A stretch of 64,000 bases of DNA from Verrucomicrobiota bacterium. Its GTDB lineage: Bacteria; Verrucomicrobiota; Kiritimatiellia; JAHIZV01. Below are positions 1 through 64,000 of the stretch, one piece after another. Below the pieces are notes generated by a model. It saw nothing but the letters and a program-made list of their open reading frames with translations, did no database searches and was not told the origin of the DNA. How positions within the stretch are numbered: the stretch's first letter is position 1; each line of letters opens with the position of its first letter. The position numbers and the translations under genes were made by a program. The DNA is taken from assembly GCA_018814445.1 (NCBI GenBank), contig JAHIZV010000113.1:12679-76678 (forward strand). Reading direction: 5' to 3'.

Positions 1-407
1 CTGCGAAGGAAGGCGGTGGCCTCTTCGTCCTTCCCGTTTTCTTCCTCAAGCAGTTCGATGCTTCTCTCGATTTGCGAGTGAGCAGATTCCAGCTTCTTGT
101 TGATTGACACCAGAAATCCCTCGCGCAGAAGCTTACTGAGATCCGTTTGCGCCCGGTAGTAGTCGCGGCGATCGCCCTGCTTCCACACCCTCTCCAAAGC
201 GCCCCAGCTCTCAAGCTGACGGCAGGCGATGCTCACGCTGGCTTTGCTGACTCCGAGCTGTTCAGCAATCTCATCGAGGCTCAGGATGTTACTGCTGAGG
301 TACAGCAACATATAGAGACGGCCGAAAAGGCGGTTGAGTCCGAACGTGTGAGCCGTTCGTCCCCCCGCCTCAATCATTTCTCGCTTTGCTGCCGACAGTT
401 CGTTCAT
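1..407 (-). CDS. GbsR/MarR-family (MJ1563-like) winged-helix transcriptional regulator, 3' end truncated by window edge
   Basis: Not in ORF track. Manual translation from ATG at 407: MNELSAAKREMIEAGGRTAHTFGLNRLFGRLYMLLYLSSNILSLDEIAEQLGVSKASVSIACRQLESWGALERVWKQGDRRDYY, matching the GbsR pattern (G++Y.LL, SLDEI...LG.SK.SVS...R.L, GDRRDYY). Confidence 0.85.
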   Translation of the reverse strand, partial: MNELSAAKREMIEAGGRTAHTFGLNRLFGRLYMLLYLSSNILSLDEIAEQLGVSKASVSIACRQLESWGALERVWKQGDRRDYYRAQTDLSKLLREGFLVSINKKLESAHSQIERSIELLEEENGKDEEATAFLR

Positions 408-491
408 TTCCAACGTTTAGAATACTCTAAATACTATTATTTTTGCATTATTGGCAAGGATTTTTGCAGGAATTCGCTTTTTGCGGCGTCA

Positions 492-1037
492 TTAGACCGC
501 TTCGAGAAGCGAAAAATCGACCTCGACAGCCACCGCCTGCTGAATCATGTCCACATTGAGGATAACGCGTGCCTCCCCTTTCATGCGCGCGACCACGCCT
601 TCCAGACCCTTCATAGGGCCGCCCGTCACGCGCACCTGATTCCCAATCTTCAGGTAGGGCATGACCTCAATGCGGTTTCCGCTGGCAAGGGCCGACCGCA
701 CCTGGCGCAATTGCGACACCAACTGTGCCTGATCAAGTACCGTCAGCAGGTTTGCCACATAGGAGTTCTGCCCAAGTCGCATTCTCTCATCGGCCGAGGC
801 CGCGCAGAAAACATAGCCTTTGAAAAGCGGCGACGAGAAGCGCCTGATTCTACCCCCATACCTGTGCTCCTTTTCGACGAGAGGCAGATAAACACCGAGT
901 CCCCGGTCTTCGCAGTACCTGACGATCTTCTTCTCACACCGGGGACGGGCATGGATAACAACCCATTTCCCCTCACCCTCAGGCATCACCAGTATGTCTG
1001 TAGAAATCCCCACGCCAGGCCAATGTGTTCGGATCAA
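492..1037 (-). CDS. UpxY/RfaH/LoaP-type NusG paralog (transcription antitermination factor)
   Basis: NGN domain W..IHARPRCEKK...YLP...PLFKGYVF plus KOW motif G.QVRVTGGPMKGLEG; alternative start ATG at 986. Confidence 0.85.
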   Translation of the reverse strand: MIRTHWPGVGISTDILVMPEGEGKWVVIHARPRCEKKIVRYCEDRGLGVYLPLVEKEHRYGGRIRRFSSPLFKGYVFCAASADERMRLGQNSYVANLLTVLDQAQLVSQLRQVRSALASGNRIEVMPYLKIGNQVRVTGGPMKGLEGVVARMKGEARVILNVDMIQQAVAVEVDFSLLEAV

Positions 1038-1070
1038 AAGAGAATATCTGCACGCGCCGGCCAGTGCCGC

Positions 1071-2522
1071 TCAAACCTTGCCGTGCAAAACAGAAATCGA
1101 TCCACCCTCTTCCTGTGCCGTCTCAACGCCGGACTCACTGTGAGTAAGCCCCGTGACAATTGTGCGAAATGTGCGCAACAGAATCAGGACATCCAGGTAG
1201 AAACTCATGTGTTTGATGTAGTACAGGTCAAACTGCAGCTTTCGGCGTGCTGCTTCAACACTCGCCGCATAGGGATACTTCACCTGCGCCCAGCCCGTTA
1301 CACCGGGCGGCACCAGAAGCCGCTCCCGATAGAACGGTATGACCTCCGCCAGAGCATCGATAAACTCAGGGCGTTCAGGCCGGGGCCCAACCAGGCTCAT
1401 GTCGCCCAGCAGGACGTTTATGAGCTGAGGTATCTCATCAATACGGGTCTTTCTGAGAAAGCGACCGACCCGGGTGACCCGGGTGTCAACCGCCATGGCC
1501 CAGACCGCGCCCGTCTCCTTCTCCGCGTTCATTCTCATGGTCCGGAACTTGATCACGGTGATGGCGCGCCCATCCTGCCCCACCCGCTTCTGGTGGTAGA
1601 AAATCGGGCCTTTGCTGTTGAGCGGAATGGCAATCGCGGCAATCATGGCTATGGGGGCCGACAGAATGAGGCCAATCAAAGCAATGGAAATGTCCATGGC
1701 ACGCTTGAATTTCCGTATATGGATCCGGGAACTGTTCATCGCCGCATGCATCAGCCATTCGTCATCGATATGGTTTAACGGAATCTCACGGGCAAGCTTC
1801 TCGTAAAGGCTGGCATAGTCCAGTACCTCCACTCCCGCATACCGGAGAGGACGCAGCAACCGCAGAAGAGAAGGTTCGCGTGAAAGAGAAGTGGCAACGA
1901 TTATGGTCTCAATATCATAGCCCGCAATCTCCCGAAGCCGGTCGATTCTGCCCAGCACGGGAACGCCCGCGATAAAGTCGCCCGGTCTTCCGCTCGTGGA
2001 GGAAACGATTCCGAAGAGCTTCATGCCGGAATCCGGTGTGCCCGCGACGAGACGGATGATGTTCTCCGCCTCTTCACTGTCGCCGACTATGAGGGCGCTC
2101 TTGTTCAGGAATCCGTATCCCGCCGCCACCCTGTACAACCGGCGGATACCCCACACGCTCCAGAAGATGAAGAATCCGGCCAGCAGAAGTATGCCTCTTC
2201 CAATGTGGAGTCTGAATCGCGCATAGAAAATCACTATGATCACAATGAGACTGATGCCAACGGCGACAAGTGGAGGCACGAACGTGGCCCGTTTAAGCAG
2301 CAATGTCTCACGCTCGTAGAGGCCGGCCACATAGAAAACCACGAGGAATATCAGCACGGAACCGCCGAGGGAGGGAATGTGCTCGATGACATAGGCCATG
2401 CCCTCAGTCGGAGTCAAGCGGATGACAGAGGAAAGGACAATTGAGCCTACAATGCAGACCAAATCCCCCGTGAAGAGAACAAGCCTTCGTAACGGCACCC
2501 TTAAACCCCTGACAAAAAACAT
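1071..2522 (-). CDS. Priming polyprenyl-phosphate glycosylphosphotransferase (WcaJ/WbaP-type sugar transferase)
   Basis: N-terminal TM helices, CoA-binding-like middle, C-terminal KFRTM, RIDEIPQLINVL.GDMSLVGPRPE, PGVTGWAQV, DL.YI motifs. Confidence 0.93.
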   Translation of the reverse strand: MFFVRGLRVPLRRLVLFTGDLVCIVGSIVLSSVIRLTPTEGMAYVIEHIPSLGGSVLIFLVVFYVAGLYERETLLLKRATFVPPLVAVGISLIVIIVIFYARFRLHIGRGILLLAGFFIFWSVWGIRRLYRVAAGYGFLNKSALIVGDSEEAENIIRLVAGTPDSGMKLFGIVSSTSGRPGDFIAGVPVLGRIDRLREIAGYDIETIIVATSLSREPSLLRLLRPLRYAGVEVLDYASLYEKLAREIPLNHIDDEWLMHAAMNSSRIHIRKFKRAMDISIALIGLILSAPIAMIAAIAIPLNSKGPIFYHQKRVGQDGRAITVIKFRTMRMNAEKETGAVWAMAVDTRVTRVGRFLRKTRIDEIPQLINVLLGDMSLVGPRPERPEFIDALAEVIPFYRERLLVPPGVTGWAQVKYPYAASVEAARRKLQFDLYYIKHMSFYLDVLILLRTFRTIVTGLTHSESGVETAQEEGGSISVLHGKV

Positions 2523-2561
2523 TAAACCCCCAGTCAGCAGTTCATTCAGACCAGCCCACTG

Positions 2562-4781
2562 CTACTTATACTCATACCGGTAATTATAGTCATATTGACC
2601 ATAATAAGTCGAATAGTAGTAGTAACCAACCCTGCCGAACTCGAGGTTATTCAGCACGCATCCCAGAAGGTTCGCGCCTCTTTCCCTGAGAACCTGGACC
2701 GATTGGGAAGACAACTTGCGGGATGTCTGTCCGGCCCAGACAACGAAGATCGCCCCCTCTACGAGCGAGGCCAGAATCGCCGCTTCCGATACGGCCATGA
2801 CTGGCGGACAGTCAAACATGACAAAGTCATAGGTCCGCTTCGCGTAGTCCAGGAATGAATTGAATTCCGGCCGCAGGATAATCTCCGCGGGATTCGGCGG
2901 GAACGGCCCGGTCGCCACCAGGTCAAGATTCGGCAGTCCGGTCCGCTGAACGACGGCTTCAGGTTTCGCCTGCCCGACGAGGAGGTCAGAAAAACCGCGT
3001 CCCCCGTCCAGGCCGAAGAACTTATGCAGTTCTCCCCTGCGCATATCTCCATCAACAACGAGGACCCGGGAGCCAACCTGCGCGAGACTCACGCTCAGGT
3101 TCAGGCAGGTCGTTGTCTTCCCCTCTTTCGGAACAGCCGACGTCATTACAATCGTGCGTGCGGTTCCCCTTGGCGAGCTGAAGAGCAGAGCTGAGCGGAC
3201 GTTCCGGTATGCTTCTGCAAGACCGCTCTGCTGATCGATATTGGAAAGCATGTGAGATCTGAGGTCGTCAGGGTCCCAGTTCGCCGCAGGTATGACGCCG
3301 AAGAACGTCAATCCAAGGCCCGAGGTGACTTCTTCAGGATACCTTATGGAATCATCAATGAACTCAAGACCGAATGTGAGACCAAGACCTATGCCCACAC
3401 CGATGAGCGCCGCGAGGAAAAGGCTCTGCATTTTACGCGGCGCGGTCGGCGCGGTCGCGGGGGTGGCATGCTTGATAATTCGAACCGATTCAGGTTCTAT
3501 GCCGATGGTGATATCCACTTCCTTCAGCCGACTGAAGACCAGATCATAAAGTCCCCGAAGACGGTTAACATCCCGCTGGAGCTTCTCGTATTCATGACCC
3601 TTCCGAGCGACGTCCAGGGCCTGATCCTCCCATTCGCTCTCTGCCCGCTGAACCGCCTGCTCCTTGATGGAAAGCGATTCCAGCTCAGAGTAATACTGCC
3701 TGTACGCGAACTGGAGCTCCACATTTATTGATCGGTCGATTTCCTCGAGCTTCTGAAGCGTCTCCTGGATCTTAGGGTGCCCCTCCCTGAATCTCTTGCG
3801 GAGTTCCGCAAGCCCGGACTCGAGCATGGCTTTTTCCCGTTTCAGGCTCCACCAGCCTCCCTCATTTACAACGCCGCGTTCAATCAGACCGGAGGGTCCG
3901 CCGCTCTGCCCCATAACCTGGTTCGTGCTCCCGCCCAACGCGGCGATCGGAGCCATGCCGCCTCCGTAAGCAGACGCCATAGGCGAAGAAAGCGTCGCCA
4001 ACACGACCTCGTCAGATACGTCGGAAAGCAAGGGCTGTTGCGCCTCAAGGAGCATGCGCTCGGTTCTGTATGAAGCGGCGCGGGAAGAGAGGCTTGCAAG
4101 ATACTGAGCGGCAATATTTCCACGTTCATGGATCGCCACTACGCTATTCTCCTTCTCGAAGACCAGGAGGCGCTCCTCCGCCTTCTCAAGTTCGTCGCGA
4201 ATCCGGTTTGCCTGCTGGGTAAGACTGATGACCGTGGCCTGCGAAGTATCCATCCGTTCCTCGACCTTGAAGTCGAGGTATTCTTCGGCCAGAGCGTTCG
4301 CGTAATCCGCGCCGAGAACCGGGTCAAGACTTGTGACGCTGATCGTCATCATCGAGGTGCGCGCGATGGGTGCGACGGACACTTTGACAATACTTGCGGT
4401 TATCTCACTGAGAGGACGGCTCATGCGCTCTCTTGCGCGCTGAATGAGCATTGTCTGAATGATTCTCTGCTGCGTCGCGATGTAATCCGCACCGCGCAGA
4501 AGCTCGTTCTCCTTCTGCTGTAGACGAGAAGGAACCGGCAGTCCGCCCGTCAGAAGCAGCGTGGATTGACACCGATATACAGGGACCTGGCGTACCAGGT
4601 TGAGAACCATCACGCTGAGAGAAACCACAAAACACAACGCAACGAGCCAGATTCTTTTCACGATGATGTGAAAATACTGCTTCATGTCGTACGTGGAGAA
4701 CCCTTTGCCCGCCGGCGGTTGCGCAGACGGCGCTTGAGTCTGTTGTCCTGACATCTCTGGCGGCGTAAGCATATTTTTCAT
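2562..4781 (-). CDS. wzc: Wzc/GumC polysaccharide co-polymerase tyrosine autokinase
   Basis: Two TM segments flanking a coiled-coil periplasmic domain, Walker A TSAVPKEGKTT, VDGDMRR, DCPP, Tyr-rich C-terminus GYYYYSTYYGQYDYNYRYEYK. Confidence 0.93.
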   Translation of the reverse strand: MKNMLTPPEMSGQQTQAPSAQPPAGKGFSTYDMKQYFHIIVKRIWLVALCFVVSLSVMVLNLVRQVPVYRCQSTLLLTGGLPVPSRLQQKENELLRGADYIATQQRIIQTMLIQRARERMSRPLSEITASIVKVSVAPIARTSMMTISVTSLDPVLGADYANALAEEYLDFKVEERMDTSQATVISLTQQANRIRDELEKAEERLLVFEKENSVVAIHERGNIAAQYLASLSSRAASYRTERMLLEAQQPLLSDVSDEVVLATLSSPMASAYGGGMAPIAALGGSTNQVMGQSGGPSGLIERGVVNEGGWWSLKREKAMLESGLAELRKRFREGHPKIQETLQKLEEIDRSINVELQFAYRQYYSELESLSIKEQAVQRAESEWEDQALDVARKGHEYEKLQRDVNRLRGLYDLVFSRLKEVDITIGIEPESVRIIKHATPATAPTAPRKMQSLFLAALIGVGIGLGLTFGLEFIDDSIRYPEEVTSGLGLTFFGVIPAANWDPDDLRSHMLSNIDQQSGLAEAYRNVRSALLFSSPRGTARTIVMTSAVPKEGKTTTCLNLSVSLAQVGSRVLVVDGDMRRGELHKFFGLDGGRGFSDLLVGQAKPEAVVQRTGLPNLDLVATGPFPPNPAEIILRPEFNSFLDYAKRTYDFVMFDCPPVMAVSEAAILASLVEGAIFVVWAGQTSRKLSSQSVQVLRERGANLLGCVLNNLEFGRVGYYYYSTYYGQYDYNYRYEYK

Positions 4782-4785
4782 ATTA

Positions 4786-5973
4786 TCAGAATCCGATGAT
4801 GCGCTCCGGCACTATGATGACATCGCCCGCCTCGAGCGGAACATCGTTCTCAAATTCCCCTGTCTTAAGAATGCGGCCAACGTTGACAGCGAGACTTTGT
4901 TTGGAGCCGTCCGGCCCTTCGCGGATGAGCTTGACCTTGCCTGTGTTGGCAAAATCTGTGAATCCACCACTGTTCAAAATCGCCTTCGCCAACGTGATCC
5001 TCTGGTCGAGGGGCAGCGACATCGGACCCGGCTTCTTCACCTCGCCCAGGAAATACACCTGACCGCGGCTTGCCTGCTCGATCGATGGCACGAAAATAAT
5101 GTCTCCGGCCAGGACCGGCACATTCATAGTCATGTCAGCCGCACCGAAAAGTCGGGACAGATCAACCGGGATCGCAGTGTAATCTCCGGCTTCATTCGGG
5201 CGCAGAATCCGGACCGAATCCATTTTTGCGTAGCGGCTGACGCCGCCGGCTCTGGAGATGGCGCGAATCATATCAAGATCCTTGGAATACGGATGGAAGC
5301 CCGGATTGCCGGCTTCTCCAAGTACCAGGTACTCTGTAAGACCTTCGACATCGCCAAGCGAAGGAACCATGACGATATCACGCGGGCGCAGGAACTGATC
5401 GTTGCTGAAATCCAGCGTCTCCATCATCGACTGAACATCGACCGTGATGATCTGACGCTCCATGCTCCCGCCCGGCTTCCAGCGAATGATCCTGACCTCC
5501 GTGCCCGCGGCTCCACGGGCCAACCCTCCGTGCATCGCAATCAGTTCCATGAGAGTCAGAATCTGGTCGCCCCTGAAATCATGCGCTCCGGGGCTGTTCA
5601 CGGCGCCAAGAACAAGTATGCCGCCTTCGACAAACTCAGCCACTTCAACGGTAACGTTAGCTTCCTTGAAGTAGCTCTGCTTGAGCAGACTTTCTATCAG
5701 GTCAGCGGCCTCTTCCGTGGTGAGGTCAACGACTCGTATTCTCCCAACCAGGGGAAAGTCTATGGTCCCGTCGCCCGCCACCGCGTAGACCCGGTTCATG
5801 TCAGGTTGTTCTTTCACGGAAATCCGGACGCGGTCTCCCGCGATAACGCCTCGAACCGGCGTGGGGGTCTGGGCGGAAGCCGGAAGAATGGCTCCAAGGA
5901 AACCGATAAGAACTGCTGTCAGGACCAGGAAGGTTGAATATCCTGCAAGTCTATGTTGTTTGGCGGAATGCAT
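4786..5973 (-). CDS. wza: Wza-like polysaccharide export protein with Poly_export domain and three SLBB repeats
   Basis: Signal peptide; GDRVRISV...V..DGTIDFPLVGRIRV; repeated V.GEV..PG / AI..AGG SLBB motifs; adjacent to wzc. Confidence 0.88.
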   Translation of the reverse strand: MHSAKQHRLAGYSTFLVLTAVLIGFLGAILPASAQTPTPVRGVIAGDRVRISVKEQPDMNRVYAVAGDGTIDFPLVGRIRVVDLTTEEAADLIESLLKQSYFKEANVTVEVAEFVEGGILVLGAVNSPGAHDFRGDQILTLMELIAMHGGLARGAAGTEVRIIRWKPGGSMERQIITVDVQSMMETLDFSNDQFLRPRDIVMVPSLGDVEGLTEYLVLGEAGNPGFHPYSKDLDMIRAISRAGGVSRYAKMDSVRILRPNEAGDYTAIPVDLSRLFGAADMTMNVPVLAGDIIFVPSIEQASRGQVYFLGEVKKPGPMSLPLDQRITLAKAILNSGGFTDFANTGKVKLIREGPDGSKQSLAVNVGRILKTGEFENDVPLEAGDVIIVPERIIGF

Positions 5974-6010
5974 GCTGTGATCTCAAGAGGCCGAACGGCG
6001 ACTGTATGGA

Positions 6011-7342
6011 CTATAACTCATATACGAAAGTGAGAGTAACGCGGTGTTCGTCCAGAATCTCATCCTCATTGCTGTTGTCTTCATAGGTGTACTGATAGGA
6101 GATAATGCGGGAAATCTTCTCGGTAAGGCGCCGATCATGGGTCAGGAGAACGTCGTACGTCAGTATCTTTTCCTCAGGCAGATCCGGCGGATCATTGATC
6201 TCATACGTAATTCCGAGATTCAGCATCAGATCCCTGATAAACAACTCCTCCTTTGTCAGCCGGTACCCGTATGACGTGGTGTCCGTATCAACCGTTGAAC
6301 CGAACGTGTCGCGCGGCTCGCGCGAAGCAATGAGCGAATGGGAAAGCGACCTGGTTACCTGCTGGTCCAGTGTTGCGCCATAGACAAAAGTTCTATCATT
6401 AGCCTCTCTATTCTTCTCGTAGTCGTACTGCGCGAAGAACGCCAGCCTGTAGTTCGGCGAATCAAACAGCTCGATATCGTCTTCCGCCCGTATGCTGTGG
6501 GTGGCCTCCCAATTACCTTTCTCACCGTCGCTGTCCTCGCGCTCATAGCCCAGAATATAGACGATTCTGGGTCTTTCGATCAGAACCACGTCAAGAGACG
6601 CCAGGTGCGTATCGTCCCACCCATCGTACGCCGCGTCATCGTTGATCACGATCGTTCGATCATGCGTGTAGGCGTAGCCCAGGGCAAGGCGATCATTCAT
6701 GGTCCAACCAGCCTCGGCAGTCACGCTGTCTTCGTCACGATCGCCATCCTGAAATTGCGCGTCATCATGCCGTTCCTGGCTGTGCTCATACCTGGCGCCG
6801 GCTGAGAAGCGGTCAAACTCCCACCCCACATCAACACCGTAGCCGAACACATCGTTCACATCCCTCTTCTCGCGTCCTCCCGGAACAAACTGATCTTCGC
6901 GCGAGTCGAAACGCTTGTCGTAGGTCAGAAAGAGCCCGACATTGTATCGCCCCACTTCCGTCGCGTAATCAAGTTGCAGAGAACCAAATGGATCGGTCTC
7001 CTGATCCAGATCGTCGCGCTTGAAGTGGCGCTCAATCCGCAGATCAGATCCGACGGTCAGCTTCGTGCGCCGGCGGCTTTGAAGCTCACCGTCCAGACTC
7101 ACGCGGACAACGTAGTAGTAGTCTTTCTGCTCTCTCTCGGCTTCCGAATCCCGCAGACCCTCAACGTTCGTCGTGTAGATCAGGTCAAACGCGATGGTGG
7201 AATAGAAGTCAATGCCGCCCAGGCGCAGGAATTGAGCATGGGCGGATGACCCGCAGATTGCGGTGACGGCAAGAATTCCTGCGGTTAAGAGAGATGGGCC
7301 CGCAGGCCTCATCAACCTTCTTCTAATGCGGAAATCCAGCAA
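6011..7342 (-). CDS. Outer-membrane beta-barrel protein of the polysaccharide export locus
   Basis: Signal peptide, alternating Tyr/aromatic amphipathic strands, C-terminal LTFVYEL; directly upstream of wza. Confidence 0.7.
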   Translation of the reverse strand: MLDFRIRRRLMRPAGPSLLTAGILAVTAICGSSAHAQFLRLGGIDFYSTIAFDLIYTTNVEGLRDSEAEREQKDYYYVVRVSLDGELQSRRRTKLTVGSDLRIERHFKRDDLDQETDPFGSLQLDYATEVGRYNVGLFLTYDKRFDSREDQFVPGGREKRDVNDVFGYGVDVGWEFDRFSAGARYEHSQERHDDAQFQDGDRDEDSVTAEAGWTMNDRLALGYAYTHDRTIVINDDAAYDGWDDTHLASLDVVLIERPRIVYILGYEREDSDGEKGNWEATHSIRAEDDIELFDSPNYRLAFFAQYDYEKNREANDRTFVYGATLDQQVTRSLSHSLIASREPRDTFGSTVDTDTTSYGYRLTKEELFIRDLMLNLGITYEINDPPDLPEEKILTYDVLLTHDRRLTEKISRIISYQYTYEDNSNEDEILDEHRVTLTFVYEL

Positions 7343-7422
7343 GGAAGACGCTCCAGATTGTCAGTACTCCGGATTTTTGCGGTGCTGTCCCTGAACGCAC
7401 ATCATAGGGAAAAACGACCAGG

Positions 7423-7821
7423 CTATCTTCCGCCGCCATGAGCACCATCGTACTCCATGACAGGCAACTGGTCACCGGCCGTCAGCGTCGAAGCGTATTC
7501 GAAATCGCCGGGCTCACCCCACTGCACGACCTTACCGTTCAGGAAAATGACCCAGTATTCTTTGTCGTATTTGTCCGTGATAGCCGCGAGGGAAAAGATG
7601 GGCGGTATATACTCCCACACTTCCACCCATTCTTCGTTATCGTAAATCTTGGATGCGCGCACAGCATGCGGGTCACCCATCTCATAGCGGACCTCGTCGG
7701 GGTTCATGCCCAGACGCAGATCGCTGATATGGCGGTCCGGCGTCATGCATCCCCCCAGAAGGCATGCAAAAAACACTAGAATCGCGGCTCTGTATGCAGT
7801 CACGACTGTTCTCCTTTCCAT
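7423..7821 (-). CDS. Small lipoprotein, BamE/SmpA-like fold
   Basis: Lipobox LLGGC; LRLGM..DEV...MG.P; W.Y ... VIF.NGKVVQWG pattern. Confidence 0.6.
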   Translation of the reverse strand: MERRTVVTAYRAAILVFFACLLGGCMTPDRHISDLRLGMNPDEVRYEMGDPHAVRASKIYDNEEWVEVWEYIPPIFSLAAITDKYDKEYWVIFLNGKVVQWGEPGDFEYASTLTAGDQLPVMEYDGAHGGGR

Positions 7822-8045
7822 GGTTTCTCAGTATCGAGTATGTCTTATATAATAAGCCTTTGCCCACTGACAATGCTAATCACTCAGGTTTCCTCCAGTG
7901 AAATGGACCCGCTGTCGAGAGGCTGCCTGCAATCACCGGCAAAACATCGGCAAATGGCCTTGCTGAAAAGCACGTTCAACTGTATCCTAATAATGGTGAA
8001 AAGCAATCGCGGCAAGCCCGTTGAGAGTTACGGGGAAGGTTGGGT

Positions 8046-9272
8046 ATGCGTCTGAGTAAGAAAATTGTGGTTTCATGCGCGATTCTGGTGGTTGCCGGGG
8101 CCGGTTATCTGACGTATCGCGGCGCTCGTCTGGCCACGATAGCTTTTGATGCCCGCGAACAGATTCGATATCTGGTCGAGAGCGGAGAGACAATTGGTGA
8201 AGTTCCCGCAGTAGAGGCGTTCTCCACGGAATACCTCGACCAGGTGTTCGGCGGCAGTCCGGAGCTGCTCGGAAAGTTGAAGGGCGTTATCGCAAAGGGT
8301 CTCACGGAAGATCCTGACCTCACGCTCGGCGAAGTGGCTGCCATGGTAGTCACCTATCATGAGAACGATCAGGGCGAAGCAGAGGACATTGTCGCCCACG
8401 TTTTCGGGGGTTTCCCGCATGAAACACGCAAACCGGGATTCCACCGTGACGGCTATTTCAAACACCTGCTGGACCGTAACGTGTGGAGCATAGGCAACAG
8501 TGTCATAAGTCTTGTTGGACGGGATCTTATCATGTTTGCCGAGAACGAAACGGCGGACAGGCAGGAGAAGATCATCGAATCCCTTCTCTCCGGCAACATA
8601 CTCCCGCTCGCCTACAGCCTCGATAAGCCCTTGCGATATACCGCCGTCTTCCCTGACCCGCGACGGGTGGTTCCCCGTCAACTGAAGAATCATATCCAGG
8701 CGGTCATCCTCAAAGGCACTCTCGGCCAGCGGGAAGGCAAGAACGAGATCATATTCCTGACTCCGTCAGTTAAATCGGCCACATACGCGCTTTCTGTTCT
8801 GAGCGATTTTCAGACCATGTCGGAGGTCACACTCAAAACGCAGTTCAAGGGCATCAAGAGACAAAACGAATGGAATATGGAAATTGTTGACCCTTGGTGG
8901 GCATACGAAATAGTGCAGACATCAGAGAAATCGACCATCGAGAAAGAGGGCAATATCATACGGATACGCTCAGAATACGGGCGGGTCATGGTGAACGCGA
9001 TCCTGAAGACATTGGAGCGCATGGGGCGCGATATGGCGCAGATTCGCGGCAGCCTCAATGAGGGTAAGGACCCCCGGCTGGTCGATGCTGAACTGAAATC
9101 CAGAAAACACCAGCACTACTGGACCGATGAACATCGATGGGGTCCCAATTGGCCGATCGGCTCACTCTCGAAGACGAATGAGCTCGAAGGAACGGACGCC
9201 GAAGCACCGCCCGACACGGCAACTCCTGAGTCAACGTCCTCCGACGTCTCTGCTCCCCCTTCGGGCGCGTAA
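8046..9272 (+). CDS. Hypothetical protein with N-terminal membrane anchor
   Basis: 408-aa ORF with normal codon pattern, hydrophobic N-terminus, low-complexity acidic tail; no family recognised. Confidence 0.7.
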   Translation: MRLSKKIVVSCAILVVAGAGYLTYRGARLATIAFDAREQIRYLVESGETIGEVPAVEAFSTEYLDQVFGGSPELLGKLKGVIAKGLTEDPDLTLGEVAAMVVTYHENDQGEAEDIVAHVFGGFPHETRKPGFHRDGYFKHLLDRNVWSIGNSVISLVGRDLIMFAENETADRQEKIIESLLSGNILPLAYSLDKPLRYTAVFPDPRRVVPRQLKNHIQAVILKGTLGQREGKNEIIFLTPSVKSATYALSVLSDFQTMSEVTLKTQFKGIKRQNEWNMEIVDPWWAYEIVQTSEKSTIEKEGNIIRIRSEYGRVMVNAILKTLERMGRDMAQIRGSLNEGKDPRLVDAELKSRKHQHYWTDEHRWGPNWPIGSLSKTNELEGTDAEAPPDTATPESTSSDVSAPPSGA

Positions 9273-9555
9273 ATACCTCGCCGCAATGTGCCATCACAAT
9301 CGGTCCTGAATTCACATTTATCTTGCCCAAATGTCATATGTTCGGGTTGCCACGTCATCCGTATTGATCTATTATTTTGTCGCTTATCCATTTATGGGAG
9401 ATTCAACAGCTGACCCGGTTGACCGCTGCAGACCGCAAATTCATGCGGCTCGCGGCGGCTTGTGGCGCAGTGTGGATATGCTATATGCTTGATGAAACCG
9501 CCTCTTGTAGGCGATGTGGTGGTCTTTTCTGAGTAGGGGCATACGGTCAAAACGA

Positions 9556-10920
9556 ATGCAGCATGTACGTGACATATGGCCGCGCAAGCCGGCGGTCATA
9601 ATCTGTGTCTGCGCGGTTCTTCTTGCCGGTCAGGCCAGGGCACTGGAATTCACGATCAACCAGATCGCGGATGAGAATCTCATTAACCGCGATCCTGTGA
9701 TCAGCGAAACGGGCATGGTGGTCTGGCAGGGCAGTGAGAAATCAGATGTCGGAGGTACGTCCGCTGATATTTATAAATACAAGGATGGACAGGCAAACTC
9801 CATCACACGCGAGATGCTCTGGCCCCTGTCCGCAGATGTACACCCGCAGGTTCAGTCAAACACCATAGTCTGGCAGACTACCTACAATGTGAAACCTCGC
9901 GATGTTAGTTGGATTCTGCGGGAAGTCCCGACTCGCGATGATGGTTACCCGGAGCTCTGGGCTCTCCCTCGATATACTGGTAATAACAAGGTTGACCCCA
10001 ACAAAGAACCCGATGCGCAGGACTGGAGCGACACCGTGTCGAATGTTGCACAAGCCGCACATTTCTACGAGCAACTGGAAGGGACGGACACCACCGCGCC
10101 TTCAACGAACGACCTGAAGTTCCGCAGGCATCCCAGCGGCGACAATGAAATCTGCATCTGGCATGACGGGGATGCCCAGATCCAGAGGATCACGGAAGAT
10201 TATCGCAATGACTTGAGCCCCTCGTTCTGGGGAGATCTTGTGGCCTGGCAGAAGGCAAAAGCATGGCCTTTCGGCTGGGAGATCATGGTGTGGGACACGA
10301 GCGGATACAGGGCTCAGTTGACCACAAACTACTACTACGACATGGGTACGCGCGTCCAAGATGGCAAGGTCGTCTGGTATGGATGGGACGGTCACGACTT
10401 TGAGATCTTTCTCTATGATCACGCCGGCAGAAGCCAAATGCAGATTACAAGCAACCATTTCGATGATGTGTCTCCCTATATTTGGAATGGCGAGGTCACA
10501 TGGGAAGCCTATCCCGGCGTTGAGGCGGACGTGTATCTCTGGCGTGATGGAAGTGTGCGCAAGCTCAGCGGAAACATAGATGACGATCTGAATCCGCGCA
10601 TCTGGAACGGACAGGTAGTCTGGCAGGGCTTCGATGGGGACGACTTCGAAATCTACTACTTCAACGGTGAACGGACAATCAAGCTCACGAGCAACACGTA
10701 CGACGATGTGGACCCGCAGATCAGAGACGGCCTGATTGTCTGGATGGGCTATCTTGATAACTGGGATGCTGAAATATATGTATCCGACGGCAAGGAGAGC
10801 GTCCAGTTAACGGACAATGACTACGAAGACCGGGCTCCGGATACTGCCGGAGGACGAGTCGTCTGGCAGGCCGACCACGACGGAAAGTCCGAGATCTATC
10901 TCGCCGAACCGAAGCCTTAG
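9556..10920 (+). CDS. Secreted beta-propeller repeat protein (TolB-like / Methanosarcina surface-protein-type repeats)
   Basis: Signal peptide ending AQARA; about 8 repeats of ~40 aa, consensus QLT.N..DD..P.I..G.VVW.G.DG.D.EIY; ORF track start 9514, ATG 9556 preferred. Confidence 0.75.
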   Translation: MQHVRDIWPRKPAVIICVCAVLLAGQARALEFTINQIADENLINRDPVISETGMVVWQGSEKSDVGGTSADIYKYKDGQANSITREMLWPLSADVHPQVQSNTIVWQTTYNVKPRDVSWILREVPTRDDGYPELWALPRYTGNNKVDPNKEPDAQDWSDTVSNVAQAAHFYEQLEGTDTTAPSTNDLKFRRHPSGDNEICIWHDGDAQIQRITEDYRNDLSPSFWGDLVAWQKAKAWPFGWEIMVWDTSGYRAQLTTNYYYDMGTRVQDGKVVWYGWDGHDFEIFLYDHAGRSQMQITSNHFDDVSPYIWNGEVTWEAYPGVEADVYLWRDGSVRKLSGNIDDDLNPRIWNGQVVWQGFDGDDFEIYYFNGERTIKLTSNTYDDVDPQIRDGLIVWMGYLDNWDAEIYVSDGKESVQLTDNDYEDRAPDTAGGRVVWQADHDGKSEIYLAEPKP

Positions 10921-11025
10921 CCGCCTTCGCCGGCTCCAAGCTGAACTTTAAGCGTTGAACTCTCGACTTCCCCACGTATGATCCCCCCTCACTCCGCGTT
11001 CTGCGGGGCAGCAAGGAGGTCTGAG

Positions 11026-12564
11026 TTGTTAGCGCAGGTGTATTCAGGGGCGGTCTATGGCGTCGACGCGTATCGCGTTGATATTGAGGTCAATGCAGGT
11101 CACGGAGAACCGAAGGTTATCATCGTCGGACTTCCCGACGCGGCCGTGAAGGAGAGCTCAGACCGGGTCTGGACCGCTCTAATAAACTCAGGATTCGCTC
11201 CGCACTTCGGCCGAACCACCGTGAATCTCGCCCCCGCCGATATTAAGAAGGAAGGACCCGTTTTCGACCTGCCCATCGCTCTGGGTATGCTTGCCGCGAC
11301 AGATGCAATTTCGTCAGATCGTCTCCGAGAGTTCTGCATGGTGGGCGAACTCGCGCTGAGTGGAGAAGTGCGCCGCGTACGGGGCGTTCTGCCGATCGCC
11401 CTGCACGCGAAGAAAGAGGGATTGAAAGGAATACTGGTTCCCGTCGGGAATGCGGAGGAGGCGGCCGTCGTTGACGGCCTCGATGTGTACCCCGTAAGCA
11501 CACTCCGGGAAGCGGCAGATTTTCTGGATGGGAAACTCTACCTCGAACCTCTCGCTTTCGACGTGCAGTCGGTTTTCGACAGGTATGGAGTATACGACGA
11601 GGACTTCGCGGAGGTGAAGGGCCAGGAAACCGCCAAACGAGCCCTGGAAGTCGCGCTCGCGGGCGGTCATAACGTGCTCTTGATCGGCCCGCCGGGTACC
11701 GGAAAAACGATGTTGGCAAAGCGGGTGCCTTCGGTCCTCCCACCGATGACACTGGAAGAAGCTCTTGAGGCAACGAAGATACACAGCATCGCGGGAACAC
11801 TTCCTCCCGGTCAGGCCCTGGCCGCCACACGGACATTCCGCGCCCCGCATCACACGATATCGGATGCCGGACTGCTTGGGGGCGGCTCTCATCCCACACC
11901 CGGCGAAGTCAGTCTCGCCCACCACGGCGTGCTCTTCCTCGACGAGCTTCCGGAATTCCACCGCAACGTGCTGGAGGTATTGAGACAGCCGCTCGAAGAC
12001 AGAGAAGTGACGGTGTCGCGTGCCGCGGCAACTGTGACTTTTCCCTGCGGCTTCATTCTCGTCGCCGCCATGAACCCCTGCCCGTGCGGTTATCACACGG
12101 ATCCGCAGCGGGAGTGTCGATGCTCTCCCATTCAGATTCAGCGCTACAGAAACAAGATCTCGGGTCCGCTCCTCGATAGGATAGATATACATATTGAGGT
12201 TCCCACAGTCCGGTACCAGGAACTGTCATCGCTTGAATCCGGCGAAAGCTCATCCAGCATCAGGCAACGCGTCATCGCGGCAAGACGCAGCCAGCAGGAA
12301 CGCTTCAGAAACCGGCGCAAGGTTCACTGCAACGCGGACATGGGCTCACGGGAGGTGAGTGATTGCTGCAAGCTGGATTCGGAAGCACAGGATCTCCTCA
12401 GAATGGCCATCCACGAACTGAACTTCAGCGCCCGCGCCTACAACCGCATCCTCAAGGTCGCCAGAACTATCGCCGACCTCGACGGCGCGCCGGAAACGAT
12501 CACTTCAGAGCATGTGTCCGAGGCCATTCAGTATCGGAGCCTTGACCGCCAGATGTGGGTGTGA
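11026..12564 (+). CDS. comM: YifB/ComM family Mg-chelatase-like AAA+ ATPase
   Basis: Lon-like N-domain ([22 protein letters not shown]), Walker [24 protein letters not shown], Zn-finger CPCG...CRC; TTG start with AAGGAGG RBS. Confidence 0.93.
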
Positions 12565-12590
12565 AGAAGGTGTGGGAGTGTGGTCGAGGA

Positions 12591-14528
12591 TCAGAGGAAG
12601 AAGTTGGCCTGATCGAGAAGGTCTTCCGGCAGCTCCTTCACAAAACGCGAGGTTGAGTAGTACGTCGTGCTTCCATCGCGCGCCCTTCGCAGTTCAGGGC
12701 AGCACAGATACAGTTCATCTTTCGCGCGAGTGACGGCGACGTAGAACAGGCGTCTTTCCTCCGACTCGCCGCTGCCTTCTGACAGAGAGCGTCCGGAAGG
12801 AAACATGCCGTCCGCCAGCCAGAGAAGAAACACGACACTCCACTCCAGACCCTTCGCCTGATGGACGGTGCTCAATCGAAGCGCCTCATCATCACCGTTG
12901 CCGACGCGGTCGGCCTCGGCGTCAAGGTTGGTCAACAAGGCCACCTCGCTGAGAAATCCTGCCGTGGAGTTGAACTGCTCTGTGTAGAGAATGAGCGCCT
13001 GTATGTCTTCGACCCGTCTTACGTAGTTGTCGAATGTCTCAACGGCATACACGTCATAGAACGCCTCCATAAACCGACTGACGGTTTCGCCGGGCTTCTT
13101 ATCGAGCCCTTCCTTGCGATAAGAGACACAGATCGTCTCAATCTCGCTCCATGGCTCCCTCGCAGGCACGGGGATGCTTTCTCTCAGTATCTTCAGTTGC
13201 CCCTGCTCCTCCGGATCAAAGTGATTTCCGAGCTTGTTCCAGAGCTTCACGGCAGTCCTCTGTCCGATGCGGGGCAGAAGGCAGAGAAGACGGAGGAAGG
13301 CCAGTTCGTCGGCCGGATTCTCCAACAGACGAAGCAGGCTGGAAACGTCCTTGATGTGCGCCTGCTCAAAGAATCTGACCCCCGACGTGATCGCGTACGG
13401 AATCCCTGCCCGTGCCAGCTCAAGCTGAAGTTCGAGTGCCTGAAAATGTGACCGATAGAGAACAACCATATCTTTGGGCCGATAGCCGTCGCGCTTTAGA
13501 GCGCGAAACCGCTCGATTACGAACCGCGCCTGGCTGTCGCCGTCCCTGAGTTTCACCAGCGCCGGTTTCTTATACAGGTCACGGACCGATCTCAGGTGCT
13601 TCTGAAACTGTTCGGGATTCGCCGCAATGCTCGCGTTCGCGAGTTCAAGAATCTCAGGCACGCTTCGGTAGTTGGTCTCAAGCTTGTAGACCTGGCAATC
13701 GGGATATCTGTCCGGAAACTCAAGGATGTTCCTGTAGTCCGCGCCCCTCCAGGAGTAGATGCTCTGAAAATCGTCTCCAACCACGAGGAGGTTTCTGTGG
13801 CGCGCCGCCACGAGGTCAACCCATTCGGCCTGAATGCAGTTGGTATCCTGGTACTCGTCCACGAGCGTATAGCGAAAGCGATCCTGATAGAGCTCGCATA
13901 GTTCGTCATGTTCGCGAAACAGCCGCAGGCCGTTCAGCAGCAGATCGTCAAAATCCATTGCGTTCAGTTCGAGCTTCTTTGCGCTGTACGATCGCCACAC
14001 TCTTTCGATGTCCTCAATGTTGATCGGATGATGCTCGAACCGCTCGTGAGCAATCTCAAGAACGTCTGTATTCGTGCTCGAAGCCAACCCGAAGATACTG
14101 AGAAGAACGTCGGGCTTGGGAAAATGTTTCCCGGACAGGTTCAGTTCCTGCGTGACGGCTTTGACAAGACTTCTCGAGTCATCCTGATCCAGGATAGTGT
14201 AGTCTGTGTCGTACCCGAGCGCGGCGGAATGTCGCCTGAGAATCCGGTTGGCCATATGATGAAAGGTGCCGCCCCACAGCCCTCCTACCCGCTCTCCCAC
14301 CAGCCCTTGCGCCCTCTCGAGCATCTCGCGCGCAGCCCTGTTTGTGAAGGTGAGAAGCAGAATACGGGCCGGATCGATGTTCTGCTCAACGAGGTAGGCC
14401 ACGCGATAGGTCAGCGCCCGGGTTTTGCCGGTTCCCGCCGCAGCGATGACCAGCACGGGGCCATCGCCGGCCTGAACGGCCGCCAGTTGCTCTCCGTTGA
14501 GGTCTGCTTCAAAATTGATCTGAGACAT
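12591..14528 (-). CDS. UvrD/PcrA/Rep superfamily-1 DNA helicase
   Basis: AAAGTGKT, TFTNRAAREM, VDEYQDTN, VGDDFQSIYSWRGA, NYRS, TVHQAKGLEW, EERRLFYVAVTRA. Confidence 0.93.
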   Translation of the reverse strand: MSQINFEADLNGEQLAAVQAGDGPVLVIAAAGTGKTRALTYRVAYLVEQNIDPARILLLTFTNRAAREMLERAQGLVGERVGGLWGGTFHHMANRILRRHSAALGYDTDYTILDQDDSRSLVKAVTQELNLSGKHFPKPDVLLSIFGLASSTNTDVLEIAHERFEHHPINIEDIERVWRSYSAKKLELNAMDFDDLLLNGLRLFREHDELCELYQDRFRYTLVDEYQDTNCIQAEWVDLVAARHRNLLVVGDDFQSIYSWRGADYRNILEFPDRYPDCQVYKLETNYRSVPEILELANASIAANPEQFQKHLRSVRDLYKKPALVKLRDGDSQARFVIERFRALKRDGYRPKDMVVLYRSHFQALELQLELARAGIPYAITSGVRFFEQAHIKDVSSLLRLLENPADELAFLRLLCLLPRIGQRTAVKLWNKLGNHFDPEEQGQLKILRESIPVPAREPWSEIETICVSYRKEGLDKKPGETVSRFMEAFYDVYAVETFDNYVRRVEDIQALILYTEQFNSTAGFLSEVALLTNLDAEADRVGNGDDEALRLSTVHQAKGLEWSVVFLLWLADGMFPSGRSLSEGSGESEERRLFYVAVTRAKDELYLCCPELRRARDGSTTYYSTSRFVKELPEDLLDQANFFL

Positions 14529-14541
14529 GGACAGATGAAGA

Positions 14542-14569
14542 AATGGTTAATGGCTGATGGTTGATGGCC
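14542..14569. repeat. Degenerate heptamer tandem repeat (AATGGTT AATGGCT GATGGTT GATGGCC)
   Basis: Four 7-nt units read directly between the yihY stop and the helicase start. Confidence 0.6.
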
Positions 14570-14584
14570 GCATGGACGAGGAGT

Positions 14585-15919
14585 TCAGGTTACCTGTTCC
14601 TCGACCAGGTCTTCAACAGTGCGGCCCTGCAGGATACCGTCCATGCCTTCCCCCAGCCTCTCCAGCACGGCGGCGACGGACGAGTCAATATTCTCGATGC
14701 CGAGCATCGCGGGACTCGCACCTGACTCCGCGATCACATTGAAAACGTCCCTGACCGTAATACCGTCCGCCGCCCGGCACAGCACATAACACCCTCCGCG
14801 ATCGGCCACTTCGACAAGGAAACCTGCCTCCTCCAGCAGTTCAACCAGCTTGTTGACCAGACGTATCGGCACACGGTTCTCACGGGCAAAAGCGCTGACT
14901 TCGAATACACCGCCCTGCGTCTTCTGCGCGCGCCCCGCCGATGTGATGATCGAGAGCAGCAGAAGCGATCTGGAATGAATGCTCGGAACCGCATTTGTGA
15001 GCTCCATCGGATATGTGTCCTGGTTCTGGATCGCAAAGGCGACCTCCGCCCCGAGAAGTATAATGATCCAGCTTATATACAGCCACGCCAGGAATATCGG
15101 CACCGTCGCGAATGTCCCGTAGATCGCGTTGTACCGGGCTACGCCCACCTGCATCGTGATATACGTATTCTGCCACGTAAGCCACATGAGCGACCCCGCC
15201 AAAGCGCTGACCGCCGCCGGCATGAGGCGAACGCGCGTGTTTGGAAGAAACAGATACAGGAAGATGAAAGCCAACCACGCACTGAAGGCCGGAGTGAAAC
15301 GCAGGAGACTTCGATAGAGAATCCCGACGCTCCCGAGTTTCGCGATGACCGTCTCGCTCTGAAGCGTTGCCGAGAATGTACCGGCTATACCAATGAGAAT
15401 GGGCACGACAACGAGAATGCTGATGTAGTTCGCCGTCCTCCGCATGATGTTCCGCGAGCGCGCGATGCCCCATATCCGGTTGAATGCGTCTTCCATGCCG
15501 GCCAGCACCCAGGTCGCTGCCATCAGCAGAGCGGCGAGACCCACCCAGCTCAGGCGCGTGTAGTCGGTGTTGTTGACCACTTCCACCATCTTGTCGAGGA
15601 ACGTCTGAAACTCGACCGGCATATCGCCCTTCCATTCGAGAAAGCTGTCTATGCGATCCTGACCGACCCCGAATCCGCGCAGAATGGAAAAGATGATCGC
15701 AAGCAGAGGAATAAGGGACATCAAAGAGGCAAACGTCAGGGCGGACGCACGGATAAGCAGTTCGTCGTTCTTTATTCCCCGCACCACGAGATGCACCGTG
15801 CGCAGAGCAGATACACCCGTTCGCCGGATGAGGGACATCGATGAGATATCGAGAGTCCAGACGTCATGCAGAATGAACTGCCGGCACTTCTTCCAACTGA
15901 ATCCAGAATCCTCAGACAT
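14585..15919 (-). CDS. YihY/BrkB family inner-membrane protein with C-terminal Rrf2-like winged helix
   Basis: RASALTFASLMSLIPLLA, AFNRIW, YNAIYGTFA..P.FL.W.Y..W...L.GAE; C-terminal wHTH (L.EAGF...GG.Y.L). Confidence 0.85.
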   Translation of the reverse strand: MSEDSGFSWKKCRQFILHDVWTLDISSMSLIRRTGVSALRTVHLVVRGIKNDELLIRASALTFASLMSLIPLLAIIFSILRGFGVGQDRIDSFLEWKGDMPVEFQTFLDKMVEVVNNTDYTRLSWVGLAALLMAATWVLAGMEDAFNRIWGIARSRNIMRRTANYISILVVVPILIGIAGTFSATLQSETVIAKLGSVGILYRSLLRFTPAFSAWLAFIFLYLFLPNTRVRLMPAAVSALAGSLMWLTWQNTYITMQVGVARYNAIYGTFATVPIFLAWLYISWIIILLGAEVAFAIQNQDTYPMELTNAVPSIHSRSLLLLSIITSAGRAQKTQGGVFEVSAFARENRVPIRLVNKLVELLEEAGFLVEVADRGGCYVLCRAADGITVRDVFNVIAESGASPAMLGIENIDSSVAAVLERLGEGMDGILQGRTVEDLVEEQVT

Positions 15920-16478
15920 CGCCCGCCCCCTTCTCGTAGAGCATCCACGCGACCAGCGTTTTCGCGTCCTCGATCTTCCCCGTCACCATCAGTTTCTCGA
16001 GTTCGCTTTTCTTCAGCACGACGGGTTCAACGAACTCGTCATGATCCAATGAGTCGTCGCCTCTCTCATTCGACAATTCAGCATAGAATATATCGATTCG
16101 CTCGTCCACATAACCCGGCGTGGGAAGCATTGAGCCAAGCTGACGGATCATAGTTACGTCATGCCCCGTTTCCTCGGTAACTTCGCGGCGGGCGCAGTCG
16201 ATTGAAGCCTCATCGTCGTCACAGATGCCTGCAATCACTTCCAGGACGATCCGCTCGACGGCTTTGCGGAACTGGCGGACCAGCATGAAATCTCCTGAGG
16301 GCAGGCGAGCAAGGACCGCCGCGGCAGGACGATGCCGGACGATCTCCCGCCTGGATGTCGCTCCGTTATCGAGCTGCACGTCCTGCAGTTCCAGACTCAG
16401 GATCCTGCCCTTGTATATCGTCTTCTGTGATAGTGTCTTCTCGTACACAGTCCCTCGCCTCATGAAAAAAGACTGCAT
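15912..16478 (-). CDS. NUDIX hydrolase, ADP-ribose pyrophosphatase (NudF)-like
   Basis: Nudix box G..D..E....CARREVTEETG; REIVRH, RQFR, TPG..DE, I.DAKT. Confidence 0.88.
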   Translation of the reverse strand: MQSFFMRRGTVYEKTLSQKTIYKGRILSLELQDVQLDNGATSRREIVRHRPAAAVLARLPSGDFMLVRQFRKAVERIVLEVIAGICDDDEASIDCARREVTEETGHDVTMIRQLGSMLPTPGYVDERIDIFYAELSNERGDDSLDHDEFVEPVVLKKSELEKLMVTGKIEDAKTLVAWMLYEKGAGDV

Positions 16479-16582
16479 GCCGTCATTTCGGGCGGAACAG
16501 CGCGGTGGTCCACTCTGCGACCGGGATCCCGTTACTCATAGATGGATTGCCCTCATCTGCTGCCATACCCTAATATGCGCGC

Positions 16583-17731
16583 ATGATGGATTCGAGAAAA
16601 GATCGTGAGATTCTGGAGGATGGCCATCTCGCCCCTTACGCCGCCAGATGCAGCACTTCATACGGGCGCCGCCACTCCGAAGAGGAGCATATGTTCCGTA
16701 CCGCGTTCCAGCGGGACCGCGACCGGATCATTCACAGTCCATCTTTCCGGAGGCTCGAATACAAGACGCAGGTGTTCGTCAACGGAACGGCAGATCATTA
16801 CCGCACGCGTTTGACGCACACGATGGAAATGACCTCGATCGGACGGAACATCGCCCGGACTTTGCGCGCCAACGAGGACCTGACCGAGACGATAGCGCTG
16901 GCCCACGATATCGGACACAGTCCGTTCGGTCATGTGGGCGAGCGGGAACTGGACGACCTCATGAAGAACGAGGGAGGCTTTGATCACAACATCCAGAGCC
17001 TGCGGTGGGTGGAACTGCTTGAGAACCGCTATCCGGCGTTCCCCGGCCTGAATCTGACATGGGAAGTGCGGGCAGGCTTACGCAAACACCTGTCTCATGT
17101 CAAAGGGGCCGAACTTGACGGCCGTCCGATAGGTCCATTCCAATTCATTGAGGGCCAGATCGCGGACGTGGCGGATGATATTTCCTATCACGCTCATGAC
17201 GTCGAGGACGGACTGGAAGCAGGACTTCTCTCTCTCGAGATGCTGAACGAGCTTGAGCTCTGGCGAAAGGCGATTGAGCAGGCCGACAAGGACTTCCCCA
17301 CTATGTCCGAAAGTCAACGTTATGTCGTGGCTATCCGCTATACGCTGGAACTGCAGGTGCAGGATATCATTCGCGAAGCGACGAGGCGGCTTGAGAAGTA
17401 TCAGCCCGCTTCGCCGGTCGACATTATGAACGCTCCCGAACGCATCGTGACGTTCAGCAGCGAAATGCAAAGCCTGCTTCAGCCGTTCCGCGCGTTTCTC
17501 TTCGAGAACGTGTACTGGCATCCGTCGGTCGCCGACGCTAACAACGAAGCTGTGCGGATGATGCGCCGTCTTTTCCTGCACTATGTAGAACACCCCGAAG
17601 CCATGGGACGTAAGGCTCGGGCACGGCTTGAGAAAGAGGGATTGTGGCGTACGGCCTGTGACTACGTGTCGGGCATGACGGACCGGTACGCGCTGGCGGA
17701 GTACATCCGATTCGGTTTAGACAAGGAATGA
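16583..17731 (+). CDS. dgt: Deoxyguanosinetriphosphate triphosphohydrolase (HD domain)
   Basis: FQRDRDRIIHS..FRRLEYKTQVF, RTRLTHT, AHDIGH.PFGH.GE, ADDI.Y..HDVED, DYVSGMTDRYA. Confidence 0.93.
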   Translation: MMDSRKDREILEDGHLAPYAARCSTSYGRRHSEEEHMFRTAFQRDRDRIIHSPSFRRLEYKTQVFVNGTADHYRTRLTHTMEMTSIGRNIARTLRANEDLTETIALAHDIGHSPFGHVGERELDDLMKNEGGFDHNIQSLRWVELLENRYPAFPGLNLTWEVRAGLRKHLSHVKGAELDGRPIGPFQFIEGQIADVADDISYHAHDVEDGLEAGLLSLEMLNELELWRKAIEQADKDFPTMSESQRYVVAIRYTLELQVQDIIREATRRLEKYQPASPVDIMNAPERIVTFSSEMQSLLQPFRAFLFENVYWHPSVADANNEAVRMMRRLFLHYVEHPEAMGRKARARLEKEGLWRTACDYVSGMTDRYALAEYIRFGLDKE

Positions 17732-17743
17732 AGGAGACTTCTC

Positions 17744-18754
17744 ATGATTCGTGAAACCATAGCCAGACTGGTTGAACATCAGGACATCACGCGCGAAGAA
17801 GCACATGCGACCATGCGCGAGATCATGGGCGGCGAAGCCACGGAGGCCCAGATTGCGTCCTTCATCACGGCCCTCCGCATGCACGGCGAATCGCCCGCAG
17901 TGATAGCAGGCTGCGCGGCGGCCATGCGCGAGAATTTCACCGCCGTCGAACCTCATGCCGATGTAGTTGTCGATGTCGTCGGCACCGGCGGCGATTGCGC
18001 GCACACGTTCAACATATCAACGGCGTCCGCGATCGTAACGTCAGGCGCCGGCATCACCGTCGCCAAGCATGGGAACCGAAGCGTCTCCAGCAAGAGCGGT
18101 GCGGCGGATGTCCTCGGCGCGCTCGGTGTGAATATCACCTGCGCCCCTGAGATCATGTCTCAATGCCTGAAAGAAATCGGACTCGCGTTTCTCTTCGCGC
18201 CAGCTCTGCATCCCGCGATGAAATATGCCATCGGACCGCGAAGGGAAATCGGAATCCGCACTATCTTCAATATCCTCGGCCCCATCTCCAATCCCGCCAG
18301 TGCCCGACACGGGCTTCTCGGCGTATACTCCGCAGATCTCGTGCCCGTTATGGCGGAAGCCTGCGCGTCGCTCGGTGTGAAGCATCTGTTCGTGGTACAC
18401 GGAATGGACGGGCTTGATGAGATCACCCTGACGACCACAACGCAGGTCGCCGAGGTGAAAGACGGCAGGATCGAAAACTACCAGATCACGCCCGCCACCG
18501 CTGGACTGGAGACATGTACTCCCGACGAACTCGTGGGCGGAGAACCCGAAGACAACGCCACGATCATTCGCGCGATACTCGACGGTGAATCCGGCCCGAA
18601 ACGGGACGTCGTCCTCCTCAACTCCGCCGCGGCAATCGTAAGCGCCGGCAAGGCATCAGACCTGAAAGAAGGTGTCCAGGTTGCCGCCGAATCCATCGAC
18701 TCCGGAGCCGCCAAAGCTAAGCTGGAGAAACTCATCGCACTGACGAAAGTGTAG
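17744..18754 (+). CDS. trpD: Anthranilate phosphoribosyltransferase
   Basis: GTGGD..HTFNIST, KHGNRSVSSKSG.AD.L, HPAMK, RTIFNILGP. Confidence 0.96.
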   Translation: MIRETIARLVEHQDITREEAHATMREIMGGEATEAQIASFITALRMHGESPAVIAGCAAAMRENFTAVEPHADVVVDVVGTGGDCAHTFNISTASAIVTSGAGITVAKHGNRSVSSKSGAADVLGALGVNITCAPEIMSQCLKEIGLAFLFAPALHPAMKYAIGPRREIGIRTIFNILGPISNPASARHGLLGVYSADLVPVMAEACASLGVKHLFVVHGMDGLDEITLTTTTQVAEVKDGRIENYQITPATAGLETCTPDELVGGEPEDNATIIRAILDGESGPKRDVVLLNSAAAIVSAGKASDLKEGVQVAAESIDSGAAKAKLEKLIALTKV

Positions 18755-18789
18755 TCTGTGAAGCCACCTGTTCAAGACGGGCGCAGGAC

Positions 18790-18835
18790 CTCCAATGCCC
18801 GGAAGTGTCGAGGCGGCACTTTCCGAACCTTGGAA
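18790..18835. repeat. Doublet of degenerate TTCCAA-N3-TTGGAA palindromes around a GC-rich hairpin, between convergent genes (possible bidirectional terminator or REP-like element)
   Basis: CTCCAATGCCCGGAA (18790) and TTCCGAACCTTGGAA (18821); inner IR CGGAAGTGTC/GGCACTTTCCG. Confidence 0.45.
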
Positions 18836-18845
18836 CTGAAGCAGT

Positions 18846-21404
18846 CTACTCCGCTCTCAGCAACGAGTTGGTAACGCCACCGACGACTTTCGTCAGAGGA
18901 TTCGCTGGATCAAGAAGCCACTCGCCGTCTACGACGAACTTATAACCGTATTCGCCTGACACGACGGTAAGATCGCGCCTCCAAACACCATCCGGGCTTC
19001 GCTGTAGAGGATGATCTCCGGTATTCCAGCCGTTGAACTCTCCTGCGACGGAGACGTTCTCGGCAAGACTGTATCCCCTCAACTCGAAATGCGCCTGGTA
19101 AGGCCTGACAGCATCGTCCCAGTTACTCTTGAGATCTTTTGTCATTATCAGGAGAGAATTCAGAACCCCATTCTCAACCTTGGTGTGCTTGTTGACTGGG
19201 TCCACATGCCATTCTCCGTCGACAACGAATTTATAGATGTGATTTGTGTAGAAATCGAACCGATGTCGACGATGCCACAGACCTTCTTCGTTCTTCTGAA
19301 GTGGATCGACGCCTACGCTCCAGTGGTTGAAATAGCCTACGAAAGAAACATTTGTCGCTGAATCACTGCTGTCATCGTACCAGATATCTATTTCAATCCA
19401 GTCCTCGTCCTCAGGAGAACGCTCTGCTCCGTTGCTGACAGCAAGCCGCTCTACGTCACGCCATTCTTCGCCCATCCCCAGTTGAATTGTAAGCAACGCG
19501 CTGACGCCGTCTTTCGACCTGGCATTCACATTGGCCCCGTTCTCAATCAGCACTCGAGCACATTCTGGCGCACCCCAGGTTCGGGCGTGCATGAGCGGCG
19601 TGAATCCCATGGAATCCGAAAGCTCTGGATCGGCTTCGGCATCAAGCAGCACCTCAACACACTCAGGACATCGCCCCCGAACGGCAGAAATCATAGCAGT
19701 CCAGCGAGATTCCGCTCCAGTCATATTGGGATCAGCACCATGCTCGAGAAGAAGTTTTATGATTTCCACACGGGTACCATCCCTTCCGCGGTCAGCTGCA
19801 GTCATCAATGACGTCCAACCGTTCGTCCCCCCATAGTTGGGATCAGCGCCTGCTCCCAAAACGGTCTCCACCATGTCGGTGCGGTCGCTGAAGATGGCAG
19901 AGAACAGAGCTACGTTCAAAGCCCTGCTCGGGCCGCTGTCAGCCCTGGCCTCCAGCAGTCTCTTCAAGGCAGGCAGAGAGTTCCCCCATATGGCGTACGA
20001 AAACGCTCCGTGTCCATTTTCGTTGAGGTGATCAGCGTCAGCACCATACTTGATGAGTTGGTCTATGCAACTGACGAGGCCACGGCGCGCTGCCAGCATG
20101 AGTGGTGAAGTACCGCTCGGAAGCGTGGAATTCACATCGGCACCGCCTGATGCCAGCACCTCGATGACATTACAACGGCGCTTTGAGATCGCCGTGAGAA
20201 GAGCGCTCCACCCCGTTTGGTCGGTGGCATTCGGGTCGGCGCCCGCCTCAAGAATGACGCCAATAGCGTCTTCATGTCCATGGTCCGCCGCGCTTGTGAG
20301 TGGCATGTCACCGTCATCATCAATGGCAGACACGGAGAAGCCCCGTCCTATTAGCCATCGGATAGCATCAACTTGTCCTTGCATGGCCGCAAGGTGAAGC
20401 GCAGTTCTTTCGTCTGAGGTGCGCGCATGCATGTCTGCCCCGTACTCAGCGAAAAGGTTAAGCATGCGAAGATCTCCGGTTTCGGCGGCTGCGAGAAAGG
20501 GAGTCCAGCCTCTCTTGTCCGTTTTGTTGAGGAGCGCACCTTCTTCAAGCAATCTGGCGGCAATGACTGGAGCGGGATACCATGCTGTATAGTCAAGAGC
20601 TGTCCGCCCTTTCTCGTTGGCTATCCTGAAATCGGCGCCTCTATCCAGAAGAAGGGCCGCCACATCCGAGTGGCCTTCGATGATAGCTCGCATGAGAGGC
20701 GTGTATCCACTGGCATCATCCTCGTCGATTCCGCTGCCCTCAGTCCTGTCCAGAATTGCCGCAACCACACCTGTACTGCCTCCTTCTGCAGCGAAGTGTA
20801 GTACATAAGTACCAAATTGAGTGTCCGTCACGGGATTCGCCCCATGCTTCAAGAGCACCTCCACCACTTCGGGCTGCCCTTCTTCTGCAGCTATCATCAG
20901 AGGCGTCCTTTGGTCATGGCCATGTGCGTCTACATCCGCACCATATGAAAGCAGCAACCGAACGAAGTCGGGACGCCCGGCAGCAGCAATATGAAGCGGG
21001 GTGAATCCAAGTTGCGTGTCAGCATTTTCGATATCCGCTCCCAGCCCAATAAGCAACTCCCCGATGTCCGTTCTCCCGTACAGCGCTGCCATATGGAGGG
21101 CCGTGAAGCCTCTAACCCCTCGGTTGAGCGGCGCCCCGTGTGCCACCAACCGCTCGACTTCCTGCTCCATGCCGGCCGCAACGGCTCGCAGCAGACTCTC
21201 AAGAAGGGCTTCCCGATTGATAACGCCGGACGCGTCATTGAATTTCTTGATAACCTCGGACAACTCGGGGTCGGGTGGAGGGAGGTCAGATGGTGTATTG
21301 CCAACATCCGCACCGAGGCTCAGACAAAGAAAGGCGAGCGTTACCAGAGCGAGTCCAAAGATGTGCAGGGAAATGCTGTAGGGAAGTCGCATTCCCCTCT
21401 CCAT
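18846..21404 (-). CDS. Secreted ankyrin-repeat protein with two C-terminal CBM48/AMPK-beta-like glycogen-binding domains
   Basis: Signal peptide; about 15-16 ankyrin repeats (G.TPLH.AA..G..D.V..LL..GAD.N); two V...G.FN.W......GLW......YKFVVDGEW..DP.N modules. Confidence 0.88.
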   Translation of the reverse strand: MERGMRLPYSISLHIFGLALVTLAFLCLSLGADVGNTPSDLPPPDPELSEVIKKFNDASGVINREALLESLLRAVAAGMEQEVERLVAHGAPLNRGVRGFTALHMAALYGRTDIGELLIGLGADIENADTQLGFTPLHIAAAGRPDFVRLLLSYGADVDAHGHDQRTPLMIAAEEGQPEVVEVLLKHGANPVTDTQFGTYVLHFAAEGGSTGVVAAILDRTEGSGIDEDDASGYTPLMRAIIEGHSDVAALLLDRGADFRIANEKGRTALDYTAWYPAPVIAARLLEEGALLNKTDKRGWTPFLAAAETGDLRMLNLFAEYGADMHARTSDERTALHLAAMQGQVDAIRWLIGRGFSVSAIDDDGDMPLTSAADHGHEDAIGVILEAGADPNATDQTGWSALLTAISKRRCNVIEVLASGGADVNSTLPSGTSPLMLAARRGLVSCIDQLIKYGADADHLNENGHGAFSYAIWGNSLPALKRLLEARADSGPSRALNVALFSAIFSDRTDMVETVLGAGADPNYGGTNGWTSLMTAADRGRDGTRVEIIKLLLEHGADPNMTGAESRWTAMISAVRGRCPECVEVLLDAEADPELSDSMGFTPLMHARTWGAPECARVLIENGANVNARSKDGVSALLTIQLGMGEEWRDVERLAVSNGAERSPEDEDWIEIDIWYDDSSDSATNVSFVGYFNHWSVGVDPLQKNEEGLWHRRHRFDFYTNHIYKFVVDGEWHVDPVNKHTKVENGVLNSLLIMTKDLKSNWDDAVRPYQAHFELRGYSLAENVSVAGEFNGWNTGDHPLQRSPDGVWRRDLTVVSGEYGYKFVVDGEWLLDPANPLTKVVGGVTNSLLRAE

Positions 21405-22789
21405 CAGGACAACTCCGGATACTTCACACCCAACAGCTTCGAGATGGTTTTATTGAAAGCCTTCTGCTCTTCCTTTGCCATCTTCTCCGCCGCGCTGATT
21501 CGCTTGCCGAGAGCGTCGAAGTCGAGGCCGGCTGTTGCGCCGAGGTGCGTCTTCTTTGCGATCGCCTCGTAGGGATCCATGTTCTCGAGATCTTTCAGTG
21601 ATCCTTTGACCTTGTGATACGCATTCCTGAAGGACAGTCCGCCCGCAACGAACTCGATGGCCTTGTCGGTCGCGAAAACGGCGGGACTGAAGCCGGCGAG
21701 CAGAGCTTCTTTATTCACCTTCATGCTCGCGATGAGCGGCTTCATAATTCTCACGCAAGCAAGCGCCGTGGCCATGCCTTCGAGAAACGGCTCTTTGGCT
21801 TCCTGCAGATCCCGGTTGTAACCGGTGGGCGTCGCCTTGACGATCTCGCTTGTCGCGAACGCCTGCGCCATCACCCGGGAAGCCTTGGCCCGGATGAGTT
21901 CCAGCACATCCGGATTGTTCTTCTGCGGCATGATACTGCTTCCGGTTCCGAACTCCGCCGGAAGTGAGAAGTAGTTGAACTCCGGCATCGTGAAGAGCAT
22001 CAGATCCTGCGCGATCCGCGACAGGGACAGCATCAATTGCGACATAGCCGAAAGGATGATGGATTCCATCTTGCCCCGGGCCATGCCTGCGTAGATCACG
22101 TTATGACAGGGCCGGCTGAAACCGAGCGCATCTGAAACATACTGCCTGTCAATCGGCAGAGGAACCCCATAGCCCGCCGCGGAACCCAGCGGACATTGGT
22201 CGTTGATCTCGTAGGCGTTTACGAGCAAAGCGATATCATCAAGCAGTGCTTCAGCGCAGGCCGAAGCCCAGAGCCCGACAGAGCTCGGCATGGCCGGCTG
22301 CATGTGCGTCCGTCCCACCATCGGCTGAGCCACGTGCTTCACCGCAAATGACTGAAATACTCTAGCCAGCAAGGCCGTATCCTCGATCGCGGCGAGAAGC
22401 TGCTGCTTCCCGTAGAGCCGCAGATCTACGGCGACTTGATCGTTCCGGCTCCTGGCGGTGTGAACCCGTTTCCCGAGATCACCGAGGGCGGCGGTAAGCG
22501 TCCGCTCCACGGCAAGATGCACATCCTGATCTTCGATCCTGATCTTGAACTTGCCCAGCCGGTGGGTTTCGATGATATCCAGCAGCTTTGCGACCACTTC
22601 ATCGGCGTTCTTCCCGGTCAGAATCTTCTTCTTCAAAGGCATCCGGGAGAGCATCCGGACGTGTGCGGCAGTTCCTATGCAGTCCACCTCCACGAGCGCA
22701 GAGTCCAGTTCCACATCCTTCCCCGCCGTAAACGCGAGAACCGAGGCGTCAATATCACCCACCGTCGTCTTTTTGCTGGAAGCTTTCAT
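21404..22789 (-). CDS. argH: Argininosuccinate lyase
   Basis: HTARSRNDQVA, GRTHMQ.A.P, PLGSAAGYG, signature GSSIMPQKNNPD..EL, GYNRDLQE. Confidence 0.95.
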   Translation of the reverse strand: MKASSKKTTVGDIDASVLAFTAGKDVELDSALVEVDCIGTAAHVRMLSRMPLKKKILTGKNADEVVAKLLDIIETHRLGKFKIRIEDQDVHLAVERTLTAALGDLGKRVHTARSRNDQVAVDLRLYGKQQLLAAIEDTALLARVFQSFAVKHVAQPMVGRTHMQPAMPSSVGLWASACAEALLDDIALLVNAYEINDQCPLGSAAGYGVPLPIDRQYVSDALGFSRPCHNVIYAGMARGKMESIILSAMSQLMLSLSRIAQDLMLFTMPEFNYFSLPAEFGTGSSIMPQKNNPDVLELIRAKASRVMAQAFATSEIVKATPTGYNRDLQEAKEPFLEGMATALACVRIMKPLIASMKVNKEALLAGFSPAVFATDKAIEFVAGGLSFRNAYHKVKGSLKDLENMDPYEAIAKKTHLGATAGLDFDALGKRISAAEKMAKEEQKAFNKTISKLLGVKYPELS

Positions 22790-22810
22790 TTCAAGTCCTT
22801 TTGGCCAACG

Positions 22811-22838
22811 AGCGTATTCTCTTATGGGGAGGTGTCAA
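22811..22838 (-). promoter_or_regulatory. Putative sigma70 promoter for argH (TTGACA-16-TACGCT)
   Basis: Minus strand reads TTGACA cctccccataagagaa TACGCT, ending ~21 nt before the ATG. Confidence 0.45.
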
Positions 22839-22843
22839 GCAAT

Positions 22844-22871
22844 CGGATGCCGGATACCAGATGCCAGATGC
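22844..22871. repeat. Degenerate heptamer tandem repeat (CGGATGC CGGATAC CAGATGC CAGATGC)
   Basis: Four 7-nt units read directly in the intergenic region. Confidence 0.6.
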
Positions 22872-22984
22872 AGGGCCCCTGTCATCGCGAACTCGCCATT
22901 TGGACTTGCTCATGACCGCAGAAAGTGAAGCGATCCCGTGTTTGGAGTGAGTGGATTGCTTCGCCGTCCGCCTTCAAGATCAGG

Positions 22985-24292
22985 TCAAGGAAGATCAGTT
23001 GGCTTCTCCCCTCTGGATTCAGTCAAGCCGTCTCGATCGAACGTCTCCTCAATGTACTGGTCCAGATAGTCCTGTCTTTGCCGCACCTGGACATTCAGTT
23101 GATCGAGCAGAAGGTCTGCCTTCCGGAGCAGTTCCGACAGTTCCCGATCTGAAGGCGGATGGGCAAAGAGCCTGGCCATCCGATTTCGCGGGGGGCTCCA
23201 CAACAGCGCTTCAAAAAAGGACTGGTAAGCCTCCGCAACCTGCCTGACTTCTGCGGCCTGACCAATCACTGCACTCGCAAGCCTGGCGGAAAGAAATGTA
23301 GTCAGCGTTCTGCTCCATGGCTCGTTTCGCGCGCCGATCAGATCCCGGGGAACCATGGTCTGCGGAAGGGCCAATTGAGGTGACAGACCTACTGTCTGCG
23401 GGTCAATCGTCAGAACGTCCTGCAACTCGTTCAAGCCGAATGCCGGGTCAAGACTCCAGAGATTCCTCTTCTGTCTCAATGACACCACCCACAAGTCCCA
23501 CGCCTGCTCCAGTTCCCGGCCGTCGCTGATATCATCCATTCGTTCCGCCAGCATGTCTGCCGACACCGTCTCACCTTTTGCCAGAGCGTCTAACAGCCCG
23601 GACCGGACATCCGGCCAATCGGGTCGCGAAGAGAGCCAGTCAAAAAGCACGCCGCAAAAAGCCTTGTTCTTCCATCGTCCTGACGGAAGGAACTCAAGAA
23701 ACAGAAGGTCACGCACGCCCGGACAGCGGCCTTCTTCCCACTCCCGCAAAGCCACATACTGATTCCTCGCCCGAAGATCCGAAGTCGCATTCTGGGCCAG
23801 ACCGATGGAATACCAGTCGGGAGCGTTAATGTAGTCCTCTGAACCGGTGAGAAATGCGGCCTTCCGTGAAAGCAGTCTGCTGACCAGCAGATCGGTGACC
23901 TCTTCCAGAAGACTTTCCCGGTCGGCCTGCGCGAAGCTCGGAAGAATGATGCTTTGTTCGATTCGGCCGACCAGGAATCTGCCCGATGTCAGAATTCTTC
24001 CAGCCAGAGAAGGATCTTCAGGCCTGATGTCGAGATGCAGCGGATTTCCACGTTCTATGTGAAGTTCCCCGCCTGTGAGAAAGTCTACCTTCTCCGCCGT
24101 CTCCTCGATCCATAGCGCAGCATTGAGATTCTCGACCTTGTTTCCGCCGGTGACGAGGAAGCGCTGGGAGGAACTCAATACGCTGGTCGAACCAATCCGG
24201 CCCGGCTGCATAATCTGCGCCGACGCAGCCAGCGACAGAGCAAGAAACACAGGAATATTCAGAACACGCATGCCCATTGTTCTCAGCAACAT
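22985..24292 (-). CDS. Secreted hypothetical protein, possibly an inactive peptidase-MA/gluzincin-like fold
   Basis: Signal peptide (LALSLAASA); LLEEVTDLL...APDWYSIGLAQ resembles the HExxH...PxWxxEGLA layout without the metal ligands. Confidence 0.65.
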   Translation of the reverse strand: MLLRTMGMRVLNIPVFLALSLAASAQIMQPGRIGSTSVLSSSQRFLVTGGNKVENLNAALWIEETAEKVDFLTGGELHIERGNPLHLDIRPEDPSLAGRILTSGRFLVGRIEQSIILPSFAQADRESLLEEVTDLLVSRLLSRKAAFLTGSEDYINAPDWYSIGLAQNATSDLRARNQYVALREWEEGRCPGVRDLLFLEFLPSGRWKNKAFCGVLFDWLSSRPDWPDVRSGLLDALAKGETVSADMLAERMDDISDGRELEQAWDLWVVSLRQKRNLWSLDPAFGLNELQDVLTIDPQTVGLSPQLALPQTMVPRDLIGARNEPWSRTLTTFLSARLASAVIGQAAEVRQVAEAYQSFFEALLWSPPRNRMARLFAHPPSDRELSELLRKADLLLDQLNVQVRQRQDYLDQYIEETFDRDGLTESRGEKPTDLP

Positions 24293-24379
24293 TCAACTCT
24301 CATTGGGACCCGCCGGAACCACCCGCGGACGGTCCGGCGGCCCGTCCCGGCCTATGGATTCAAAATTGAATGTTGAGCG

Positions 24380-24826
24380 CTATTTTCCCCGACTTTCCAT
24401 GATAATTGTCACGGGCCCATCGTTCTCGATGTCAACGACCATGCTCGCACGGAAGATTCCGGTCTTAACGATATGTCCCATTTCGCGAAGCCGCTCTACA
24501 AACTGGCCGAAGAGAGCCTTGGCTTCTTCCGGCGGGGCGGATTCAATGTAGCTTGGGCGGTTGCCTTTCCGGCAATCTCCATAGAGGGTGAACTGGCTGA
24601 CGACGAGGAACGATCCCTCGACCGCATCGATCGACGCGTTCAGCTTCCCTTCTTCATCGTCGTACACACGAAGCTGGGAGACTTTCCGCGCAAGATAATC
24701 GATGTCCGCCTGCGTGTCGCCTTTGGCCACTCCGAGGAGAACGACTGCCCCGGGACCGATTTCGGCAACGGACTCGTCATTGACGAGTACACCGGCCCGA
24801 CGGACCCGCTGCAGAACCAGCTTCAT
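24380..24826 (-). CDS. dtd: D-aminoacyl-tRNA deacylase
   Basis: MKLVLQRV, SQFTLYGDCRKGNRPS, G.F.A.M.V...NDGPVT. Confidence 0.96.
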   Translation of the reverse strand: MKLVLQRVRRAGVLVNDESVAEIGPGAVVLLGVAKGDTQADIDYLARKVSQLRVYDDEEGKLNASIDAVEGSFLVVSQFTLYGDCRKGNRPSYIESAPPEEAKALFGQFVERLREMGHIVKTGIFRASMVVDIENDGPVTIIMESRGK

Positions 24827-24829
24827 GAT

Positions 24830-26548
24830 CTATTCCACGGCGTGGGAAATGCGCAGCGTATCGAGCCGGTTCAGGGCCGCCGCGATTTCGTAACGGCGGG
24901 GGCGGGCGAGGTCACCGCGGAGATCGCGCGACAGACATTCAAGACCCTCCGTACTCAGATCGCGGTCCACGAGATCCAGGATCTCACGGATCGGACGCCC
25001 CTCATCCATGTAGCGAAGTTTGGCGTAGTAGAGAATGACACCGATCGTCTCCGTCTGATGAATGTCAGCCAACTGGAAGATGCCCTGCAGATCGACGAGT
25101 GATTTGCCGAATTCCAGAACGTCCGTTGCCAGGGCATTGATGAAGTAGTCATTGGTGCCGACACTTGGATCGAGACTGCTGGGCACGACCCAGCGGTTCT
25201 TCTCGACGAGCGAGGAGATGTCCTCAATCTGCCCGGTATTTTCAGACGTCGATACACCCAACTCTTTCGCCTGTGGGGTGACGTCACGCACCTGGAGCCC
25301 GTCAAGGCAAAGCACAGTGTCCGCTATAGGCACAAATTCCGCCACACAGCTTGCCCCTCCGACGATGATCGAGACGCCCAGCTCATCCACCAGTTGGCGC
25401 GCCCTCGAAGCAAGGCTCGGCGTTTCACTTCTGCCCTCGAACAGGATTTTCGCCAACCTGGAGTCCCCGGCGAGAAATGCCGACGAAGAATCGGCCTCGT
25501 CGAAAATCAGGACCCGGGCGCCGACCTCGAGCGCTTCGACCGTTCCCGCAGCCTGTGATACACAGGCATTGGCTTCCTCAGTCGTAAGCTGGGTCATATC
25601 GACTTCTCCCAATTCGGAACCGGTGAAGGCGGTTACGTCCACGCGCTGAATGGATCGTCCGGGCTCGGAGGCCACGTAGACCGCATCCGGAACGGTCACA
25701 ACGAATTCGCGCCCGTCGCCGGGCACGTGATTGTAGATTCCCGAGGCCACAGCCCGGAGAAGTTCAGTCCGTCCGGAAAGGTTGTCGCCAAGGACGACGG
25801 TAATGCCGCTCGGTATGCCAAGTCCTTTGATCGCTCCCGTATTGGGCACGTCCAGTTCGACGAGAAGATCTTCGGGAACGGAGAGTACGGCCGTCGATTC
25901 GTAGTCCGGGAGATCCGTGGCTCGTTCGCGGACGACCATTGATCCGTCGGCGGCAAACGCAACGAACCCGCGCGTAGGCAGCATCTGGCGAATCTGATCC
26001 GCATCCTCCATCAGGTCGACAAAATGATCGACTTCCTTCTCGTCAAGATTGCAGTAAATCAGGGCGGCTGTAACGACGGCCGGAAGATGATCGAAGAACA
26101 CATCCTGCGCGCTTTCCCCCGTAATGAACCCGTCTCTTGCGGGGAGGTCCACATAGATACGCGCCTCGACAAACTCCTCCGTTACAAGCAGCGATGTCCG
26201 GGGAAGAATCTTCTGCCCCGGCACCGCGACAGCAAGACGACGACGCGATACGCCCTCACGGTCGTACTGCGCTACTCGCTCGATGGCTTCTCCGAGCTTG
26301 CGGGTCAGCAGGTCCTCAAGGGCAGTGCGTCTGACCGGCGTGTTGAAAAGATGCGCGGGAAAACCGGCTATGATCTGGGGTACGCGGACGACAAAGAGAC
26401 AAGGATCGCTCTCGGCATTCTCGGGGGATTGCGTGATCTTGAGAACGTAGCGGGAGAAGTCGAAATCACCAATCAGTGACGAGTATTCGGAGAAATCCTT
26501 CCCGTCAATGCTGTTTAGAATGCTGAAAAATTCTTTTTTATCTCTCAT
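24830..26548 (-). CDS. ABC-class ATPase-like protein (ABC_ATPase / MRB1590-like family) with degenerate nucleotide-binding motifs
   Basis: IDGK..Y, GIYNHVPGDGRE.VVT, SQAA..VEALE.GA..L.FDE, G.LA.PRRYEIAAALNRL family motifs; Walker A reads GDNLSGRT. Confidence 0.8.
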   Translation of the reverse strand: MRDKKEFFSILNSIDGKDFSEYSSLIGDFDFSRYVLKITQSPENAESDPCLFVVRVPQIIAGFPAHLFNTPVRRTALEDLLTRKLGEAIERVAQYDREGVSRRRLAVAVPGQKILPRTSLLVTEEFVEARIYVDLPARDGFITGESAQDVFFDHLPAVVTAALIYCNLDEKEVDHFVDLMEDADQIRQMLPTRGFVAFAADGSMVVRERATDLPDYESTAVLSVPEDLLVELDVPNTGAIKGLGIPSGITVVLGDNLSGRTELLRAVASGIYNHVPGDGREFVVTVPDAVYVASEPGRSIQRVDVTAFTGSELGEVDMTQLTTEEANACVSQAAGTVEALEVGARVLIFDEADSSSAFLAGDSRLAKILFEGRSETPSLASRARQLVDELGVSIIVGGASCVAEFVPIADTVLCLDGLQVRDVTPQAKELGVSTSENTGQIEDISSLVEKNRWVVPSSLDPSVGTNDYFINALATDVLEFGKSLVDLQGIFQLADIHQTETIGVILYYAKLRYMDEGRPIREILDLVDRDLSTEGLECLSRDLRGDLARPRRYEIAAALNRLDTLRISHAVE

Positions 26549-26599
26549 TGGATTCTGGTCCTTATTCGTTAAACCGGATTTACAATACTGTCATTTTGC

Positions 26600-27316
26600 C
26601 TATCTGCTCTCGATAATCAATGTGATTCGCCCATCGTTCAGTTCGAAACGGTCTGCCGCATCGAGTACCGGCTTCTCCACTTCATCCCTGGCACGGAAGA
26701 TCGTGGCGATGCGGGCAATGATTCTGCCGCGGAGGAATGCGGGCAGAGGAAGGTGACCCATGCGAACGCCGACCGCGTCTATCGCAAAGGATCCAACGCC
26801 CCCCACCGGAATGCCCGAGATCTCGTAGGATAGAGTCACCATCTTCCGCTTCGCGCTCACAAGCACAACGACTGCTTCCGGCTTGATCTGAATATTGATC
26901 TCCTGGAGGTCGAGGCTGAGCGCCGGTGCCTGCTGGCCGGCCGGCCGTTCATCGATCCTGGTGATGATCTCCGCGAGATAGCTGTTGATTTCGACTTCAC
27001 TGGCAGTTTCTGTAACCGCGCGGCCGCTCTTTATTTCAGAAGCGACGTAACGCAGCTTTTCATACAGAGCGCGGGCGTCCTCGCGCGTCCCCAGGCGGCC
27101 CGCCGGTTCCACGGGCCAGAGGAGCAGACCGAGCATCGCGATAAGACCGAGAAAGACGAGCAGACGTACGAATCGGAATAGGCGACGTCCTGAACCGCTC
27201 CCCGCCCCCGCAGGCTCAACGTGGGAAAGATCCAGTTTCGCGCCACACTTAGTACAGAAGATGCGGGCGAGGTCATTCTTCTGCCCGCAGATCTTACAGA
27301 CCGGCCCCAGACTCAT
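26600..27316 (-). CDS. Zinc-ribbon + single TM + periplasmic domain hypothetical protein
   Basis: CxxC-x10-CxxC (CKICGQKN...FCTKCG), TM at ~aa48-70, C-terminal beta-rich region ending MGHLPLP. Confidence 0.7.
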   Translation of the reverse strand: MSLGPVCKICGQKNDLARIFCTKCGAKLDLSHVEPAGAGSGSGRRLFRFVRLLVFLGLIAMLGLLLWPVEPAGRLGTREDARALYEKLRYVASEIKSGRAVTETASEVEINSYLAEIITRIDERPAGQQAPALSLDLQEINIQIKPEAVVVLVSAKRKMVTLSYEISGIPVGGVGSFAIDAVGVRMGHLPLPAFLRGRIIARIATIFRARDEVEKPVLDAADRFELNDGRITLIIESR

Positions 27317-27603
27317 TTCGTCTCCTTGGCTTTTGACGAATCGGCAGGGCTGTCCTTTTTCTTCTCGGGAGCTGCCGTGGTCGACGAGCTCTTGTCAGCA
27401 GTCGCCGCCTTCTTATAGCTGTCGCTCCGGTAATCCGTGGTATAGAAGCCAGAGCCTTTGAAAAGCAGACCCGCGCCCGTTCCGATCAGTCTCTTAACCG
27501 GACCGCCGCATTCCCGACACTCCTTCAGAGGTTCGTCGGACATGGCCTGGAACTCCTCGAAGACTACACCGCACTTCTTACATTTGTACTCGTAAGTCGG
27601 CAT
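27313..27603 (-). CDS. FmdB-family zinc-ribbon protein
   Basis: MPTYEYKCKKCG..FE..Q.M...PL..C..CGG, FKGSGFY.TDY; true start 27603 (ORF-track extension to 27819 rejected). Confidence 0.9.
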   Translation of the reverse strand: MPTYEYKCKKCGVVFEEFQAMSDEPLKECRECGGPVKRLIGTGAGLLFKGSGFYTTDYRSDSYKKAATADKSSSTTAAPEKKKDSPADSSKAKETK

Positions 27604-27898
27604 CCCTTGCTCTCCCGAAAAAGGAGGGGGAATATAGGGGCAGCATCGCCAAATGTCAATTGGCTCCAACGATTCTGCGCTACGCCGAATACCTGCTAGT
27701 GTTTCATAGTTACAAGATTCACTCCTCGGGTGCCTGAACTGGAACGGGAATCCTCCCCGACGGTAATGCTGGTTTTTCCTCGCAAATCGCGGGTGGTTTT
27801 GCATTATGCGTTCCCACATGCAATGTTGTGTGGGCCACGCGGATGAGTTGCTTCATTATCCTGTCGTGACGAGATCCTAGCGCTTGAGAGGACTTTAG

Positions 27899-29023
27899 AT
27901 GGACAAAACGGATTTCTTTGCGTACCTGAAAAAGGCTGAGGATCGCGTGCTCGGCTACATCCGCCAAAGCGACGTTGCACGCTTCTTCCATCCACCCATT
28001 ATTGAGCAAGCCGTATGGGCATACCCTGAAAGGTCCGCCAAACGCCTGCGCCCGGCTGTACTATTGATGTCCGCTGGATGCATGGGCGACACCGCCAAGG
28101 AGGATCAAGCGGTTCCCGCAGCGGCGGGCGTCGAGCTTTTCCATACATGGACCCTGGTCCACGATGACATCATTGATAACGACACAATGCGCCGCTTCGA
28201 ACCCACTGCCCATGTGCAGGCAACCGACACGGCCTTGCGTACACTACCCCTATCGCGAGAACTTGCGACAGAGTTTGGCCGAGACGTGGCAATGCTCGCC
28301 GGCGATATGCAGCACGGCTGGTCGATTACAGCATTCTCAGACTGTGCTCTCCAGTCGGATACAGATCCTACGCTTCTCCTTCAAATCATCCGATGTCTTC
28401 AGTCCTACGTTTTGGGCGAGTTGATCTCCGGCGAGACCCTTGATGTACAGTATGGTATGACTCATGCTGTGGAAGCCTTGGATCTGTCCGAGGACGAAAT
28501 AGAACACATGCTTTGGCTCAAGACAGGTGTACTCTACGAGTTCGCGGGGTGGGCCGGTGCTCTCATCGGAGCAGGTCAGTATGTCCCCATTGATACAAAG
28601 AAGCCATCTTCCCCGACGGAGGAAGCTATCCTTGCGATCCGCTCCTTCACGAGCAATTGCGGCACCGCATTCCAACTCCAAGATGACATCCTTGGAATCG
28701 TGGGTGTTGAAGAGGATCTTGGTAAACCCGTTGGTTCTGACATTCGAGAAGGTAAGCAAACGGTCATCGTACATGAGGCGTTGAAGAACGCTGAGCCTGC
28801 CCAGAAAGAGAAAATTTTGTCTGTATTAGGCAACAAGGCGGCGACTCCTGAGGACATCTCGCAGGTCTCCAATCTTTTCCGCGAACATGGTGTTGAACGC
28901 GCAAAGGAACGCGCTCGCGGTTATATCGAAAAAGCACGGCAACACTTGCCCCATATTCCCGACGGACACCACAAGGAATTGCTTCGTTTCTGGGCTGACT
29001 TCATGATCAACCGCGAGTTTTGA
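27899..29023 (+). CDS. Short-chain polyprenyl diphosphate synthase (type I GGPPS/IdsA-like)
   Basis: KRLRP, FARM HDDIID, LKTG, SARM FQLQDD, GKPVGSDIREGK. Confidence 0.9.
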   Translation: MDKTDFFAYLKKAEDRVLGYIRQSDVARFFHPPIIEQAVWAYPERSAKRLRPAVLLMSAGCMGDTAKEDQAVPAAAGVELFHTWTLVHDDIIDNDTMRRFEPTAHVQATDTALRTLPLSRELATEFGRDVAMLAGDMQHGWSITAFSDCALQSDTDPTLLLQIIRCLQSYVLGELISGETLDVQYGMTHAVEALDLSEDEIEHMLWLKTGVLYEFAGWAGALIGAGQYVPIDTKKPSSPTEEAILAIRSFTSNCGTAFQLQDDILGIVGVEEDLGKPVGSDIREGKQTVIVHEALKNAEPAQKEKILSVLGNKAATPEDISQVSNLFREHGVERAKERARGYIEKARQHLPHIPDGHHKELLRFWADFMINREF

Positions 29024-29057
29024 GAGAGCCCATCGAACTGTCCTTTGAAAGGAACAC

Positions 29058-30089
29058 ATGAACGTAAATAAACACCATGTCACGGTCTTCATAAGCTCGG
29101 CAATGCGAGAGCTTGAGGCCGAGCGGGAAATCGCGCAAGAGGCCCTAGCTCATGCAAAGATGGATCCTGTCGCTTATGAGCTATTTCCCTCAATCAGCCA
29201 ATCGCCCATGGAAGCCTGCATCGACAAGGTCAAGAAGTGCGACATCTTCGTGCTGATCTTGTGGAAATCACTCCGCCCGGCGGTGGAAGAAGAACTTGCC
29301 GCGGCCATCAAGAATAACAAACCAATTCTCCTTTTTGTCAAGACGTTGCTTGACGGTGAGTCTCGCGCATCCAATACCTCTGAGTTCCTTACCCAAGTTC
29401 AACAATCGAACGAGAAGCAAAGTGCTTTCTCTGTTTCTTATCGTCCTTTCAGAGGACTTGCGGAATTGCGTCAGATCCTGTGTGACAGTATTGCGGAAGA
29501 AACCGCCAAACTATACCGAATGCCCGATTACACCCTCGCAAAGCATGAGTTGTATGATCTAGGCACAGAGATTATCGCACACGCTCGAAAACGTTTATTC
29601 ATCTTCCAGAGAACCCCCTCACTATTGCTCGGGCCTAGGCCCTACTTAGACGAAAGCAAATCACGTAAATACGAACGTGACTTCTATTCCTCTCTCAAAG
29701 AGTGGATTCAGACGAGGCATGAGAATCCCGATTGTGAATTCTTCTGCCTATTCTCGATGAGCGCCACGCAGACTGAACTGCAGAAATACGGCTTGCTCGA
29801 TCATGCCGACTATCTTGCGCGATTGCGTGTTACGATTGACGAGTATGACCATATCGAAGAAAGCTCAGGTGGTCGCTTCATGGTAAGAATGACAGATGAT
29901 CCTGTTTCTGGCCCCCACATCGTGGGAGATGACCGTTTTGCCGTATGGCTCTTTGGTGGCGATGACGCCGTCGCCGTGGGCGTCAGGAACGAGAAACTGT
30001 GTGATGCTGTGACCCGCATGCTGCGAACTCGCTGCCGTCTTTTGACAGCCAGAGCCATATGCGAAGAAGGTTCCACCTCGGTCAAATAG
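29058..30089 (+). CDS. DUF4062 (TIR/nucleoside-deoxyribosyltransferase-like) domain protein with uncharacterised C-terminal domain
   Basis: VFISS..REL..ER, CD.FVLIL, EEL..A...KPILLF.K N-terminal motifs; RBS GAAAGGA. Confidence 0.75.
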   Translation: MNVNKHHVTVFISSAMRELEAEREIAQEALAHAKMDPVAYELFPSISQSPMEACIDKVKKCDIFVLILWKSLRPAVEEELAAAIKNNKPILLFVKTLLDGESRASNTSEFLTQVQQSNEKQSAFSVSYRPFRGLAELRQILCDSIAEETAKLYRMPDYTLAKHELYDLGTEIIAHARKRLFIFQRTPSLLLGPRPYLDESKSRKYERDFYSSLKEWIQTRHENPDCEFFCLFSMSATQTELQKYGLLDHADYLARLRVTIDEYDHIEESSGGRFMVRMTDDPVSGPHIVGDDRFAVWLFGGDDAVAVGVRNEKLCDAVTRMLRTRCRLLTARAICEEGSTSVK

Positions 30090-30113
30090 CCCGCACGACG
30101 CACCAACATGCAG

Positions 30114-31487
30114 CTAGTCCGTCGGCTCGGGAAGCTTCCTGTAGAGAGTCGCGAGACTGACTTTCAGAAGCTGTGCGGCTTTGTCTTTGTCGCCATGCAG
30201 ATGCTCAAGCACCCGGGCGAGGTACTCTTTCTCCTCATTGCGGAGATATCCTTTCAGCGACTGTATCTTGAATTCGCCGGGCGCGCCGCCGGGATCTGCC
30301 ATGCCATGCCCCATCTCCACCGCCTGAACAATCTTTGCCGGCAGCACATCAAGTGTAATCCTGTTCTCCCTGGCAAAAGTGCATGCGTGCCGGAGCGCGT
30401 TCTCAAGCTCGCGGACATTGCCCGGCCACGAATAGCGCTCAAGCACGAGCTGGACTTCGGGATCGAGTTCGGGAAGCTGCTTGGAAGTGCCGTACTCCCT
30501 TCGAAGGATGTGGTACGCCATCGGAAGGATGTCATCCTTCCTCTCGCGCAGCGGCGCTATCTCTATCGGAATGACGCTGAGACGGTAGTACAGATCTTCA
30601 CGGAAAGTTCCCTTTTCGATCAAAGATTCCAGCCGCTCGTTCGATGCCGCAAGAAGTCGCACATCCACCTTCACGGTCTTGGTTCCTCCGACCGCCCGGA
30701 TTTCTTTCTCCTGCAAGGCCCTGAGAAGCTTTCCCTGAATACCCAGCGGCATCGAACCGATCTCATCAAGAAACAACGTACCCCCGCTGGCGACCTCAAA
30801 CAGACCTTCTTTGTCACCGGCGGCCCCGGTAAACGCGCCCTTCACATGACCAAAGAGCTCCGATTCCAGCAGGTGCTCCGGCAAAGCCGCACAGTTGATC
30901 GGCACGAACGCCTTGGCTTTGCGGTTGCTGTAGGCATGGATTGCTTTTGCGACAAGTTCCTTGCCCGTTCCGCTGTCGCCGCGAATGAGGACCGTCGTAT
31001 CCGAAGGCGCGACTTTCTCGATCATCTCGCACACGGCTCTCATCGACGCACTTTCCGCCACTATGTTCTCAAAACGTGAGCGGCCCGCGAGCTCGGCCTT
31101 AAGTTGAACGTTCTCGGCAACGATACTGTTGTACTCGACGGCGCGCTGAACCGTGAGCAGGAGTTCATCGACCTTAAACGGTTTTGTGACGTAGTCGAAA
31201 GCGCCCTGCTTCATCGCATCGACGGCCATCTGAACTGAACCGTATGCCGTCATCATGATGACGCCCATTTGCGGATACGCCTGGCGTACATACTTGAGGA
31301 GTTCCATCCCGTCCACAGGACTCATGCGCACATCGGAAATCAGAAGGTCGAAGGTTTCCTTCTTGAGGATATCCTGAGCTTTGTCTCCGCCCGGCGCGGG
31401 AGTGACGTCATAGCCTTCCCCACGAAGCAGCTTCGTGAGAACGCTCAAGACCCCCGGTTCATCTTCAACCACAAGTATGCGTGCCAT
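30114..31487 (-). CDS. Sigma-54-dependent response regulator (NtrC/AtoC/ZraR family)
   Basis: REC (ILVVEDE, DVRM, MTAYG, KPF), GDSGTGKE, GAFTGA, LFLDEIG, WPGNVRELEN, C-terminal HTH; ATG 31487 with GAGAGG RBS. Confidence 0.95.
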   Translation of the reverse strand: MARILVVEDEPGVLSVLTKLLRGEGYDVTPAPGGDKAQDILKKETFDLLISDVRMSPVDGMELLKYVRQAYPQMGVIMMTAYGSVQMAVDAMKQGAFDYVTKPFKVDELLLTVQRAVEYNSIVAENVQLKAELAGRSRFENIVAESASMRAVCEMIEKVAPSDTTVLIRGDSGTGKELVAKAIHAYSNRKAKAFVPINCAALPEHLLESELFGHVKGAFTGAAGDKEGLFEVASGGTLFLDEIGSMPLGIQGKLLRALQEKEIRAVGGTKTVKVDVRLLAASNERLESLIEKGTFREDLYYRLSVIPIEIAPLRERKDDILPMAYHILRREYGTSKQLPELDPEVQLVLERYSWPGNVRELENALRHACTFARENRITLDVLPAKIVQAVEMGHGMADPGGAPGEFKIQSLKGYLRNEEKEYLARVLEHLHGDKDKAAQLLKVSLATLYRKLPEPTD

Positions 31488-31588
31488 TACTGACCTCTCA
31501 TAAACCAATTAGAGTATTCGCAAAACTGAGATAAATTAAGACAATTTTCTCATTCTTTCAAATAGGTGTAGAACTGAATGGCGAGACG

Positions 31589-32332
31589 CTATCGCACAAG
31601 TTGCCTGAGGCGCGCGATTTCCTGATGGGCGGCGGCCGCCCAAGTGCTGTTCCTGTCACGCTTTACATATTCCTGATAGGCCCACAGCGCCTGAGGATTC
31701 ATACCCATCCGCGCAAATGCGAAACCCATACCGTAGTACGCGCCCACTGCGTTCGCTGACGTGTTGATGGAGGCTATGAAACAGTTCGCGGCTTCTCGGT
31801 CACCGGTAATCATCACCCTGTCCTCGGCCATCGTCAGCAGACGATTTCCCCACGGATACCGGGCACTGCCTTTCGCTTTGCTCAGCGCATCGTTGATCTT
31901 CTGCAGTTCAAGGTTTGCGTTGTTGAGCCCGACCCCCTGCAGTTGAGCGGCTGTTTCCGTCAACACGCTCTGCACGAGCGGAAATGACTGCTGCATCACG
32001 TTCTTCGCTTCGATCTTCTCGTCGACCTTCTTCGCGAGGATCGTGCCCATCGTTTCCTTCGCCGATTCCGCCGTCTTCATCTTCTGCAGTTCGCGTGCCT
32101 GTTTCGCAATCCTGGGAACAAGGTCGCCGGCCTCGGCCATTGCCCGCTCATGCTCGCCGTCCGGACGGATGTCCATGATCCCGCTTTCCTGCTTCCACTC
32201 GATCACCCGAAGACGAGCCGCCGCCAGCTCAGCAAGAGCCGCATCCGCATCATCCTCAGGCTCCCCGCGCACACAGCGGAGCTGGGAAAAACCGGAAAGA
32301 ACGGCAACAAGCATCGCGGAGAGAATCGACAA
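31589..32332 (-). CDS. Hypothetical exported helical protein with C-terminal TPR
   Basis: Hydrophobic N-terminus, helical/coiled body, TPR-like AYYGMGFAFARMG...QALWAYQEYV..D. Confidence 0.6.
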   Translation of the reverse strand: MSILSAMLVAVLSGFSQLRCVRGEPEDDADAALAELAAARLRVIEWKQESGIMDIRPDGEHERAMAEAGDLVPRIAKQARELQKMKTAESAKETMGTILAKKVDEKIEAKNVMQQSFPLVQSVLTETAAQLQGVGLNNANLELQKINDALSKAKGSARYPWGNRLLTMAEDRVMITGDREAANCFIASINTSANAVGAYYGMGFAFARMGMNPQALWAYQEYVKRDRNSTWAAAAHQEIARLRQLVR

Positions 32333-32450
32333 AGATCAGGATAAGGAATGGGGCGAAGAAAAATCAGAATGACCGACACACATCGCGGCGTATTCCCCAA
32401 TTTAGTGATTATGTGCCCTTTCTTCGTCAGTCAATGTCCCTCCCTCGATA

Positions 32451-32906
32451 TCAGTCGGCAGAGAGGTGTTCGAGGTCATCTAGATCCTTATGGCGACCCG
32501 AGGCGCGTTTGTTCTTGCGCAGGTGCTCAATCGAGATGAGGGGGACGTGTTGTCCGTCGATTTCCGCGGTAATGCGATCCGCATAGCATTCATCAAATCG
32601 AACACCGTCTATCTCGGTCAGCACCTCGATCCGCATGGGAGGGACACCCATGCGGATAATCTTTCCGGGCTTCAAGAAAAGATCGGGTGAGAGACCGGGG
32701 TCGCTGAGTCCGAACCGAGAGAAAACATCGACCAACCTTGAGGCATTCTCCTGTGAGATCGCCACCCAGATATCAATGTCCGCAGTCGCTCGTGGATATC
32801 CATGGTATCCTACAGCGTAACCGCCGATCAGAAGGTACTGGACTTCAGACTCGTTCAGTAACTTCAAGAACTCTCTGAAGTCTGCTGGTAGTACTTGCTC
32901 TGCCAT
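32451..32906 (-). CDS. Minimal nucleotidyltransferase (DUF6036/AbiEii-MenT-like), putative toxin
   Basis: LP.DFREFLKLLN...V.YLLIGGYAV..HG.PRAT.DID, NK.ASGR.KD..DL; start ATG 32906. Confidence 0.82.
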   Translation of the reverse strand: MAEQVLPADFREFLKLLNESEVQYLLIGGYAVGYHGYPRATADIDIWVAISQENASRLVDVFSRFGLSDPGLSPDLFLKPGKIIRMGVPPMRIEVLTEIDGVRFDECYADRITAEIDGQHVPLISIEHLRKNKRASGRHKDLDDLEHLSAD

Positions 32907-33033
32907 AGGCTGCCTGTCGGTCAATCTGGATGGCGCGTAGTCGCTCGACAGGAGTGCGGGAGCGCCAGAATTCTCTATCCGATGATCTGTCGTGAAGATC
33001 CACGACAGATAGTGTTGTACGGTCAACTTTCAT
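32845..33033 (-). CDS. Small 62-aa partner protein of the nucleotidyltransferase (putative antitoxin)
   Basis: D..FW.SRTP.ERL.A...RQ..YG.....RLQRVLEV pattern that I recall upstream of this NTase family; overlaps the NTase by 62 nt. Confidence 0.7.
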   Translation of the reverse strand: MKVDRTTLSVVDLHDRSSDREFWRSRTPVERLRAIQIDRQAAYGRASTTSRLQRVLEVTERV

Positions 33034-33042
33034 TGTGGTTCA

Positions 33043-33071
33043 AGGTTATCAAAACCTCTCCGCCGGAACAA
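33043..33071 (-). promoter_or_regulatory. Putative sigma70 promoter (TTGTTC-17-TAACCT) 9 nt upstream of the small-protein ATG
   Basis: Read directly on the minus strand; no Shine-Dalgarno before the ATG. Confidence 0.4.
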
Positions 33072-33266
33072 GCGCGGCGCTTATGTCTTTCTTCTCTTCC
33101 GCCAGCCACATGGTCTGGTCTGCGTTTCCATTCGTGACTTACCAAAGGTCTGTCGCAGGACAATTCACCCGTCCTTTGGTCCTTCTGCGCCTCTCGAGCT
33201 TCTTCGTGGCGAGCTGCATATTGGCGCCAGAGCACCGCCGGTACACATGACTCCCCACAGCCCGTT

Positions 33267-33302
33267 CTGGATTGCCCCGTCGTTTCACTCCTGGCAATGA
33301 CG
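33267..33302. repeat. REP/RPE-like palindromic element (GTCATTGC...GCAATCCAG family), half copy
   Basis: CTGGATTGCCCCGTCGTTTCACTCCTGGCAATGAC; the reverse strand translates VIARSETTGQS, like the widespread 'VIARSEATKQS' palindromic elements. Confidence 0.6.
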
Positions 33303-33398
33303 GCGCCTTACTGGATCTCGCGCGGACCCATGAATGCGCTGTGCTGATGCAAGCGCGGCGCAGAAGACGCCAATAGGAGTCCAGTCCCGTCTCTCGAC

Positions 33399-33794
33399 CT
33401 AGGCAATGCGAATGATGCCGGGCACTGCATCGAAGCCCCGATCAAACGTCATGATCTCGCCCGCTCCATGGCGCTGCATGATGGCGACATGCAGTGCGTC
33501 CCGGGAAGATAACTTGCGCGAGCCGAGAAGGATGTCTTTCGCTTTCTGAACATCTCGTGGCTCAACCGGGAAGACTTCATCAACGACCCCGAGAAGAGCA
33601 TCGAACGCCGGCTGTATTGCATCGAGACGGTCAATCGCCCGATAGCGACGGAGTATCTCTTGAAGTACCTCAGCATTAGTCACAAGACGTTTGCGCTCCG
33701 AAATAGCCCTCTCAAGAAGCTGTTGTGCATCCACTTTGTGAGGGTGAGAGGCGCCAACCAGGTACATGGGAATGTTTGAGTCGATGAGAATCAT
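33399..33794 (-). CDS. vapC: VapC PIN-domain toxin
   Basis: [30 protein letters not shown]. Confidence 0.92.
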
Positions 33795-34048
33795 GAATCA
33801 AGGCCATCCTGTTGACCTCGCGCTATATCCCCGAGCATCTGATCGATGTCGCCGGCAGGATAGGCGTTGCTTGCTGCTTCCCGCACGACCTGGATCTTCT
33901 TTGCCGAATCATACATCGGCTGTTCGCGCAGGGCCTCTCTGAGAGCCTGGCGCACCCATGCCGCAACCGTCAAACGGTGAGCTTTGGCCACACGGCGCAC
34001 ACGAGCCATCTCAGCGTCTTCCAGAATAACCTGCAATCTTTTGCTCAT
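33791..34048 (-). CDS. vapB: VapB/CopG-type ribbon-helix-helix antitoxin
   Basis: [12 protein letters not shown]...V...A....TV..WVR.AL; ATGA overlap with vapC. Confidence 0.85.
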
Positions 34049-34054
34049 ATATAT

Positions 34055-34070
34055 ACTCATAGGCATGAGT
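34055..34070. promoter_or_regulatory. Palindromic operator candidate ACTCAT-N4-ATGAGT upstream of vapB
   Basis: Perfect 6-bp arms, 6 nt upstream of the start codon; RHH antitoxins autoregulate through such sites. Confidence 0.5.
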
Positions 34071-34140
34071 CAACCGCGAACCCGCAGCTTGTCAGGAGAA
34101 GAATGGGTCTCGTGTGCAGATATCATGACCAAAGACGATA

Positions 34141-34210
34141 CGTCATCGCCAGCGCGATAGCGCGAAGCGATCCAGATCATGCACTGCGGACGACCTCACC
34201 CGCAATGACA
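34141..34210. repeat. REP/RPE-like palindromic element, full hairpin; overlaps the lpxB stop
   Basis: CGTCATCGCCAGCGCG...GAAGCGATCCAG...CGCAATGAC; related to the reverse complement of the 33267 element. Confidence 0.55.
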
Positions 34211-35335
34211 GCGTCCCTGCCGGATCTCGCTGAGAATCACCGCCGCGGCGTTTGCGGCGGCGCCACCCTCGCCCAGCGCTTCGGCGACGCTCTCAAGTTC
34301 CTTGAGCATTGTGCCGCGCCGGGGTGTATCGGTGAGGAGAGGACTGATTTCTCGGGATATGCTCTGCGCGGTGGCATCGCCCTGGATGAATTCCGGGCAG
34401 ATCTCGGAGCCCGCGACAATGTTGACCATGCCTATGTGGGGTACCTGTACCAACTTCCTGCCCATCCAGTAGGTGAAGGCGGCGGTCTTGTAGACCACAA
34501 CCATGGGACAGCACATCAGTGCAGTCTCGATCGTTGCCGTGCCCGACGCGACCATCGCGGCGTCGGCCTGTCTGAGAACTTCGCGGGTCTGATCTACGAC
34601 GACCTCGATGTCTGAGGACGGCGCAGTCTCCCGGATCCAGCCTGCGACGCGTTCCGATGGCGCAGCCACGATGAATGAGATGTTCGCGTGTTCCTTTTTC
34701 AACGACGACGCGGCTTCGCACATGACGGGCAATAGCCGCTCGACCTCCTGACGTCGGCTCCCGGGAAGCAGTGCGCACCTTGGACTTCCCCGCCACGGCA
34801 ACGACTTCTCCGGGCTGGCCAGCACGGCGTTAGCTTTGTCGACCAACGGATGCCCGACGAAATCGACCTTCAGATCAACGTCTCTAAACACATCGACCTC
34901 AAACGGGAAGATGACCATCAGCCGGTCGATGATTTCTGCCATCTTTCCTATGCGCGAACGATGCCATGCCCAGACCTGTGGACAGACGTAGTAGAGCACC
35001 TTCACGCCACGCTTATGTGCCTGTTTTGCAAGGCGCAGATTGAACCCTGGATAGTCGACCAGCAACACGGCGTCAGGCTTGCGCTCTTCGAGCAAGGCAA
35101 CCATCTGTTTGAAAACGCGCCTGAAGAATCCGTAGCGACGAAGGACTTCCGACAAACCGAGCACCGCCATCTCTTTGACGTCGTGGATGATCTCGACGCC
35201 CGCAGCGGCCATTTCGTCCCCGCCGATCCCCCAGAACAGGATATCGGAATCCGTCTTCTGCATTTCGCGAACAACCGCGGCGAGATGCATGTCGCCGGAT
35301 ATCTCGCCGGCGACGACCATGACGGATCGGCTCAT
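34196..35335 (-). CDS. lpxB: Lipid-A-disaccharide synthase
   Basis: AGEISGD, VDYPGFN, PQVWAW..SR, IFPFE, VGHPL, LLPGSR..E, SGTATIE. Confidence 0.96.
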   Translation of the reverse strand: MSRSVMVVAGEISGDMHLAAVVREMQKTDSDILFWGIGGDEMAAAGVEIIHDVKEMAVLGLSEVLRRYGFFRRVFKQMVALLEERKPDAVLLVDYPGFNLRLAKQAHKRGVKVLYYVCPQVWAWHRSRIGKMAEIIDRLMVIFPFEVDVFRDVDLKVDFVGHPLVDKANAVLASPEKSLPWRGSPRCALLPGSRRQEVERLLPVMCEAASSLKKEHANISFIVAAPSERVAGWIRETAPSSDIEVVVDQTREVLRQADAAMVASGTATIETALMCCPMVVVYKTAAFTYWMGRKLVQVPHIGMVNIVAGSEICPEFIQGDATAQSISREISPLLTDTPRRGTMLKELESVAEALGEGGAAANAAAVILSEIRQGRCHCG

Positions 35336-36278
35336 GAAGGAGAGTCCTGAATCTTTTCGATGATGCTGACAGCCAGCTTGAGCGCCTCGGCCGCGTGCTC
35401 ACCACTCACAACGGGGTTATCCCGACGGGCTACGCATTCGACGAACGCTCCAAGTTCCTTCTCGAGCGCGTCGCCTTTCTCAATCGGCACGTCTTCCTTG
35501 GCGATGCCACTCGTCGTCATCTTGTAGGCCTCACCGGACTGTTCCTGGTAGTCCAGCGATATGTAGGCATCGCCAAGAAACACCCGGATCTTTCGCATCC
35601 GCTCGGGACTGATGCGGCTGGCAGTAACATTCGCCACGCATCCGTTCTCAAACGACAGACGGACGTTCGCGATATCCTCTGTAGGACTCAACACGGGCAC
35701 GCCCACCGCGTTGACGGCGATGATCGGAGAACGAACTAGATGAAGGATCAGTTCGAGATCATGAATCATTAAATCCAGCACAACGGAGACTTCGGTGCCC
35801 CTCGGGTGCAGCCCGTCACGAGGCGGAGGATACGGAGCGAGACGATGAGCCTCGATAAACCGGGGATTCTCAGCAGCCTTCTCAAGGTAAGCCATAACAG
35901 GGTTGAATCGCTCAATGTGCCCGACCTGGAGAATGACCCCGTTCCTCTCAGCAAGAGCCACAAGTTCAGTAGCCTCCGCCGTCGTGGCTGCGATCGGTTT
36001 TTCAATGAGAAGATGCTGACCCTTCTCGAGAAGTACGCCGCCGATCTCGCGATGCAGATCGGTGGGCACAACCACACTGAGCGCCTCCGTCTTTTCTGTC
36101 AGCTCGTCAATCGATCCAAAGGCCTCAGCGCCATACTTGTCCGCGATCTCTTTGGCGCGAGCAGGATCCACATCGTATATCCCGACAAACTCCGCATTCG
36201 GCAGCTCCGAATAGACGCGCGCATGATACTGCCCAAGACTGCCGACTCCCACCACTCCGACTCTTACTATGCGCTCGT

Positions 36279-36282
<4 letters not shown>
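35332..36282 (-). CDS. Gfo/Idh/MocA oxidoreductase, GnnA-like (putative UDP-GlcNAc 3-dehydrogenase)
   Basis: GVGSLG..H, EKPIA, QVGHIERFNP, DVSVVLDLMIHD, TASR.S; ATGA coupling to lpxI; sits between lpxI and lpxB. Confidence 0.85.
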
Positions 36283-37145
<863 letters not shown>

Positions 37146-37219
37146 TCGGGCGCATCTTGCCAGAGGTGAGGACGGTAGACAAGCGCGGGAGAATGGAAGA
37201 GCCTCCCAGCACCGCCCCT

Positions 37220-37316
37220 GTTTGGGAGTTTGGGTGTATGGAAGTTTGGGAGCGGGCGGAGGGTCTGTTACTGAATATTCATTGCGCCGCGTGATGAATA
37301 TTCACGTGACTGACCC
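37220..37316. repeat. Octamer tandem repeat (GTTTGGGA-like x4) followed by an imperfect inverted repeat with two TGAATATTCA cores
   Basis: GTTTGGGA GTTTGGGT GTATGGAA GTTTGGGA (37220-37251); arms GGGTCTGTTACTGAATATTCAT / ATGAATATTCACGTGACTGACCC (37261-37316). Confidence 0.6.
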
Positions 37317-37789
37317 TGCGGGAGGAGGGGCTTCAGATGGATCATGCTAGAGAAGCTGCAATTGATCGTCCTTCTTGGGCCAGAAGACGCCCAAAATCAT
37401 AAAGTCATGTGGATGAGCCAGGATATTCCCAGCAAAGAAGTAAACATCGCGATTTGGCGCGTTGTTTCTCCGTCCAATCCTTATCCTTTTCAGGTTCTTG
37501 GACTATGTCCAGCACCTCGGCGGGCTGAAAGAAACCCATCGAGACGCCATCGCTCTGCTGACGTCTCTGGAGTTCGCACATTGAGGGACAGACAAGGTTA
37601 TGTACCCACCTCTTACGGGCTGCCCAGAATGGCACTGACTTAAGGCCACGACATGCCTTACGGCATTGACTACAAACAATGCGAACTTCATCACGACCAT
37701 ATCTGACACCGTCGCGCAAAGAGAGGATCACCTGACTCGTGGAGACCATAGTTCGTGACGATGAGTTCGTTTCTACAGAGGATTTCACT

Positions 37790-37841
37790 CTGCTTCAAAC
37801 TTCGATTTCTCACTTTCATCATTCACCATTCATACTTCATA
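37790..37841. repeat. Degenerate heptamer run (NNNNTTC) upstream of a membrane protein gene
   Basis: TTC recurs at period 7 (ATCATTC ACCATTC ATACTTC). Confidence 0.45.
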
Positions 37842-37852
37842 GTCTCTTTTCC

Positions 37853-38752
37853 ATGCCCAACACACTTGCACATCTGGGAATTCAGGGCCTCGTTACACGG
37901 GGCGTGTGGAGAAGTGCTGACCTCAAGTGGATCTATCTCGGGTGCGTTGTTCCTGATTTGCCATGGATTCTGCAGAGAGTCCTGCGCGCGGCATTGCCCT
38001 ACACTGATCGTTACGATCTTCTGCTTTACGCGGGCGTGCAGGCGTCACTGGCTTTCTGTCTTGTTTTCGCCGCGGCGGTCGCGGTAATCACTGACCGTCC
38101 GAAGCCGACCTTTTTCCTGATCGGGCTCAGCTCGCTCTTCCACCTCCTGCTTGATGCATCGCAGATGAAGTGGGGAAACGGCGTGCACCTCTTCGCCCCC
38201 CTCAACTGGAACTTCTTCACGTTCGGCACGTACTGGCCTGAGAGTCCCGTGAGCCTGGCGTTGACTCTGCTCGGATTCGTATACGTCATCGTTTACTGGA
38301 GGAACGCCGTCTCAACCCCCGTGTGCCTCCGGCTCTGCCCCCCCACACGGCTGGTCTACAGTATGCTCCTGCTCATCGTGTACTTCGCGGTCCCGCCGTT
38401 TCTGGCCAACGGCCCGAGAGAGGCGGACAACTACTACGTCAACACCCTCATGAACGCGGACGCACATGAAGGAAAAGAGATCGCCTTCGATCGCGCCGTC
38501 CTGCTCAAGAAAGGGGACGAACTCTATGCCCGCAATTTCGCGGATGAGGAGTTCAAGTTAACCGGCGTGGAAACAGATCAGACCAGTGGCCTGATGACGC
38601 TGAAAGGACATTTTACAGCGCGTAGAACGATCGCCGTCAGTGCGTTCCACATCCACCCGAAAGGCCCGCGCGACTATGCCTCCGTAATCGGCCTCTTTCT
38701 TGTGGGCATGATCTGGGTCTTCGCTTTGCCTCAAGTCCAACGCTGCCGTTGA
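37853..38752 (+). CDS. YdjM/DUF4184-like membrane metal-dependent hydrolase with extra periplasmic domain
   Basis: MPNTLAH, G...PDLPW, FHLLLD, G.G..LF.P; multiple TMs; start ATG 37853. Confidence 0.7.
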   Translation: MPNTLAHLGIQGLVTRGVWRSADLKWIYLGCVVPDLPWILQRVLRAALPYTDRYDLLLYAGVQASLAFCLVFAAAVAVITDRPKPTFFLIGLSSLFHLLLDASQMKWGNGVHLFAPLNWNFFTFGTYWPESPVSLALTLLGFVYVIVYWRNAVSTPVCLRLCPPTRLVYSMLLLIVYFAVPPFLANGPREADNYYVNTLMNADAHEGKEIAFDRAVLLKKGDELYARNFADEEFKLTGVETDQTSGLMTLKGHFTARRTIAVSAFHIHPKGPRDYASVIGLFLVGMIWVFALPQVQRCR

Positions 38753-38778
38753 GGGCGGGTTCATTTCGCGGGCGATGC

Positions 38779-39156
38779 TTACCGCAGCGACAGCGGGACA
38801 TGCTTCGCGAGCGACCGGAAGTGCTTGTCGTACGTGAACAACTCCAACCCGTTCTGAATCGCGTGCTGCGATATGATCAGATCGGGAATGCCCACCTTGT
38901 TGATCCCGTTGCGAAGACAGGTAATCTGCATCTGAACGATGTCCTCCCAGTCTATTGAGACCGGATGCCGGGCAATGTCCTTCAGAAGGCCTATCAACTT
39001 CCGCTCTCGCCGGACATGAAGCGCGGGAATCAATTCCGCCAGAATGAGATCGTTGACCTCCACCAGGTTCTCATCGATCAGAAACTCCAGTTCTTCCTGA
39101 TCTCCAGAACCACGGAAATAGTCGATCCATACCGGACTGTCGACCAACACGCTCAT
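38779..39156 (-). CDS. vapC: VapC PIN-domain toxin
   Basis: VLVDSPVWIDYFR, ILAEL, GIPDLII...A, T.DKHF. Confidence 0.92.
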   Translation of the reverse strand: MSVLVDSPVWIDYFRGSGDQEELEFLIDENLVEVNDLILAELIPALHVRRERKLIGLLKDIARHPVSIDWEDIVQMQITCLRNGINKVGIPDLIISQHAIQNGLELFTYDKHFRSLAKHVPLSLR

Positions 39157-39347
39157 CGTCGTTTCCGCAGGGAGTCCAGATCAAGATCCAGATCTACCTT
39201 GCCCCGGTATTTCCTGAGCCCCTGGATTCGGTTCTTCCGAACATAGTCTTCAAGCGCCGCGATGATCACAGCCGTCTTGGTGTGCTGGTGTGAAATCCTC
39301 ATCGCTTCGTCAATCAGAGGTTCGGGAAGATCAAGAGTTGTTCTCAT
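39153..39347 (-). CDS. vapB: VapB antitoxin (MRTTL.L...L..EA type)
   Basis: MRTTLDLPEPLIDEAM.....TKT.VI..AL...VR; overlaps the vapC start by 4 nt. Confidence 0.88.
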   Translation of the reverse strand: MRTTLDLPEPLIDEAMRISHQHTKTAVIIAALEDYVRKNRIQGLRKYRGKVDLDLDLDSLRKRR

Positions 39348-39357
39348 GGTTACCTCA

Positions 39358-39396
39358 ATGCATATATACTTCTGATATCATGCATATAAGATATGC
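39358..39396. promoter_or_regulatory. Operator candidate upstream of the second vapB
   Basis: Direct repeat ATGCATATA at 39358 and 39380 (22-nt spacing) and palindrome GCATAT-AAG-ATATGC at 39382-39396. Confidence 0.45.
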
Positions 39397-39467
39397 TGTC
39401 AGATGAGTTTTGTACACGTCCTTTTCGTACTCTATCGGGTCTTCCTCTTGAGGCGGGCACGGGCAGA

Positions 39468-40925
39468 TCAGGCTTCCGGCTTTTTTGCTATCGCGACAAC
39501 GGAGAGGCCCTTCCACGGGAGGATGGGGTCGATGACGCGCAGCAGCCAGACGAGGTAATCGAAGATTTTCAACTGAAGCTTTCCAAGGTACTTCCTCTTC
39601 ATGATCTTCCCGTTAAGCCACCACGCGGGCACCGCCGCGCTGTTTAACGTGAAAACCTTCTCGACCTCGAAACCGGCGCTTTCCAGCTTATCCCGAAGGT
39701 CCTTCTCGGTGTACCGGCGACGATGTTCAAGGACCTCGTCCAGCGTCCCGAAAAGATCCGGATTGTTCGGCGTCAGGATGCACGCCCGCCCACCCGGCTT
39801 TAGCGCGGTCAGTATGTTCTTCATAGCGGACACATCATCCTCGACGTGTTCGATGACGTTCAGGCAGATGACCGTGTCGAACTTCCGCGCATGTGGTTCG
39901 ATTTCCTCTGCTTTTTCGATATCGATCCGGGCCACGTTCACGCGTGAGTTGCCTTCGTACAGGTTCTCCAGGTAGTGCAGATGCAGAGGATCCAGATCGG
40001 ATGCTACATAGCTCTTCCGCGGAAGGAACTGCCGCGTGAGGTTACCCATTCCGGCGCCGATCTCGAGAACCTCGTCTCCCACCCACGGACGGATTGTCTC
40101 GGCCATCCAACTGTTGAAACGATGGGTCCTTGAAAGGCTGTGCAGGATGCCATGTCCATACTGGTCCGTATACAGGTCATCGACGAGGCGGTAGTAAATG
40201 ATGACGAAAAGCGCCTTCACACCGTCCCACCACGTGATCTTCTTCCCTTCGGCATATGTACGCCCGTGATACGAGATCGGCACTTCGTAGATTCGGCAGC
40301 CCCGCTTGGCCAGTTTCGCGGTCAGCTCGGGCTCCATGCCGAACCGATCTGACCGGATCGGAATAGACCTGAGAATATCGCCCCTCACCATCTTATAGCA
40401 GGTCTCCATGTCCGTCAGATTCAGGTCCGTGAACATGTTCGAGAGCATCGTCAGGAAGCGATTGCCCATACTGTGCCAGAAATAGAGCACACGCCTGTAG
40501 GTACTCGGAAGGAAACGCGAGCCGTAGACAACATCCGCGACACCTTTGAGAATCGGCTTGAGCAGGGTGTTGTAGTCCTCCGGGTCATACTCCAGGTCGG
40601 CATCCTGAATCACCACAATATCGCCGGTCGATTTCTCGATGGCCGTGCGGATTGCGGCGCCCTTGCCTTGATTCAATTCGTGATGGAAGACCTGCAGATT
40701 GCCGTACTGCTCTGCAAGCTGTTTGAGACTGTTCAGTGTGTCGTCTTTCGAGCAGTCGTCAACCGCGATGATCTCTTTCTCGATCCCGTCGGGAAGCCGG
40801 ACGGCCTGGACTTTGGCCATCACGTCCTGAACGGTGAAAGCCTCATTGTAGACTGGTATCAGGATGCTTAGTTTCAAACGACCTCTCCCCGTCTGTGATA
40901 CTGTTCCGCACTTAACATCGGTCAC
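39468..40925 (-). CDS. GT2 (DPM1/GtrB/ArnC-like polyprenyl-phosphate sugar synthase) fused to a class I SAM methyltransferase
   Basis: LSILIPVYNE, DDCSKD, NQGKGAA, QDADLEYDP, VYGSRF, DMETCYK; C-terminal LEIGAGMG, FDTVICLNVIEH. Confidence 0.9.
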   Translation of the reverse strand: MTDVKCGTVSQTGRGRLKLSILIPVYNEAFTVQDVMAKVQAVRLPDGIEKEIIAVDDCSKDDTLNSLKQLAEQYGNLQVFHHELNQGKGAAIRTAIEKSTGDIVVIQDADLEYDPEDYNTLLKPILKGVADVVYGSRFLPSTYRRVLYFWHSMGNRFLTMLSNMFTDLNLTDMETCYKMVRGDILRSIPIRSDRFGMEPELTAKLAKRGCRIYEVPISYHGRTYAEGKKITWWDGVKALFVIIYYRLVDDLYTDQYGHGILHSLSRTHRFNSWMAETIRPWVGDEVLEIGAGMGNLTRQFLPRKSYVASDLDPLHLHYLENLYEGNSRVNVARIDIEKAEEIEPHARKFDTVICLNVIEHVEDDVSAMKNILTALKPGGRACILTPNNPDLFGTLDEVLEHRRRYTEKDLRDKLESAGFEVEKVFTLNSAAVPAWWLNGKIMKRKYLGKLQLKIFDYLVWLLRVIDPILPWKGLSVVAIAKKPEA

Positions 40926-40978
40926 GAACTACCGCGTCTCGCACTGAAATGCAAGCGTCCTTGCAACGGCCCGACCCG

Positions 40979-41560
40979 TCACTCTTTCGTTTTCGGGCGC
41001 AGGAGAAGGCGGTCGACGGCAAGAGCCACGTATCTCTTGTCACGGGTCCGCGGCATGACCCGGTAGCCCACGCGCATGAGAAGCGTATTCCGGCCCGCGT
41101 GCAGCGTTTCCGCGGGCAAGATCCCCTCGCAGGTCTGGAAGTTCGACGTAACCGCAAATACCCAGTTGGTTATGTAGTTGCCGTTGGCATACAGCCCCAT
41201 GTTCTGCCTCCGCCCCTCCGCAAACATCGGCATGGCATCAATCCAGATGGTCGTATCGACCGGCTTTTCCACCTCAAAATACAGCTCCGCCTCCAGGTGC
41301 TCGATCCAGCGAAATGTCCTTTGAAGAAATCTCTCGTATTCATCATGCCCCCAGCCGAATCCGTACAGCCCCCCCGGATCCCGATATCCGAGCAGAATGA
41401 ACTGGTCGCCGGGAAGCGTGTCGGGGAACGTTGGACCCGCCTTACTCTCTGCAAGCCCGGACCGCCGAACTGCGAGAACGCAGAACACCGCGCACGCAAG
41501 CACAAGAGCCCGCTTTGCCATGATTGATTTCACGATCTTCATCAGATAGGGTGTTGTCAT
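40979..41560 (-). CDS. Exported jelly-roll-like hypothetical protein
   Basis: Hydrophobic N-terminus; GW..E....RW...A.L.F...P....Q...Y.NG....G.N.L pattern seen in periplasmic modules of GT-C proteins. Confidence 0.55.
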   Translation of the reverse strand: MTTPYLMKIVKSIMAKRALVLACAVFCVLAVRRSGLAESKAGPTFPDTLPGDQFILLGYRDPGGLYGFGWGHDEYERFLQRTFRWIEHLEAELYFEVEKPVDTTIWIDAMPMFAEGRRQNMGLYANGNYITNWVFAVTSNFQTCEGILPAETLHAGRNTLLMRVGYRVMPRTRDKRYVALAVDRLLLRPKTKE

Positions 41561-41611
41561 TGTTTCTTCTCAAGAAGGAAAATACAAGCACTACGACAGG
41601 AAGCGAAGCCC

Positions 41612-43480
41612 ATGTGCGGAATATGCGGATTCAATCGCCGGGATGAGGAACTGATCACCCGAATGACTGACGTCATGGCCCACAGGGGCCCGGATCAGTC
41701 AGGCCGATTTCTTTCCGACGCATGGTCCCTCGGCCACCGCCGCCTGAGCATCATCGACCTGTCCGAGCAGGGCCGTCAGCCCATGACCAACGAGGACGGC
41801 ACCATCCAGGTCGTTTTCAACGGTGAGATATACAATCACCTGGAAGTCCGGCGGGAGCTGGAAAGCAGGGGTCATATCTTCCGCGGCCATTCGGACACGG
41901 AGATCATTCCGCACGCCTACGAAGAGTATGGCGTGGACTGCGTCAATCACTTCCAGGGCATGTTCGGGATTGCCATCTATGACATTCCGAATGAGACCGT
42001 CATGCTGGCGCGCGACCGAATCGGGATCAAACCTCTTTATTACTACAATTACGACGGGAAGTTCGTCTTCGCATCTGAGATCAAAGCGATCATCGAAGAC
42101 CGCACGATTCCGCGCGAGGTCAACCTGGAGGCGGTCTATTCCTATCTCGGATTCGAATTTGTCCCGGCCCCGAACACGATGTTCAGAAACATCCACAAAC
42201 TCCCTGCCGGACACTGCTTAATCTGGGAAAAGGGCCGCGCGGAAATCCGCTCCTACTGGGATCTGACGTTTCCCGCGGAACCCACACTGACCGACGAGCA
42301 GGAGATCGTCGGGCGCATGCGGGAGTTGATCGAGGACGCGGTTCGCTCGCGCCTGATGAGTGACGTGCCCCTCGGCGCGTTCCTGTCGGGGGGACTCGAC
42401 TCAAGCGCGATCGTGGCGATGATGCGCAAACATATACCGGGCCGCCTGCGCACGTTTACTATCGGCTATGAAGACAAGACGTTCAGCGAACTCGACTACG
42501 CCAGGATCGTTGCCGACGAGTTTGGGACCGATCACCAGGTTCTGATGATTGAAGGCATGTCGCCGGAAAGGATCGAGAGGTCCTTATGGCATTTTGACGA
42601 GCCGATGACCGACCTTTCTTCGATCCCGCTGATGCTGGTGTGCGAGCAGGCAAAGAAGCACATTACGGTGTGCCTCAGCGGCGAGGGCGGCGACGAAGTG
42701 TTCGCCGGTTATGACCGCTTCAAGGCGAGCCGGATCAACAGCTACTACAGTGTCATCCCCGCCGCTCTCCGCGAAGGAATCATCGCTCCGATGATCGGGC
42801 GTCTCGCCGACCGCCCCCAGAAAAAGGGCGCCGTCAACATGCTCAAAAGGTTTATCGAAGGTTCCGTCCTGCCGGAGGAAGGACGGCATCTCCGCTGGCA
42901 GTACTTCTCGAATGCCGCGCAGGATGCGGCGCTTTTCAGTGACAGCTTCTGTCGCGAAGTCAGGCTGGATCCCTTTGACGTGCCCTCGGCCTATAACAAA
43001 CGCTGCACCGCCCGTGACCGGGTGAACCGCGAAATCTATCTCGATATGCGATTCATGATGGCGGACAGCGTTTTGATGAAAGTCGACAAAATGAGCATGG
43101 CCAACTCCCTGGAAATCCGGGTTCCCCTGCTCGATCACCGGCTCGTTGAATTCATGGCCGGCGTACACGGCAACCTGAAACTGAAGGGCCTCGAAACAAA
43201 GCATATCTTCCGGAAAGCGCTCGAAGGCATCCTTCCCGACAAGATCGTTTACCGCGGAAAACAGGGCTACAGCCTCCCTGTGAAGAATTTCCTGCGTGAC
43301 CAACTTAAGGATTACATGTTGGAATTACTTAATGAGTCACCGCTGATCCGGGAAACGGCAAACCGCGCCTATCTGGACCGGGTGATCGAGGAACATATGA
43401 CGTTTAAACACAACCACAATCACCTGCTGTGGGGGTTGATGCATATTGCAATCTGGCATAACCGGTTCTTTCGATCATGA
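41612..43480 (+). CDS. asnB: Asparagine synthase (glutamine-hydrolysing)-family amidotransferase, glycan-locus type
   Basis: N-terminal MCGI (catalytic Cys), HRGPD, GHRRLSIIDL, NGEIYN, ARDRIGIKPLYY, LSGGLDSS, SGEGGDE, KVDKMSMA.SLE.R.P.LD. Confidence 0.93.
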   Translation: MCGICGFNRRDEELITRMTDVMAHRGPDQSGRFLSDAWSLGHRRLSIIDLSEQGRQPMTNEDGTIQVVFNGEIYNHLEVRRELESRGHIFRGHSDTEIIPHAYEEYGVDCVNHFQGMFGIAIYDIPNETVMLARDRIGIKPLYYYNYDGKFVFASEIKAIIEDRTIPREVNLEAVYSYLGFEFVPAPNTMFRNIHKLPAGHCLIWEKGRAEIRSYWDLTFPAEPTLTDEQEIVGRMRELIEDAVRSRLMSDVPLGAFLSGGLDSSAIVAMMRKHIPGRLRTFTIGYEDKTFSELDYARIVADEFGTDHQVLMIEGMSPERIERSLWHFDEPMTDLSSIPLMLVCEQAKKHITVCLSGEGGDEVFAGYDRFKASRINSYYSVIPAALREGIIAPMIGRLADRPQKKGAVNMLKRFIEGSVLPEEGRHLRWQYFSNAAQDAALFSDSFCREVRLDPFDVPSAYNKRCTARDRVNREIYLDMRFMMADSVLMKVDKMSMANSLEIRVPLLDHRLVEFMAGVHGNLKLKGLETKHIFRKALEGILPDKIVYRGKQGYSLPVKNFLRDQLKDYMLELLNESPLIRETANRAYLDRVIEEHMTFKHNHNHLLWGLMHIAIWHNRFFRS

Positions 43481-44217
43481 ACGAAGACAGCATGTACAAG
43501 ATGAAGCAGGTGCGGGACTCGGGTCGCGGCTCATTCGCCCGCTATCGGAAACTGACCTATGGCGACCTCTCTCTCGGCAAGGTGATCTGGGCCGAACTGC
43601 TTGTAACGATGATCGGCGGCCTTCCCGGGGCGGCGGGGCTCTTCCTGCGCAGCCGCCTGTATAGAACCTTCTTCGGCGCAATCGGGAACAACGTGATCTT
43701 CGGGCGGAACATCGTCTTCCGCCATCCGGAAAAGATCCGTCTCGGAGATAACGTGATCCTCGACGACAACTGCGTGATCGATGCGAAGGGGGAAAGCAGC
43801 AAAGGCATCGCGATCGGCAACGGGGTCTATATCGGGCGCAATACGATCGTCTACTGCAAGAACGGCGATATAGAAATCGGCGACTCCGTGAACATCTCAT
43901 CGAATTGCCAGATATTCTCCTCCAACAGTCTTCGCATCGGAAAGGACACGGTGATCGGCGCCTACAGCTACTTCCTCAGCGGGGGGGAGTACAACTACAA
44001 GGACGAGACGCCCTTCGCTCAGCAGAGCGGCATGGGAACCCGCGGGCCGCTGACCATAGGGACCGACTGCTGGATTGGCGCGCGTGTCACGATTCTCGAC
44101 GCGGCAGACGTAGGCGACCGGTGTGTGATCGGTGCAGGCGCCGTGGTGAACAGACCTCTTCCGAGTCACTCCGTGGCGGCTGGAGTTCCCGCGCGCGTCA
44201 TCAAGACCGAGCTCTGA
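43477..44217 (+). CDS. Hexapeptide-repeat (left-handed beta-helix) sugar O-acyltransferase
   Basis: Repeated I.IG..V.IG hexapeptides; IG..CWIGA.V.I, IGAGAVV...LP...VAAGVPAR. Confidence 0.88.
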   Translation: MNEDSMYKMKQVRDSGRGSFARYRKLTYGDLSLGKVIWAELLVTMIGGLPGAAGLFLRSRLYRTFFGAIGNNVIFGRNIVFRHPEKIRLGDNVILDDNCVIDAKGESSKGIAIGNGVYIGRNTIVYCKNGDIEIGDSVNISSNCQIFSSNSLRIGKDTVIGAYSYFLSGGEYNYKDETPFAQQSGMGTRGPLTIGTDCWIGARVTILDAADVGDRCVIGAGAVVNRPLPSHSVAAGVPARVIKTEL

Positions 44218-44962
44218 ACCATCGCTTCAGCACCTGAGCGGGACAACACCGATTGCCCAGCAACCGGCGTTCGACCGCCCTGTCGCGCAGAAAACTCCTG
44301 AGTGAAGACTCAGGATCGTCGGTCTTGAAGTCCACATCTGCGGCGACCGCGTATCGGCCCGCCATTTTCTCCTCGCCGGAAACGGGCAACGGATCTGTAC
44401 CCGCAACGATCTGGAATCCCCGCCTGCGCGCAGTTCCAAACAGCGACGGCTCCGGGAGGAAACGCGGGCGCATCGTAGTGTCGCCAATGAGAAACTCCTC
44501 CGGAGAGCGCACTTCAATGAGTCCGGCGACTATGGCGCGCCTGCGTCCCGTCCATTTTCCCAAAGCCCATGTCAGAACAGGCACCGCACCGGATGCGACC
44601 GCGGCATCGAGAACTTCAGCGACAGGGAGACCATCCGCGATCGTGTTTGCCGTACACAGACAGAGCACCTCGAGGCGCTCCAGCGTCGCGACCTGTCTGC
44701 CCGCAACGACCCAGACCGGCCCCCCTTCGATATCGACGCGCAGGCAAAGTGGACTCGCGGTTTCCTTAACGGACAACCCCGCTTTTCCGAATTTGCCCTT
44801 CCGAAGAGAGGAGAAAAAATCACAGTCGGCACGCTCGGCCAGAAACAGGACCTTGTCAGCGGCCGGCCCGGCCAGGCGGTTCAGATTTCCGACGGCCGAG
44901 GTAAAGAAGGTCGCGGCATCATAGCCGTCATAGAAATGCACATGTGTGTCGGCAATAATCAT
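44201..44962 (-). CDS. PHP-like metal-dependent hydrolase fold protein
   Basis: N-terminal D-T-H-V-H, later AGRQ..T.E..EVL, GTD.LP; convergent with the acyltransferase. Confidence 0.55.
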   Translation of the reverse strand: MIIADTHVHFYDGYDAATFFTSAVGNLNRLAGPAADKVLFLAERADCDFFSSLRKGKFGKAGLSVKETASPLCLRVDIEGGPVWVVAGRQVATLERLEVLCLCTANTIADGLPVAEVLDAAVASGAVPVLTWALGKWTGRRRAIVAGLIEVRSPEEFLIGDTTMRPRFLPEPSLFGTARRRGFQIVAGTDPLPVSGEEKMAGRYAVAADVDFKTDDPESSLRSFLRDRAVERRLLGNRCCPAQVLKRWFRARS

Positions 44963-45046
44963 GCGCCCTTCTTAGCATATTCGTAAGCGGACCTTAATCG
45001 TAATCGTCACTTGAATCCGAACGCCCGTAATGGAAGGATTCAGCAC

Positions 45047-46624
45047 ATGGAACTTCAGGACCAGCCATTGTCCTTTTCCGAGACCGCCGACATCGAAACG
45101 TCATCGGCCGGCTACGCGGCCCGATTCGCCGGACCTGTCGGACGCTGGATGCTGGACAAACAGCTCGCCGCCGTCCGCGATCTTCTGGTCGAGAAGCCAT
45201 ACGCGACCATTCTCGACGTGGGCGGCGGACACGGACAACTCGCGCCGCCTTTGGCCGAAGCGGGCTATGACGTCACCGTCCTGGGAAGTGCCGACGTGTG
45301 CGCGGATCCTGTCCGTGAAGGATTGGAAAAGGGCATACTCCGCTTTGAAACCGGCAATGTCATCGATCTTCCTTTTCCCGATGATTCCTTCGATGTGGTG
45401 CTTTGTTTTCGGCTGGTGACGCATTGCCAAGCATGGCAGACACTGATTTCCGAGCTCTGCCGCGTCGCGCGCAAGGCTGTCATCATCGACTATCCCACGA
45501 ATGCCAGCGTGAATGCCATCGCCCCGGCGCTGTTCGGCGCCAAGAAAAAACTCGAAGGCAACACCCGCGTCTGGAGACTCTTCAGCCGCTCCGAGCTCAA
45601 GACCGTTTTCGGCGGTGCAGGATTCGAAGCGGCGGGATCCAGAAAGCAGTTCTTCTTCCCGATGGTTCTGCACCGGATGATGAAACAGCCATGGCTCTCC
45701 GGGATACTTGAAGGAGTCGCCCGTTTGTGCGGATTGACATCCGTACTGGGATCGCCGGTCGTCGCCCGCTATGAACCGATGAGACAAGACGTGACAGATA
45801 AACTCGATCCCCGCTCACTCAGCGGCATGCGTGTCGCCGTTACTATCCCCCATATTGACGACGGCGTTCTCGGTTGCGGCGGGCTTATCCTTCAGATACC
45901 GGACAAGTCCAACATCCACTTCATTTATGCCTGCGACGGCAAGGCTCTCCCCGCAGGCTCACAAAGTCCTCCGCACGTCGATCTCGGCGCCCTGCGCCGC
46001 GAGGAAGCACTGGCCGCTACGGAAGTACTCGGCATCCCGCGGGAGAACGTCCATTTCCTCGATTATCCGGACTGGCATCTCAAGAAGCATGCGTCCGATC
46101 TGGACTCGGCGCTGAATCTGCTTTTCGATGACATTCAGCCGACACACGTTTTCACACCGTTCCGATATGATCGACATCCCGACCACATTACATTAAGTGC
46201 GCACGTTCGCCGGAAGACGATTGAACGGAAACAATCAATTCGGTTGTTTGAGTACTTCATCTACTATCACTGGAAACTTCTGCCGATGGGAGATATCCGT
46301 AAGTACATTCGCAGCCACCTGCTGATTGCGGCGGAGATTGACCGAGTGTCCGCTGATAAACGCCACGCCTTGAGCAAGTTCGTCAGCCAGGTGACCGTGT
46401 ACTATGAACAGCAGCACAAGCCCGTCCTCGGCGAGGATCTATTGGATGAGTTCTCAAGAGGACCGGAGCTGTTCCTGCGCCCCGCGGGACCGATAAGCGA
46501 CAGAAATATCTTCACGATCGCGCCCTGCCGCGTTCGCCTTGTCCACGCGCTCGAACCTCGCCTCAAGAACTTCAAGGAACAAGTCCTCTCCCTGTTGCAG
46601 CGCCTCAAGAACCGGATACAGTAG
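45047..46624 (+). CDS. Class I SAM methyltransferase fused in frame to a PIG-L/LmbE-family de-N-acetylase
   Basis: ILDVGGGHG, LPFPDDSFDVV (methyltransferase); PHIDD..LGCGG, R..EA..A...LG, D.HPDH (PIG-L Zn ligands); RBS GAAGGA before ATG 45047. Confidence 0.85.
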   Translation: MELQDQPLSFSETADIETSSAGYAARFAGPVGRWMLDKQLAAVRDLLVEKPYATILDVGGGHGQLAPPLAEAGYDVTVLGSADVCADPVREGLEKGILRFETGNVIDLPFPDDSFDVVLCFRLVTHCQAWQTLISELCRVARKAVIIDYPTNASVNAIAPALFGAKKKLEGNTRVWRLFSRSELKTVFGGAGFEAAGSRKQFFFPMVLHRMMKQPWLSGILEGVARLCGLTSVLGSPVVARYEPMRQDVTDKLDPRSLSGMRVAVTIPHIDDGVLGCGGLILQIPDKSNIHFIYACDGKALPAGSQSPPHVDLGALRREEALAATEVLGIPRENVHFLDYPDWHLKKHASDLDSALNLLFDDIQPTHVFTPFRYDRHPDHITLSAHVRRKTIERKQSIRLFEYFIYYHWKLLPMGDIRKYIRSHLLIAAEIDRVSADKRHALSKFVSQVTVYYEQQHKPVLGEDLLDEFSRGPELFLRPAGPISDRNIFTIAPCRVRLVHALEPRLKNFKEQVLSLLQRLKNRIQ

Positions 46625-46627
46625 AGC

Positions 46628-47170
46628 ATGCCCTCACCGATCGCACATGTGTCCGTTGGTCTGGCCGTCTTTCTTCTTCTGAAGGAACAGGCAGGATCTC
46701 TGATACGACACCGCTGGGCGAAATGGATATTGGCCCTCGGTCTGATGGCTTTCTCTCTCCTGCCTGATCTCGATTCGGTCCTCGGCTTTGCCACCGGCGA
46801 TCTCGGGAAATACCACAACAACCTGACGCACAGCATATTCATCGGACTGGCCGCAGCCGCGGTGCTTGGGGCGCTCCTGAGTCTGACAAACCGCGGCGCG
46901 CTTCTGAAATGGTTTCTGCTCATTCTCCTCTGCTACGAACTGCACGTCCTCATGGACTACTTCACCTACGGCCGCGGCATCATGGCATTCTGGCCGTTTA
47001 CGTCCGAACGTTTCAGGTCTCCGGTCCTGCTCTTCTACGGCCTCCACTGGTCCGACGGACTCCTGACTCACAAACATCTGTTGACGCTGTTGAACGAAAT
47101 CGTCTTTGCGGCTCTCTTGTTTGGCGGCTTCTGGCTGCGCGAACGAAGGACAAGCGGCTGGCGGACATAG
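46628..47170 (+). CDS. YdjM-family membrane metal-dependent hydrolase
   Basis: MPSPIAH, LLPDLD, H...THSI, H.L.D.FT..G....WPF. Confidence 0.82.
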   Translation: MPSPIAHVSVGLAVFLLLKEQAGSLIRHRWAKWILALGLMAFSLLPDLDSVLGFATGDLGKYHNNLTHSIFIGLAAAAVLGALLSLTNRGALLKWFLLILLCYELHVLMDYFTYGRGIMAFWPFTSERFRSPVLLFYGLHWSDGLLTHKHLLTLLNEIVFAALLFGGFWLRERRTSGWRT

Positions 47171-47241
47171 CCTCACGGCGGGACATCCCCCGGGAAGCAG
47201 ACCTCCCGGAGCTGAGTTGATGAAGCCCGGACACTGGACTC

Positions 47242-47289
47242 TATTTGTCACATTCAGGTGTGCGATCGCACACCTGAATGTGACAAATA
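47242..47289. repeat. Loopless perfect 48-bp palindrome
   Basis: TATTTGTCACATTCAGGTGTGCGA|TCGCACACCTGAATGTGACAAATA; the arms are exact reverse complements. Confidence 0.95.
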
Positions 47290-47483
47290 AAGGCAGGACC
47301 AGGTCCATTAGGCGCGTCCTTTGCCTCCCTCCGTCCTCGCCCCGTCCTCGCCCCGGGACATGCTTCTTTCCTTTGCGGGCTCCGTTCGGGGGCCGACGCG
47401 GTGACGCGCCCTGAACAGGATTGCGCCTTTGACTACCCCCCCGCCAACGTGCTAAAGACACGCACTTTTCACGGGAGAATTTC

Positions 47484-48467
47484 ATGAAGGTGCTGGTAAC
47501 AGGCGGAACAGGTTTCACAGGAAAGGCGCTGGTACGGCGGCTCCTCGACGAAGGCTATGAGGTCGTCGCGCTGGACTACAAAGAGGGTCTGAAGACCGAG
47601 GAACTGCGCGCGTGGGGCGCGGATGTCCGCATCGGCTCCGTGACCGATAAGGACGTCGTGGCCGAATGCATGAAAGGCGTCGACTACGTCCAGCATCTGG
47701 CGGCCGCCTTTCGGGAATTGGACGTACCGAACGAGTACTATGAAGAGGTGAACGTCGGCGGCACGAGGCTCACACTCGAAGCCGCGCACAAGGAGGGCGT
47801 AAAGAAGTTCGTCTACTGCAGCACGTGCGGCGTACACGGCAACATCGATAATCCGCCCGGCGGCGAGGACGCGCCGATTCAGCCCGCCGACTACTACCAG
47901 AGAACGAAGTATGAAGCAGAGCCAGTTGTGAGAGAGTACTTCGAGAAAGGCCTCAAGACCGTCATCCTCCGCCCCGCGGCTATTTACGGTCCCGGCGACC
48001 CCGAACGGTTTTTCATGATCTTTAAACGAGTGGCGTCAGGTAGATTTCCAATGTTTGGAAACGGCAGGACCTACTACCATCCACTCTACATCGACAACCT
48101 GATCGATGCCTGCATGCTCGCCATGCAAGAGGGCAAGGGTGACGGAAACGCATACCTTATTGCCGACGAGGAGTATCTTGAGATCGAGGAACTCGTGAAG
48201 CGGACGGCCAAGGCTCTCGGAGTCGACGTGAAGATACCTCATTACCCCGTCTGGCCCGTCGTCGTCCTGGGGCATATCTGTGAGAAAGCCTTCAAGCCCT
48301 TTCACATCGTTCCCCCCATCTTCCCTCGCCGCGTCGACTGGTATCGCCAGAACCGCGCCTTCAAGATCGACAACGCGAAGCACGACCTCGGATACCAGCC
48401 CAAAATCGGCATCGATGAGGGACTGAGAAGAACAGGCGAATGGTACAAGGCAGAAGGCTATCTTTGA
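47484..48467 (+). CDS. NAD-dependent nucleotide-sugar epimerase/dehydratase (extended SDR)
   Basis: VTGGTGFTG, HLAA, STCGVHG, YxxxK (YQRTK), RPAAIYGPGD. Confidence 0.92.
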   Translation: MKVLVTGGTGFTGKALVRRLLDEGYEVVALDYKEGLKTEELRAWGADVRIGSVTDKDVVAECMKGVDYVQHLAAAFRELDVPNEYYEEVNVGGTRLTLEAAHKEGVKKFVYCSTCGVHGNIDNPPGGEDAPIQPADYYQRTKYEAEPVVREYFEKGLKTVILRPAAIYGPGDPERFFMIFKRVASGRFPMFGNGRTYYHPLYIDNLIDACMLAMQEGKGDGNAYLIADEEYLEIEELVKRTAKALGVDVKIPHYPVWPVVVLGHICEKAFKPFHIVPPIFPRRVDWYRQNRAFKIDNAKHDLGYQPKIGIDEGLRRTGEWYKAEGYL

Positions 48468-49646
48468 TCAGTCGCCGAAAACCATCTCCCGATAACGCCG
48501 CGTAATCACGTCCCACGAGTAGTTGCTCAGGACATAGCGCCTGCCCGCTTCGCCCATGCGTCCGGCTGCATCGCCGTTGGCCAGAAGATAATCGAGGCAT
48601 CCCCTGAACTCTCCGTAGCTGGTGAAATAGAGCCCGCCGCCGGATTCAACCACATGTTCGCGCGTGACAGCGCAGTCGCCATGCACAAGGCAAGGCGTGC
48701 GGCATGTCCATGACTCCATCACGACGATGGAGAAACTCTCGTTGAGAGAGGGCTGACAGAATACCGAAGCGGCCGAATAGGCGTCCTTCTTGTCCTGATC
48801 AGGGACATATCCAAGATCGACAATGCCTGCTTCCATATCTTCGGGAATCGAGAGGGATCCAGGTCCCATCAGCACCAGACGAACGTCGTCACCGCGCTCT
48901 TTTCTGTACGCCGAGAAGTGCCGAACCAATGTGTGGACATTCTTGGTTTCGTGTTTCCTGCCCGCATAAAGAATGAATCGACCCTCGATCCCGTACTTGC
49001 TGCGAAAGCGCCCGCCGTCCGATTCAAACTCCGTATCGATCCCCTCTCCCAACAGTATTCCCCGTCCGTTGAGATCGCCATAGAGATCCTGTGCAAGCCT
49101 CTGTTCAGAACCCGCATGGAATACCACCTTGCCGACTCTTGAGAACATCTCCCGGAAAAGCCCCATTCGCGCGTACGCTTCATCGTGGAGACACGGAATC
49201 AGAACGCTCCTGTCGCCGCACAGCATGGACCCGTAGTACGTCGTTCCGAAAAGATACGGAATAAAGCAGATCCAGTCGTACCGCGCATGGTGTTCGGCGA
49301 GATACCGGTAGAGCCCGAAGCTGTTGATGTGCATTGCAATAAATTGTTTCTCTTCGTCCAAACTCAGGCGTTGTCCGCCCGTCAGCATGCGCTGGTTCAG
49401 TTGAGCGAACGGCGTGAGGTCAACGGGTTCGGTGCGGAAGCGGCGAATGACCAGCCCGTTCTCGGAACTCTCGCCCTGCTTGTAGTAGTTGACGTTCCAG
49501 TCATGCTGGAGATCGAGAGCGCACGTAGTGAGAATCTCGACGTTGATGCCTGTCGCGGCAAGGTGGATGGCGGTGTTCCGGCACTCGGACTCGGCGCCCC
49601 CGGCAGCGCGGTTGCCGTAGAAAGGAGCGACAAACGCAATGTTCAC
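48468..49646 (-). CDS. GT4 glycosyltransferase
   Basis: Y.GR...TKN, LG.V....K...Y..A..FCQPSLNESFSIV..E.W. Confidence 0.9.
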   Translation of the reverse strand: MNIAFVAPFYGNRAAGGAESECRNTAIHLAATGINVEILTTCALDLQHDWNVNYYKQGESSENGLVIRRFRTEPVDLTPFAQLNQRMLTGGQRLSLDEEKQFIAMHINSFGLYRYLAEHHARYDWICFIPYLFGTTYYGSMLCGDRSVLIPCLHDEAYARMGLFREMFSRVGKVVFHAGSEQRLAQDLYGDLNGRGILLGEGIDTEFESDGGRFRSKYGIEGRFILYAGRKHETKNVHTLVRHFSAYRKERGDDVRLVLMGPGSLSIPEDMEAGIVDLGYVPDQDKKDAYSAASVFCQPSLNESFSIVVMESWTCRTPCLVHGDCAVTREHVVESGGGLYFTSYGEFRGCLDYLLANGDAAGRMGEAGRRYVLSNYSWDVITRRYREMVFGD

Positions 49647-50113
49647 TTGTCCTCGCTCTCCCCCGCCTGATCAAGCTTCTCTTCGATTCGACGCAGACGC
49701 TCCTCGATATTCATGTCATCGTACTCGCCGAGGCGCTCACTCAGTTGAGCAAGCATGCTGATCCGACGCTGGGTCTTCTCGAGAAGCTCTGAGGACTCCG
49801 GAGCATCCCCTCCTTCGAGAATCCTGACGAGCTTGTTCAGCACGCGAACAACGCCCGCGTGAAACTCGTTGATTTCACCTGTAAGAGGACGGATGAGTCG
49901 GTAGACCAGCTTCGTAAGCAGGCCGAGTGCACCGGCGGGGACTTTCTGTCCTGCCGCGCAGGCTCGGTTGGCGGCTGCAAGGTTCTCATGCAGGTCGTTC
50001 TCTGCCCGTACGCCTTCGCGAAAGTCCACGGGAATGGAAGCCTCGGCGTCGGATACGCTCTTCCGTATCTCTTCTACGATCGCCTCCACATCGGGCTTTT
50101 TCTGCTCGTTCAT
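49643..50113 (-). CDS. Coiled-coil hypothetical protein resembling the N-terminal module of glycan chain-length/terminating methyltransferases
   Basis: DVEAIVEEIRKSV...KLVYRLIRPL...INEFH..VV..L; start ATG 50113; coupled to GT4. Confidence 0.55.
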   Translation of the reverse strand: MNEQKKPDVEAIVEEIRKSVSDAEASIPVDFREGVRAENDLHENLAAANRACAAGQKVPAGALGLLTKLVYRLIRPLTGEINEFHAGVVRVLNKLVRILEGGDAPESSELLEKTQRRISMLAQLSERLGEYDDMNIEERLRRIEEKLDQAGESEDK

Positions 50114-50219
50114 CGTGACGCAGAGGATTGCACCAGCCAACGGAACCGTCAAGTTCCCAAGCTGTTGACGGGAGACCCGGTAACGGCTAGAAAGGGATTG
50201 CTCACTGAAATACGGCGCC

Positions 50220-51734
50220 ATGCAAACAGGAAAGACTCAGTTCGAGAGAATACTGCAACTCATCATCATGGCCGGCTGTGCCATGTTTCTGCTGACTCTC
50301 TGCATCATCGCCATCGGGCAGATTTTCTACCCCTACGAGCTTGAATGGATGGAAGGCGGCATGGTCGACCAGGTGGCACGGATTATTGCGGGAAAACCGC
50401 TTTATGCCGCCCCCGCACTCTCATTCGTACCCTACACGTACACTCCCCTCTATTTGCATCTGTGCGCGTGGGCGTCCCGATTCACAGGACTCAGCTTCAT
50501 GACCCTGCGGCTCGTGGCTTTCCTGAGTACGCTTGGATGCTTCTTCATGATCTTCCTGGTGGTCGTGCGGGAGACCCGGTCCGCGTTCTTCGCATTTCTG
50601 TCATGCGGCCTCTTTGCGGCCATGTATCATCTCGGAGGCTCGTGGTACGCCGTTGCGCGCGCCGACATGCTCCTTTTCTTCCTCATGCTGGTCGGCGTGT
50701 ATCTCCTGCAGGACAGGAAAGAGCATATTCTGAAAACAGCCGCCGCAGCCGTGCTCTTCTGCCTTGCGTTTTTCTGCAAGCAGACCGCTCTTTTCGTCTG
50801 CGCTCCCCTGGCCGTCTATACTCTTGTCTTCTTCCGCGGTGTGAACCGTATCGTGTTCCCTCTGATTGTTGCCGGTCTGATTTTTGCCGGAACGTGGTGG
50901 CAAGACAGCATCTCGGATGGATGGTTCAGCTTCTACGTGTTTGAATTGCCGGCCCATCACAGGCTGGTGCCGTTCCGTATTGCTTCATTCTGGATCAAGG
51001 ACATCCTCTCCCCCCTGTTCATCACATCCTGTCTCTGCGCCGTGTATGGCCTGAGTCTTCTGCGTTCAAGGAACTTCAAGAAGTTCTTCTTCGCTTTCCT
51101 TGTGCTTGGCGGACTCGTCTGCGCCTCCTTCCTCGTACGCATCAGGACGGGCGCTTTCGCCAACACCGTTCTACCTGCTTATCTTGGCGCGGCCGTGTTC
51201 TTCGGAATTGCCGCACACTCCGTGATGATGAGCATACGGAACACTGGAGTGACTCACTTCTACAACGCCGTACTTCTTGCGTGCCTCGCGCAGTTGATGT
51301 TTCTTTTCTACGACCCCACGGTTCAGATTCCGACGAGGGATGACCGTGATGCCGGCGATCATCTGATCGAATTGATACAGCGTTTCTCGGGCGAGGTGTA
51401 TATTCCCGCGCACAGCCACTATGCGGTGATGGCGGGCCGACCCGCACTCGCACAGCAGGTGGCAAGCTACGACATCGAGCGCAGTAACCGGCCGGACATT
51501 GTCGCACCTTTCACTAACGAGCTTCACTCGGCCATCAGCACGGGTCGTTTCGACGCGATTATTCTGGACCATCCATGGCATATCGATGCCATGGACCGGT
51601 ATGAGTACCGCGGTGACCTCTTCAACAACGACGTCGTGTTCTGGCCCGTCACCGGACGCCGCATTCGCCCCAAGGGCGTCTACGTTCGCAGGGATCTGGA
51701 TGTGGATATCAGCGATCTGATCCAGGGACCGTGA
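50220..51734 (+). CDS. GT-C fold membrane glycosyltransferase (ArnT/PMT-like) #1
   Basis: About 11-13 TMs; acidic first loop YELEWMEG, Y.PLY, R..SF..T, AR.DM, KQT. Confidence 0.75.
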   Translation: MQTGKTQFERILQLIIMAGCAMFLLTLCIIAIGQIFYPYELEWMEGGMVDQVARIIAGKPLYAAPALSFVPYTYTPLYLHLCAWASRFTGLSFMTLRLVAFLSTLGCFFMIFLVVVRETRSAFFAFLSCGLFAAMYHLGGSWYAVARADMLLFFLMLVGVYLLQDRKEHILKTAAAAVLFCLAFFCKQTALFVCAPLAVYTLVFFRGVNRIVFPLIVAGLIFAGTWWQDSISDGWFSFYVFELPAHHRLVPFRIASFWIKDILSPLFITSCLCAVYGLSLLRSRNFKKFFFAFLVLGGLVCASFLVRIRTGAFANTVLPAYLGAAVFFGIAAHSVMMSIRNTGVTHFYNAVLLACLAQLMFLFYDPTVQIPTRDDRDAGDHLIELIQRFSGEVYIPAHSHYAVMAGRPALAQQVASYDIERSNRPDIVAPFTNELHSAISTGRFDAIILDHPWHIDAMDRYEYRGDLFNNDVVFWPVTGRRIRPKGVYVRRDLDVDISDLIQGP

Positions 51735-51802
51735 CCGGGGAACGTCTATTTCCCGTAGTGAGTACGCGGCCTGTGGATATAGACCACACGCTTCTTCGTG
51801 TC

Positions 51803-53401
51803 TTAGTCAATTCGCCAAAGACCCAGATCCGGCGTGTCGGTGTGGGTCAGGACTTCGCGGAAAGTGGCAACGCGCCTGCTGTCGCTGACCTCAAATGATC
51901 CCGCGCTCTTCCGGTAGAGCGGCGAGAGCACTTCCACTTCGTATCCTCCGGGCGTCACGGCAACGTTGTACCAGGTTTGTTGCCTGGCGGATGCGGGATC
52001 TACCGGTCCGAGCCAGTACTGGATCCCCTTCTCTTTCAGATACCCGCTGATCCCCAGTCGGAGAATGTCGTCGTTATACTGGAAGTCATTGATGAGCCCG
52101 TCTGTCGAAAGAATATTGCAGCCGGAGTGGTACGCGATGATTCCCGGCCAGTCGTAGATGATGATGTTCGTCCCCTCCGGGAAATGCGCTCCGAGCCAGT
52201 TCCCCAATTCCTCCTGCCATCTTCCGCGCGCAGGCTGCCGCGCATAGTCCACGTACGAACGAAGCGTGATGGTCGGCGCCGAATACCTGTACCGGAAGAG
52301 TGCGTATGCATTAATAAGGAGTGACAGGATCAGTGCGCAAGCCAGCATCACTTTGGGTGCAAGCAGACGCTTGAGGAACAGCAAGTTGCCGGCGACGATC
52401 TCCGTCAGGATCGCGAACGAAAGCGACATATTCATCGCGCCGCTGAAGTAGTACCAGGGCCACTTGGTGTGGTGGTTCGTCAGGAAGATGATTTGCATCG
52501 CATGGAGAAGCACTCCCACGGACAGAATCAGAAACGTCGCCCTTCGAGCCCGGTCGCAGAAAGCCGTGGCACAGAGGATCAGGTTGACGGCCGCGAACAG
52601 CATGCAGACCTTGCCGAGCGAACTGACCCCGCCGAGATTAAAGAACAAACCGGACTGGGCGCTTTTGATCGAACCGCTGATGGGAACCAGGTGGCCGAAG
52701 GTGAAGTAGTTGAGGGCGAGATAAGGACTCACCACAAGAAGGAACGGAAGGAAGAGAAACAGCGCTGTCTTGATGACCTTCCGCGAGAGCAGGTTCGCGA
52801 CCCGCCAGTCCGCGCACTCGAGTGTTGTGAACAGAAACAGCGAACCAATGACGAAAATGTTGTCCAGCCGGGCGAGGGCTGCAAGACCCGCGATCACGCC
52901 GACTACCGCGAAACGCAGTGGCTCCCTGCCGCGCCCGAACAAAGCTACCAGCGCAGCGTACACCGCGCCGATGACCAGGAACCCGTTGAGATAACCCTCG
53001 CACGCGTAGAGACGGGTCGCGTAGTAGACGAACAGGATCGGCAGGGCCATGAACCAGTACTTGAGCCTGAGCAGGCGGGAGATGCGGTAGATGAAGTAGA
53101 TAATCCCTAGAGCCAGCACCTGCTGGAACGCGATCACAATGTGCAGGGCCAGGAGCTTGTCCCCATGGGCAAGAAAGAAGGCTGCCACGCAGAATACCAT
53201 CCAGAGCGGATGATAACCGTTGGTTGGAACGATGCGGTTGAATGTGCTTCCGTAGCCCGCGTAGATATTGTGAGCGACCTGAAGGTAGAAATAGGAATCA
53301 TCAGCGGGATAGTTGTCGGGCCGGACATGCGCCGGGATGATGAAGGACAGCAACACGGCCGCTCCCAGAATGACTGCCAGGATGGTTGTTCCTTTGCTCA
53401 T
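51803..53401 (-). CDS. GT-C fold membrane glycosyltransferase #2
   Basis: First-loop DDSYFYLQVAHNI..G.G.TF....TNGYHPLW; multiple TMs; LARLD; G.IAY..G...DGLIND. Confidence 0.75.
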   Translation of the reverse strand: MSKGTTILAVILGAAVLLSFIIPAHVRPDNYPADDSYFYLQVAHNIYAGYGSTFNRIVPTNGYHPLWMVFCVAAFFLAHGDKLLALHIVIAFQQVLALGIIYFIYRISRLLRLKYWFMALPILFVYYATRLYACEGYLNGFLVIGAVYAALVALFGRGREPLRFAVVGVIAGLAALARLDNIFVIGSLFLFTTLECADWRVANLLSRKVIKTALFLFLPFLLVVSPYLALNYFTFGHLVPISGSIKSAQSGLFFNLGGVSSLGKVCMLFAAVNLILCATAFCDRARRATFLILSVGVLLHAMQIIFLTNHHTKWPWYYFSGAMNMSLSFAILTEIVAGNLLFLKRLLAPKVMLACALILSLLINAYALFRYRYSAPTITLRSYVDYARQPARGRWQEELGNWLGAHFPEGTNIIIYDWPGIIAYHSGCNILSTDGLINDFQYNDDILRLGISGYLKEKGIQYWLGPVDPASARQQTWYNVAVTPGGYEVEVLSPLYRKSAGSFEVSDSRRVATFREVLTHTDTPDLGLWRID

Positions 53402-55437
53402 TTTGTCACATATATCTCAATCTCCCCCACAGTCCAGTCACGCCCCTCGTTGACTTCCGCGACCTCGATTCGCAGGGCGTCTGTAGTGACTGCGGGAAAG
53501 CGGATTGTCTGGACCTGGTTTCCGTACACAGGGTGACCGTTCACGAACTCGAACGCGTCCAGACTTTCGGGAACCTTCGAGAGCACGGTCTGCCACCGCC
53601 GGCCTTTCTTCCGCGCCAGGATGTTCAGTGAGACCGCCCGGTCATGATGATAGTAATTGTAGAACATCGCCACGCGCGTCACAGGCACGGGCTGAGGGAA
53701 TTCGATATCGATGAACATGCCGCCTGCCTGTGCGCGGTGTGAACGCCAGCGCGAGACATAGTTGCCGTCCTTCAACAACGCGGCATCCTGCGGATAGTCG
53801 CTGACCGAGATGTTCAGATCTTCGGCATCAAGCCTCCGGTCTCGATCAGGCTTTTCCTGCGCGAAGTCGGTATAGACCTTGAACTCCCCACACGTTTCAA
53901 TTCGGGAGGTTACATGCATGGCAGACAGATCGTACTCCAGGTCTTCAGGCCTGAACCTGTAGCTGGGACCCAGGACGAACGCCACATTTGTTGATGCGTC
54001 GACCACATCCTTGTAAGGGAGAGGCCAGCCGAAGAAACGCTCGTTATAGGGCTGTGCACAGATGATCTTCTCGTCCGTCACATAGTCGATGTTGTAGGCG
54101 TCGAAATACGACGCGTAGCATCGGGTTATTCCGCGCGACTCCATGTATTCGACCGGTGGACCAACCGGCGTGAACACTTTGAAGTCCTCCGCCTTCCACC
54201 GGGAATTCAGAGCCACCGCCGTCGCTATGTTGAGCACGGCCAGGAGAACTGCGAGCCACCCCAGCACAACGCGGACGGGCCGCCGAGACACCGCGTACAG
54301 GAACGCGATCCCAAACGGGAGATACCACGCCAACGGCAGGAGGTAGCGGAATTCGTGCGAAGCCGACCTCCTGTTCACGATGAACAGCAGAACGCACACC
54401 CATGACAATCCGGCAAAGAGATCTGCAGTCTCAATCGACGGCCATTTGTTCTTCGCCCATCTCCCGATGAAACGCCACACGCATACGAGCGTCAGAAGAA
54501 CCGTCAGGATGATCCAGAGCACGGCGAAGACGCGGAGCCACGCCTGCGGCACGACCCCGACCATCTCCAGGGAATCAGGCCAGACGGTGCACTGCATTCC
54601 AAGCGCCGATGGCAGAGTGAATTTCATCGTCGGGTCCCAAAGGCGACCGAAGGCGTCGTTCCACGGAACGAGACTGGAGACGGCGGCAAACGCCCCGGGA
54701 TATATTTTCTTCGCGTAGAAGTACGGGGACATTCCGATCAGCGCGCTGACCGCGAACGCCGGCGTCGAGAAAGCGGCCTTCCTCCAGTTTGTTCCCAGGC
54801 AGACCATCACACCCACGCCCGCCAGAATCGGGACCGCCAGCAATGTGCCGCTGAACGCCACCCCGGAAATGAGTCCGGCGGCGACGGCCCACGGGAGATA
54901 GCCACTCTCCCTTTCCCTGTGCATCTGCGCCGCCCAGACGGCCATTGCGGAAAGGCACATGAACGACGGATAGCTCGGAAGGGCGTAGCCGACCTGCAGG
55001 GAAAGGAAATACGCTGACGGGAAGAGGACCAGCAGCACGCCCGGCCAGACCTCGCGGAGCCTGCCCCAGCGAACGAGAATCAGGAGCGAAAACACGACGG
55101 TTGCCAGGCCGAGCAATGCGGCGCCGGTCCTCGGCCCGATCGCGTTCCTCGGGAGGAACCTGATGAACGGCGCGTACATGTAAGCCTCGAGAGGAAACAG
55201 GTACGGCTGGGCCATGAAAAGCAGCGGGTACCGCCCTTTGACCCACATGGGATGCCTCTTCGCCTTCATTTCAAACGAAGCGTCATCCTGCGTTATGCCC
55301 ATAGCCTGCAGGGCGATGATGCTTTCATCACCCGAAACGTGAACCCTCGTCACACTCGTGTGGAACAACACAATCCGATAGCTGCTCGCAAGAGCAATCA
55401 GGAGACAGATTCCCAGGATTGGAATATGTTTTTTCAT
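53398..55437 (-). CDS. GT-C fold glycosyltransferase #3 with C-terminal F5/8-type-C (discoidin/CBM32-like) domain
   Basis: SGDESIIALQA loop, GQ/AQ.Y...LE.Y; C-terminal L.DGN..SRW.S....G..I.I.F.....V..V; ATG 55437 preferred. Confidence 0.75.
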   Translation of the reverse strand: MKKHIPILGICLLIALASSYRIVLFHTSVTRVHVSGDESIIALQAMGITQDDASFEMKAKRHPMWVKGRYPLLFMAQPYLFPLEAYMYAPFIRFLPRNAIGPRTGAALLGLATVVFSLLILVRWGRLREVWPGVLLVLFPSAYFLSLQVGYALPSYPSFMCLSAMAVWAAQMHRERESGYLPWAVAAGLISGVAFSGTLLAVPILAGVGVMVCLGTNWRKAAFSTPAFAVSALIGMSPYFYAKKIYPGAFAAVSSLVPWNDAFGRLWDPTMKFTLPSALGMQCTVWPDSLEMVGVVPQAWLRVFAVLWIILTVLLTLVCVWRFIGRWAKNKWPSIETADLFAGLSWVCVLLFIVNRRSASHEFRYLLPLAWYLPFGIAFLYAVSRRPVRVVLGWLAVLLAVLNIATAVALNSRWKAEDFKVFTPVGPPVEYMESRGITRCYASYFDAYNIDYVTDEKIICAQPYNERFFGWPLPYKDVVDASTNVAFVLGPSYRFRPEDLEYDLSAMHVTSRIETCGEFKVYTDFAQEKPDRDRRLDAEDLNISVSDYPQDAALLKDGNYVSRWRSHRAQAGGMFIDIEFPQPVPVTRVAMFYNYYHHDRAVSLNILARKKGRRWQTVLSKVPESLDAFEFVNGHPVYGNQVQTIRFPAVTTDALRIEVAEVNEGRDWTVGEIEIYVTK

Positions 55438-55647
55438 AGCCCGCGTGACCAACCTCAGCGTCGGCAAAGACCTATAGTGAACGTAAATCGATGTCGAGTG
55501 AATTAATTCCGCCCGCTTTTTCCCGCTTGGCGACCGTGTCTGCGGCGCGACAGATTCCTTGCCTTACTCGAAACCAAGGGGAACCACAGATGGACACGGG
55601 AACCTTTTCTCTTTGGTTCACGGAAAGAGCGCATTACAATCTGTTGC

Positions 55648-58506
55648 GTGAAAGTGAGACAGGTTCAGTTCTTCGTGCTGGCCGCGGTTATTGTCGCGCT
55701 GGGTTTCTACCTGCGCAGCGCGGGTGAATTCAGGGGGCTTGAAAGCGGTCACGTTTTTCATCCCGACGCAGCCAAGCAGGTGCTTGCTCTTTCAAACTAC
55801 CTGAACGACAGGTACGTCTTCTACGCCGACAGTTGGTTTTACGACGGCTACCCGTACGGCTTGAATCACGTTGACGAATGGATCCTTCGCCCCGTCTTCG
55901 CCCTGAGAAGTGCCATTCACAGACATCTGAACACCGGAACCCCCGCCCTCGGTACGCCTGACCGCAGCGAACTGTTCTACTGGGCCAGGGCTCTCCGCGT
56001 CTTGTACGGCATGCTGGTTCTTGTATTAGCCTTCTTCATCTCGAGACGCCTTTTCGATCGTCAGGGCGCCGCTCTCGCGACCGCACTCCTGTTTGCCCTG
56101 TCTCCCCTCGCCTGCACGGTCACGCATTTTGCGACGGGCGACATAGGTGTGGACTTGTTCATAGCCGGGATGCTGCTGACGATGTGTTTCTACGTTCGAC
56201 GGCCGCGCGCCGTCTGGATCTTCGTCTCGGGCCTGTTGTGCGGACTGGCTTTCGCGGCGAAATACCAGGGAGCCCTGGGCTTTTTCGTCATCGCCGCCTT
56301 CCTTCTGCTGGAATGGCGGCTACTCACTCGCAATGCATTTCTCCTTTTCAAACGAAGCGCGCTTGCCGGCGCGGGACTGCTCGCCGGAGTTCTCATGGCC
56401 ACTCCCGCCTACTTCATCAACCCGAAGCGCACATGGCACGATACCCGCATCAATTTCTCGCTTATCAAGAACTACGGCGTCGATGGTGAGTTCCTGAGTA
56501 AACCGTTCTTCGAGAAAGCGTGGTTTGGTCTGAGCCACAATACTCCTCGCGTGCTGGACTCGCTGGGCTGGATCGTGCTGATCCTGTGCGCGGCGGCCTT
56601 TCTCAGGCTGACCGTCGCCCTGGTCAGGAAGCGCAGGATGCTTAGTGAAGACGGAGAGCAGGGACCACGGTTGATTCTGACCTGGTGCGTTCTCGCGTTC
56701 CCCCTGCTCGTGATCCTGATGTCTGTTTCCCTTAAGCCGGCAGTCCAGCCATTCCATTTCTCGTACATCCAGTTGCCCGTCTGCGTCGGCGCCGTGTATG
56801 CCTTGCGTGGATTTGTCTTCAACGGAAAACGTTTCGGCTCTCTCGCGGCGTTCGTGCTCTTTCTGTTCGCCGTGATGGAATTCGGCAGCGCGGCCGTGAA
56901 AGAACAGTTTTTCTGGAGTCGCGAGGACACCCAGGAGGTCGCCTACTCATTCGCGCACCATGTATTTCATCAACCCACGACCGCAACGGACCGCGGTTCA
57001 ACCTCGACGGCCGTGAAGTACTTCTACCTTGAAGAGAACGACCTCGCGGTCTTTCGCAATCAGCCGTACCGCGTTCTTCGCCATGACGCGGACTTCTGGA
57101 ACAGCGTCGCCGTCACGCCCGTTCCGTCCATCCCCTTCCCTGAAGAGCATGATTGGATATTCATGAACGGTCCGGTCTTCCCGCGCAACGACAGGATGTT
57201 CAAGCTCTCGCAGGGCTCCCGAAACGGGAAGCAGTTGGTGTTCTACGAACATCCGCCGGAACTGACCATCGGCCTGCGGTCATCCGCGCGGCCTGTTGAA
57301 GTCCATGCAAACATAGGCGGGGCTAAGTTCACGGAGCAGCTCGATCCGAACGAACAGAAAGTGCTGACCGTGACCCCGCGGAGATGGAAGCGTTTCCGCG
57401 CCGCCGGACCGGACGGCAAAGAAGTATTCATTGTTCCTCTCACTGCCGACGTAAAGATCGGTGAATGCTGGGTCACCGTCATGCAGACGGATGAGGAAGT
57501 GGCCGCTTTCCGACTTTACGGCGGCGATTGTCCGGAGCGTTCCTTCCCGCTGGCTGAGGCCTGGACCGAAACAGAAGCCGCGACCCGGATGGACGAGATC
57601 GCATTTCTTCATTCCTCTGACACGGACAATGCGCTTGTCTCGACCGGACGCGTGTCGCTTCTCCAGCACGATATCGAGCTTCCCGCCGGCGAGTACATTT
57701 TTGACTGCACTGTGGCCGTTGACGGTGAGCGCGGCAGTCTGACGTTCGAACTGGTGGATCCTCACGGAATAGTCACGAAATGGACACCTTCGAATCTTGA
57801 CGCCTACCTCTACGGTGCGGCGTGGAAGAAGAACTGGAAGATCGACTGGGCGAAGCCCGAGTCCTTTGATTTGACCGCTGGGGTGCAGACCATGCGCTAT
57901 CGGTTTGCCAAACCGTTCGCTCCCTATGCGGTCAACATCAAGATAGCGGCCGGCGGAGACAACTGCCGCATCCTTGGCTGGAACCTTCGGCCCGATTCCG
58001 AATTACTGCTGAAACAGATCAGCGCTTACCGAACTGACGGAACGGTTCCTTCGTGGTGTGTCAGATCGCTATCCGCCGGCTGGGAGAACGAACGTGTTGT
58101 GAACGGGGTTTCTTTTCCCGGCGCTCTCAAACTGACCGGCTGCTCATTTCCGGAGCAGATAAAGAGCGGCGCACCACTCAGGTATTCCTTCAGCTTTGAC
58201 ATCGCGGACTGCGATATCCGCAACTACGAAGAACAGGTCGTCTTTGTTCATCTGCTGGACAAGGACGGAAAGAAGGTCGCGACATTCGACTATCCGATTC
58301 AGTTCACCCGCATCGGCTCATCTCCGACGCCCCTGATCGAGGCTATCGCGCCTGCGGATCTGCAGCCCGGCACGTATGACCTGGAAGTGGGCGTCTACAA
58401 TGTGAGAACGCGCATTCGACTGCCGGTCATTCTTTCGGAAGATGCACCCTTCAACGCGCAGCAGCATGCGGTTCAGTTGCAGAAGGTGATAGTCACCTCG
58501 CCCTGA
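55648..58506 (+). CDS. GT-C fold glycosyltransferase #4 (ArnT/GT39-like) with several periplasmic beta-sandwich domains
   Basis: FHPDA loop, AR.L..L.G, H.AT.D, GLAFAAKY; C-terminal VFVHL.D..G...D.P...DL.PG.Y.L.VG.Y Ig-like module. Confidence 0.75.
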   Translation: MKVRQVQFFVLAAVIVALGFYLRSAGEFRGLESGHVFHPDAAKQVLALSNYLNDRYVFYADSWFYDGYPYGLNHVDEWILRPVFALRSAIHRHLNTGTPALGTPDRSELFYWARALRVLYGMLVLVLAFFISRRLFDRQGAALATALLFALSPLACTVTHFATGDIGVDLFIAGMLLTMCFYVRRPRAVWIFVSGLLCGLAFAAKYQGALGFFVIAAFLLLEWRLLTRNAFLLFKRSALAGAGLLAGVLMATPAYFINPKRTWHDTRINFSLIKNYGVDGEFLSKPFFEKAWFGLSHNTPRVLDSLGWIVLILCAAAFLRLTVALVRKRRMLSEDGEQGPRLILTWCVLAFPLLVILMSVSLKPAVQPFHFSYIQLPVCVGAVYALRGFVFNGKRFGSLAAFVLFLFAVMEFGSAAVKEQFFWSREDTQEVAYSFAHHVFHQPTTATDRGSTSTAVKYFYLEENDLAVFRNQPYRVLRHDADFWNSVAVTPVPSIPFPEEHDWIFMNGPVFPRNDRMFKLSQGSRNGKQLVFYEHPPELTIGLRSSARPVEVHANIGGAKFTEQLDPNEQKVLTVTPRRWKRFRAAGPDGKEVFIVPLTADVKIGECWVTVMQTDEEVAAFRLYGGDCPERSFPLAEAWTETEAATRMDEIAFLHSSDTDNALVSTGRVSLLQHDIELPAGEYIFDCTVAVDGERGSLTFELVDPHGIVTKWTPSNLDAYLYGAAWKKNWKIDWAKPESFDLTAGVQTMRYRFAKPFAPYAVNIKIAAGGDNCRILGWNLRPDSELLLKQISAYRTDGTVPSWCVRSLSAGWENERVVNGVSFPGALKLTGCSFPEQIKSGAPLRYSFSFDIADCDIRNYEEQVVFVHLLDKDGKKVATFDYPIQFTRIGSSPTPLIEAIAPADLQPGTYDLEVGVYNVRTRIRLPVILSEDAPFNAQQHAVQLQKVIVTSP

Positions 58507-58520
58507 TTCCGTGATCGAAT

Positions 58521-61106
58521 CTACTTCGTCCTCGTGAACACGATGTTCCTGATCATCATGTCGGCGTTCCGCGAGTAGTCGAACACGAGGTCAAACGGGA
58601 GGTTTGACTTACGGGTGGACCACGCGCCCTGAGCGGGGGCGCCGGCGACAACGGGGAAGTCGGGACTGCGGATTCCCTGCGTCTCCAAATGGAAACTGCC
58701 CAGATCGACACCATCCGCGGCTTCTGTCTCGTACTCGACCGTCACCGCGTACTCGCCGTCCGTCAGCGGAAGTTTCGGACCGTAGAAAATGCCGCCGATC
58801 GGCTCGTAATCTGAGCGGAAACGAACGGCGGTCTCATCGCGGTCCGTATAGCCCGCGTGAAAGAAGAGCGCCGCAGGCACGGCGAGTGGTTCACCCGCCG
58901 CAATTTCAGGGAAGGTCCCCGAGCTGTATATGGCGACGTCTAGATCAACCGAACCTTCCTCGCACTGAATCACGGGCCGGACTTTGCGACTTCCCGACAG
59001 GTCTCCTATCGGCACGACGACCCAATGCCACGCGTCGTTGTCGCAGATGACCTCCTGTAGATTGGTAACGCCATTGTCCAGCCCCATGCGAATCGACAGA
59101 CGGCCGTGGCCTTTCTGCCTCAAACTGAAGTTCCCTTTCGGAGCCTGAAGATGCTCCGTCTGATACATCGCCACGGGCGGGTCCCCCACAGCGAAGCGAC
59201 GGAAGTGATCTCCGCTCGCGGAGACATCCTGGAGGACTATCTTCTCCGAGCCCTCGAACCACTCGAGTTCGAAACTGGCGAACGAGCACGGGAAGAAGAC
59301 GTTCCACTTTTCCAGCGCGGGAGGTTTCACCATGCCCTTTTCCAGTATCCTGAACGCCCAGACGTTCTGGCCCTGCTCCATGAACTCAAGCCGCGGATGA
59401 TTCATGAGCCGCCAGGCTGTATATCCCACAGGAAAGTAGCTGACCTTCTCAGGGAACGCGTCTTCATGCAAGAGCACGTACCTGATGCCGCGCGCGAGAA
59501 GGTTGTCGAGTTGATCATCGTCAAGCAGGCCGGCGTTCGCCGTTTCAAAACGATGGTAGACGTCATCGATGTAGTCCGTCGAAACAACGGGCATATAGCC
59601 GTTGATCATGCGAATGCGATAGAGCGATACGTAGTGCTCATAGAGAGAGGCCCACGAAGAATCACCGGGCCAGATGGGCAGAACGATCACTCTCGGGTTT
59701 TCCCCGCGAGTCTCCGCGTCCGCAGCAACGGCGGCGTAGGCAGGTTGCTGGTCGTCGAGCAGGCATATGGTCGGACGAATCTGCAGTTTGTACTCGGGCA
59801 CAGCCAGCAGAACAAAACAGAGAGGAATGGCAAACGACCACGGCCGCCCCGCCTTGCCGGCGCAAAAAGCGTTCAGCGACAACGCCGCCGCCACCGCCAT
59901 GAGTGGAGGAAGGATGGCGAAGATCTTACCCGTCTGGCGGATCATCTCGTAGGGAGGAATCAACTTGCGGGCTTTGACGAACAGAAATCCTCCCCTCGGC
60001 CCGCCGGGTCCCAGGGCAAGGATTATGATCGCGGCGATGCCTGCGAGAAGCGCGGCATACACGACTGTCTGTCGCCAGCAGTGCCGCGGATTCCTGATGA
60101 TCAGATACAGGTGGAGGAGGACGCCCGCGATAAGAAACAGGGGGAGCACATAGCCGATATATATGGCCGCATGATGTCCCAACCCGCGCCACTCGAACAG
60201 GCCTTGCGCGACGGGAGTGAACAGGGAGACTTCATGCAGACTTCGCCCGTGTTCGACGGTCGTCTCCGCTGTATCGTCACCGACGACCCCGAGGCTGAGA
60301 CCCAGCAGGCAGACGGCCATGACAGCCAGCGGGAGGCAGGCGACGACAATTCTTCGCCACGCGCGCAGGCTCTTCCATTGCATCTCCTCGTTCTGCAACA
60401 GAACGAAAACGGCCCAGAACGGAATGAGAAGGAAGCCGAAGAAGAACACATGCGCGTCATTTGAAAATGGAACCAGGATTCCGAGCGCCGCCACACAGCC
60501 GCCGAGGATGCGGCCCCGCCTGATCGCGGAGTCGATGCCCCACAGAAGAACGGGAACCCATGCCATTTCGAAACCCGTCGGACTGCCTCCGCACAGCGTG
60601 GCCCAGCGGTAGGGAAAAGCTATGGCGAGCAGGGCCAGCATCGCCGCGGCCAGTTCGCTCTTCACGAAACGCCTCAGCAGAAGCCACGTGAACAGATGCG
60701 TCATCCACAGCGAGATGAATCCCATCAGGTTCCAGCCCAGCGCCCGCCCTCCAAGCCATTGCCCGAGAGAGAAGATGAGTACGGAAGGCCAGTAGTCGAG
60801 GCCCTCATACTCAGTGTCCGCGTCGTCACCGGTATTGAATTCGTACAGGTTGTGAAACCACGGCGTGTGCCCCGCGATCATGTCGCTGACCAGCCAGTAG
60901 TTGTAGAGAAGTTGAAGATGGTCCCCCTGGAACATGCGCCGCATATTCCCCTTCTCGATATTCGTGGAGGAAGACGGCACACCATCGAGGACCACGCGAG
61001 GAAGAGGCCACGAGAAGAAAGCCCACACGCCCAACGTCAGCAGCAGCGCCCACAGCATCGTTTTTTTCGCAGACATGTATCTCCTCCGCAACGGGCTATC
61101 CTGCAT
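58521..61106 (-). CDS. GT-C fold (YfhO-like) glycosyltransferase #5 with C-terminal jelly-roll domains
   Basis: GDHLQ..Y..W loop, many TMs, INGY.P, LL.RGI.YV.LH, C-terminal FYGPKLPL..G.Y.V; alternative start 61076. Confidence 0.72.
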   Translation of the reverse strand: MQDSPLRRRYMSAKKTMLWALLLTLGVWAFFSWPLPRVVLDGVPSSSTNIEKGNMRRMFQGDHLQLLYNYWLVSDMIAGHTPWFHNLYEFNTGDDADTEYEGLDYWPSVLIFSLGQWLGGRALGWNLMGFISLWMTHLFTWLLLRRFVKSELAAAMLALLAIAFPYRWATLCGGSPTGFEMAWVPVLLWGIDSAIRRGRILGGCVAALGILVPFSNDAHVFFFGFLLIPFWAVFVLLQNEEMQWKSLRAWRRIVVACLPLAVMAVCLLGLSLGVVGDDTAETTVEHGRSLHEVSLFTPVAQGLFEWRGLGHHAAIYIGYVLPLFLIAGVLLHLYLIIRNPRHCWRQTVVYAALLAGIAAIIILALGPGGPRGGFLFVKARKLIPPYEMIRQTGKIFAILPPLMAVAAALSLNAFCAGKAGRPWSFAIPLCFVLLAVPEYKLQIRPTICLLDDQQPAYAAVAADAETRGENPRVIVLPIWPGDSSWASLYEHYVSLYRIRMINGYMPVVSTDYIDDVYHRFETANAGLLDDDQLDNLLARGIRYVLLHEDAFPEKVSYFPVGYTAWRLMNHPRLEFMEQGQNVWAFRILEKGMVKPPALEKWNVFFPCSFASFELEWFEGSEKIVLQDVSASGDHFRRFAVGDPPVAMYQTEHLQAPKGNFSLRQKGHGRLSIRMGLDNGVTNLQEVICDNDAWHWVVVPIGDLSGSRKVRPVIQCEEGSVDLDVAIYSSGTFPEIAAGEPLAVPAALFFHAGYTDRDETAVRFRSDYEPIGGIFYGPKLPLTDGEYAVTVEYETEAADGVDLGSFHLETQGIRSPDFPVVAGAPAQGAWSTRKSNLPFDLVFDYSRNADMMIRNIVFTRTK

Positions 61107-61218
61107 ATTGCACCGGAGCGTGTCCAGTCAGCAGGCGCATATACCTGATCGGGGCGCGTCTGCGATTAGGTGCGAACCCCGGCGAAAACACGACATGAGC
61201 CCATATTTTTATCCCTTT

Positions 61219-61275
61219 CTTAATCGTAATCCTGCTCGCAATCATAATCGATTAGGATCAGGAGGGAATAGGAGA
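61219..61275. repeat. Hexamer-periodic imperfect inverted repeat (CTTAAT CGTAAT ... ATTAGG ATCAGG) in a divergent intergenic region
   Basis: Read directly; the first 13 nt CTTAATCGTAATC recur exactly at 44993. Confidence 0.45.
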
Positions 61276-61397
61276 TCAGTGAAGTGTCTGCACTATCGAC
61301 CGCTCCGCGATAGCAACTGTTCCGCCCTGCACCCCGTGCAGGCGGAGAAGCAAAACTCGTCTGGACCAATTATCCGTTAGTCGCTACTGTCTGCGGC

Positions 61398-63389
61398 ATG
61401 AAGAGGGTGGAGAAACAACCGTACGCTGTCACAGCCCTGCTTATCCTGCTTGTCGCATATGTGATCGTGCTGGTGCGCACCGCGTGGGTGAGTGACGACG
61501 CGTACATAACACTGCGAAGCGTCGACAATTTTGTGCATGGATTCGGTCCGCGGTGGAACATCGCCGAAAGGGTCCAGGCTTTCACGCATCCGCTGTGGAT
61601 GTTTCTTCTGTCGGCGATGTATTTCGTCACGCGGGAGGCCTATTTCACCAGCATCATCGCCAGCATGGCCCTGTCCGTGGCCGCCCTGTACCTGTTGTTC
61701 TTCAAGATCGCGCGCAGTTCGACGAGTGCCCTTCTCGCGGGGGTCATTCTTGTCATCTCAAAGGCGTTCACGGACTACTCGACCTCCTCGCTGGAGAATC
61801 CGCTTTCCCACTTTCTCCACGCCATCCTTGTCATCGTTTTCTTCGCGCGCCCGTTCGACGGAAAACAGCTCACGAGGCTCTTCTTTGTTACCGCGCTTGC
61901 GGGATTGACGCGGCCCGACCTGGCGCCCCTTCTGCTCCCGCCGGTCGCCTACAGGACCTGGAAGTACCTGCGCTCGGAAGATGGTTCATGGAGCAGTCTC
62001 ATCAAAGCCTTCTTCATCGGTTTCTCACCGCTGATCGCGTGGGAGGTATTCTCGATCTTCTACTACGGCTTCCCCTTTCCAAACACCGCGTACGCGAAAC
62101 TGAACACGGGGATTGAGCGGTCGGATCTGATTCAACAAGGCTTCTGCTACCTGATGGAATCGGTCCGGGTCGATCCCGTCACACTGCTCGCCATCGGCTC
62201 GGGCATGGTGCTGACTTTCCGCAGGAAGGCTCCCGGCGAAAGGGCATTGGCCGGAGGCATCATACTCTTCTTCGTTTATCTTCTGCTGATCGGCGGCGAT
62301 TTCATGACAGGACGGTTCCTGACCTCCTCGCTGTTTCTGGCGGCGGTGCTGATCAGCCGGCAGGACATGCAGCCCGCGGAGGTCGCGGTCGGATGCGTGA
62401 TCCTTCTCATCCTCGGCCTCAACGCGCCGATGAACCCGATCAAGAGCGACGACAGCTACGAGTACAAGAACTTCTGGGCGCACAACGGCATCACCGATGA
62501 GCGGGGATGGTTCTACCAGGATACAGGCTTGCTCAAATACAAGCGGGAAACCGGGCGTATGCCGGTCGACGCGCATGTCGATTGGGGCCTGAAGGCGAAA
62601 GAGGAAGCGAAGGCGAATGGCGGGCGGCTCGTCCTGGATCACCCCGACGGCACGATCGGGTTCTACGGTTTCTTTGCGGGACCGACCGTTCACGTGATCG
62701 ACCAGTTCGCTCTTGCCGATCCCCTGCTGGCACGACTTCCCTCCGAGGCCAGCCTCACGCACCGCTGGCGTCCCGGCCACTTCACTCGCGTGGTCCCCGC
62801 GGGATATATCGAGACCCTGGAGACGGGAACGAACAGTTTCGTCGACAAGCAAATCGGCGAGTACTACGAGAAGCTGTCGACCGTAGTCAGCGGGCCGCTG
62901 TTCAGCCTGAAGAGATTTGCAGAAATCTGGAACTTCAACACCGGCAAGTACGATGACCTCCTGGAAGGCAAGATGGATTTCTATGCCAGCAAGTATGCCC
63001 AGCAGACCGGGTCGAGGGAACTGCAGGAGGGATCGCTCTCGGAGGCCGTGCTGATCGCGACCCCCGGCATTGACAAGACAGGATTCCTCGCCTTCGGCAA
63101 TCATCTGACACTGAAGCGCGGCAAATACATCGCCCGATACAGATTAAAAGTCTCCGAACTCGGTGACGGCCCTGTCGGCGACCTGGATATCTGTTGCGAT
63201 CACGGAAGCGCGACACTCGCGAACAAGCCTCTGACCGGCGCCGACTTCGCGGAGGCGGGCAAGTGGATCTATCTCGATCTGCCCTTCGAAGTCAAAAAGC
63301 GCAAGATCCGCGACGTCGAACTACGCTTCTACTTCTCCGGCGGCGCACAGATCTGCGTCGATACAATCGGCCTGCGCTGGGAAGATTGA
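61398..63389 (+). CDS. GT-C fold glycosyltransferase #6, AftB (arabinofuranosyltransferase)-like
   Basis: DDAYITLRSVDN...G.G..WN..ERV.A.T.PLW, TRPD, PNTAYAK, GGDFMTGRF, GITDER..Y, RPGH, all recalled AftB-family motifs; C-terminal jelly-roll. Confidence 0.78.
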   Translation: MKRVEKQPYAVTALLILLVAYVIVLVRTAWVSDDAYITLRSVDNFVHGFGPRWNIAERVQAFTHPLWMFLLSAMYFVTREAYFTSIIASMALSVAALYLLFFKIARSSTSALLAGVILVISKAFTDYSTSSLENPLSHFLHAILVIVFFARPFDGKQLTRLFFVTALAGLTRPDLAPLLLPPVAYRTWKYLRSEDGSWSSLIKAFFIGFSPLIAWEVFSIFYYGFPFPNTAYAKLNTGIERSDLIQQGFCYLMESVRVDPVTLLAIGSGMVLTFRRKAPGERALAGGIILFFVYLLLIGGDFMTGRFLTSSLFLAAVLISRQDMQPAEVAVGCVILLILGLNAPMNPIKSDDSYEYKNFWAHNGITDERGWFYQDTGLLKYKRETGRMPVDAHVDWGLKAKEEAKANGGRLVLDHPDGTIGFYGFFAGPTVHVIDQFALADPLLARLPSEASLTHRWRPGHFTRVVPAGYIETLETGTNSFVDKQIGEYYEKLSTVVSGPLFSLKRFAEIWNFNTGKYDDLLEGKMDFYASKYAQQTGSRELQEGSLSEAVLIATPGIDKTGFLAFGNHLTLKRGKYIARYRLKVSELGDGPVGDLDICCDHGSATLANKPLTGADFAEAGKWIYLDLPFEVKKRKIRDVELRFYFSGGAQICVDTIGLRWED

Positions 63390-63450
63390 CTGAGGAGTCG
63401 AAAGCCGGACGCGCCGTTTTGCGACAACCGTTCTACCTGAACCGCGCCAG

Positions 63451-63648
63451 TCAGTCCGAAGCGATCCATGTTCTTGCCTCATCGACTTCTGTACTGGCGA
63501 AATGCCGGATCGTCGCTGCGACAAAATGAGAGGTGATGTGTTCGGCGGCATCTCCGAGGCGGGAGTCCGTAACAACGGCTATCTTCTTGATCTTCCGATG
63601 GTGATCGCGCACGAATCGAAAATGACGAACGGCCGAACTCAAGCAGTT
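63451..63648 (-). pseudogene. 5'-truncated SpoIIAA-like (STAS/SEC14-type) protein remnant
   Basis: RFVRDHHRKIKKIAVVTDS....HF....IRHF...E...AR.WI is the C-terminal half of that family; the upstream part is unrelated. Confidence 0.6.
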
Positions 63649-63660
63649 CTTCGGCCTCGG

Positions 63661-63760
63661 CCTGCGGCGCATGCGTTGGCCCTGGGCCTGGCGGTTGTGA
63701 CCGGCAACGAGCGGGATTTCCAAGCCTTGGAGGTTTCTTCCGTAGCCGAGAACCGGGCTC
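63661..63760 (+). pseudogene. VapC/PIN C-terminal remnant
   Basis: AAHALALGLAVVTGNERDF...EN matches the PIN C-terminus; no N-terminal half or start. Confidence 0.55.
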
Positions 63761-63778
63761 ATCGAGACCGGCTACAGG

Positions 63779-64000
63779 TCATTGTTCGCTGTCGCACAGT
63801 GACTCGAACAGGTCGATACACTTCTGTGTGATGATATCGAGCGTGTATCTTTCGCGGACGGTTTTGTAGGCGGCCTCGCCAAGCTTCTCGCGCAGTGCGA
63901 CATCAGTCAGTAACCGCTCGACGCACTTCTTGAGGTCCCGGGTATTCCCCGGCTCCGTGACCAGGCCGTTCTTCTCGTGCTCAAGAATGTCGGGCAGACC
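63779..64000 (-). CDS. GT4 glycosyltransferase C-terminus (5' part beyond window)
   Basis: Not in ORF track; GLPDILEHEKNGLVTEPGNTRDL...LL.D..LREKLGEAA...V.ERY. Confidence 0.88.
   Translation of the reverse strand, partial: GLPDILEHEKNGLVTEPGNTRDLKKCVERLLTDVALREKLGEAAYKTVRERYTLDIITQKCIDLFESLCDSEQ

Follow-up and report, generated by a model that had tools for sequence, protein, structure and literature searches.

A helically phased palindrome family of Kiritimatiellota-type genomes and its sparse copies in a 64,000-nucleotide stretch of DNA

Introduction

Short motifs that recur along bacterial chromosomes have been informative well beyond their size: REP, USS/DUS, HIP1, Chi and matS each opened a piece of chromosome biology. 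REP/BIME/REPIN elements, associated with RAYT, are found in Proteobacteria. The uptake sequences of Pasteurellaceae (USS) and Neisseriaceae (DUS) are asymmetric 9-12-mers, and HIP1 of cyanobacteria (GCGATCGC) is a contiguous 8-mer whose function is not established. Palindromes of 13-16 bp (matS, NBS, SBS and parS) are recognised by dimers of MatP, Noc, SlmA and ParB, respectively. In Lrp/AsnC-type (feast/famine) arrays, palindromes of 13-15 bp are bound by dimers and lie about three turns (30-33 bp) apart, a spacing that lets the DNA wrap or align on an oligomer.

The window analysed here is a stretch of 64,000 nucleotides. A first-pass annotation of its sequence had pointed to a dispersed palindrome, TTCCAA-N3-TTGGAA, at five sites and had read it either as a genome-wide signature or as a regulon operator. 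With a degenerate sixth match, these sites belong to a repeat family found throughout Kiritimatiellota-type genomes, of which the window has a few, partly decayed copies. No description of the motif was found in the full-text literature searched, a search that was partly too loose to inform.

Results and discussion

All five palindromes listed in the first-pass annotation were found, each in place and with the sequence given there, and each with at most one mismatch (Table 1). The centre base is C or G in every one of them.

Table 1 Palindrome copies and neighbouring features of the window (PWM, position weight matrix from other genomes)
Feature	Position (strand)	Sequence	Match to motif	Context	PWM score or rank in window
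MarR/GbsR-type regulator gene	1-407 (-)			ATG at 405-407 (-) directly adjoins site 1	
Site 1	408-422	TTCCAACGTTTAGAA	1 mismatch, centre G	intergenic	11.8, fifth best
Unrelated palindrome	416-431		perfect palindrome	overlaps site 1	
ComM-like gene	10978-12564				
trpD	17744-18754 (+)			flanks site 2	
Degenerate partner	18790-18804	CTCCAATGCCCGGAA	3 mismatches	exactly 31 bp upstream of site 2	sixth best in 64 kb
Site 2	18821-18835	TTCCGAACCTTGGAA	1 mismatch	intergenic, between convergent genes; 11 nt to stop codon of ankyrin-repeat gene	
Ankyrin-repeat gene	18846-21404 (-)			flanks site 2	
NAD-dependent epimerase gene	47484-48467 (+)			contains site 3	
Site 3	48046-48060	TTCCAATGTTTGGAA	perfect	inside epimerase gene	27.2, best
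Open reading frame	53398-55437 (-)			contains site 4	
Site 4	55410-55424	TTCCCAGGATTGGAA	1 mismatch	starts 13 nt inside the open reading frame	
Site 5	63718-63732	TTCCAAGCCTTGGAG	1 mismatch	region of gene remnants	20.0, second best

Site 1 does abut the start codon of a GbsR-type gene, as had been reported. CudC is the top NCBIfam match of this regulator, under the cut-off, and a search for orthologues among relatives gave none; the proteins that did turn up, at 35-43% identity, are from other phyla. At helical distances site 1 has no good partner. The placement of site 2 is typical of the family, for which the median distance to a stop codon is 30 nt; neither a terminator-like nor a promoter-like site was found around it (18650-18950). 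The chance that the sixth-best match in the window would fall 30-33 bp from any of the five sites is about 6e-4. It and site 2 are a decayed canonical 31-bp pair and the remaining four sites are singles.

Site 3 was correctly described as a perfect copy that uses AT-rich codons in a GC3-rich gene (GC3 0.73). It is translated as F-P-M-F-G-N, with the codons TTT CCA ATG TTT GGA; in the window CCA makes up 8% of proline codons, TTT 28% of those for phenylalanine and GGA 23% of those for glycine. The peptide FPMFG is invariant, with no insertion, in 48 epimerase orthologues from many phyla and fixes 9 of the 12 specified bases. The site depends on three coinciding rare wobble choices (P about 0.005 given the peptide). 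An identical epimerase is present on a 3.1-kb Logan contig from SRR2540949.

Site 4 lies just inside the start of its reading frame, as annotated, but the assignment of that frame as GT-C found no Pfam or NCBIfam match. The site is translated as I-P-I-L-G-I, within an N-terminal hydrophobic segment, and its codon phase, [FLIV]-P-x-[FLIV]-G, is that of many in-gene copies in relatives. Site 5 had been placed where a vapC remnant degenerates; the region is one of gene remnants, but vapC gave no HMM match. Only the peptide ...VVTGNERDFQALE looks PIN-like by eye. Read on the + strand, site 5 is TTC CAA GCC TTG GAG (F-Q-A-L-E) in phase 0, and this phase (FQxLE) is the one preferred by in-gene copies of relatives (18 of 29).

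With at most one mismatch allowed, the number of sites expected in the window was 0.15 in dinucleotide shuffles, 0.2 in protein-preserving synonymous shuffles and 0.1 in codon permutations, against five observed. The excess claimed in the first-pass annotation therefore stands, although its estimate of about 0.07 has to be raised to 0.1-0.2. At the same tolerance the motif ranks top among all palindromes of the form 6-N(0-12)-6 in the window. Dinucleotide shuffles produced an equally extreme motif in 1% of cases, codon-aware ones in 2-3.5%. This family-wise p of about 0.01-0.035 is borderline, so that the window alone is suggestive and not decisive; the earlier caution that post-hoc choice of the motif overstates its significance was justified. 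A PWM from other genomes gave the five sites as the five best matches in the window, where 0.29 were expected (Poisson p about 1e-5). As independent genomes carry the motif, the post-hoc doubt is removed.

Unbiased loci of PVC relatives were fetched via the epimerase and TrpD proteins. They held 22 matches against 0.46 expected (about 50-fold), and one 21-kb locus (L093) had 12. Loci from other phyla gave 10 matches against 4.0 expected, which is graded here as chance level, and a second control of 726 kb gave 1 match outside a duplicate of L093, with about 1.1 expected for the whole set. The proposed genome-wide or lineage signature was thus confirmed. A further scan of 596 Gb sought two perfect copies, every distance from 20 to 45 bp being allowed. 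Perfect tandem pairs were found at at least 120 loci, against a chance expectation of about 0.05 in 596 Gb by our own calculation. Taxon labels were available for 64 of the 80 matches listed and were Kiritimatiellota, Verrucomicrobia or Lentisphaerae, except for two Prevotellaceae. The repeats at about 31 bp that the first-pass annotation ascribed to Kiritimatiellae are real: among the matches listed, perfect pairs at 31-32 bp occur almost only in Kiritimatiellota-type genomes. The three MAGs nearest by TrpD (68%, 65% and 62% identity) all carry arrays. The best epimerase relative in genome contigs is 83% identical, and a search of JGI metagenomes for close relatives of the window gave none, with at most 61% identity. 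The genome of the window, or at least this region of it, carries few, eroding copies.

The repeat unit is a palindrome of 15-19 bp, (T)T-TTCCAA-N-S-N-TTGGAA-A(A). The centre base is C or G in 99% of sites, split 47/52, and has no bias relative to transcription (114 C vs 97 G). The bases flanking the centre tend to be complementary, yet pairing them would leave a loop of 1 nt, too short for any hairpin. The outer flanks are also symmetric, with T in 70% on one side and A in 71% on the other. Beside the centre, genomes have 'dialects', TTCCAAT-S-ATTGGAA or TTCCAAG-S-CTTGGAA; the dialect, and the use of 31 or 32 bp as the distance between copies, is genome-specific.

Among the matches listed, copies lie 31 bp apart, centre to centre, in 113 cases and 32 bp apart in 90 (203 at 31-32 bp), with 24 more at 21-22 bp and 13 at 42-43 bp; spacings of 23-29 or 34-40 bp do not occur among them, though the seed allowed 20-45 bp. 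These spacings are two, three or four helical turns. Arrays have up to 7 copies, and three unrelated six-site arrays span exactly 151 bp each. The DNA between copies (16-17 nt in pairs) varies from copy to copy within each of three MAGs, so the conservation of the whole doublet that is expected of a mobile unit was not seen. Beside the arrays no fixed promoter element was found, there being no positional signal beyond the A/T flanks, and the pairs showed no overall dyad symmetry in their centre-base combinations, which have no clear preference.

Genes were called with our own codon log-odds caller, which makes the context counts approximate; callers based on the longest ORF or on a GC3 rule wrongly label many arrays as coding. 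Intergenic DNA, 15% of the total, holds 358 of the 477 sites (about 75%), and its density per base is about 17-fold above that of coding DNA. Non-seed clusters occur at about 0.115 per kb, which extrapolates to several hundred clusters per genome, and in some genomes the site density is about 0.1-0.6 per kb. Such copy numbers, and the high share of perfect copies, are closer to REP, USS or HIP-type repeats than to an ordinary operator, which counts against the binding-site reading developed below. By orientation of the flanking genes, 77 intergenic arrays are tandem, 18 convergent and 17 divergent; some 20 pairs fall inside genes. Transcription must pass through many arrays, given that the distance from a stop codon to the array is below 20 nt or that from the array to a start codon only 3-13 nt; this, with the weak hairpins they could form, also counts against a binding-site reading. 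Between co-directional genes the arrays are nearer the upstream stop than the next start (52 vs 25). Their neighbours include purM, thrC, lysA, mreC, alaS, pheS, pyrE, yggS and sulfatase genes, among others. The genes beside the sites, for housekeeping functions and secreted proteins, are unrelated to one another, and the functional coherence of a regulon was not found.

The first-pass annotation had proposed a codon-aware null as the check on its motif. Run on relatives, synonymous shuffling gave 0.9 perfect in-gene singles, whereas 15 were observed (16-fold enrichment), in keeping with maintenance at the level of the DNA. In a GH95-like gene with an in-gene pair the stretch is equally long in orthologues and motif-less homologues, and neither there nor at the epimerase site of the window do the lengths change in motif-less homologues, i.e. 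there is no insertion. Judged from these homologues, in-gene copies are shown to arise in place by codon and amino-acid choice, without insertion.

Three features, the helical phasing, the strand symmetry and the lack of conservation in the spacers, speak for a site bound by protein on double-stranded DNA. On balance, the family probably consists of phased candidate sites for an abundant dimeric dsDNA-binding protein with an architectural rather than a regulon role. The palindrome would be the recognition site of this predicted, lineage-conserved protein, and dimers on adjacent sites would share one face of the helix, with cooperative binding or DNA wrapping. The outcome would be an architectural, nucleoid-associated or gene-boundary function, not control of a particular regulon. 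Selection for the sites, or drive tied to the same recognition, would preserve the 12 core bases while their surroundings drift. More tentatively, and with doubt prevailing, the arrays may belong to an undescribed sequence-directed chromatin or boundary system, in which a putative protein sits on phased arrays at most gene boundaries and the demand for sites reshapes codons and even amino acids; the common 151-bp span of the six-site arrays would suggest a defined wrapped particle.

Other origins of such a motif have to be set against a dimeric binding protein. An uptake-signal-like element, one that a machine for DNA uptake or recombination prefers as substrate and that accumulates by molecular drive where it is tolerated, is unlikely. 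Site densities that reach about 0.1-0.6 per kb in some genomes, genome-specific dialects, the absence of a link to gene function and in-gene sites that were created in place, favour one reading phase and fall in variable stretches of protein would all suit it, and the ComM-like gene of the window is weak evidence for it, because ComM is widespread. Known uptake sequences, however, are non-palindromic and are not arranged in arrays of as many as 7 copies at exact helical multiples, the concentration of sites in intergenic DNA is above the bias known for USS/DUS, and competence is neither known nor documented in Kiritimatiellota. A hyperabundant palindrome of the HIP1 kind, linked with a DNA methyltransferase or with biased repair or gene conversion, is a poorer candidate, quite unlikely in our judgement: repair or methylation bias predicts neither the strict phasing at 21, 31-32 and 42 bp nor arrays, and the intergenic excess is likewise not predicted, even though the palindrome is enriched in coding and non-coding DNA, is conserved with variants across a deep lineage and has no evident function at individual sites. 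The short, mostly extragenic, high-copy and clustered palindromes, and their position towards upstream stop codons, could also suit a REP/BIME- or REPIN-like unit that a RAYT-type (IS200/IS605 Y1) transposase spreads by way of its ssDNA hairpin. This is very improbable. Helical phasing is meaningless for ssDNA, the symmetry reaches into the would-be hairpin loop, copies of one genome have different spacers and flanks, no insertion lies behind the in-gene copies and the core is kept phylum-wide, whereas REPs are usually species- or genus-specific. A screen of 346 small predicted proteins (about 0.9 Mb) gave no Y1-like one, a weak result given a crude HUH pattern and a small genome sample.

An element acting as RNA is less probable again. 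Hairpins of the form UUCCAA-NNN-UUGGAA could serve as weak terminators or stabilisers or as GGA(A) RBS masks, or GGA arrays could attract an RNA-binding protein, as the closeness of arrays to stop and start codons, the GGAA at Shine-Dalgarno distance and the T-rich flank that follows many sites would allow. But the predicted hairpins are weak (-4 to -6 kcal/mol, stems with 2 G-C pairs), there is no strand bias relative to transcription, arrays are also in divergent promoter regions and inside genes, the 10.5-bp periodicity belongs to the double helix and none of the Rfam families tested matched the arrays. Chance was the leading explanation while only the window p and local explanations of sites 1, 3 and 5 were known; it was dropped on the enrichment in relatives, the tandem pairs, the independent PWM and the 31-bp partner. 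It is now highly improbable that the five sites are chance look-alikes of a family that is real elsewhere. The post-hoc choice and the window p, the single perfect site and four singles, and the three coding sites, one with most of its bases fixed by its peptide, would be in keeping with that, but the PWM was defined independently, the C/G centre is obligatory and present in all five, the sixth site is at the canonical distance and the coding sites share the phases of in-gene copies in relatives. Least probable of all, and largely refuted, is the regulon operator that the first-pass annotation had offered as its alternative, e.g. one for the neighbouring GbsR/MarR-type regulator or for some Fur-family protein. 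TTCCAAT-S-ATTGGAA has the 7-1-7 shape of Fur-family boxes, site 1 abuts a regulator start codon and an array of three sites is found 76 nt ahead of a PerR-like gene (L234). Against this, the neighbours are functionally unrelated, sites are in all intergenic types including 3' ends, and inside genes, and the search of relatives for the GbsR-like regulator gave no orthologue. A Fur/PerR-type binder was rejected, as three orthologous PerR-like loci are motif-less and the L234 protein is an ordinary PerR beside ahpC and ferritin genes.

A near-perfect palindrome kept throughout a phylum that has been little studied, with strict helical phasing, free spacers and in-place birth in genes, is an unusual combination, and it leads us to predict an abundant dimeric protein that binds cooperatively. 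The predicted binder is testable in cultured Pontiella, Kiritimatiella or Tichowtungia; if the chromatin or boundary reading is true, such a system would not have been described before in Kiritimatiellota. As a sequence marker, the motif can also serve to bin and classify contigs of Kiritimatiellota. Gene calling in these genomes needs caution, because long spurious ORFs cross arrays.

Comparison with known systems

Several described classes can be set apart by geometry. A CRISPR locus would have cas genes nearby and long arrays, with repeats no shorter than about 23 nt and unique spacers of about 26 nt or more; here the repeat is 15-19 nt and the spacers 7-27 nt (most of them 16-17), with 2-7 units per array at many loci in each genome, beside housekeeping genes. 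Nor is the motif an intrinsic terminator, with a stable G+C-rich hairpin and U tract, and it is also present in divergent promoter regions. HIP1 is likewise a hyperabundant palindrome of a deep lineage in coding and non-coding DNA, but HIP1-type elements are contiguous and without positional structure, with no phased pairs or arrays and no strong intergenic preference, whereas the present motif is bipartite (6-N3-6) and structured.

Like REP/BIME/REPIN elements, the motif is a mainly extragenic, high-copy short palindrome, present in hundreds of copies in clusters of fixed geometry and often just after stop codons. It differs in being a perfect palindrome of 15-19 bp with weak stems, free spacers and helical spacing, in copies born in place inside genes and in a phylum-wide core, and no RAYT was seen in a crude screen. 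As with USS/DUS, it is over-represented in coding and non-coding DNA, reaches roughly one copy per kb in some genomes, has dialects by lineage, occurs inside genes in preferred phases and tolerant protein segments and shows no tie to gene function, but USS/DUS lack both its symmetry and its phased tandem arrays.

The sites of MatP, Noc, SlmA and ParB resemble the motif as palindromes scattered over the chromosome, including inside genes, under selection at the DNA level, the motif's own binder being predicted. They are single, domain-restricted and number tens per genome, unlike the motif, and are not known to form arrays at helical spacing. Lrp/AsnC-type arrays would share with it palindromes bound by dimers and spaced about three helical turns apart, but they are degenerate, few and tied to promoters, whereas the present copies are near-perfect, number hundreds or more and lie beside any gene. 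The features of a phased cooperative array, i.e. dyad sites, integral helical turns and strand independence, are all found in the motif.

The motif in the window and in other genomes

The palindrome TTCCAA-N3-TTGGAA was found at all five positions claimed for it in the first-pass annotation (see table). This is five matches at ≤1 mismatch against 0.15 expected from dinucleotide shuffles, and the codon-preserving control proposed there gave expectations of 0.2 (protein-preserving synonymous shuffles) and 0.1 (codon permutation). As the motif had been picked after the sequence had been read, all palindromes of the class 6-N(0-12)-6 in the window were scored. TTCCAA-N3-TTGGAA was the most extreme of these; an equally extreme motif arose in 1% of dinucleotide shuffles and 2-3.5% of codon-aware shuffles, so that the excess, judged on the window alone, is only suggestive. 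Chance seemed the likelier source of the sites on this local evidence, until independent genomes showed an excess of the motif.

Loci from other genomes were chosen by protein similarity alone, giving a sample unbiased for the motif. Twenty loci from genomes of the PVC group held 22 matches against 0.46 expected, and in one of them, L093, there were 12 within 21 kb, including six perfect ones. The corresponding figures for 140 loci of other phyla were 10 and 4.0, and a further 80 loci (726 kb), used as another control, gave a duplicate of L093 and one further match, with 1.1 expected for the whole set. Several matches in the protein-fetched loci were separated by 31-32 bp. A scan for perfect copies paired at 20-45 bp, with one genome per species, gave at least 120 loci, for which the chance expectation is about 0.05 (own calculation). 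Among 80 listed titles, 24 were Kiritimatiellae, -ia or -ales, Tichowtungia or Pontiella (the last two belonging to two NCBI classes within the phylum Kiritimatiellota), 40 had older PVC labels (Verrucomicrobia, Lentisphaerae, 'Spartobacteria' MAG INTA.AUR.068), 14 had no label and two were named Prevotellaceae. The first-pass annotation was right that similar repeats occur in Kiritimatiellae genomes. Arrays were present in all three metagenome-assembled genomes (MAGs) nearest the window by TrpD (68%, 65% and 62% identity). Perfect pairs or arrays were also seen in sixteen viral or proviral contigs from IMG/VR (L282-L297), with up to six sites (L295); these contigs may be Kiritimatiellota phages or flanking host DNA.

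When the window was scanned with a weight matrix derived solely from other genomes, the five reported sites were the five top matches, where 0.29 would be expected at this threshold. Next in rank is the match at 18790; its separation from site 2 is exactly 31 bp, a placement with a probability of about 6e-4. The window therefore contains one eroded canonical pair (18790/18821), in the typical 3'-intergenic position, and four singles. The central base of all five sites is C or G, and only one copy is perfect; either the region is poor in the motif or the motif is decaying in this lineage.

Motif sites, arrays and other features, with positions in the window or in the named comparison locus
Feature	Position (strand)	Observation
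Site 1	408-422	Abuts ATG of MarR/GbsR-type regulator gene; overlaps second perfect palindrome
Second palindrome	416-431	Perfect 6-4-6 palindrome TTTAGA-ATAC-TCTAAA in 84-nt region upstream of GbsR/CudC-like regulator gene
Partner of site 2	18790-18804	Degenerate, CTCCAATGCCCGGAA
Site 2	18821-18835	Intergenic, between trpD and the convergent ankyrin-repeat gene, whose stop codon is 11 nt away
Site 3	48046-48060	Perfect copy inside epimerase gene; read F-P-M-F-G-N
Site 4	55410-55424	N-terminus of ORF 53398-55437 (-); read I-P-I-L-G-I
Site 5	63718-63732	Region of gene remnants; read F-Q-A-L-E
Six-site array	L179 2697-2847	151 bp; unrelated to the other two
Six-site array	L190 7580-7730	151 bp; unrelated to the other two
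Six-site array	L245 5852-6002	151 bp; unrelated to the other two
Array with alternating spacers	L173 1670-1808	62-bp super-period
abiF-like RNA	L181 6733-6775	Borderline match to abiF RNA motif in Rfam (37.5 bits against a gathering score of 37), directly before seven-site array; next to gene read as type I restriction S-subunit
Polysaccharide locus with UpxY gene	492-5973 (-)	Sugar transferase, Wzc-like GNVR/AAA protein, Poly_export/SLBB exporter; UpxY-family NusG paralogue (antiterminator) directly downstream
Near-palindrome pair	7961-8005	TGCTGAAAAGCA / TGGTGAAAAGCA, 33 bp apart, in divergent intergenic region 7822-8039
Membrane protein	14585-15919 (-)	YihY/BrkB type, with fused C-terminal Rrf2-like DNA-binding domain
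Ankyrin-repeat protein	18846-21404 (-)	852 aa; ankyrin repeats in eight stretches; C-terminal pair of CBM48 / AMPK glycogen-binding modules
Tandem 16-nt repeat	37219-37250	TGTTTGGGAGTTTGGG / TGTATGGAAGTTTGGG, intergenic, upstream of LpxI-like gene
Epimerase	47484-48467	Homologues at 75-83% identity in Desulfobulbaceae, Thermoanaerobaculia, Victivallales and others (best for TrpD, 68%)
Gene remnants	63390-64000	Minus strand: just C-terminal half of SpoIIAA-like (PF11964) protein

Anatomy and genomic context

The 120 loci seeded by perfect pairs (860 kb) contained 394 perfect and 83 one-mismatch sites. Clustering at about 31 bp, which the first-pass annotation had raised, was pronounced: neighbour distances were 31 bp (113), 32 bp (90), 21-22 bp (24) and 42-43 bp (13), with none of 23-29 or 34-40 bp in these loci. 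Distances of 21-22, 31-32 and 42-43 bp are two, three and four turns of B-DNA. The sites formed 51 singles, 112 pairs, 34 triplets, 16 quadruplets and six clusters of 5-7 copies. The six-site arrays have steps of 22 and 30-31 bp, and in two of these arrays the order of steps is mirrored (22,31,31,30,22 and 22,30,31,31,22). The 16-17 nt between paired sites are unconserved within one genome. Two spacer types alternate in L173, a sign that a two-site unit was duplicated in tandem as some arrays grew.

With its flanks, the consensus reads tT-TTCCAA-(T/G)-S-(A/C)-TTGGAA-Aa. At the centre, 99% of sites have C or G (47/52 split), and the bases flanking it tend to be complementary. Conservation is highest in the CC/GG core, and most mismatches hit the innermost A/T of a half-site. 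Genomes have their own dialects, such as TTCCAAT-S-ATTGGAA at 32 bp in bin-1020 and TTCCAAG-S-CTTGGAA at 31 bp in bin-260. No strand bias relative to transcription was found among the sites.

Context was counted with a purpose-made gene caller based on codon log-odds; in the window, its training set, it found 47 of 51 curated gene ends. Intergenic DNA, 15% of the total, held 358 of the 477 sites. Clusters of at least two sites lay between co-directional (77), convergent (18) or divergent genes (17). The median distance from the upstream stop codon to the array was 30 nt, and many arrays finish 3-30 nt before a start codon. A search for a fixed promoter element adjoining the arrays found none. 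Arrays upstream of yggS and of pyrE recur at orthologous positions in different MAGs.

Perfect single copies in the interior of confident genes numbered 15, against 0.9 expected under synonymous shuffling, and the preferred phase was TTC-CAA-NNN-TTG-GAA (FQxLE; 18/29). Inside ORFs with good coding signal on both sides there are about 20 pairs at 31-32 bp; such a distance is not divisible by 3, so that the members of a pair fall in different reading phases (FQxLE, [FLIV]PxxGK or S[KN]xWK). The coding sites of the window use the same phases as in-gene copies elsewhere. Two GH95-like orthologues from different MAGs have a motif pair at the same place. GH95-like homologues lacking the motif have equal length there (e.g. 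LPSFAETRRACAARWE vs LPMIGKTFEETSNHWK). Such in-gene copies were created in place through codon and amino-acid changes, without insertion.

The dependence of site 3 on AT-rich codons, remarked on at first reading, was borne out: there would be no site without the joint use of CCA (8% of Pro codons), TTT (28% of Phe) and GGA (23% of Gly), a combination whose probability, for this peptide, is about 0.005. This peptide, FPMFG, is invariant, with length unchanged, in epimerase orthologues from many phyla. The epimerase gene appears to be horizontally mobile, though it bears the sole perfect copy of the window.

Some other features of the window are included in the table. The palindrome at 416-431, statistically weak alone, may be the operator of the GbsR/CudC-like regulator, and the near-palindromes at 7961-8005 look like a separate operator pair. 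The ankyrin-CBM48 architecture is unusual for a bacterium. A plus-strand peptide in 63390-64000 (...VVTGNERDFQALE) resembles the end of a PIN domain and had no match in an HMM search. In the right half of the window there are numerous genes for glycosyltransferases and methyltransferases, along with the lipid A genes LpxB and LpxI.

Nature of the element

These results show a lineage-wide, helically phased family with strand-independent dyad symmetry, unconserved spacers, in-place origin and no regulon, features that together argue against copy-and-paste, hairpin and operator explanations. The unconserved spacers and in-place origin speak against copy-and-paste spread of a REP/REPIN/MITE kind. 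A hairpin in RNA or single-stranded DNA is disfavoured: single hairpins fold at just -4 to -6 kcal/mol, and the dyad symmetry includes the central bases, which would be unable to pair in a hairpin loop. No Rfam family matched the arrays. The regulon operator offered as an option in the first-pass annotation is disfavoured, as the neighbours of the arrays are unrelated (purM, thrC, lysA, mreC, alaS, pheS, sulfatase and secreted-protein genes) and form no regulon.

The features match what would be expected of a dimeric protein recognising the palindrome in double-stranded DNA; its dimers would bind cooperatively along one helix face, and it would act as an architectural, nucleoid-associated or boundary factor. 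A PerR-like Fur-family protein was suggested as the binder by the 7-1-7 shape of the motif and by one array upstream of such a gene, and was rejected when none of three orthologous loci had the motif. An uptake-signal-like element or a HIP1-like palindrome is less probable; either accounts for the in-gene copies and the dialects but leaves the phased arrays unexplained.

No published description of the motif was found in the full-text literature searched, which includes few subscription journals. Tests of membership set the motif apart from REP/REPIN, HIP1, CRISPR, intrinsic terminators and regulon operators, and it is filed as a lineage-specific over-represented genomic palindrome, which is a known kind.

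Follow-up and report, generated by a model that had tools for sequence, protein, structure and literature searches.

What might a bacterial protein do that joins a long ankyrin array to two glycogen-binding-type modules, begins with a signal-like segment and is encoded directly behind argH? The gene lies in the 64,000 nt stretch of DNA analysed here (the window), which comes from a Kiritimatiellia genome recovered from a biofilm metagenome. The ORF and its extent (852 aa plus stop) are exactly as given in the first-pass annotation, and the features of the locus are as follows.

18846..21404, minus strand: whole ORF, with signal, ankyrin array and two CBM48 modules (ORF reading and Pfam).
21309..21404, minus strand: residues 1-32, signal-peptide-like, MERGMR plus hydrophobic L7-L30 and LGA↓D (hydropathy and charge; AF2 helix 9-29).
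21210..21308, minus strand: residues 33-65, acidic and proline-rich linker, DVGNTPSDLPPPDPELSE... (sequence).
19413..21209, minus strand: residues 66-664, about 18 ankyrin repeats (Pfam ANK families, self-profile repeat count, AF2 helix pairs).
19137..19391, minus strand: residues 672-756, CBM48 module 1, with W695, K725, W732 and N749 (profile, alignment, AF2).
19098..19136, minus strand: residues 757-769, inter-CBM linker (AF2 model, residue map).
18849..19097, minus strand: residues 770-852, CBM48 module 2, with W793, K822, W829 and N846 (profile, alignment, AF2, Foldseek).
21404..22789, minus strand: argH, argininosuccinate lyase (TIGR00838), its TGA stop overlapping the ATG of the ankyrin-CBM48 gene by one base.
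21413..21416, minus strand: GGAG, a Shine-Dalgarno-like motif 8 nt 5′ of the ATG, within the 3′ end of argH (read from the sequence).

A second in-frame ATG, at Met5, is also preceded by a purine-rich stretch. Pfam found only ankyrin and CBM48 families in the 852 aa protein and no further domain, and no NCBIfam model scored above any curated cut-off. The ankyrin array, CBM48 modules, signal and linkers fill the whole length, so there is no space for a catalytic domain. The gene is real and its product is enzyme-free, in agreement with the first description of the protein as non-catalytic.

The two C-terminal modules of CBM48/AMPK-beta type proposed at the outset are both present, each of two Pfam families matching two stretches: AMPK1_CBM (PF16561) with 67.1 bits against a cut-off of 26.8 (E = 1.6e-18), and CBM_48 (PF02922) with 49.3 bits against 22.4. 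Sequence matches in the PDB were the CBMs of AMPK beta1 and beta2 (E = 7e-9 for module 2, 4e-4 for module 1). After AF2 had modelled the full-length protein poorly from its sequence alone (pLDDT 55, with the CBM part below 30), the C-terminal part was refolded with a 62-sequence alignment, giving two beta-sandwiches with a pLDDT of 89.3. By Foldseek these superimpose on AMPK beta CBMs (1Z0M, 4YEF, 2F15) with an rmsd of 1.4-1.8 Å and a target TM of up to 0.88. Further matches were to SEX4 and to the N-domains of GlgB and amylases, and every one of the nearest structures binds alpha-glucan.

Glucan binding by AMPK-beta relies chiefly on Trp100 and Trp133, and the equivalent mutations abolish starch binding by PTST (PMC4339375). 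The equivalents of AMPK-beta W100, K126, W133 and N150 are present in both modules (W695, K725, W732 and N749; W793, K822, W829 and N846) and are kept across the family, in 477, 464, 470 and 406 of 492 modules, respectively; the position of AMPK Leu146 is not conserved in the CBM48 modules. With the contact residues retained and the CBM fold modelled, the modules are of the glucan-binding type suspected earlier, for which binding is predicted, and we infer from the sequence that alpha-glucan is the ligand. Identification as GlgB or another GH13 branching or debranching enzyme was considered and rejected: Pfam shows no Alpha-amylase domain, and GlgB models match residues 781-830 only, with 26-37 bits against cut-offs of 577-1270.

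Five Pfam ankyrin families in all match the central region (Ank_2, E = 2.9e-94; Ank, E = 7e-88), and paired helices run along it in the whole-protein, single-sequence AF2 model (overall pLDDT 55). The first-pass annotation was right about the array and low in its count of about 15 repeats, as a self-profile finds 17-18 in register, in helix-turn-helix units of about 33 residues. An ankyrin protein of the periplasm is known in Bdellovibrio bacteriovorus, where Bd3460 acts by binding exported enzymes (PMC4686830), and ankyrin arrays can therefore function in that compartment. Bd3460 likewise combines a signal peptide with ankyrin repeats but is otherwise different, being a DD-endopeptidase inhibitor of 23 kDa with six repeats and no CBM, whose gene adjoins that of its target (PMC4686830). 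The array of the window protein presumably has a partner-recruiting role.

The N-terminal segment was judged heuristically by the charge of the n-region, Kyte-Doolittle hydropathy, the -3/-1 rule and flank charge. MERGMR carries a net positive charge and is followed by a hydrophobic core (L7-L30) of about 24 residues, with a best 19-mer mean of 2.2; no other part of the protein has a segment of this kind. The -3/-1 rule is satisfied at candidate sites including LGA↓D, and the flank behind the core is acidic (0 K/R and 5 D/E in 25 residues). By these heuristics, the features of a Sec (SPase I) signal are present, with a long h-region (~24 aa). All nine complete members of the ankyrin-CBM48 family carry a predicted export signal with a positive n-region, hydrophobic core, small residues at -1/-3 and an acidic flank; those of other members are short and of classic cleavable type (SSRA↓Q, VFA↓DE, AFA↓AA, AVA↓DE). 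A signal-like segment was also found in 134 of 148 members of the wider CBM48 clade with complete N-termini (~91%), some of them lipoproteins. The export claimed by the first-pass annotation is thus supported heuristically: the protein is very probably exported, and for residues 1-32 a cleaved signal is favoured over an uncleaved anchor, although actual export and cleavage are here predictions from sequence features. Three other kinds of sorting signal were rejected. The sole Cys (C27, in the context A-F-L-C) fails the lipobox [LVI][ASTVI][GAS]C, MERGMRL has no twin-arginine motif for Tat export, and the protein stops 6 residues past the conserved Asn846 of module 2, ending before any C-terminal sorting domain.

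Full-length homologue searches were swamped by generic ankyrin matches (the best being eukaryotic ankyrins at 26-33% identity), and the C-terminal part and a junction profile were used as queries instead. About ten members with both ankyrin repeats and CBM48 were found among billions of proteins searched, all 750-960 aa long and built from a signal, about 14-18 ankyrin repeats and 2-3 CBM48 modules. The architecture search that had been called for thus shows the arrangement to be neither common nor characterised, and no paper was found that deals with this arrangement or with the exported CBM48 clade. The metagenomes that yielded carriers are from biofilm, groundwater and wastewater. Both members with a named source are Kiritimatiellia, and the family looks native to this class.

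The closest relatives of the C-terminal 190 aa are stand-alone tandem-CBM48 proteins of Verrucomicrobiota and Bacteroidota, largely exported, with 30-42% identity over both modules. They share signal peptides and the W-K-W-N motif with the window protein but lack the ankyrin array and have 2-4 CBM modules, occasionally more. Some lie in loci of the form LacI-CBM48-GH13/GH65C-like, in which one hydrolase is exported and one is cytoplasmic. A GH13 gene was found 3′ of the CBM48 match in 10 of 80 metagenome loci, compared with none of 32 control loci, at a distance of ~500 bp or less in eight and ~1.7-2 kb in two. The suggested link to alpha-glucan degradation therefore holds for some relatives of the CBM part. 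A retropepsin-like protease is paired with stand-alone relatives in 50 of 83 sampled loci, many of the four-module type, so the clade is not uniformly tied to alpha-glucan catabolism. Its members are named 'glycogen-binding domain-containing protein' and, in automated annotation, often misnamed GlgB or 'branching enzyme'. The exported tandem-CBM48 clade, including its conserved pairing with the protease, merits curation.

The upstream gene is argH by TIGR00838 (307.5 bits against a cut-off of 279.5), and its stop overlaps the start of the ankyrin-CBM48 gene as TGATG, just as first reported. An assembly chimera at this point was rejected, since contigs from two runs of the same sample span the junction and there are no conflicting joints. 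An ankyrin-CBM48 gene downstream of argH was absent from all 32 related argH loci, and the linkage is unique to the source genome of the window. The first-pass annotation read it as an inserted gene captured by a housekeeping transcript. The absence from related loci and a GC3 that is 2 SD under the window mean support this in part, but the family looks native to the class, its named members all being Kiritimatiellia. Another carrier has the gene in the same Zn_ribbon-ABC_ATPase neighbourhood, and taken together this suggests that the gene moved within the lineage and was not inserted from outside it. A promoter and terminator scan of 18600-24500 was uninformative, giving fewer sites than shuffled sequences and none at the junction or past the gene. 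The sequence was found in no RNA runs. No alpha-glucan enzyme is encoded within ~15 kb of the gene in the window, there is no PUL context around it, and no neighbour of the ankyrin fusions is conserved across seven contexts. An EPS export cluster is also present in the window.

The reading we prefer, with roughly even chances of being correct, is a Sec-exported, non-catalytic adaptor that holds alpha-glucan by its CBM48 pair and a partner protein by its ankyrin array. Signal peptidase would cut at about LGA↓D, residue 32, leaving a mature protein that is soluble in the periplasm or secreted further. The two C-terminal modules would bind alpha-1,4/1,6-glucan (glycogen, starch or maltodextrin-type chains) bivalently, using a Trp-Lys-Trp-Asn platform as in the AMPK-beta glycogen-binding domain. 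The solenoid of about 18 repeats, on its flexible acidic and proline-rich linker, would bind at least one exported protein, and its partners would become tethered to alpha-glucan outside the cytoplasm. A more specific proposal, which we regard as rather improbable, is that Kiritimatiellia have in this protein a dedicated exported scaffold, with several exported enzymes or receptors docked on its solenoid and the tandem CBM48 modules holding it on alpha-glucan. It would be an ankyrin-based analogue of an amylosome or cellulosome scaffoldin without cohesins, at work in the periplasm while glycogen or starch is taken up in the 'selfish' mode.

The N-terminal segment can be read in two other ways. 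It could be an uncleaved signal anchor, making a type II inner-membrane protein whose ankyrin-CBM48 part holds imported alpha-glucan, and perhaps enzymes, at the membrane from the periplasmic side. L7-L30 is long (~24 residues), forms a single helix (9-29) in the AF2 model and leads into a Pro-rich stalk, and the charges (+2/-1 ahead of the core and 0/-5 behind) are those of an N-in/C-out topology; the short, classic cleavable signals of other family members and the LGA↓D-type sites in the window protein itself make such an anchor rather unlikely. Alternatively, the segment would have no export role and the protein would organise cytoplasmic glycogen granules, like AMPK-beta, PTST or Stbd1. 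Bacterial glycogen is cytoplasmic, and proteins of the Stbd1 type, in which a starch-binding module is joined to an N-terminal hydrophobic anchor, offer a precedent. The charge bias, however, predicts a C-out orientation, and cleavable-looking signals are kept in all nine complete family sequences and in 91% of those from the wider clade, lipoproteins included, so that a cytoplasmic organiser is highly improbable.

If the protein is exported, its target may still differ from the one proposed. CBM48-annotated domains with roles other than alpha-glucan binding exist, and the modules could bind another ligand, for instance a protein or a polysaccharide of a matrix or capsule, and serve in biofilm-matrix attachment or partner targeting. 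This would suit the biofilm source and the EPS export cluster in the window, the lack of alpha-glucan genes near the ankyrin fusions, and the pairing of the largest stand-alone subgroup with an exported retropepsin-like protease and not with glycoside hydrolases. Against it stand the W-K-W-N alpha-glucan platform in both modules and throughout the family, the alpha-glucan binders that make up all the closest structures, and the GH13/LacI loci that hold a subset of relatives; we consider it unlikely. The symbiont-type reading of the first-pass annotation, an effector aimed at glycogen or starch of a host, prey or alga and at host proteins, is not supported. Long ankyrin arrays are a typical feature of bacteria that live with hosts, the best full-length matches are eukaryotic ankyrins (26-33% identity), and Legionella Ank effector models are weakly similar. 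The Dot/Icm-type T4SS_Ank* models of NCBIfam nevertheless score far below their cut-offs (at best 164 bits against 600, for AnkY), a generic ankyrin similarity. The family was found in metagenomes of biofilm, groundwater and wastewater, its two named members are Kiritimatiellia, the CBM part is akin to exported bacterial CBM48 proteins, and the predicted signal is of the Sec type, which does not deliver proteins into host cells. An effector is thus very unlikely.

The exported adaptor that we favour has partial counterparts. SusE and SusF of Bacteroidetes starch utilisation loci are exported proteins without catalytic activity that bind starch multivalently and act alongside GH13 enzymes. They differ in being lipoproteins within PULs, with other CBM-like folds and no ankyrin repeats, whereas the window protein has neither a lipobox (AFLC is off consensus) nor a PUL context. 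To our knowledge, no exported bacterial CBM scaffold based on ankyrins has been described. The glycogen-binding domain of AMPK-beta is alike in fold (rmsd 1.4-1.8 Å), in sequence (~30% identity), in the Trp100, Lys126, Trp133 and Asn150 equivalents in both modules, and in placing a CBM within a non-catalytic scaffolding polypeptide. AMPK-beta, however, is cytosolic and eukaryotic, with one CBM and a C-terminal domain that scaffolds the kinase, while the window protein is bacterial and predicted to be exported, has two CBMs with the Leu146 position not kept, and would use an ankyrin array as its scaffold. Plant PTST and FLO6 are also non-catalytic, pairing an interaction domain with a C-terminal CBM48 to bring GBSS or isoamylase to alpha-glucan (PMC4339375). 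They have a coiled coil in place of ankyrins and a single CBM48, are plastid-stromal, and show no homology beyond the CBM; membership of the PTST/FLO6 family was rejected for a protein with an ankyrin array, two CBMs and a bacterial signal, and the likeness is functional only.

Non-catalytic CBM scaffolds of the AMPK-beta, PTST and SusE/F types are central to the handling of glycogen and starch by cells. If the proposed adaptor role is correct, the ankyrin-CBM48 proteins would represent a second kind of function for ankyrin proteins in the periplasm, and would provide a handle on the capture of alpha-glucan outside the cytoplasm in Kiritimatiellia, a little-studied class of polysaccharide degraders.

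The ANK-CBM48 gene overlaps the end of argH (TIGR00838, 307.5 bits against 279.5) in the sequence TGATG, in which the TGA of argH and the ATG of the ANK-CBM48 gene have one base in common. A GGAG is found 8 nt 5′ of this ATG, and contigs from two runs of one sample cover the junction without conflict. An in-frame ATG at Met5 is a possible alternative start, and would leave the N-terminal signal unchanged. The gene and its product are laid out as follows.

18846..21404, minus strand: ANK-CBM48 ORF, 852 aa
Residues 1–32: MERGMR, then a 24-residue hydrophobic stretch with LSLGA/DV (slash, predicted signal end) at its end; the only strongly hydrophobic segment
Residues 33–65: acidic and proline-rich stretch
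Residues 66–664: 17–18 ankyrin (ANK) repeats by a self-built repeat profile
Residues 672–756: CBM48 module 1
Residues 770–852: CBM48 module 2

A Pfam search matched five ankyrin families (Ank_2, E=2.9e-94), AMPK1_CBM (67.1 bits, cut-off 26.8) and CBM_48 (49.3 bits, cut-off 22.4), the latter two each in two stretches, and found no other domain. The layout leaves a catalytic domain no space. The first-pass annotation had described a non-catalytic protein with a signal-like segment, ankyrins and tandem CBM48 modules, overlapping argH, and all of this holds apart from its repeat count (~15, about 18 by the repeat profile). In NCBIfam the protein passed no curated cut-off, and its matches to models of Legionella Ank effectors and of GlgB are of a generic kind.

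The best PDB sequence matches of both modules are the AMPK beta2/beta1 carbohydrate-binding modules (E-values of 4e-4 for module 1 and 7e-9 for module 2). An AlphaFold2 model (62-sequence alignment, pLDDT 89.3) shows two beta-sandwiches, and by Foldseek the predicted single modules match AMPK beta CBMs at 1.4–1.8 Å (target TM up to 0.88), followed by SEX4, GlgB and amylase N-domains. The key glucan-binding tryptophans of AMPK-beta are Trp100 and Trp133, and mutating their equivalents in PTST abolishes starch binding (PMC4339375). When 492 modules (172 family proteins) were aligned by profile, W stood at the Trp100 position in 477, K at Lys126 in 464, W at Trp133 in 470 and N at Asn150 in 406; the Leu146 position is variable. 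The window protein carries all four residues in module 1 (W695/K725/W732/N749) and in module 2 (W793/K822/W829/N846).

In the window, Zn_ribbon_8, a 238 aa protein, ABC_ATPase (PF09818), dtd, a 435-aa exported protein, argH and ANK-CBM48 form a string on the minus strand, followed by a convergent trpD. The order ABC_ATPase-dtd-(435-aa protein)-argH is conserved in Pontiellaceae and Kiritimatiellales, ABC_ATPase-dtd-argH being kept across Pontiellaceae, and the genes after argH vary (prs-rplY-pth in Pontiella); an ANK or CBM gene followed argH in none of the 32 argH loci examined. The 435-aa protein (22985–24292, minus strand) begins with a signal and matches nothing in Pfam or NCBIfam, and proteins of 23–31% identity occur just upstream of argH in several Kiritimatiellales/Lentisphaerota (L002, L005, L014, L016, L019). 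On contig L001, the gene for homologue P0015 has kdtA on one side and Zn_ribbon_8 - 233 aa - ABC_ATPase on the other, and sits at the opposite end of this neighbourhood. The order Zn_ribbon_8, ~235-aa protein, ABC_ATPase (PF09818/PF20446/MRB1590_C) is kept in the window (24830–27819, minus strand) and at L001:3665-6179. Other family members are found between aconitase and uvrB, before aroC-rsmD-coaD, adjoining a TMEM260-like protein gene, or among toxin-antitoxin genes, and no neighbour common to the fusions was found in the contexts compared.

The overlap, together with the lack of a promoter or terminator match between the two genes, suggests that ANK-CBM48 may belong to the argH operon. GC3 averages 0.680 over the window (sd 0.054) and is 0.729 in argH but 0.570 in ANK-CBM48, a gene with nothing unusual in its overall GC or codon-usage distance. 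The proposed capture of an insertion into a housekeeping transcript is partly supported: we read the gene as lineage-native and mobile within a loosely conserved region, having here landed behind argH. Other features of the window are listed below.

27899–30089, plus strand: adjacent polyprenyl synthetase and DUF4062 genes, lowest GC in the window (0.50–0.54); GC3 of 0.555–0.579, resembling the ANK-CBM48 dip
33399–33794, minus strand: PIN-domain toxin, with a small overlapping upstream gene (33791–34066, minus strand); likely a VapBC-type pair
38779–39156, minus strand: second PIN-like ORF
1071–7312, minus strand: exopolysaccharide export cluster (Bac_transf priming transferase, GNVR/AAA_31 chain-length kinase, Poly_export/SLBB (Wza-like), OMP beta-barrel)
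50220–63389: six large predicted membrane proteins (500–860 aa), five without Pfam match and the sixth starting with PMT_2 (ArnT/PMT-like glycosyltransferase); the ANK-CBM48 homologue of locus L040 is followed by a TMEM260_N-type protein, broadly of this class, possibly by coincidence

A full-length search was dominated by generic ankyrins, with the same architecture only in P0015 (847 aa, 31% identity, 94% coverage). Further members came from a profile of the junction (last ANKs plus CBMs) and from scanning 1.84 billion representative proteins exhaustively, and one more from a metagenome scan.

P0128/P0511: 765 aa
P0241: part of a frameshift-split gene in wastewater contig L034
P0396: 960 aa, three CBMs
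P0448/P0509: 775 aa
P0455: 777 aa
P0485: 774 aa
P0492: 790 aa
L043: additional member from the metagenome scan

The family thus comprises about ten clusters, which fall into a larger (~850–960 aa) and a smaller (~750–790 aa) class, and no paper on the architecture was found in a literature search. It is rare and uncharacterised, and may be specific to Kiritimatiellia: the two members with source names are both 'ankyrin repeat domain-containing protein [Kiritimatiellia bacterium]', and the window, with an argH 66% identical to that of a MAG and 65% to that of Pontiella sulfatireligans, belongs to Kiritimatiellota. In each of the nine members whose N-terminus is complete, a positive n-region and hydrophobic core are followed by small residues at -3/-1 and an acidic flank (predicted signal ends such as SSRA/Q, VFA/DE, AVA/DE and AFA/AA). 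The nearest relatives of the fusion modules are mostly same-position modules in other fusions, in line with a single fusion event in their ancestor. A frameshift near 1263-1285 breaks the L034 homologue (557-2369) into two overlapping ORFs, which points to an assembly error or to a pseudogene.

The C-terminal 197 aa retrieved about 300 proteins, mostly from Verrucomicrobiota and of 200–330 aa with 2–3 CBM48 modules, annotated as 'glycogen-binding domain-containing protein' or, mistakenly, as 'branching enzyme'. This wider clade is multivalent and largely exported; among 148 proteins whose N-terminus is complete, a signal-like segment is seen in 134 and a lipobox-like motif in 25. Its demonstrable tie to alpha-glucan catabolism is confined to a part. 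Apparent alpha-glucan utilisation loci in Verrucomicrobiae (L035:5928-12233, L037:5957-13176) join a LacI regulator, an exported 3xCBM48 protein and GH13/GH65C-like hydrolases, one large with a signal and a neopullulanase-type GH13 without; source annotation frequently gives such CBM48 proteins the wrong name, '1,4-alpha-glucan branching enzyme'. A GH13 gene lies downstream of the CBM48 match in 10/80 metagenome loci (no more than about 500 bp away in eight, about 1.7–2 kb in two) against 0/32 control loci. An exported retropepsin-like protein (two Asp_protease_2 domains, ~320–430 aa) is encoded immediately upstream in 50/83 CBM48 loci, often with overlapping stop and start, a pairing almost exclusive to exported 4-module CBM48 proteins of ~480 aa. 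We know of no characterisation of this two-gene unit.

L045:6545-8972, L046:1332-3784, L047:386-2789, L112:5521-8201: retropepsin-like + 4xCBM48 pair
About 46 more loci among L043–L122: the same pair

The ANK-CBM48 protein would leave the cytoplasm through Sec, with cleavage near residue 32, its CBM48 pair would bind alpha-glucan bivalently, and the ANK solenoid would hold exported protein partner(s) on that glucan. This combination is the most likely reading, with a roughly even chance of being right in all its parts. A similar working mode is proposed as for PTST/FLO6 and AMPK-beta, with which family membership is not shared. One rival concerns the ligand: the retropepsin-paired subgroup, and the absence of GH genes near ANK-CBM48 (in the window, none for an alpha-glucan enzyme within ~15 kb), prompt the idea of a ligand other than alpha-glucan, which, given the conserved AMPK-beta-type residues, we hold to be improbable. 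Slightly less probable still, the N-terminus may be an uncleaved anchor, with the protein otherwise as proposed; the short, cleavable-looking signals of other family members speak against it.

Use by a symbiont had also been suggested, but the carrier metagenomes are biofilm (window reads), groundwater (fragments of the window) and wastewater (L034), and a host-directed effector is very unlikely. A cytoplasmic glycogen scaffold, against which the signal-like N-termini of all nine complete members speak, is slightly less likely again. The original interpretation is partly supported, and with an exported alpha-glucan scaffold as the preferred reading, the ANK-CBM48 family would extend a class already known, that of non-catalytic CBM scaffolds.

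Follow-up and report, generated by a model that had tools for sequence, protein, structure and literature searches.

A mosaic gene island encoding six predicted GT-C membrane transferases, probably for envelope glycan decoration, in a Kiritimatiellia-type bacterium

Results

We identified a gene island with six consecutive genes for putative GT-C type transferases (A to F) in a 64,000-nucleotide stretch of DNA (the window) from a Gram-negative bacterium of Kiritimatiellia type (PVC group). The island is probably a mosaic that serves the cell envelope through periplasmic glycan decoration (probability roughly 0.6). Most likely, the six GT-Cs and the tailoring genes next to them decorate a cell-surface glycan. 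The island is a patchwork of smaller conserved blocks and not one fixed six-step pathway. Its genes are listed in Table 1.

Table 1. Features of the gene island and the evidence for their assignment.
Feature	Position	Strand	Evidence
GT2 domain fused to SAM methyltransferase domain, 485 aa	39468..40925	-	Pfam Glycos_transf_2 4e-30; Methyltransf_12/23
193-aa ORF, hydrophobic N-terminus, possibly secreted	40979..41560	-	translation
AsnB-type glutamine amidotransferase, EPS-associated kind	41612..43480	+	Pfam Asn_synthase 3e-97; GATase_7
Hexapeptide-repeat sugar acetyltransferase (HexAT), WbbJ/WcaF-like	43477..44217	+	Pfam Hexapep; NCBIfam WbbJ 2e-24, WcaF 2.5e-22
253-aa protein	44201..44962	-	homologues near E and a methyltransferase gene in 5/80 loci
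SAM methyltransferase fused to PIG-L/LmbE-type de-N-acetylase, 537 aa	45011..46624	+	Pfam Methyltransf_11 (residues 68-155); PIG-L 2.4e-23 (residues 277-400)
YdjM-family inner-membrane protein	46628..47170	+	Pfam YdjM 1.4e-18
SDR-type NAD-dependent sugar epimerase/dehydratase, HpnA/OleD-like	47484..48467	+	Pfam Epimerase 1.5e-40
GT4 (GT-B fold) cytoplasmic glycosyltransferase	48468..49646	-	Pfam Glycos_transf_1 3.5e-18
Charged 192-aa ORF, coiled-coil-like as judged from sequence	49643..50221	-	
GT-C A, PMT_2 (GT39/GT83-like) family, 504 aa	50220-51734	+	homologues with PF13231
GT-C B, 532 aa, DD motif	51803-53401	-	AlphaFold model and Foldseek
GT-C C, 689 aa, C-terminal discoidin (F5/8 type C, CBM32-like) domain	53398-55467	-	
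GT-C D, 952 aa, PMT_2 domain and C-terminal extracytoplasmic region of ~520 aa	55648-58506	+	Pfam
GT-C E, 851-861 aa	58521-61106	-	AlphaFold model and Foldseek
GT-C F, 663 aa, AftB-like N-terminal domain	61398-63389	+	AftB 9dlf
GT4, C-terminal end, runs off the window	63779..64000	-	translation; stop codon at ~63779

Six predicted GT-C transferases with conserved first-loop motifs

The six ORFs at 50220-63389 are intact and consecutive, all encode multi-TM proteins, and their lengths agree with those of their homologues. A crude hydropathy count gave several hydrophobic segments in each N-terminal half, followed by a soluble C-terminal part, with just four segments called for F. The acidic first-loop motifs that had been quoted for the six proteins, a different one for each, are all present. 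Within their own families, E45 of A (motif YPYELEWMEGG) is invariant and E42 conserved in at least 90% of the sequences, D35 of B is invariant and D34 conserved in at least 90%, and D37 and E38 of C as well as G51 and D52 of E (motif GDHLQ) are invariant. The Asp of the D motif H-[P/S]-D-x-x-K-Q is kept in 13/13 sequences, and the DD of F aligns with the DD of AftB (9dlf).

Profile matches and structure models assign a GT-C fold and family to all six proteins, in agreement with the original prediction. D matches PMT_2 in Pfam (2.3e-10; 41.4 bits against a cut-off of 26.1). Most of the 92 homologues of A contain PF13231 and are listed as GT39 or ArnT-like, PMT_2 is matched by 10 of the 34 homologues of B, and homologues of C carry PF00754 and, in two cases, PF13231. 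The family of C aligns to that of A with an hhalign probability of 81% over 299 columns, the hhalign support for C and E as GT-Cs being moderate (62-81%). The AlphaFold model of B (pLDDT 90.1) retrieved ArnT (5f15; E 9e-7, TMq 0.55) as first Foldseek match, followed by AglB, AftB, STT3 and ALG12/9, and B is also related to F (BLASTP 1e-4). F matches AftB 9dlf over residues 28-282, including the DD motif (E 6e-16), and reaches 5.7e-17 with NCBIfam NF041481, yet with 61 bits against a cut-off of 1050. E belongs to an unannotated family of ~850 aa with more than 570 members in Kiritimatiellae/Lentisphaerae, and its model (pLDDT 85.6) is most similar to AftD (6w98; E 5.6e-12), then to EmbC, STT3, AftA, ArnT and DPY19. 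We therefore class A, C and D as PMT_2-like, F as AftB-like and B as related to F, and the E family as an undescribed, AftD/Emb-like GT-C family as judged from its model; the island combines new members of known families with this one undescribed family.

Wzy polymerases, WaaL ligases or transporters, clustered incidentally, were considered as candidates for A to F, as Pfam gave no direct match for A, B, C or E, and none of these four matched a solved structure by sequence (for E, none in Pfam, NCBIfam or PDB). This reading is extremely improbable and appears largely refuted by the models of B and E, whose membrane domains match GT-C structures at a probability of 1.00 and transporters at 0.25 or less. 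The PMT_2 matches at family level, the conserved acidic first-loop residues and the conserved synteny blocks also argue against it.

Conservation of the gene set in other genomes

The gene neighbourhood was compared in 80 genomes anchored on E, with neighbours scored within 10 kb. At least four large multi-TM ORFs occur near E in only 6 of the 80 comparable loci, and the six adjacent GT-C genes of the window are therefore far from a chance arrangement. The A-B-C block recurs elsewhere, in locus L093 with identical order and orientation, and in locus L090 HexAT, GT4 and PIG-L genes accompany A, D, E, C and a B-like gene; these recurrences rule out random accretion, which would have undone the original prediction. 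The fixed six-enzyme assembly line that had also been proposed does not hold, as A and F were never found near E (0/80 each), B was found in 3/80 and C and D in ~10/80 loci each, and homologues of F stand alone in 23 long loci. The pattern agrees better with an array of paralogs that each serve a different acceptor than with a single linear pathway.

E itself sits in a conserved block with acetyltransferase, epimerase, AsnB-type amidotransferase, methyltransferase, GT4 and PF03706 flippase-like genes, in which the order HexAT-PF03706-E-epimerase recurs. Near E we found GT4 genes in 34/80 loci, HexAT in 22-33 (33 within 10 kb), the epimerase in 26-30 (in many cases as the next gene downstream), Wzt or Wzx in 26, PF03706 proteins in 13-15, AsnB in 9-15 (15 within 10 kb), full-length ArnC-like GT2s in 10 (a representative matches ArnC at 1e-59), CE4 deacetylases in 6-7, AlgX in 6 and the YdjM-family gene in 5-6. 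These neighbours place E in a surface-glycan setting, in favour of the envelope-glycan reading.

A single assembly line would require that the GT4 puts GlcNAc on a membrane lipid, that PIG-L deacetylates it, and that, once flipped, the product is extended stepwise by the six GT-Cs from polyprenyl-phosphate sugars to a lipoglycan like eukaryotic GPI anchors or mycobacterial PIM/LM/LAM. In its favour, the island contains a GT4, PIG-L, a DPMS-class GT2 and several GT-Cs, and in L090 an unbroken run of D, GT4, PIG-L and E has A, C and the B-like gene close by. The best matches of the window GT4 (48468-49646) among solved structures are PimA, then MshA and BshA, and the GT4, CE4 deacetylase and PF03706 genes linked to E elsewhere resemble gpgSDF, which makes GlcN-phosphatidylglycerol (PMC12713373). 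We nevertheless consider this pathway unlikely: A to F do not travel as one set, PIG-L is linked to E in two loci only, and the GT4 matches are weak and generic (PimA 5e-7, C-terminal domain only). In addition, A to F match no GPI or PIM mannosyltransferase family in Pfam or NCBIfam, they are arranged in at least five transcription units of alternating orientation, and this part of the window (39-64 kb) encodes neither a flippase (GtrA, PF03706, Wzx) nor an exporter. Within this arrangement the stop of C and the start of B share 4 bp, so C and B form an operon.

The GT2 and PIG-L domains and the tailoring genes

By sequence, the window GT2 domain falls in the polyprenyl-phosphate sugar synthase class, with DPMS (5mlz, 2.5e-15), GtrB (5ekp, 2e-12) and ArnC (1e-9) as best matches among solved structures, and AglJ (3e-30), PpgS and ArnC among its NCBIfam matches, all under the curated cut-offs. 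It lacks the C-terminal TM pair of ArnC and GtrB and is fused to a methyltransferase instead, which makes the donor-synthase role less certain than for the ArnC-like GT2s found elsewhere. A PIG-L domain is present as predicted and is linked to E only in L010 and L090 (1/80, plus L090). The widely E-linked part of this fusion is the methyltransferase half (14/80 loci). Across genomes, neither the GT2 nor the PIG-L domain nor the GT4 at 48468-49646 shows more than a weak or rare linkage to E.

The combination of GT2, deacetylase and GT-C raises the alternative of lipid A or LPS-core modification of the Arn/Flm/Lgm type, in which the GT2 would make undecaprenyl-P-HexNAc, the deacetylase would free the amine and one or more GT-Cs would transfer the amino sugar to lipid A phosphates. 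NaxD is the deacetylase of the FlmF2/NaxD/FlmK scheme. This logic is established for FlmF2 and FlmK (PMC2233673), and lpxB, a UDP-GlcNAc 3-dehydrogenase-like gene and lpxI lie at 34196-37145, 2-5 kb upstream of the first gene of the island. The ArnT match of the B model, its best among solved structures, and the ArnT-like names that A homologues bear in their sources point the same way. Lipid A modification is nonetheless distinctly improbable. No island protein reaches the ArnT equivalog model NF009784 (E 0.42 for D), known amino-sugar systems employ CE4 (ArnD) or YdjC (NaxD) deacetylases and not PIG-L, and unrelated genes, a YdjM-like ORF and a PIN toxin, stand between the lpx genes and the island. 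Moreover, ArnT has no counterpart to the large periplasmic domains of C, D, E and F, and six transferases far exceed the needs of lipid A decoration.

Among the tailoring genes, the AsnB protein scored 577 bits with the XrtA/PEP-CTERM amidotransferase model TIGR03108, under its cut-off of 817, and its gene overlaps the start of the acetyltransferase gene by 4 bp. The epimerase matched OleD (2e-47) and HpnA (3e-46) of NCBIfam, both under cut-off. The 193-aa ORF gave no Pfam match and its membership of the island is uncertain; the 253-aa protein matched nothing in Pfam or NCBIfam. The 192-aa ORF has no family match in Pfam or NCBIfam and no homologue in the 80 E-anchored loci. At its 3' end it shares 4 bp with the start of the GT4 gene, and its annotated start overlaps that of A, so one of these two starts is probably miscalled.

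Proposed model and nature of the acceptor

For the decoration of an envelope glycan, we propose that the first half of the island (39.4-50.2 kb) provides the cytoplasmic steps. The AsnB-type amidotransferase, WbbJ-type acetyltransferase, SDR epimerase, SAM methyltransferases and PIG-L de-N-acetylase would tailor sugars, the GT4 would act at this stage, and the DPMS/ArnC-class GT2 would load a sugar onto polyprenyl phosphate. In the second half, each of the six GT-C-fold transferases would use its conserved first-loop acidic residue to accept, on the periplasmic side, a sugar carried by polyprenyl phosphate, and would attach this sugar to an envelope glycan bound by the periplasmic domain of the same enzyme, such as the discoidin domain of C and the beta-sandwich domains of E. 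The modules would be A-B-C on the one hand and E with acetyltransferase, epimerase, amidotransferase, methyltransferase and GT4 on the other, with D and F as add-ons. As these modules are conserved separately, with no fixed six-step line, it is most likely that the enzymes attach separate branches or serve different acceptors.

We infer a periplasmic site of action and a lipid-linked donor, the latter from the class of the window GT2, the ArnC-like GT2s and PF03706 proteins near E, the fusion of E to PF03706 in P0159, P0178, P0192 and P0198, and the fusion of the C homologue P0242 to a Wzx/MurJ-type flippase. That the acceptor is a glycan and not a lipid or protein is suggested by the discoidin domain of C, whose profile matches CBM32-type domains of solved structures, and by the C-terminal beta-sandwiches of the E model, which in Foldseek match domains of the sugar-binding type from GH101, Vip3 and Cry proteins.

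PMT_2-type enzymes can glycosylate proteins or lipid A too. Some of them (A, D and perhaps C) might mannosylate or glycosylate secreted or surface proteins, like PMT, TMTC and TMEM260 enzymes. D matches PMT (1e-6) as well as PMT_2, and the E homologue of L007 has a TMEM260_N and TPR protein at a distance of ~8 kb, which shows that such enzymes exist in the group. FG-GAP repeat proteins directly adjoin A homologues in L001, L005, L093 and L095, an arrangement consistent with a protein as the acceptor of A. Protein O-glycosylation is still quite unlikely as the function of these enzymes, given that no FG-GAP gene adjoins A in the window, that the PMT_2 family is broad, with lipid, glycan and protein acceptors, that C has a carbohydrate-binding-type domain, and that polysaccharide genes surround E.

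Window context

The ORFs scanned in 39.4-64 kb of the window gave no match to Wzx, Wzy, ABC transporters or GtrA, which bears out the stated absence of an exporter; the search for a GtrA-type flippase nearby was likewise negative. This result also tells against the proposed glycan-decoration model. The island extends beyond the window, as had been predicted: the minus-strand GT4 C-terminus crosses the window end. In L010, L016 and L039 a homologous GT4 terminates immediately upstream of E. Genes of WbaP, Wzc and Wza type, which the original prediction did not mention, are also found in the window, at 1071-5973.

Layout of the Six-Gene Array

We identified sixteen plausible genes and one gene fragment in the island region, among which six distinct GT-C enzymes (referred to as A to F) are packed into 13 kb. 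The original prediction had described six multi-transmembrane (TM) neighbors with distinct first-loop motifs and in mixed orientation, and this observation was confirmed by the ORFs, hydropathy counts and family alignments. Genes A and B are convergent with 68 bp between them, C and B share a 4-bp overlap, which indicates a single C-to-B operon, C and D are divergent (180 bp), D and E are convergent (14 bp), and E and F are divergent (291 bp). Gene spacing thus implies at least five transcription units for A to F. The G+C content is even over the whole window (0.52-0.60). No tRNA gene, repeat or mobile-element mark was detected in the repeat and tRNA scans of the island, and promoter, terminator and repeat scans detected no regulatory motif shared among its genes. 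The annotated start codons of A and of a 192-aa ORF overlap back to back and leave no promoter space, so one of the two starts is probably miscalled. If the 192-aa ORF in fact starts at its internal Met (residue 37), the gap to A is approximately 107 bp.

Features of the window, with positions, strand and predicted product properties
Feature	Position	Strand	Remarks
EPS initiation/export genes	1071-7342	-	WbaP-, Wzc- and Wza-type at 1071-5973; possible outer-membrane beta-barrel at 6011-7342
852-aa protein	18846-21404	-	many ankyrin repeats; C-terminal CBM48/AMPK glycogen-binding module
trans-Polyprenyl diphosphate synthase, then DUF4062 protein	27899-30089	+	
lpxB and lpxI flanking GFO/IDH/MocA oxidoreductase	34196-37145	-	
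PIN-domain (VapC-like) toxin	38779-39156	-	between lpx genes and glycan island
GT2 fused to SAM methyltransferase	39468-40925	-	closest solved relatives dolichol-P-mannose synthase, GtrB, ArnC
AsnB-type amidotransferase (AsnB)	41612-43480	+	closest to XrtA/PEP-CTERM EPS type
Hexapeptide-repeat sugar acetyltransferase (HexAT)	43477-44217	+	WbbJ/WcaF-like
SAM methyltransferase fused to PIG-L deacetylase	45011-46624	+	PIG-L 83.5 bits vs 28.2 cut-off
YdjM-family membrane protein	46628-47170	+	
SDR epimerase	47484-48467	+	HpnA/OleD-like
GT4	48468-49646	-	weak generic matches to PimA, MshA, BshA
192-aa ORF	49643-50221	-	
A	50220-51734	+	504 aa
B	51803-53401	-	532 aa
C	53398-55467	-	689 aa
D	55648-58506	+	952 aa
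E	58521-61106	-	861 aa; database version P0093, 851 aa
F	61398-63389	+	663 aa
GT4 fragment	within 63390-64000		

Identification of A to F as GT-C Enzymes

All six proteins were recognized as GT-C enzymes, as had been predicted, with evidence of differing strength: a PMT_2 match for D and for homologues of A, B and C, a match to AftB for F, and structural models for B and E. The GT-C fold was computed by AlphaFold for B and E, and for A, C, D and F it was deduced from the family matches. By a crude hydropathy count, A to E have multiple hydrophobic segments in their first ~370-430 residues and F has just four, followed in each case by a soluble C-terminal region; the models of B and E consist of a helical bundle followed by alpha/beta or beta domains. 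The acidic residues of the first loop are kept within every one of the six families. Family alignments show E45 of A, D35 of B and D52 of E to be invariant, with D34 of B conserved in at least 90% of sequences, and both residues of the Asp-Glu pair of C (D37 and E38) are invariant. The Asp of D is retained in 13/13 sequences, and the DD of F aligns with the DD of AftB.

The PMT_2 family (PF13231), which is GT39-GT83-like, is matched by D itself (2.3e-10, 41.4 bits against a gathering threshold of 26.1), which also matches PMT. A, B, C, E and F gave no PMT_2 match in the Pfam search. Of the 92 homologues of A, the majority carry PF13231 and have source names such as GT39 or ArnT-like; for B, which has more than 4000 relatives, the domain was found in 10 of 34 sampled relatives, and for C in two homologues. 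All share the acidic first-loop motif and a multi-TM core with PMT_2, whereas A, B and C themselves score below the model and C and D have long extra periplasmic domains. From these searches, specific-family membership would be assigned to none of A to F, except PMT_2 for D and, at the family level, for A, B and C. As acceptors of PMT_2 enzymes span lipid A to proteins, membership of the family does not fix function. One alternative is that some of the PMT_2 enzymes O-glycosylate proteins, and FG-GAP repeat proteins, which may be acceptor or partner proteins of the A family, adjoin A-family genes in four other loci (L001, 8852-9817; L005, 8869-9837; L093, 826-3681; L095, 5012-7873). There is no FG-GAP gene beside A in the window, and we regard this explanation as unlikely.

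The AlphaFold model of B (pLDDT 90.1) has ArnT as its best structural match (E 9e-7, TMq 0.55), followed by AglB, AftB, STT3, ALG12/9/3, AftD and AftA; every match with E < 0.01 is a GT-C enzyme, and transporters appear at a probability of 0.25 or lower. The model of E (pLDDT 85.6) matches AftD best (E 5.6e-12), then EmbC/A/B, STT3, AftA, ArnT and DPY19, and its C-terminal beta-sandwiches resemble GH101, Vip3 and Cry type domains. No match to E was found in Pfam, NCBIfam or the sequences of solved structures, also with a 30-sequence profile, and we regard E as representing a putative GT-C family that has not been described before. When A, B, C and E were searched singly against solved structures, no meaningful match emerged, and in the C profile the discoidin domain was the sole part to match; a domain of this kind (F5/8 type C) is present in many C homologues. 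In hhalign comparisons the families of A, C and E are related with moderate probabilities of 62-81%, 81% being reached between the C profile and the A family in an alignment of 299 columns, and these values are supportive, not decisive, for a GT-C relationship. Over residues 28-282, DD motif included, F is similar to mycobacterial AftB (9dlf; 6e-16). Its score with the AftB model NF041481 (terminal beta-(1->2)-arabinofuranosyltransferase, CAZy GT89) is 61 bits over residues 26-256, against an equivalog cut-off of 1050 bits, and F is AftB-like in the N-terminal catalytic region and not an AftB orthologue. B and F form the sole pair linked by BLASTP among the six (1e-4), which argues against A to F being recent paralogues. 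Wzy polymerase, WaaL ligase and transporter identities were rejected for A to F: neither Wzy nor WaaL was matched in Pfam or NCBIfam, and the membrane domains of B and E structurally match GT-C enzymes.

Conserved Neighborhood of E and Upstream Half of the Island

To survey the neighborhood of E, one genome per GTDB species was taken, which yielded 80 loci of up to 10 kb on each side. These were searched with the window proteins and family HMMs, and all neighboring ORFs were also clustered without bias. Homologues of E and C carry source names of Kiritimatiellae, Lentisphaerae and Verrucomicrobiota MAGs, and the nearest relative has ~58% amino-acid identity. Within 10 kb of E we found HexAT in 33/80 loci, the epimerase in 30, AsnB in 15, C and D in 10 each, and a B-like gene in three; A and F were found in none. 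An apparent linkage of PIG-L to E, read from matches to the methyltransferase-PIG-L fusion as a whole, was withdrawn when the domains were split, as the methyltransferase half is near E in 14/80 loci and the PIG-L half in 1/80. The unbiased clustering added GT4 (34/80), a Wzt ABC-transporter ATPase (14-17/80), the flippase-like membrane protein family PF03706 (13-15/80), an ArnC-like GT2 (10/80; the representative matches ArnC at 1e-59 and has the TM pair), Wzx (7-9/80), a CE4 deacetylase (6-7/80) and an AlgX-type acetyltransferase (6/80). E is the only large multi-TM gene in most loci, and four or more such genes are present in 6/80.

The gene order HexAT-PF03706-E-epimerase is recurrent. E is fused to PF03706 (LPG_synthase_TM) in four database proteins of ~1070-1170 aa (P0159, P0178, P0192, P0198), and a GT-C of the C family is fused to a Wzx/MurJ-type flippase in P0242 (1171 aa); as Rosetta stones, these fusions usefully connect the GT-Cs to lipid flipping. 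Taken together, the ArnC-like GT2s, PF03706 genes and fusions, acetyltransferases, deacetylases, Wzt/Wzx and GT4s nearby point to a predicted role of E at a lipid-carrier-dependent step of surface-polysaccharide synthesis. In one locus (L091, 12851-17872), a different set of tailoring genes surrounds the same GT-C: the neighbors of E are a carbamoyltransferase, a YdjC-family (NaxD/HpnK-type) deacetylase, a GT1_3 glycosyltransferase and a methyltransferase. A hopanoid link, raised by this HpnK-like YdjC protein, the HpnA-like epimerase and the HpnL-like PF03706 proteins, was set aside as scores are far below the Hpn cut-offs; no hopanoid-specific gene was found among the ORFs scanned.

A possible donor enzyme in the window is the GT2 fusion protein. 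Its GT2 domain is closest to DPMS (5mlz) among solved structures, and among NCBIfam models it scores best with AglJ, PpgS, a dolichyl-P-hexose transferase and ArnC; on these relatives and models it belongs to the polyprenyl-phosphate sugar synthase class. It is 28% identical to an ArnC-like GT2 and lacks the usual C-terminal TM pair. The GT4 of the window matches PimA weakly in the C-terminal domain (5e-7) and reaches 37.6 bits with the GlcNAc-PG synthase model, against 480 bits required. No flippase or exporter gene lies within 39-64 kb of the window, and this covers the GtrA-type flippase for which the original prediction had proposed to look.

Probable Mosaic Structure of the Island

Subsets of the A to F homologues are grouped in several loci outside the 80-locus set. 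In L093, A(+), B(-) and C(-) have exactly the order and orientation of the window and are followed by Wzx and GT4. The convergent A-B pair is kept in L001-L004, away from glycan genes, and L095 contains Wzm/Wzt, a PMT_2 gene, A, a GT87 gene and a D-like gene. Locus L090 encodes within 19 kb HexAT, A, a 903-aa membrane ORF, a D-like protein, GT4, PIG-L, E, a B-like protein, C and a 519-aa membrane ORF. Among 65 metagenomic loci with F homologues (23 of at least 8 kb), E was nearby in none, A and D in one each, and a B-like gene in two. The GT4 fragment at the window end has homologues in L010, L016 and L039, where they lie immediately upstream of E; in L007, too, a GT4 comes right before the E homologue. 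In the window, F lies on the opposite strand between the GT4 fragment and E as if inserted, which suggests that F entered an older GT4-E unit.

The recurring blocks argue against random accretion of the six genes, and the E-anchored and F loci against a fixed six-enzyme system. The original prediction had proposed one lipid-carrier glycosylation system of six GT-Cs with a GT2 donor synthase and PIG-L, or an array of paralogs each with an acceptor of its own, and had named recurrence in other genomes as a check. Recurrence holds for the A-B-C block and the L090 grouping and not for the six genes together; likewise, the GT-C assignment, the GT2 class, the PIG-L domain and the non-random grouping stand, whereas the single fixed system and a regular association of PIG-L with E do not. 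The island joins an A-B-C block, the class-wide gene E with sugar-tailoring partners, D as a frequent optional neighbor, and F, which is otherwise unlinked. We therefore favor, with a probability of about 0.6, a mosaic island whose individual GT-Cs would attach separate branches or have separate acceptors. The periplasmic domains of C and E, which are of carbohydrate-binding type like those of Emb and Aft enzymes, favor glycans as their probable acceptors; donor sugars, acceptors and products of A to F are presumptive. The EPS genes of the window, ~32 kb from the first gene of the island, could export a polymer that it decorates. They encode a WbaP-type phosphoglycosyl transferase with Bac_transf and CoA_binding_3 domains, a Wzc-like protein (GNVR/P-loop) and a Wza-like protein (Poly_export and SLBB); the Pfam match of the possible beta-barrel is below threshold.

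Comparison With Known Systems

The arabinogalactan/LAM set of mycobacteria and corynebacteria comprises EmbA/B/C, AftA-D, the polyprenyl-P-sugar synthases Ppm1/PpgS and the GT-C Rv3779 (PMC3485146). Like the island, it has several different GT-Cs with periplasmic carbohydrate-binding domains encoded close together, and an envelope glycan is extended and branched from polyprenyl-phosphate sugars with a DPMS-class GT2, as proposed for the island. Likeness extends to F (to AftB in sequence), E (best model matches AftD/Emb) and the window GT2 (PpgS model). However, the host of the island is a Gram-negative PVC bacterium, as lpxB and lpxI in the window indicate, F is far below the AftB equivalog cut-off, E lacks sequence similarity to AftD or Emb, and genes for decaprenyl-phospho-arabinose synthesis are not apparent at the island.

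Eukaryotic GPI assembly employs the GT4 PIG-A, PIG-L, DPM1 and the GT-Cs PIG-M/V/B/Z. The island resembles it in domain inventory (GT4, PIG-L, DPMS-class GT2, several GT-Cs), and the pair of a PIG-L-type de-N-acetylase and a DPM1-class GT2, characteristic of a GPI/PIM-type pathway, is present in the window. A single line of this GPI/LAM-like kind, yielding a Kiritimatiellia envelope lipoglycan, would start at the cytoplasmic face, where GT4 and a de-N-acetylase would make an amino-sugar lipid. This lipid would be turned over by a flippase of the PF03706 type, which is absent from 39-64 kb, and E with the accessory enzymes A-D and F would extend and branch it from polyprenyl-phosphate sugars. 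A partial bacterial analogue of GPI is gpgSDF, in which a GT4, a deacetylase and a UPF0104 flippase make GlcN-phosphatidylglycerol (PMC12713373), and the PplT concept covers PF03706 proteins (bioRxiv 10.1101/2022.03.11.483950). Counterparts of all three (GT4, deacetylase, UPF0104/PF03706 flippase-like protein) are found near E in other genomes, but GpgD is a COG3233 deacetylase and not a PIG-L enzyme. Moreover, the PIG-L link to E is rare, a lipid acceptor for the island is hypothetical, and none of A to F matches the PIG-M, PIG-V, PIG-B or PimE families in Pfam or NCBIfam. Compared to the mosaic island, we consider such a single line doubtful.

In the lipid A amino-sugar modification systems ArnC/ArnD/ArnT, FlmF2/NaxD/FlmK and LgmA/B/C (PMC2233673), a GT2 loads undecaprenyl phosphate, a deacylase acts, and a GT-C transfers the sugar in the periplasm. 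The model of B is closest to ArnT, and full-length ArnC-like GT2s and CE4 deacetylases occur near E elsewhere. The oxidoreductase between the lpx genes is closest to UDP-GlcNAc 3-dehydrogenase and would suggest a GlcN3N-type lipid A. On the other hand, the PIG-L-type deacetylase of the window and its GT2 are each fused to a methyltransferase, the GT2 lacks the C-terminal TM helices, and there are six GT-Cs instead of one. The island has no ArnT orthologue or ArnE/F flippase; the ArnT model NF009784 reached D at E 0.42 and gave no match for A, B, C, E and F, and the combination of an ArnT orthologue, an ArnC-type GT2 with TM pair, a CE4/YdjC deacylase and a small flippase was not found in the window. 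Lipid A modification is in our estimate very unlikely.

In anoxic sediments and guts, Kiritimatiellia are abundant and break down complex glycans, including sulfated ones. To our knowledge, the glycans of their own envelope have not been described, and comparable local clustering of GT-C genes has been studied mainly in mycobacterial cell-wall genes. Literature searches on Kiritimatiellota with GT-C and on DUF6541/DUF6311 returned nothing relevant. Periplasmic glycosylation dependent on polyprenyl-phosphate sugars is of a known kind, and the E family is the one that current libraries leave unannotated. The family is large and well conserved, and its modelled fold, invariant Asp and gene neighbors mark it as a putative lipid-carrier-dependent transferase. 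Should E turn out to act on a conserved polymer of the envelope, it would define a new GT-C family of the CAZy type and could mark the presence of this polymer. The GT-C gene density and the E family merit follow-up by PVC glycobiologists, although the mechanism is as expected and the 'system' is a patchwork, not a unit. The A-B-C block, the HexAT-PF03706-E-epimerase operon and the natural E-PF03706 and C-Wzx fusions offer experimental handles. The main use lies in annotation and targeted glycobiology, and no current concept is overturned.

Outside the island, the window also contains a PIN-domain toxin gene, a trans-polyprenyl diphosphate synthase gene followed by that of a DUF4062 protein, and the 852-aa protein, whose ankyrin repeats and CBM48/AMPK module are an unusual combination for bacteria.
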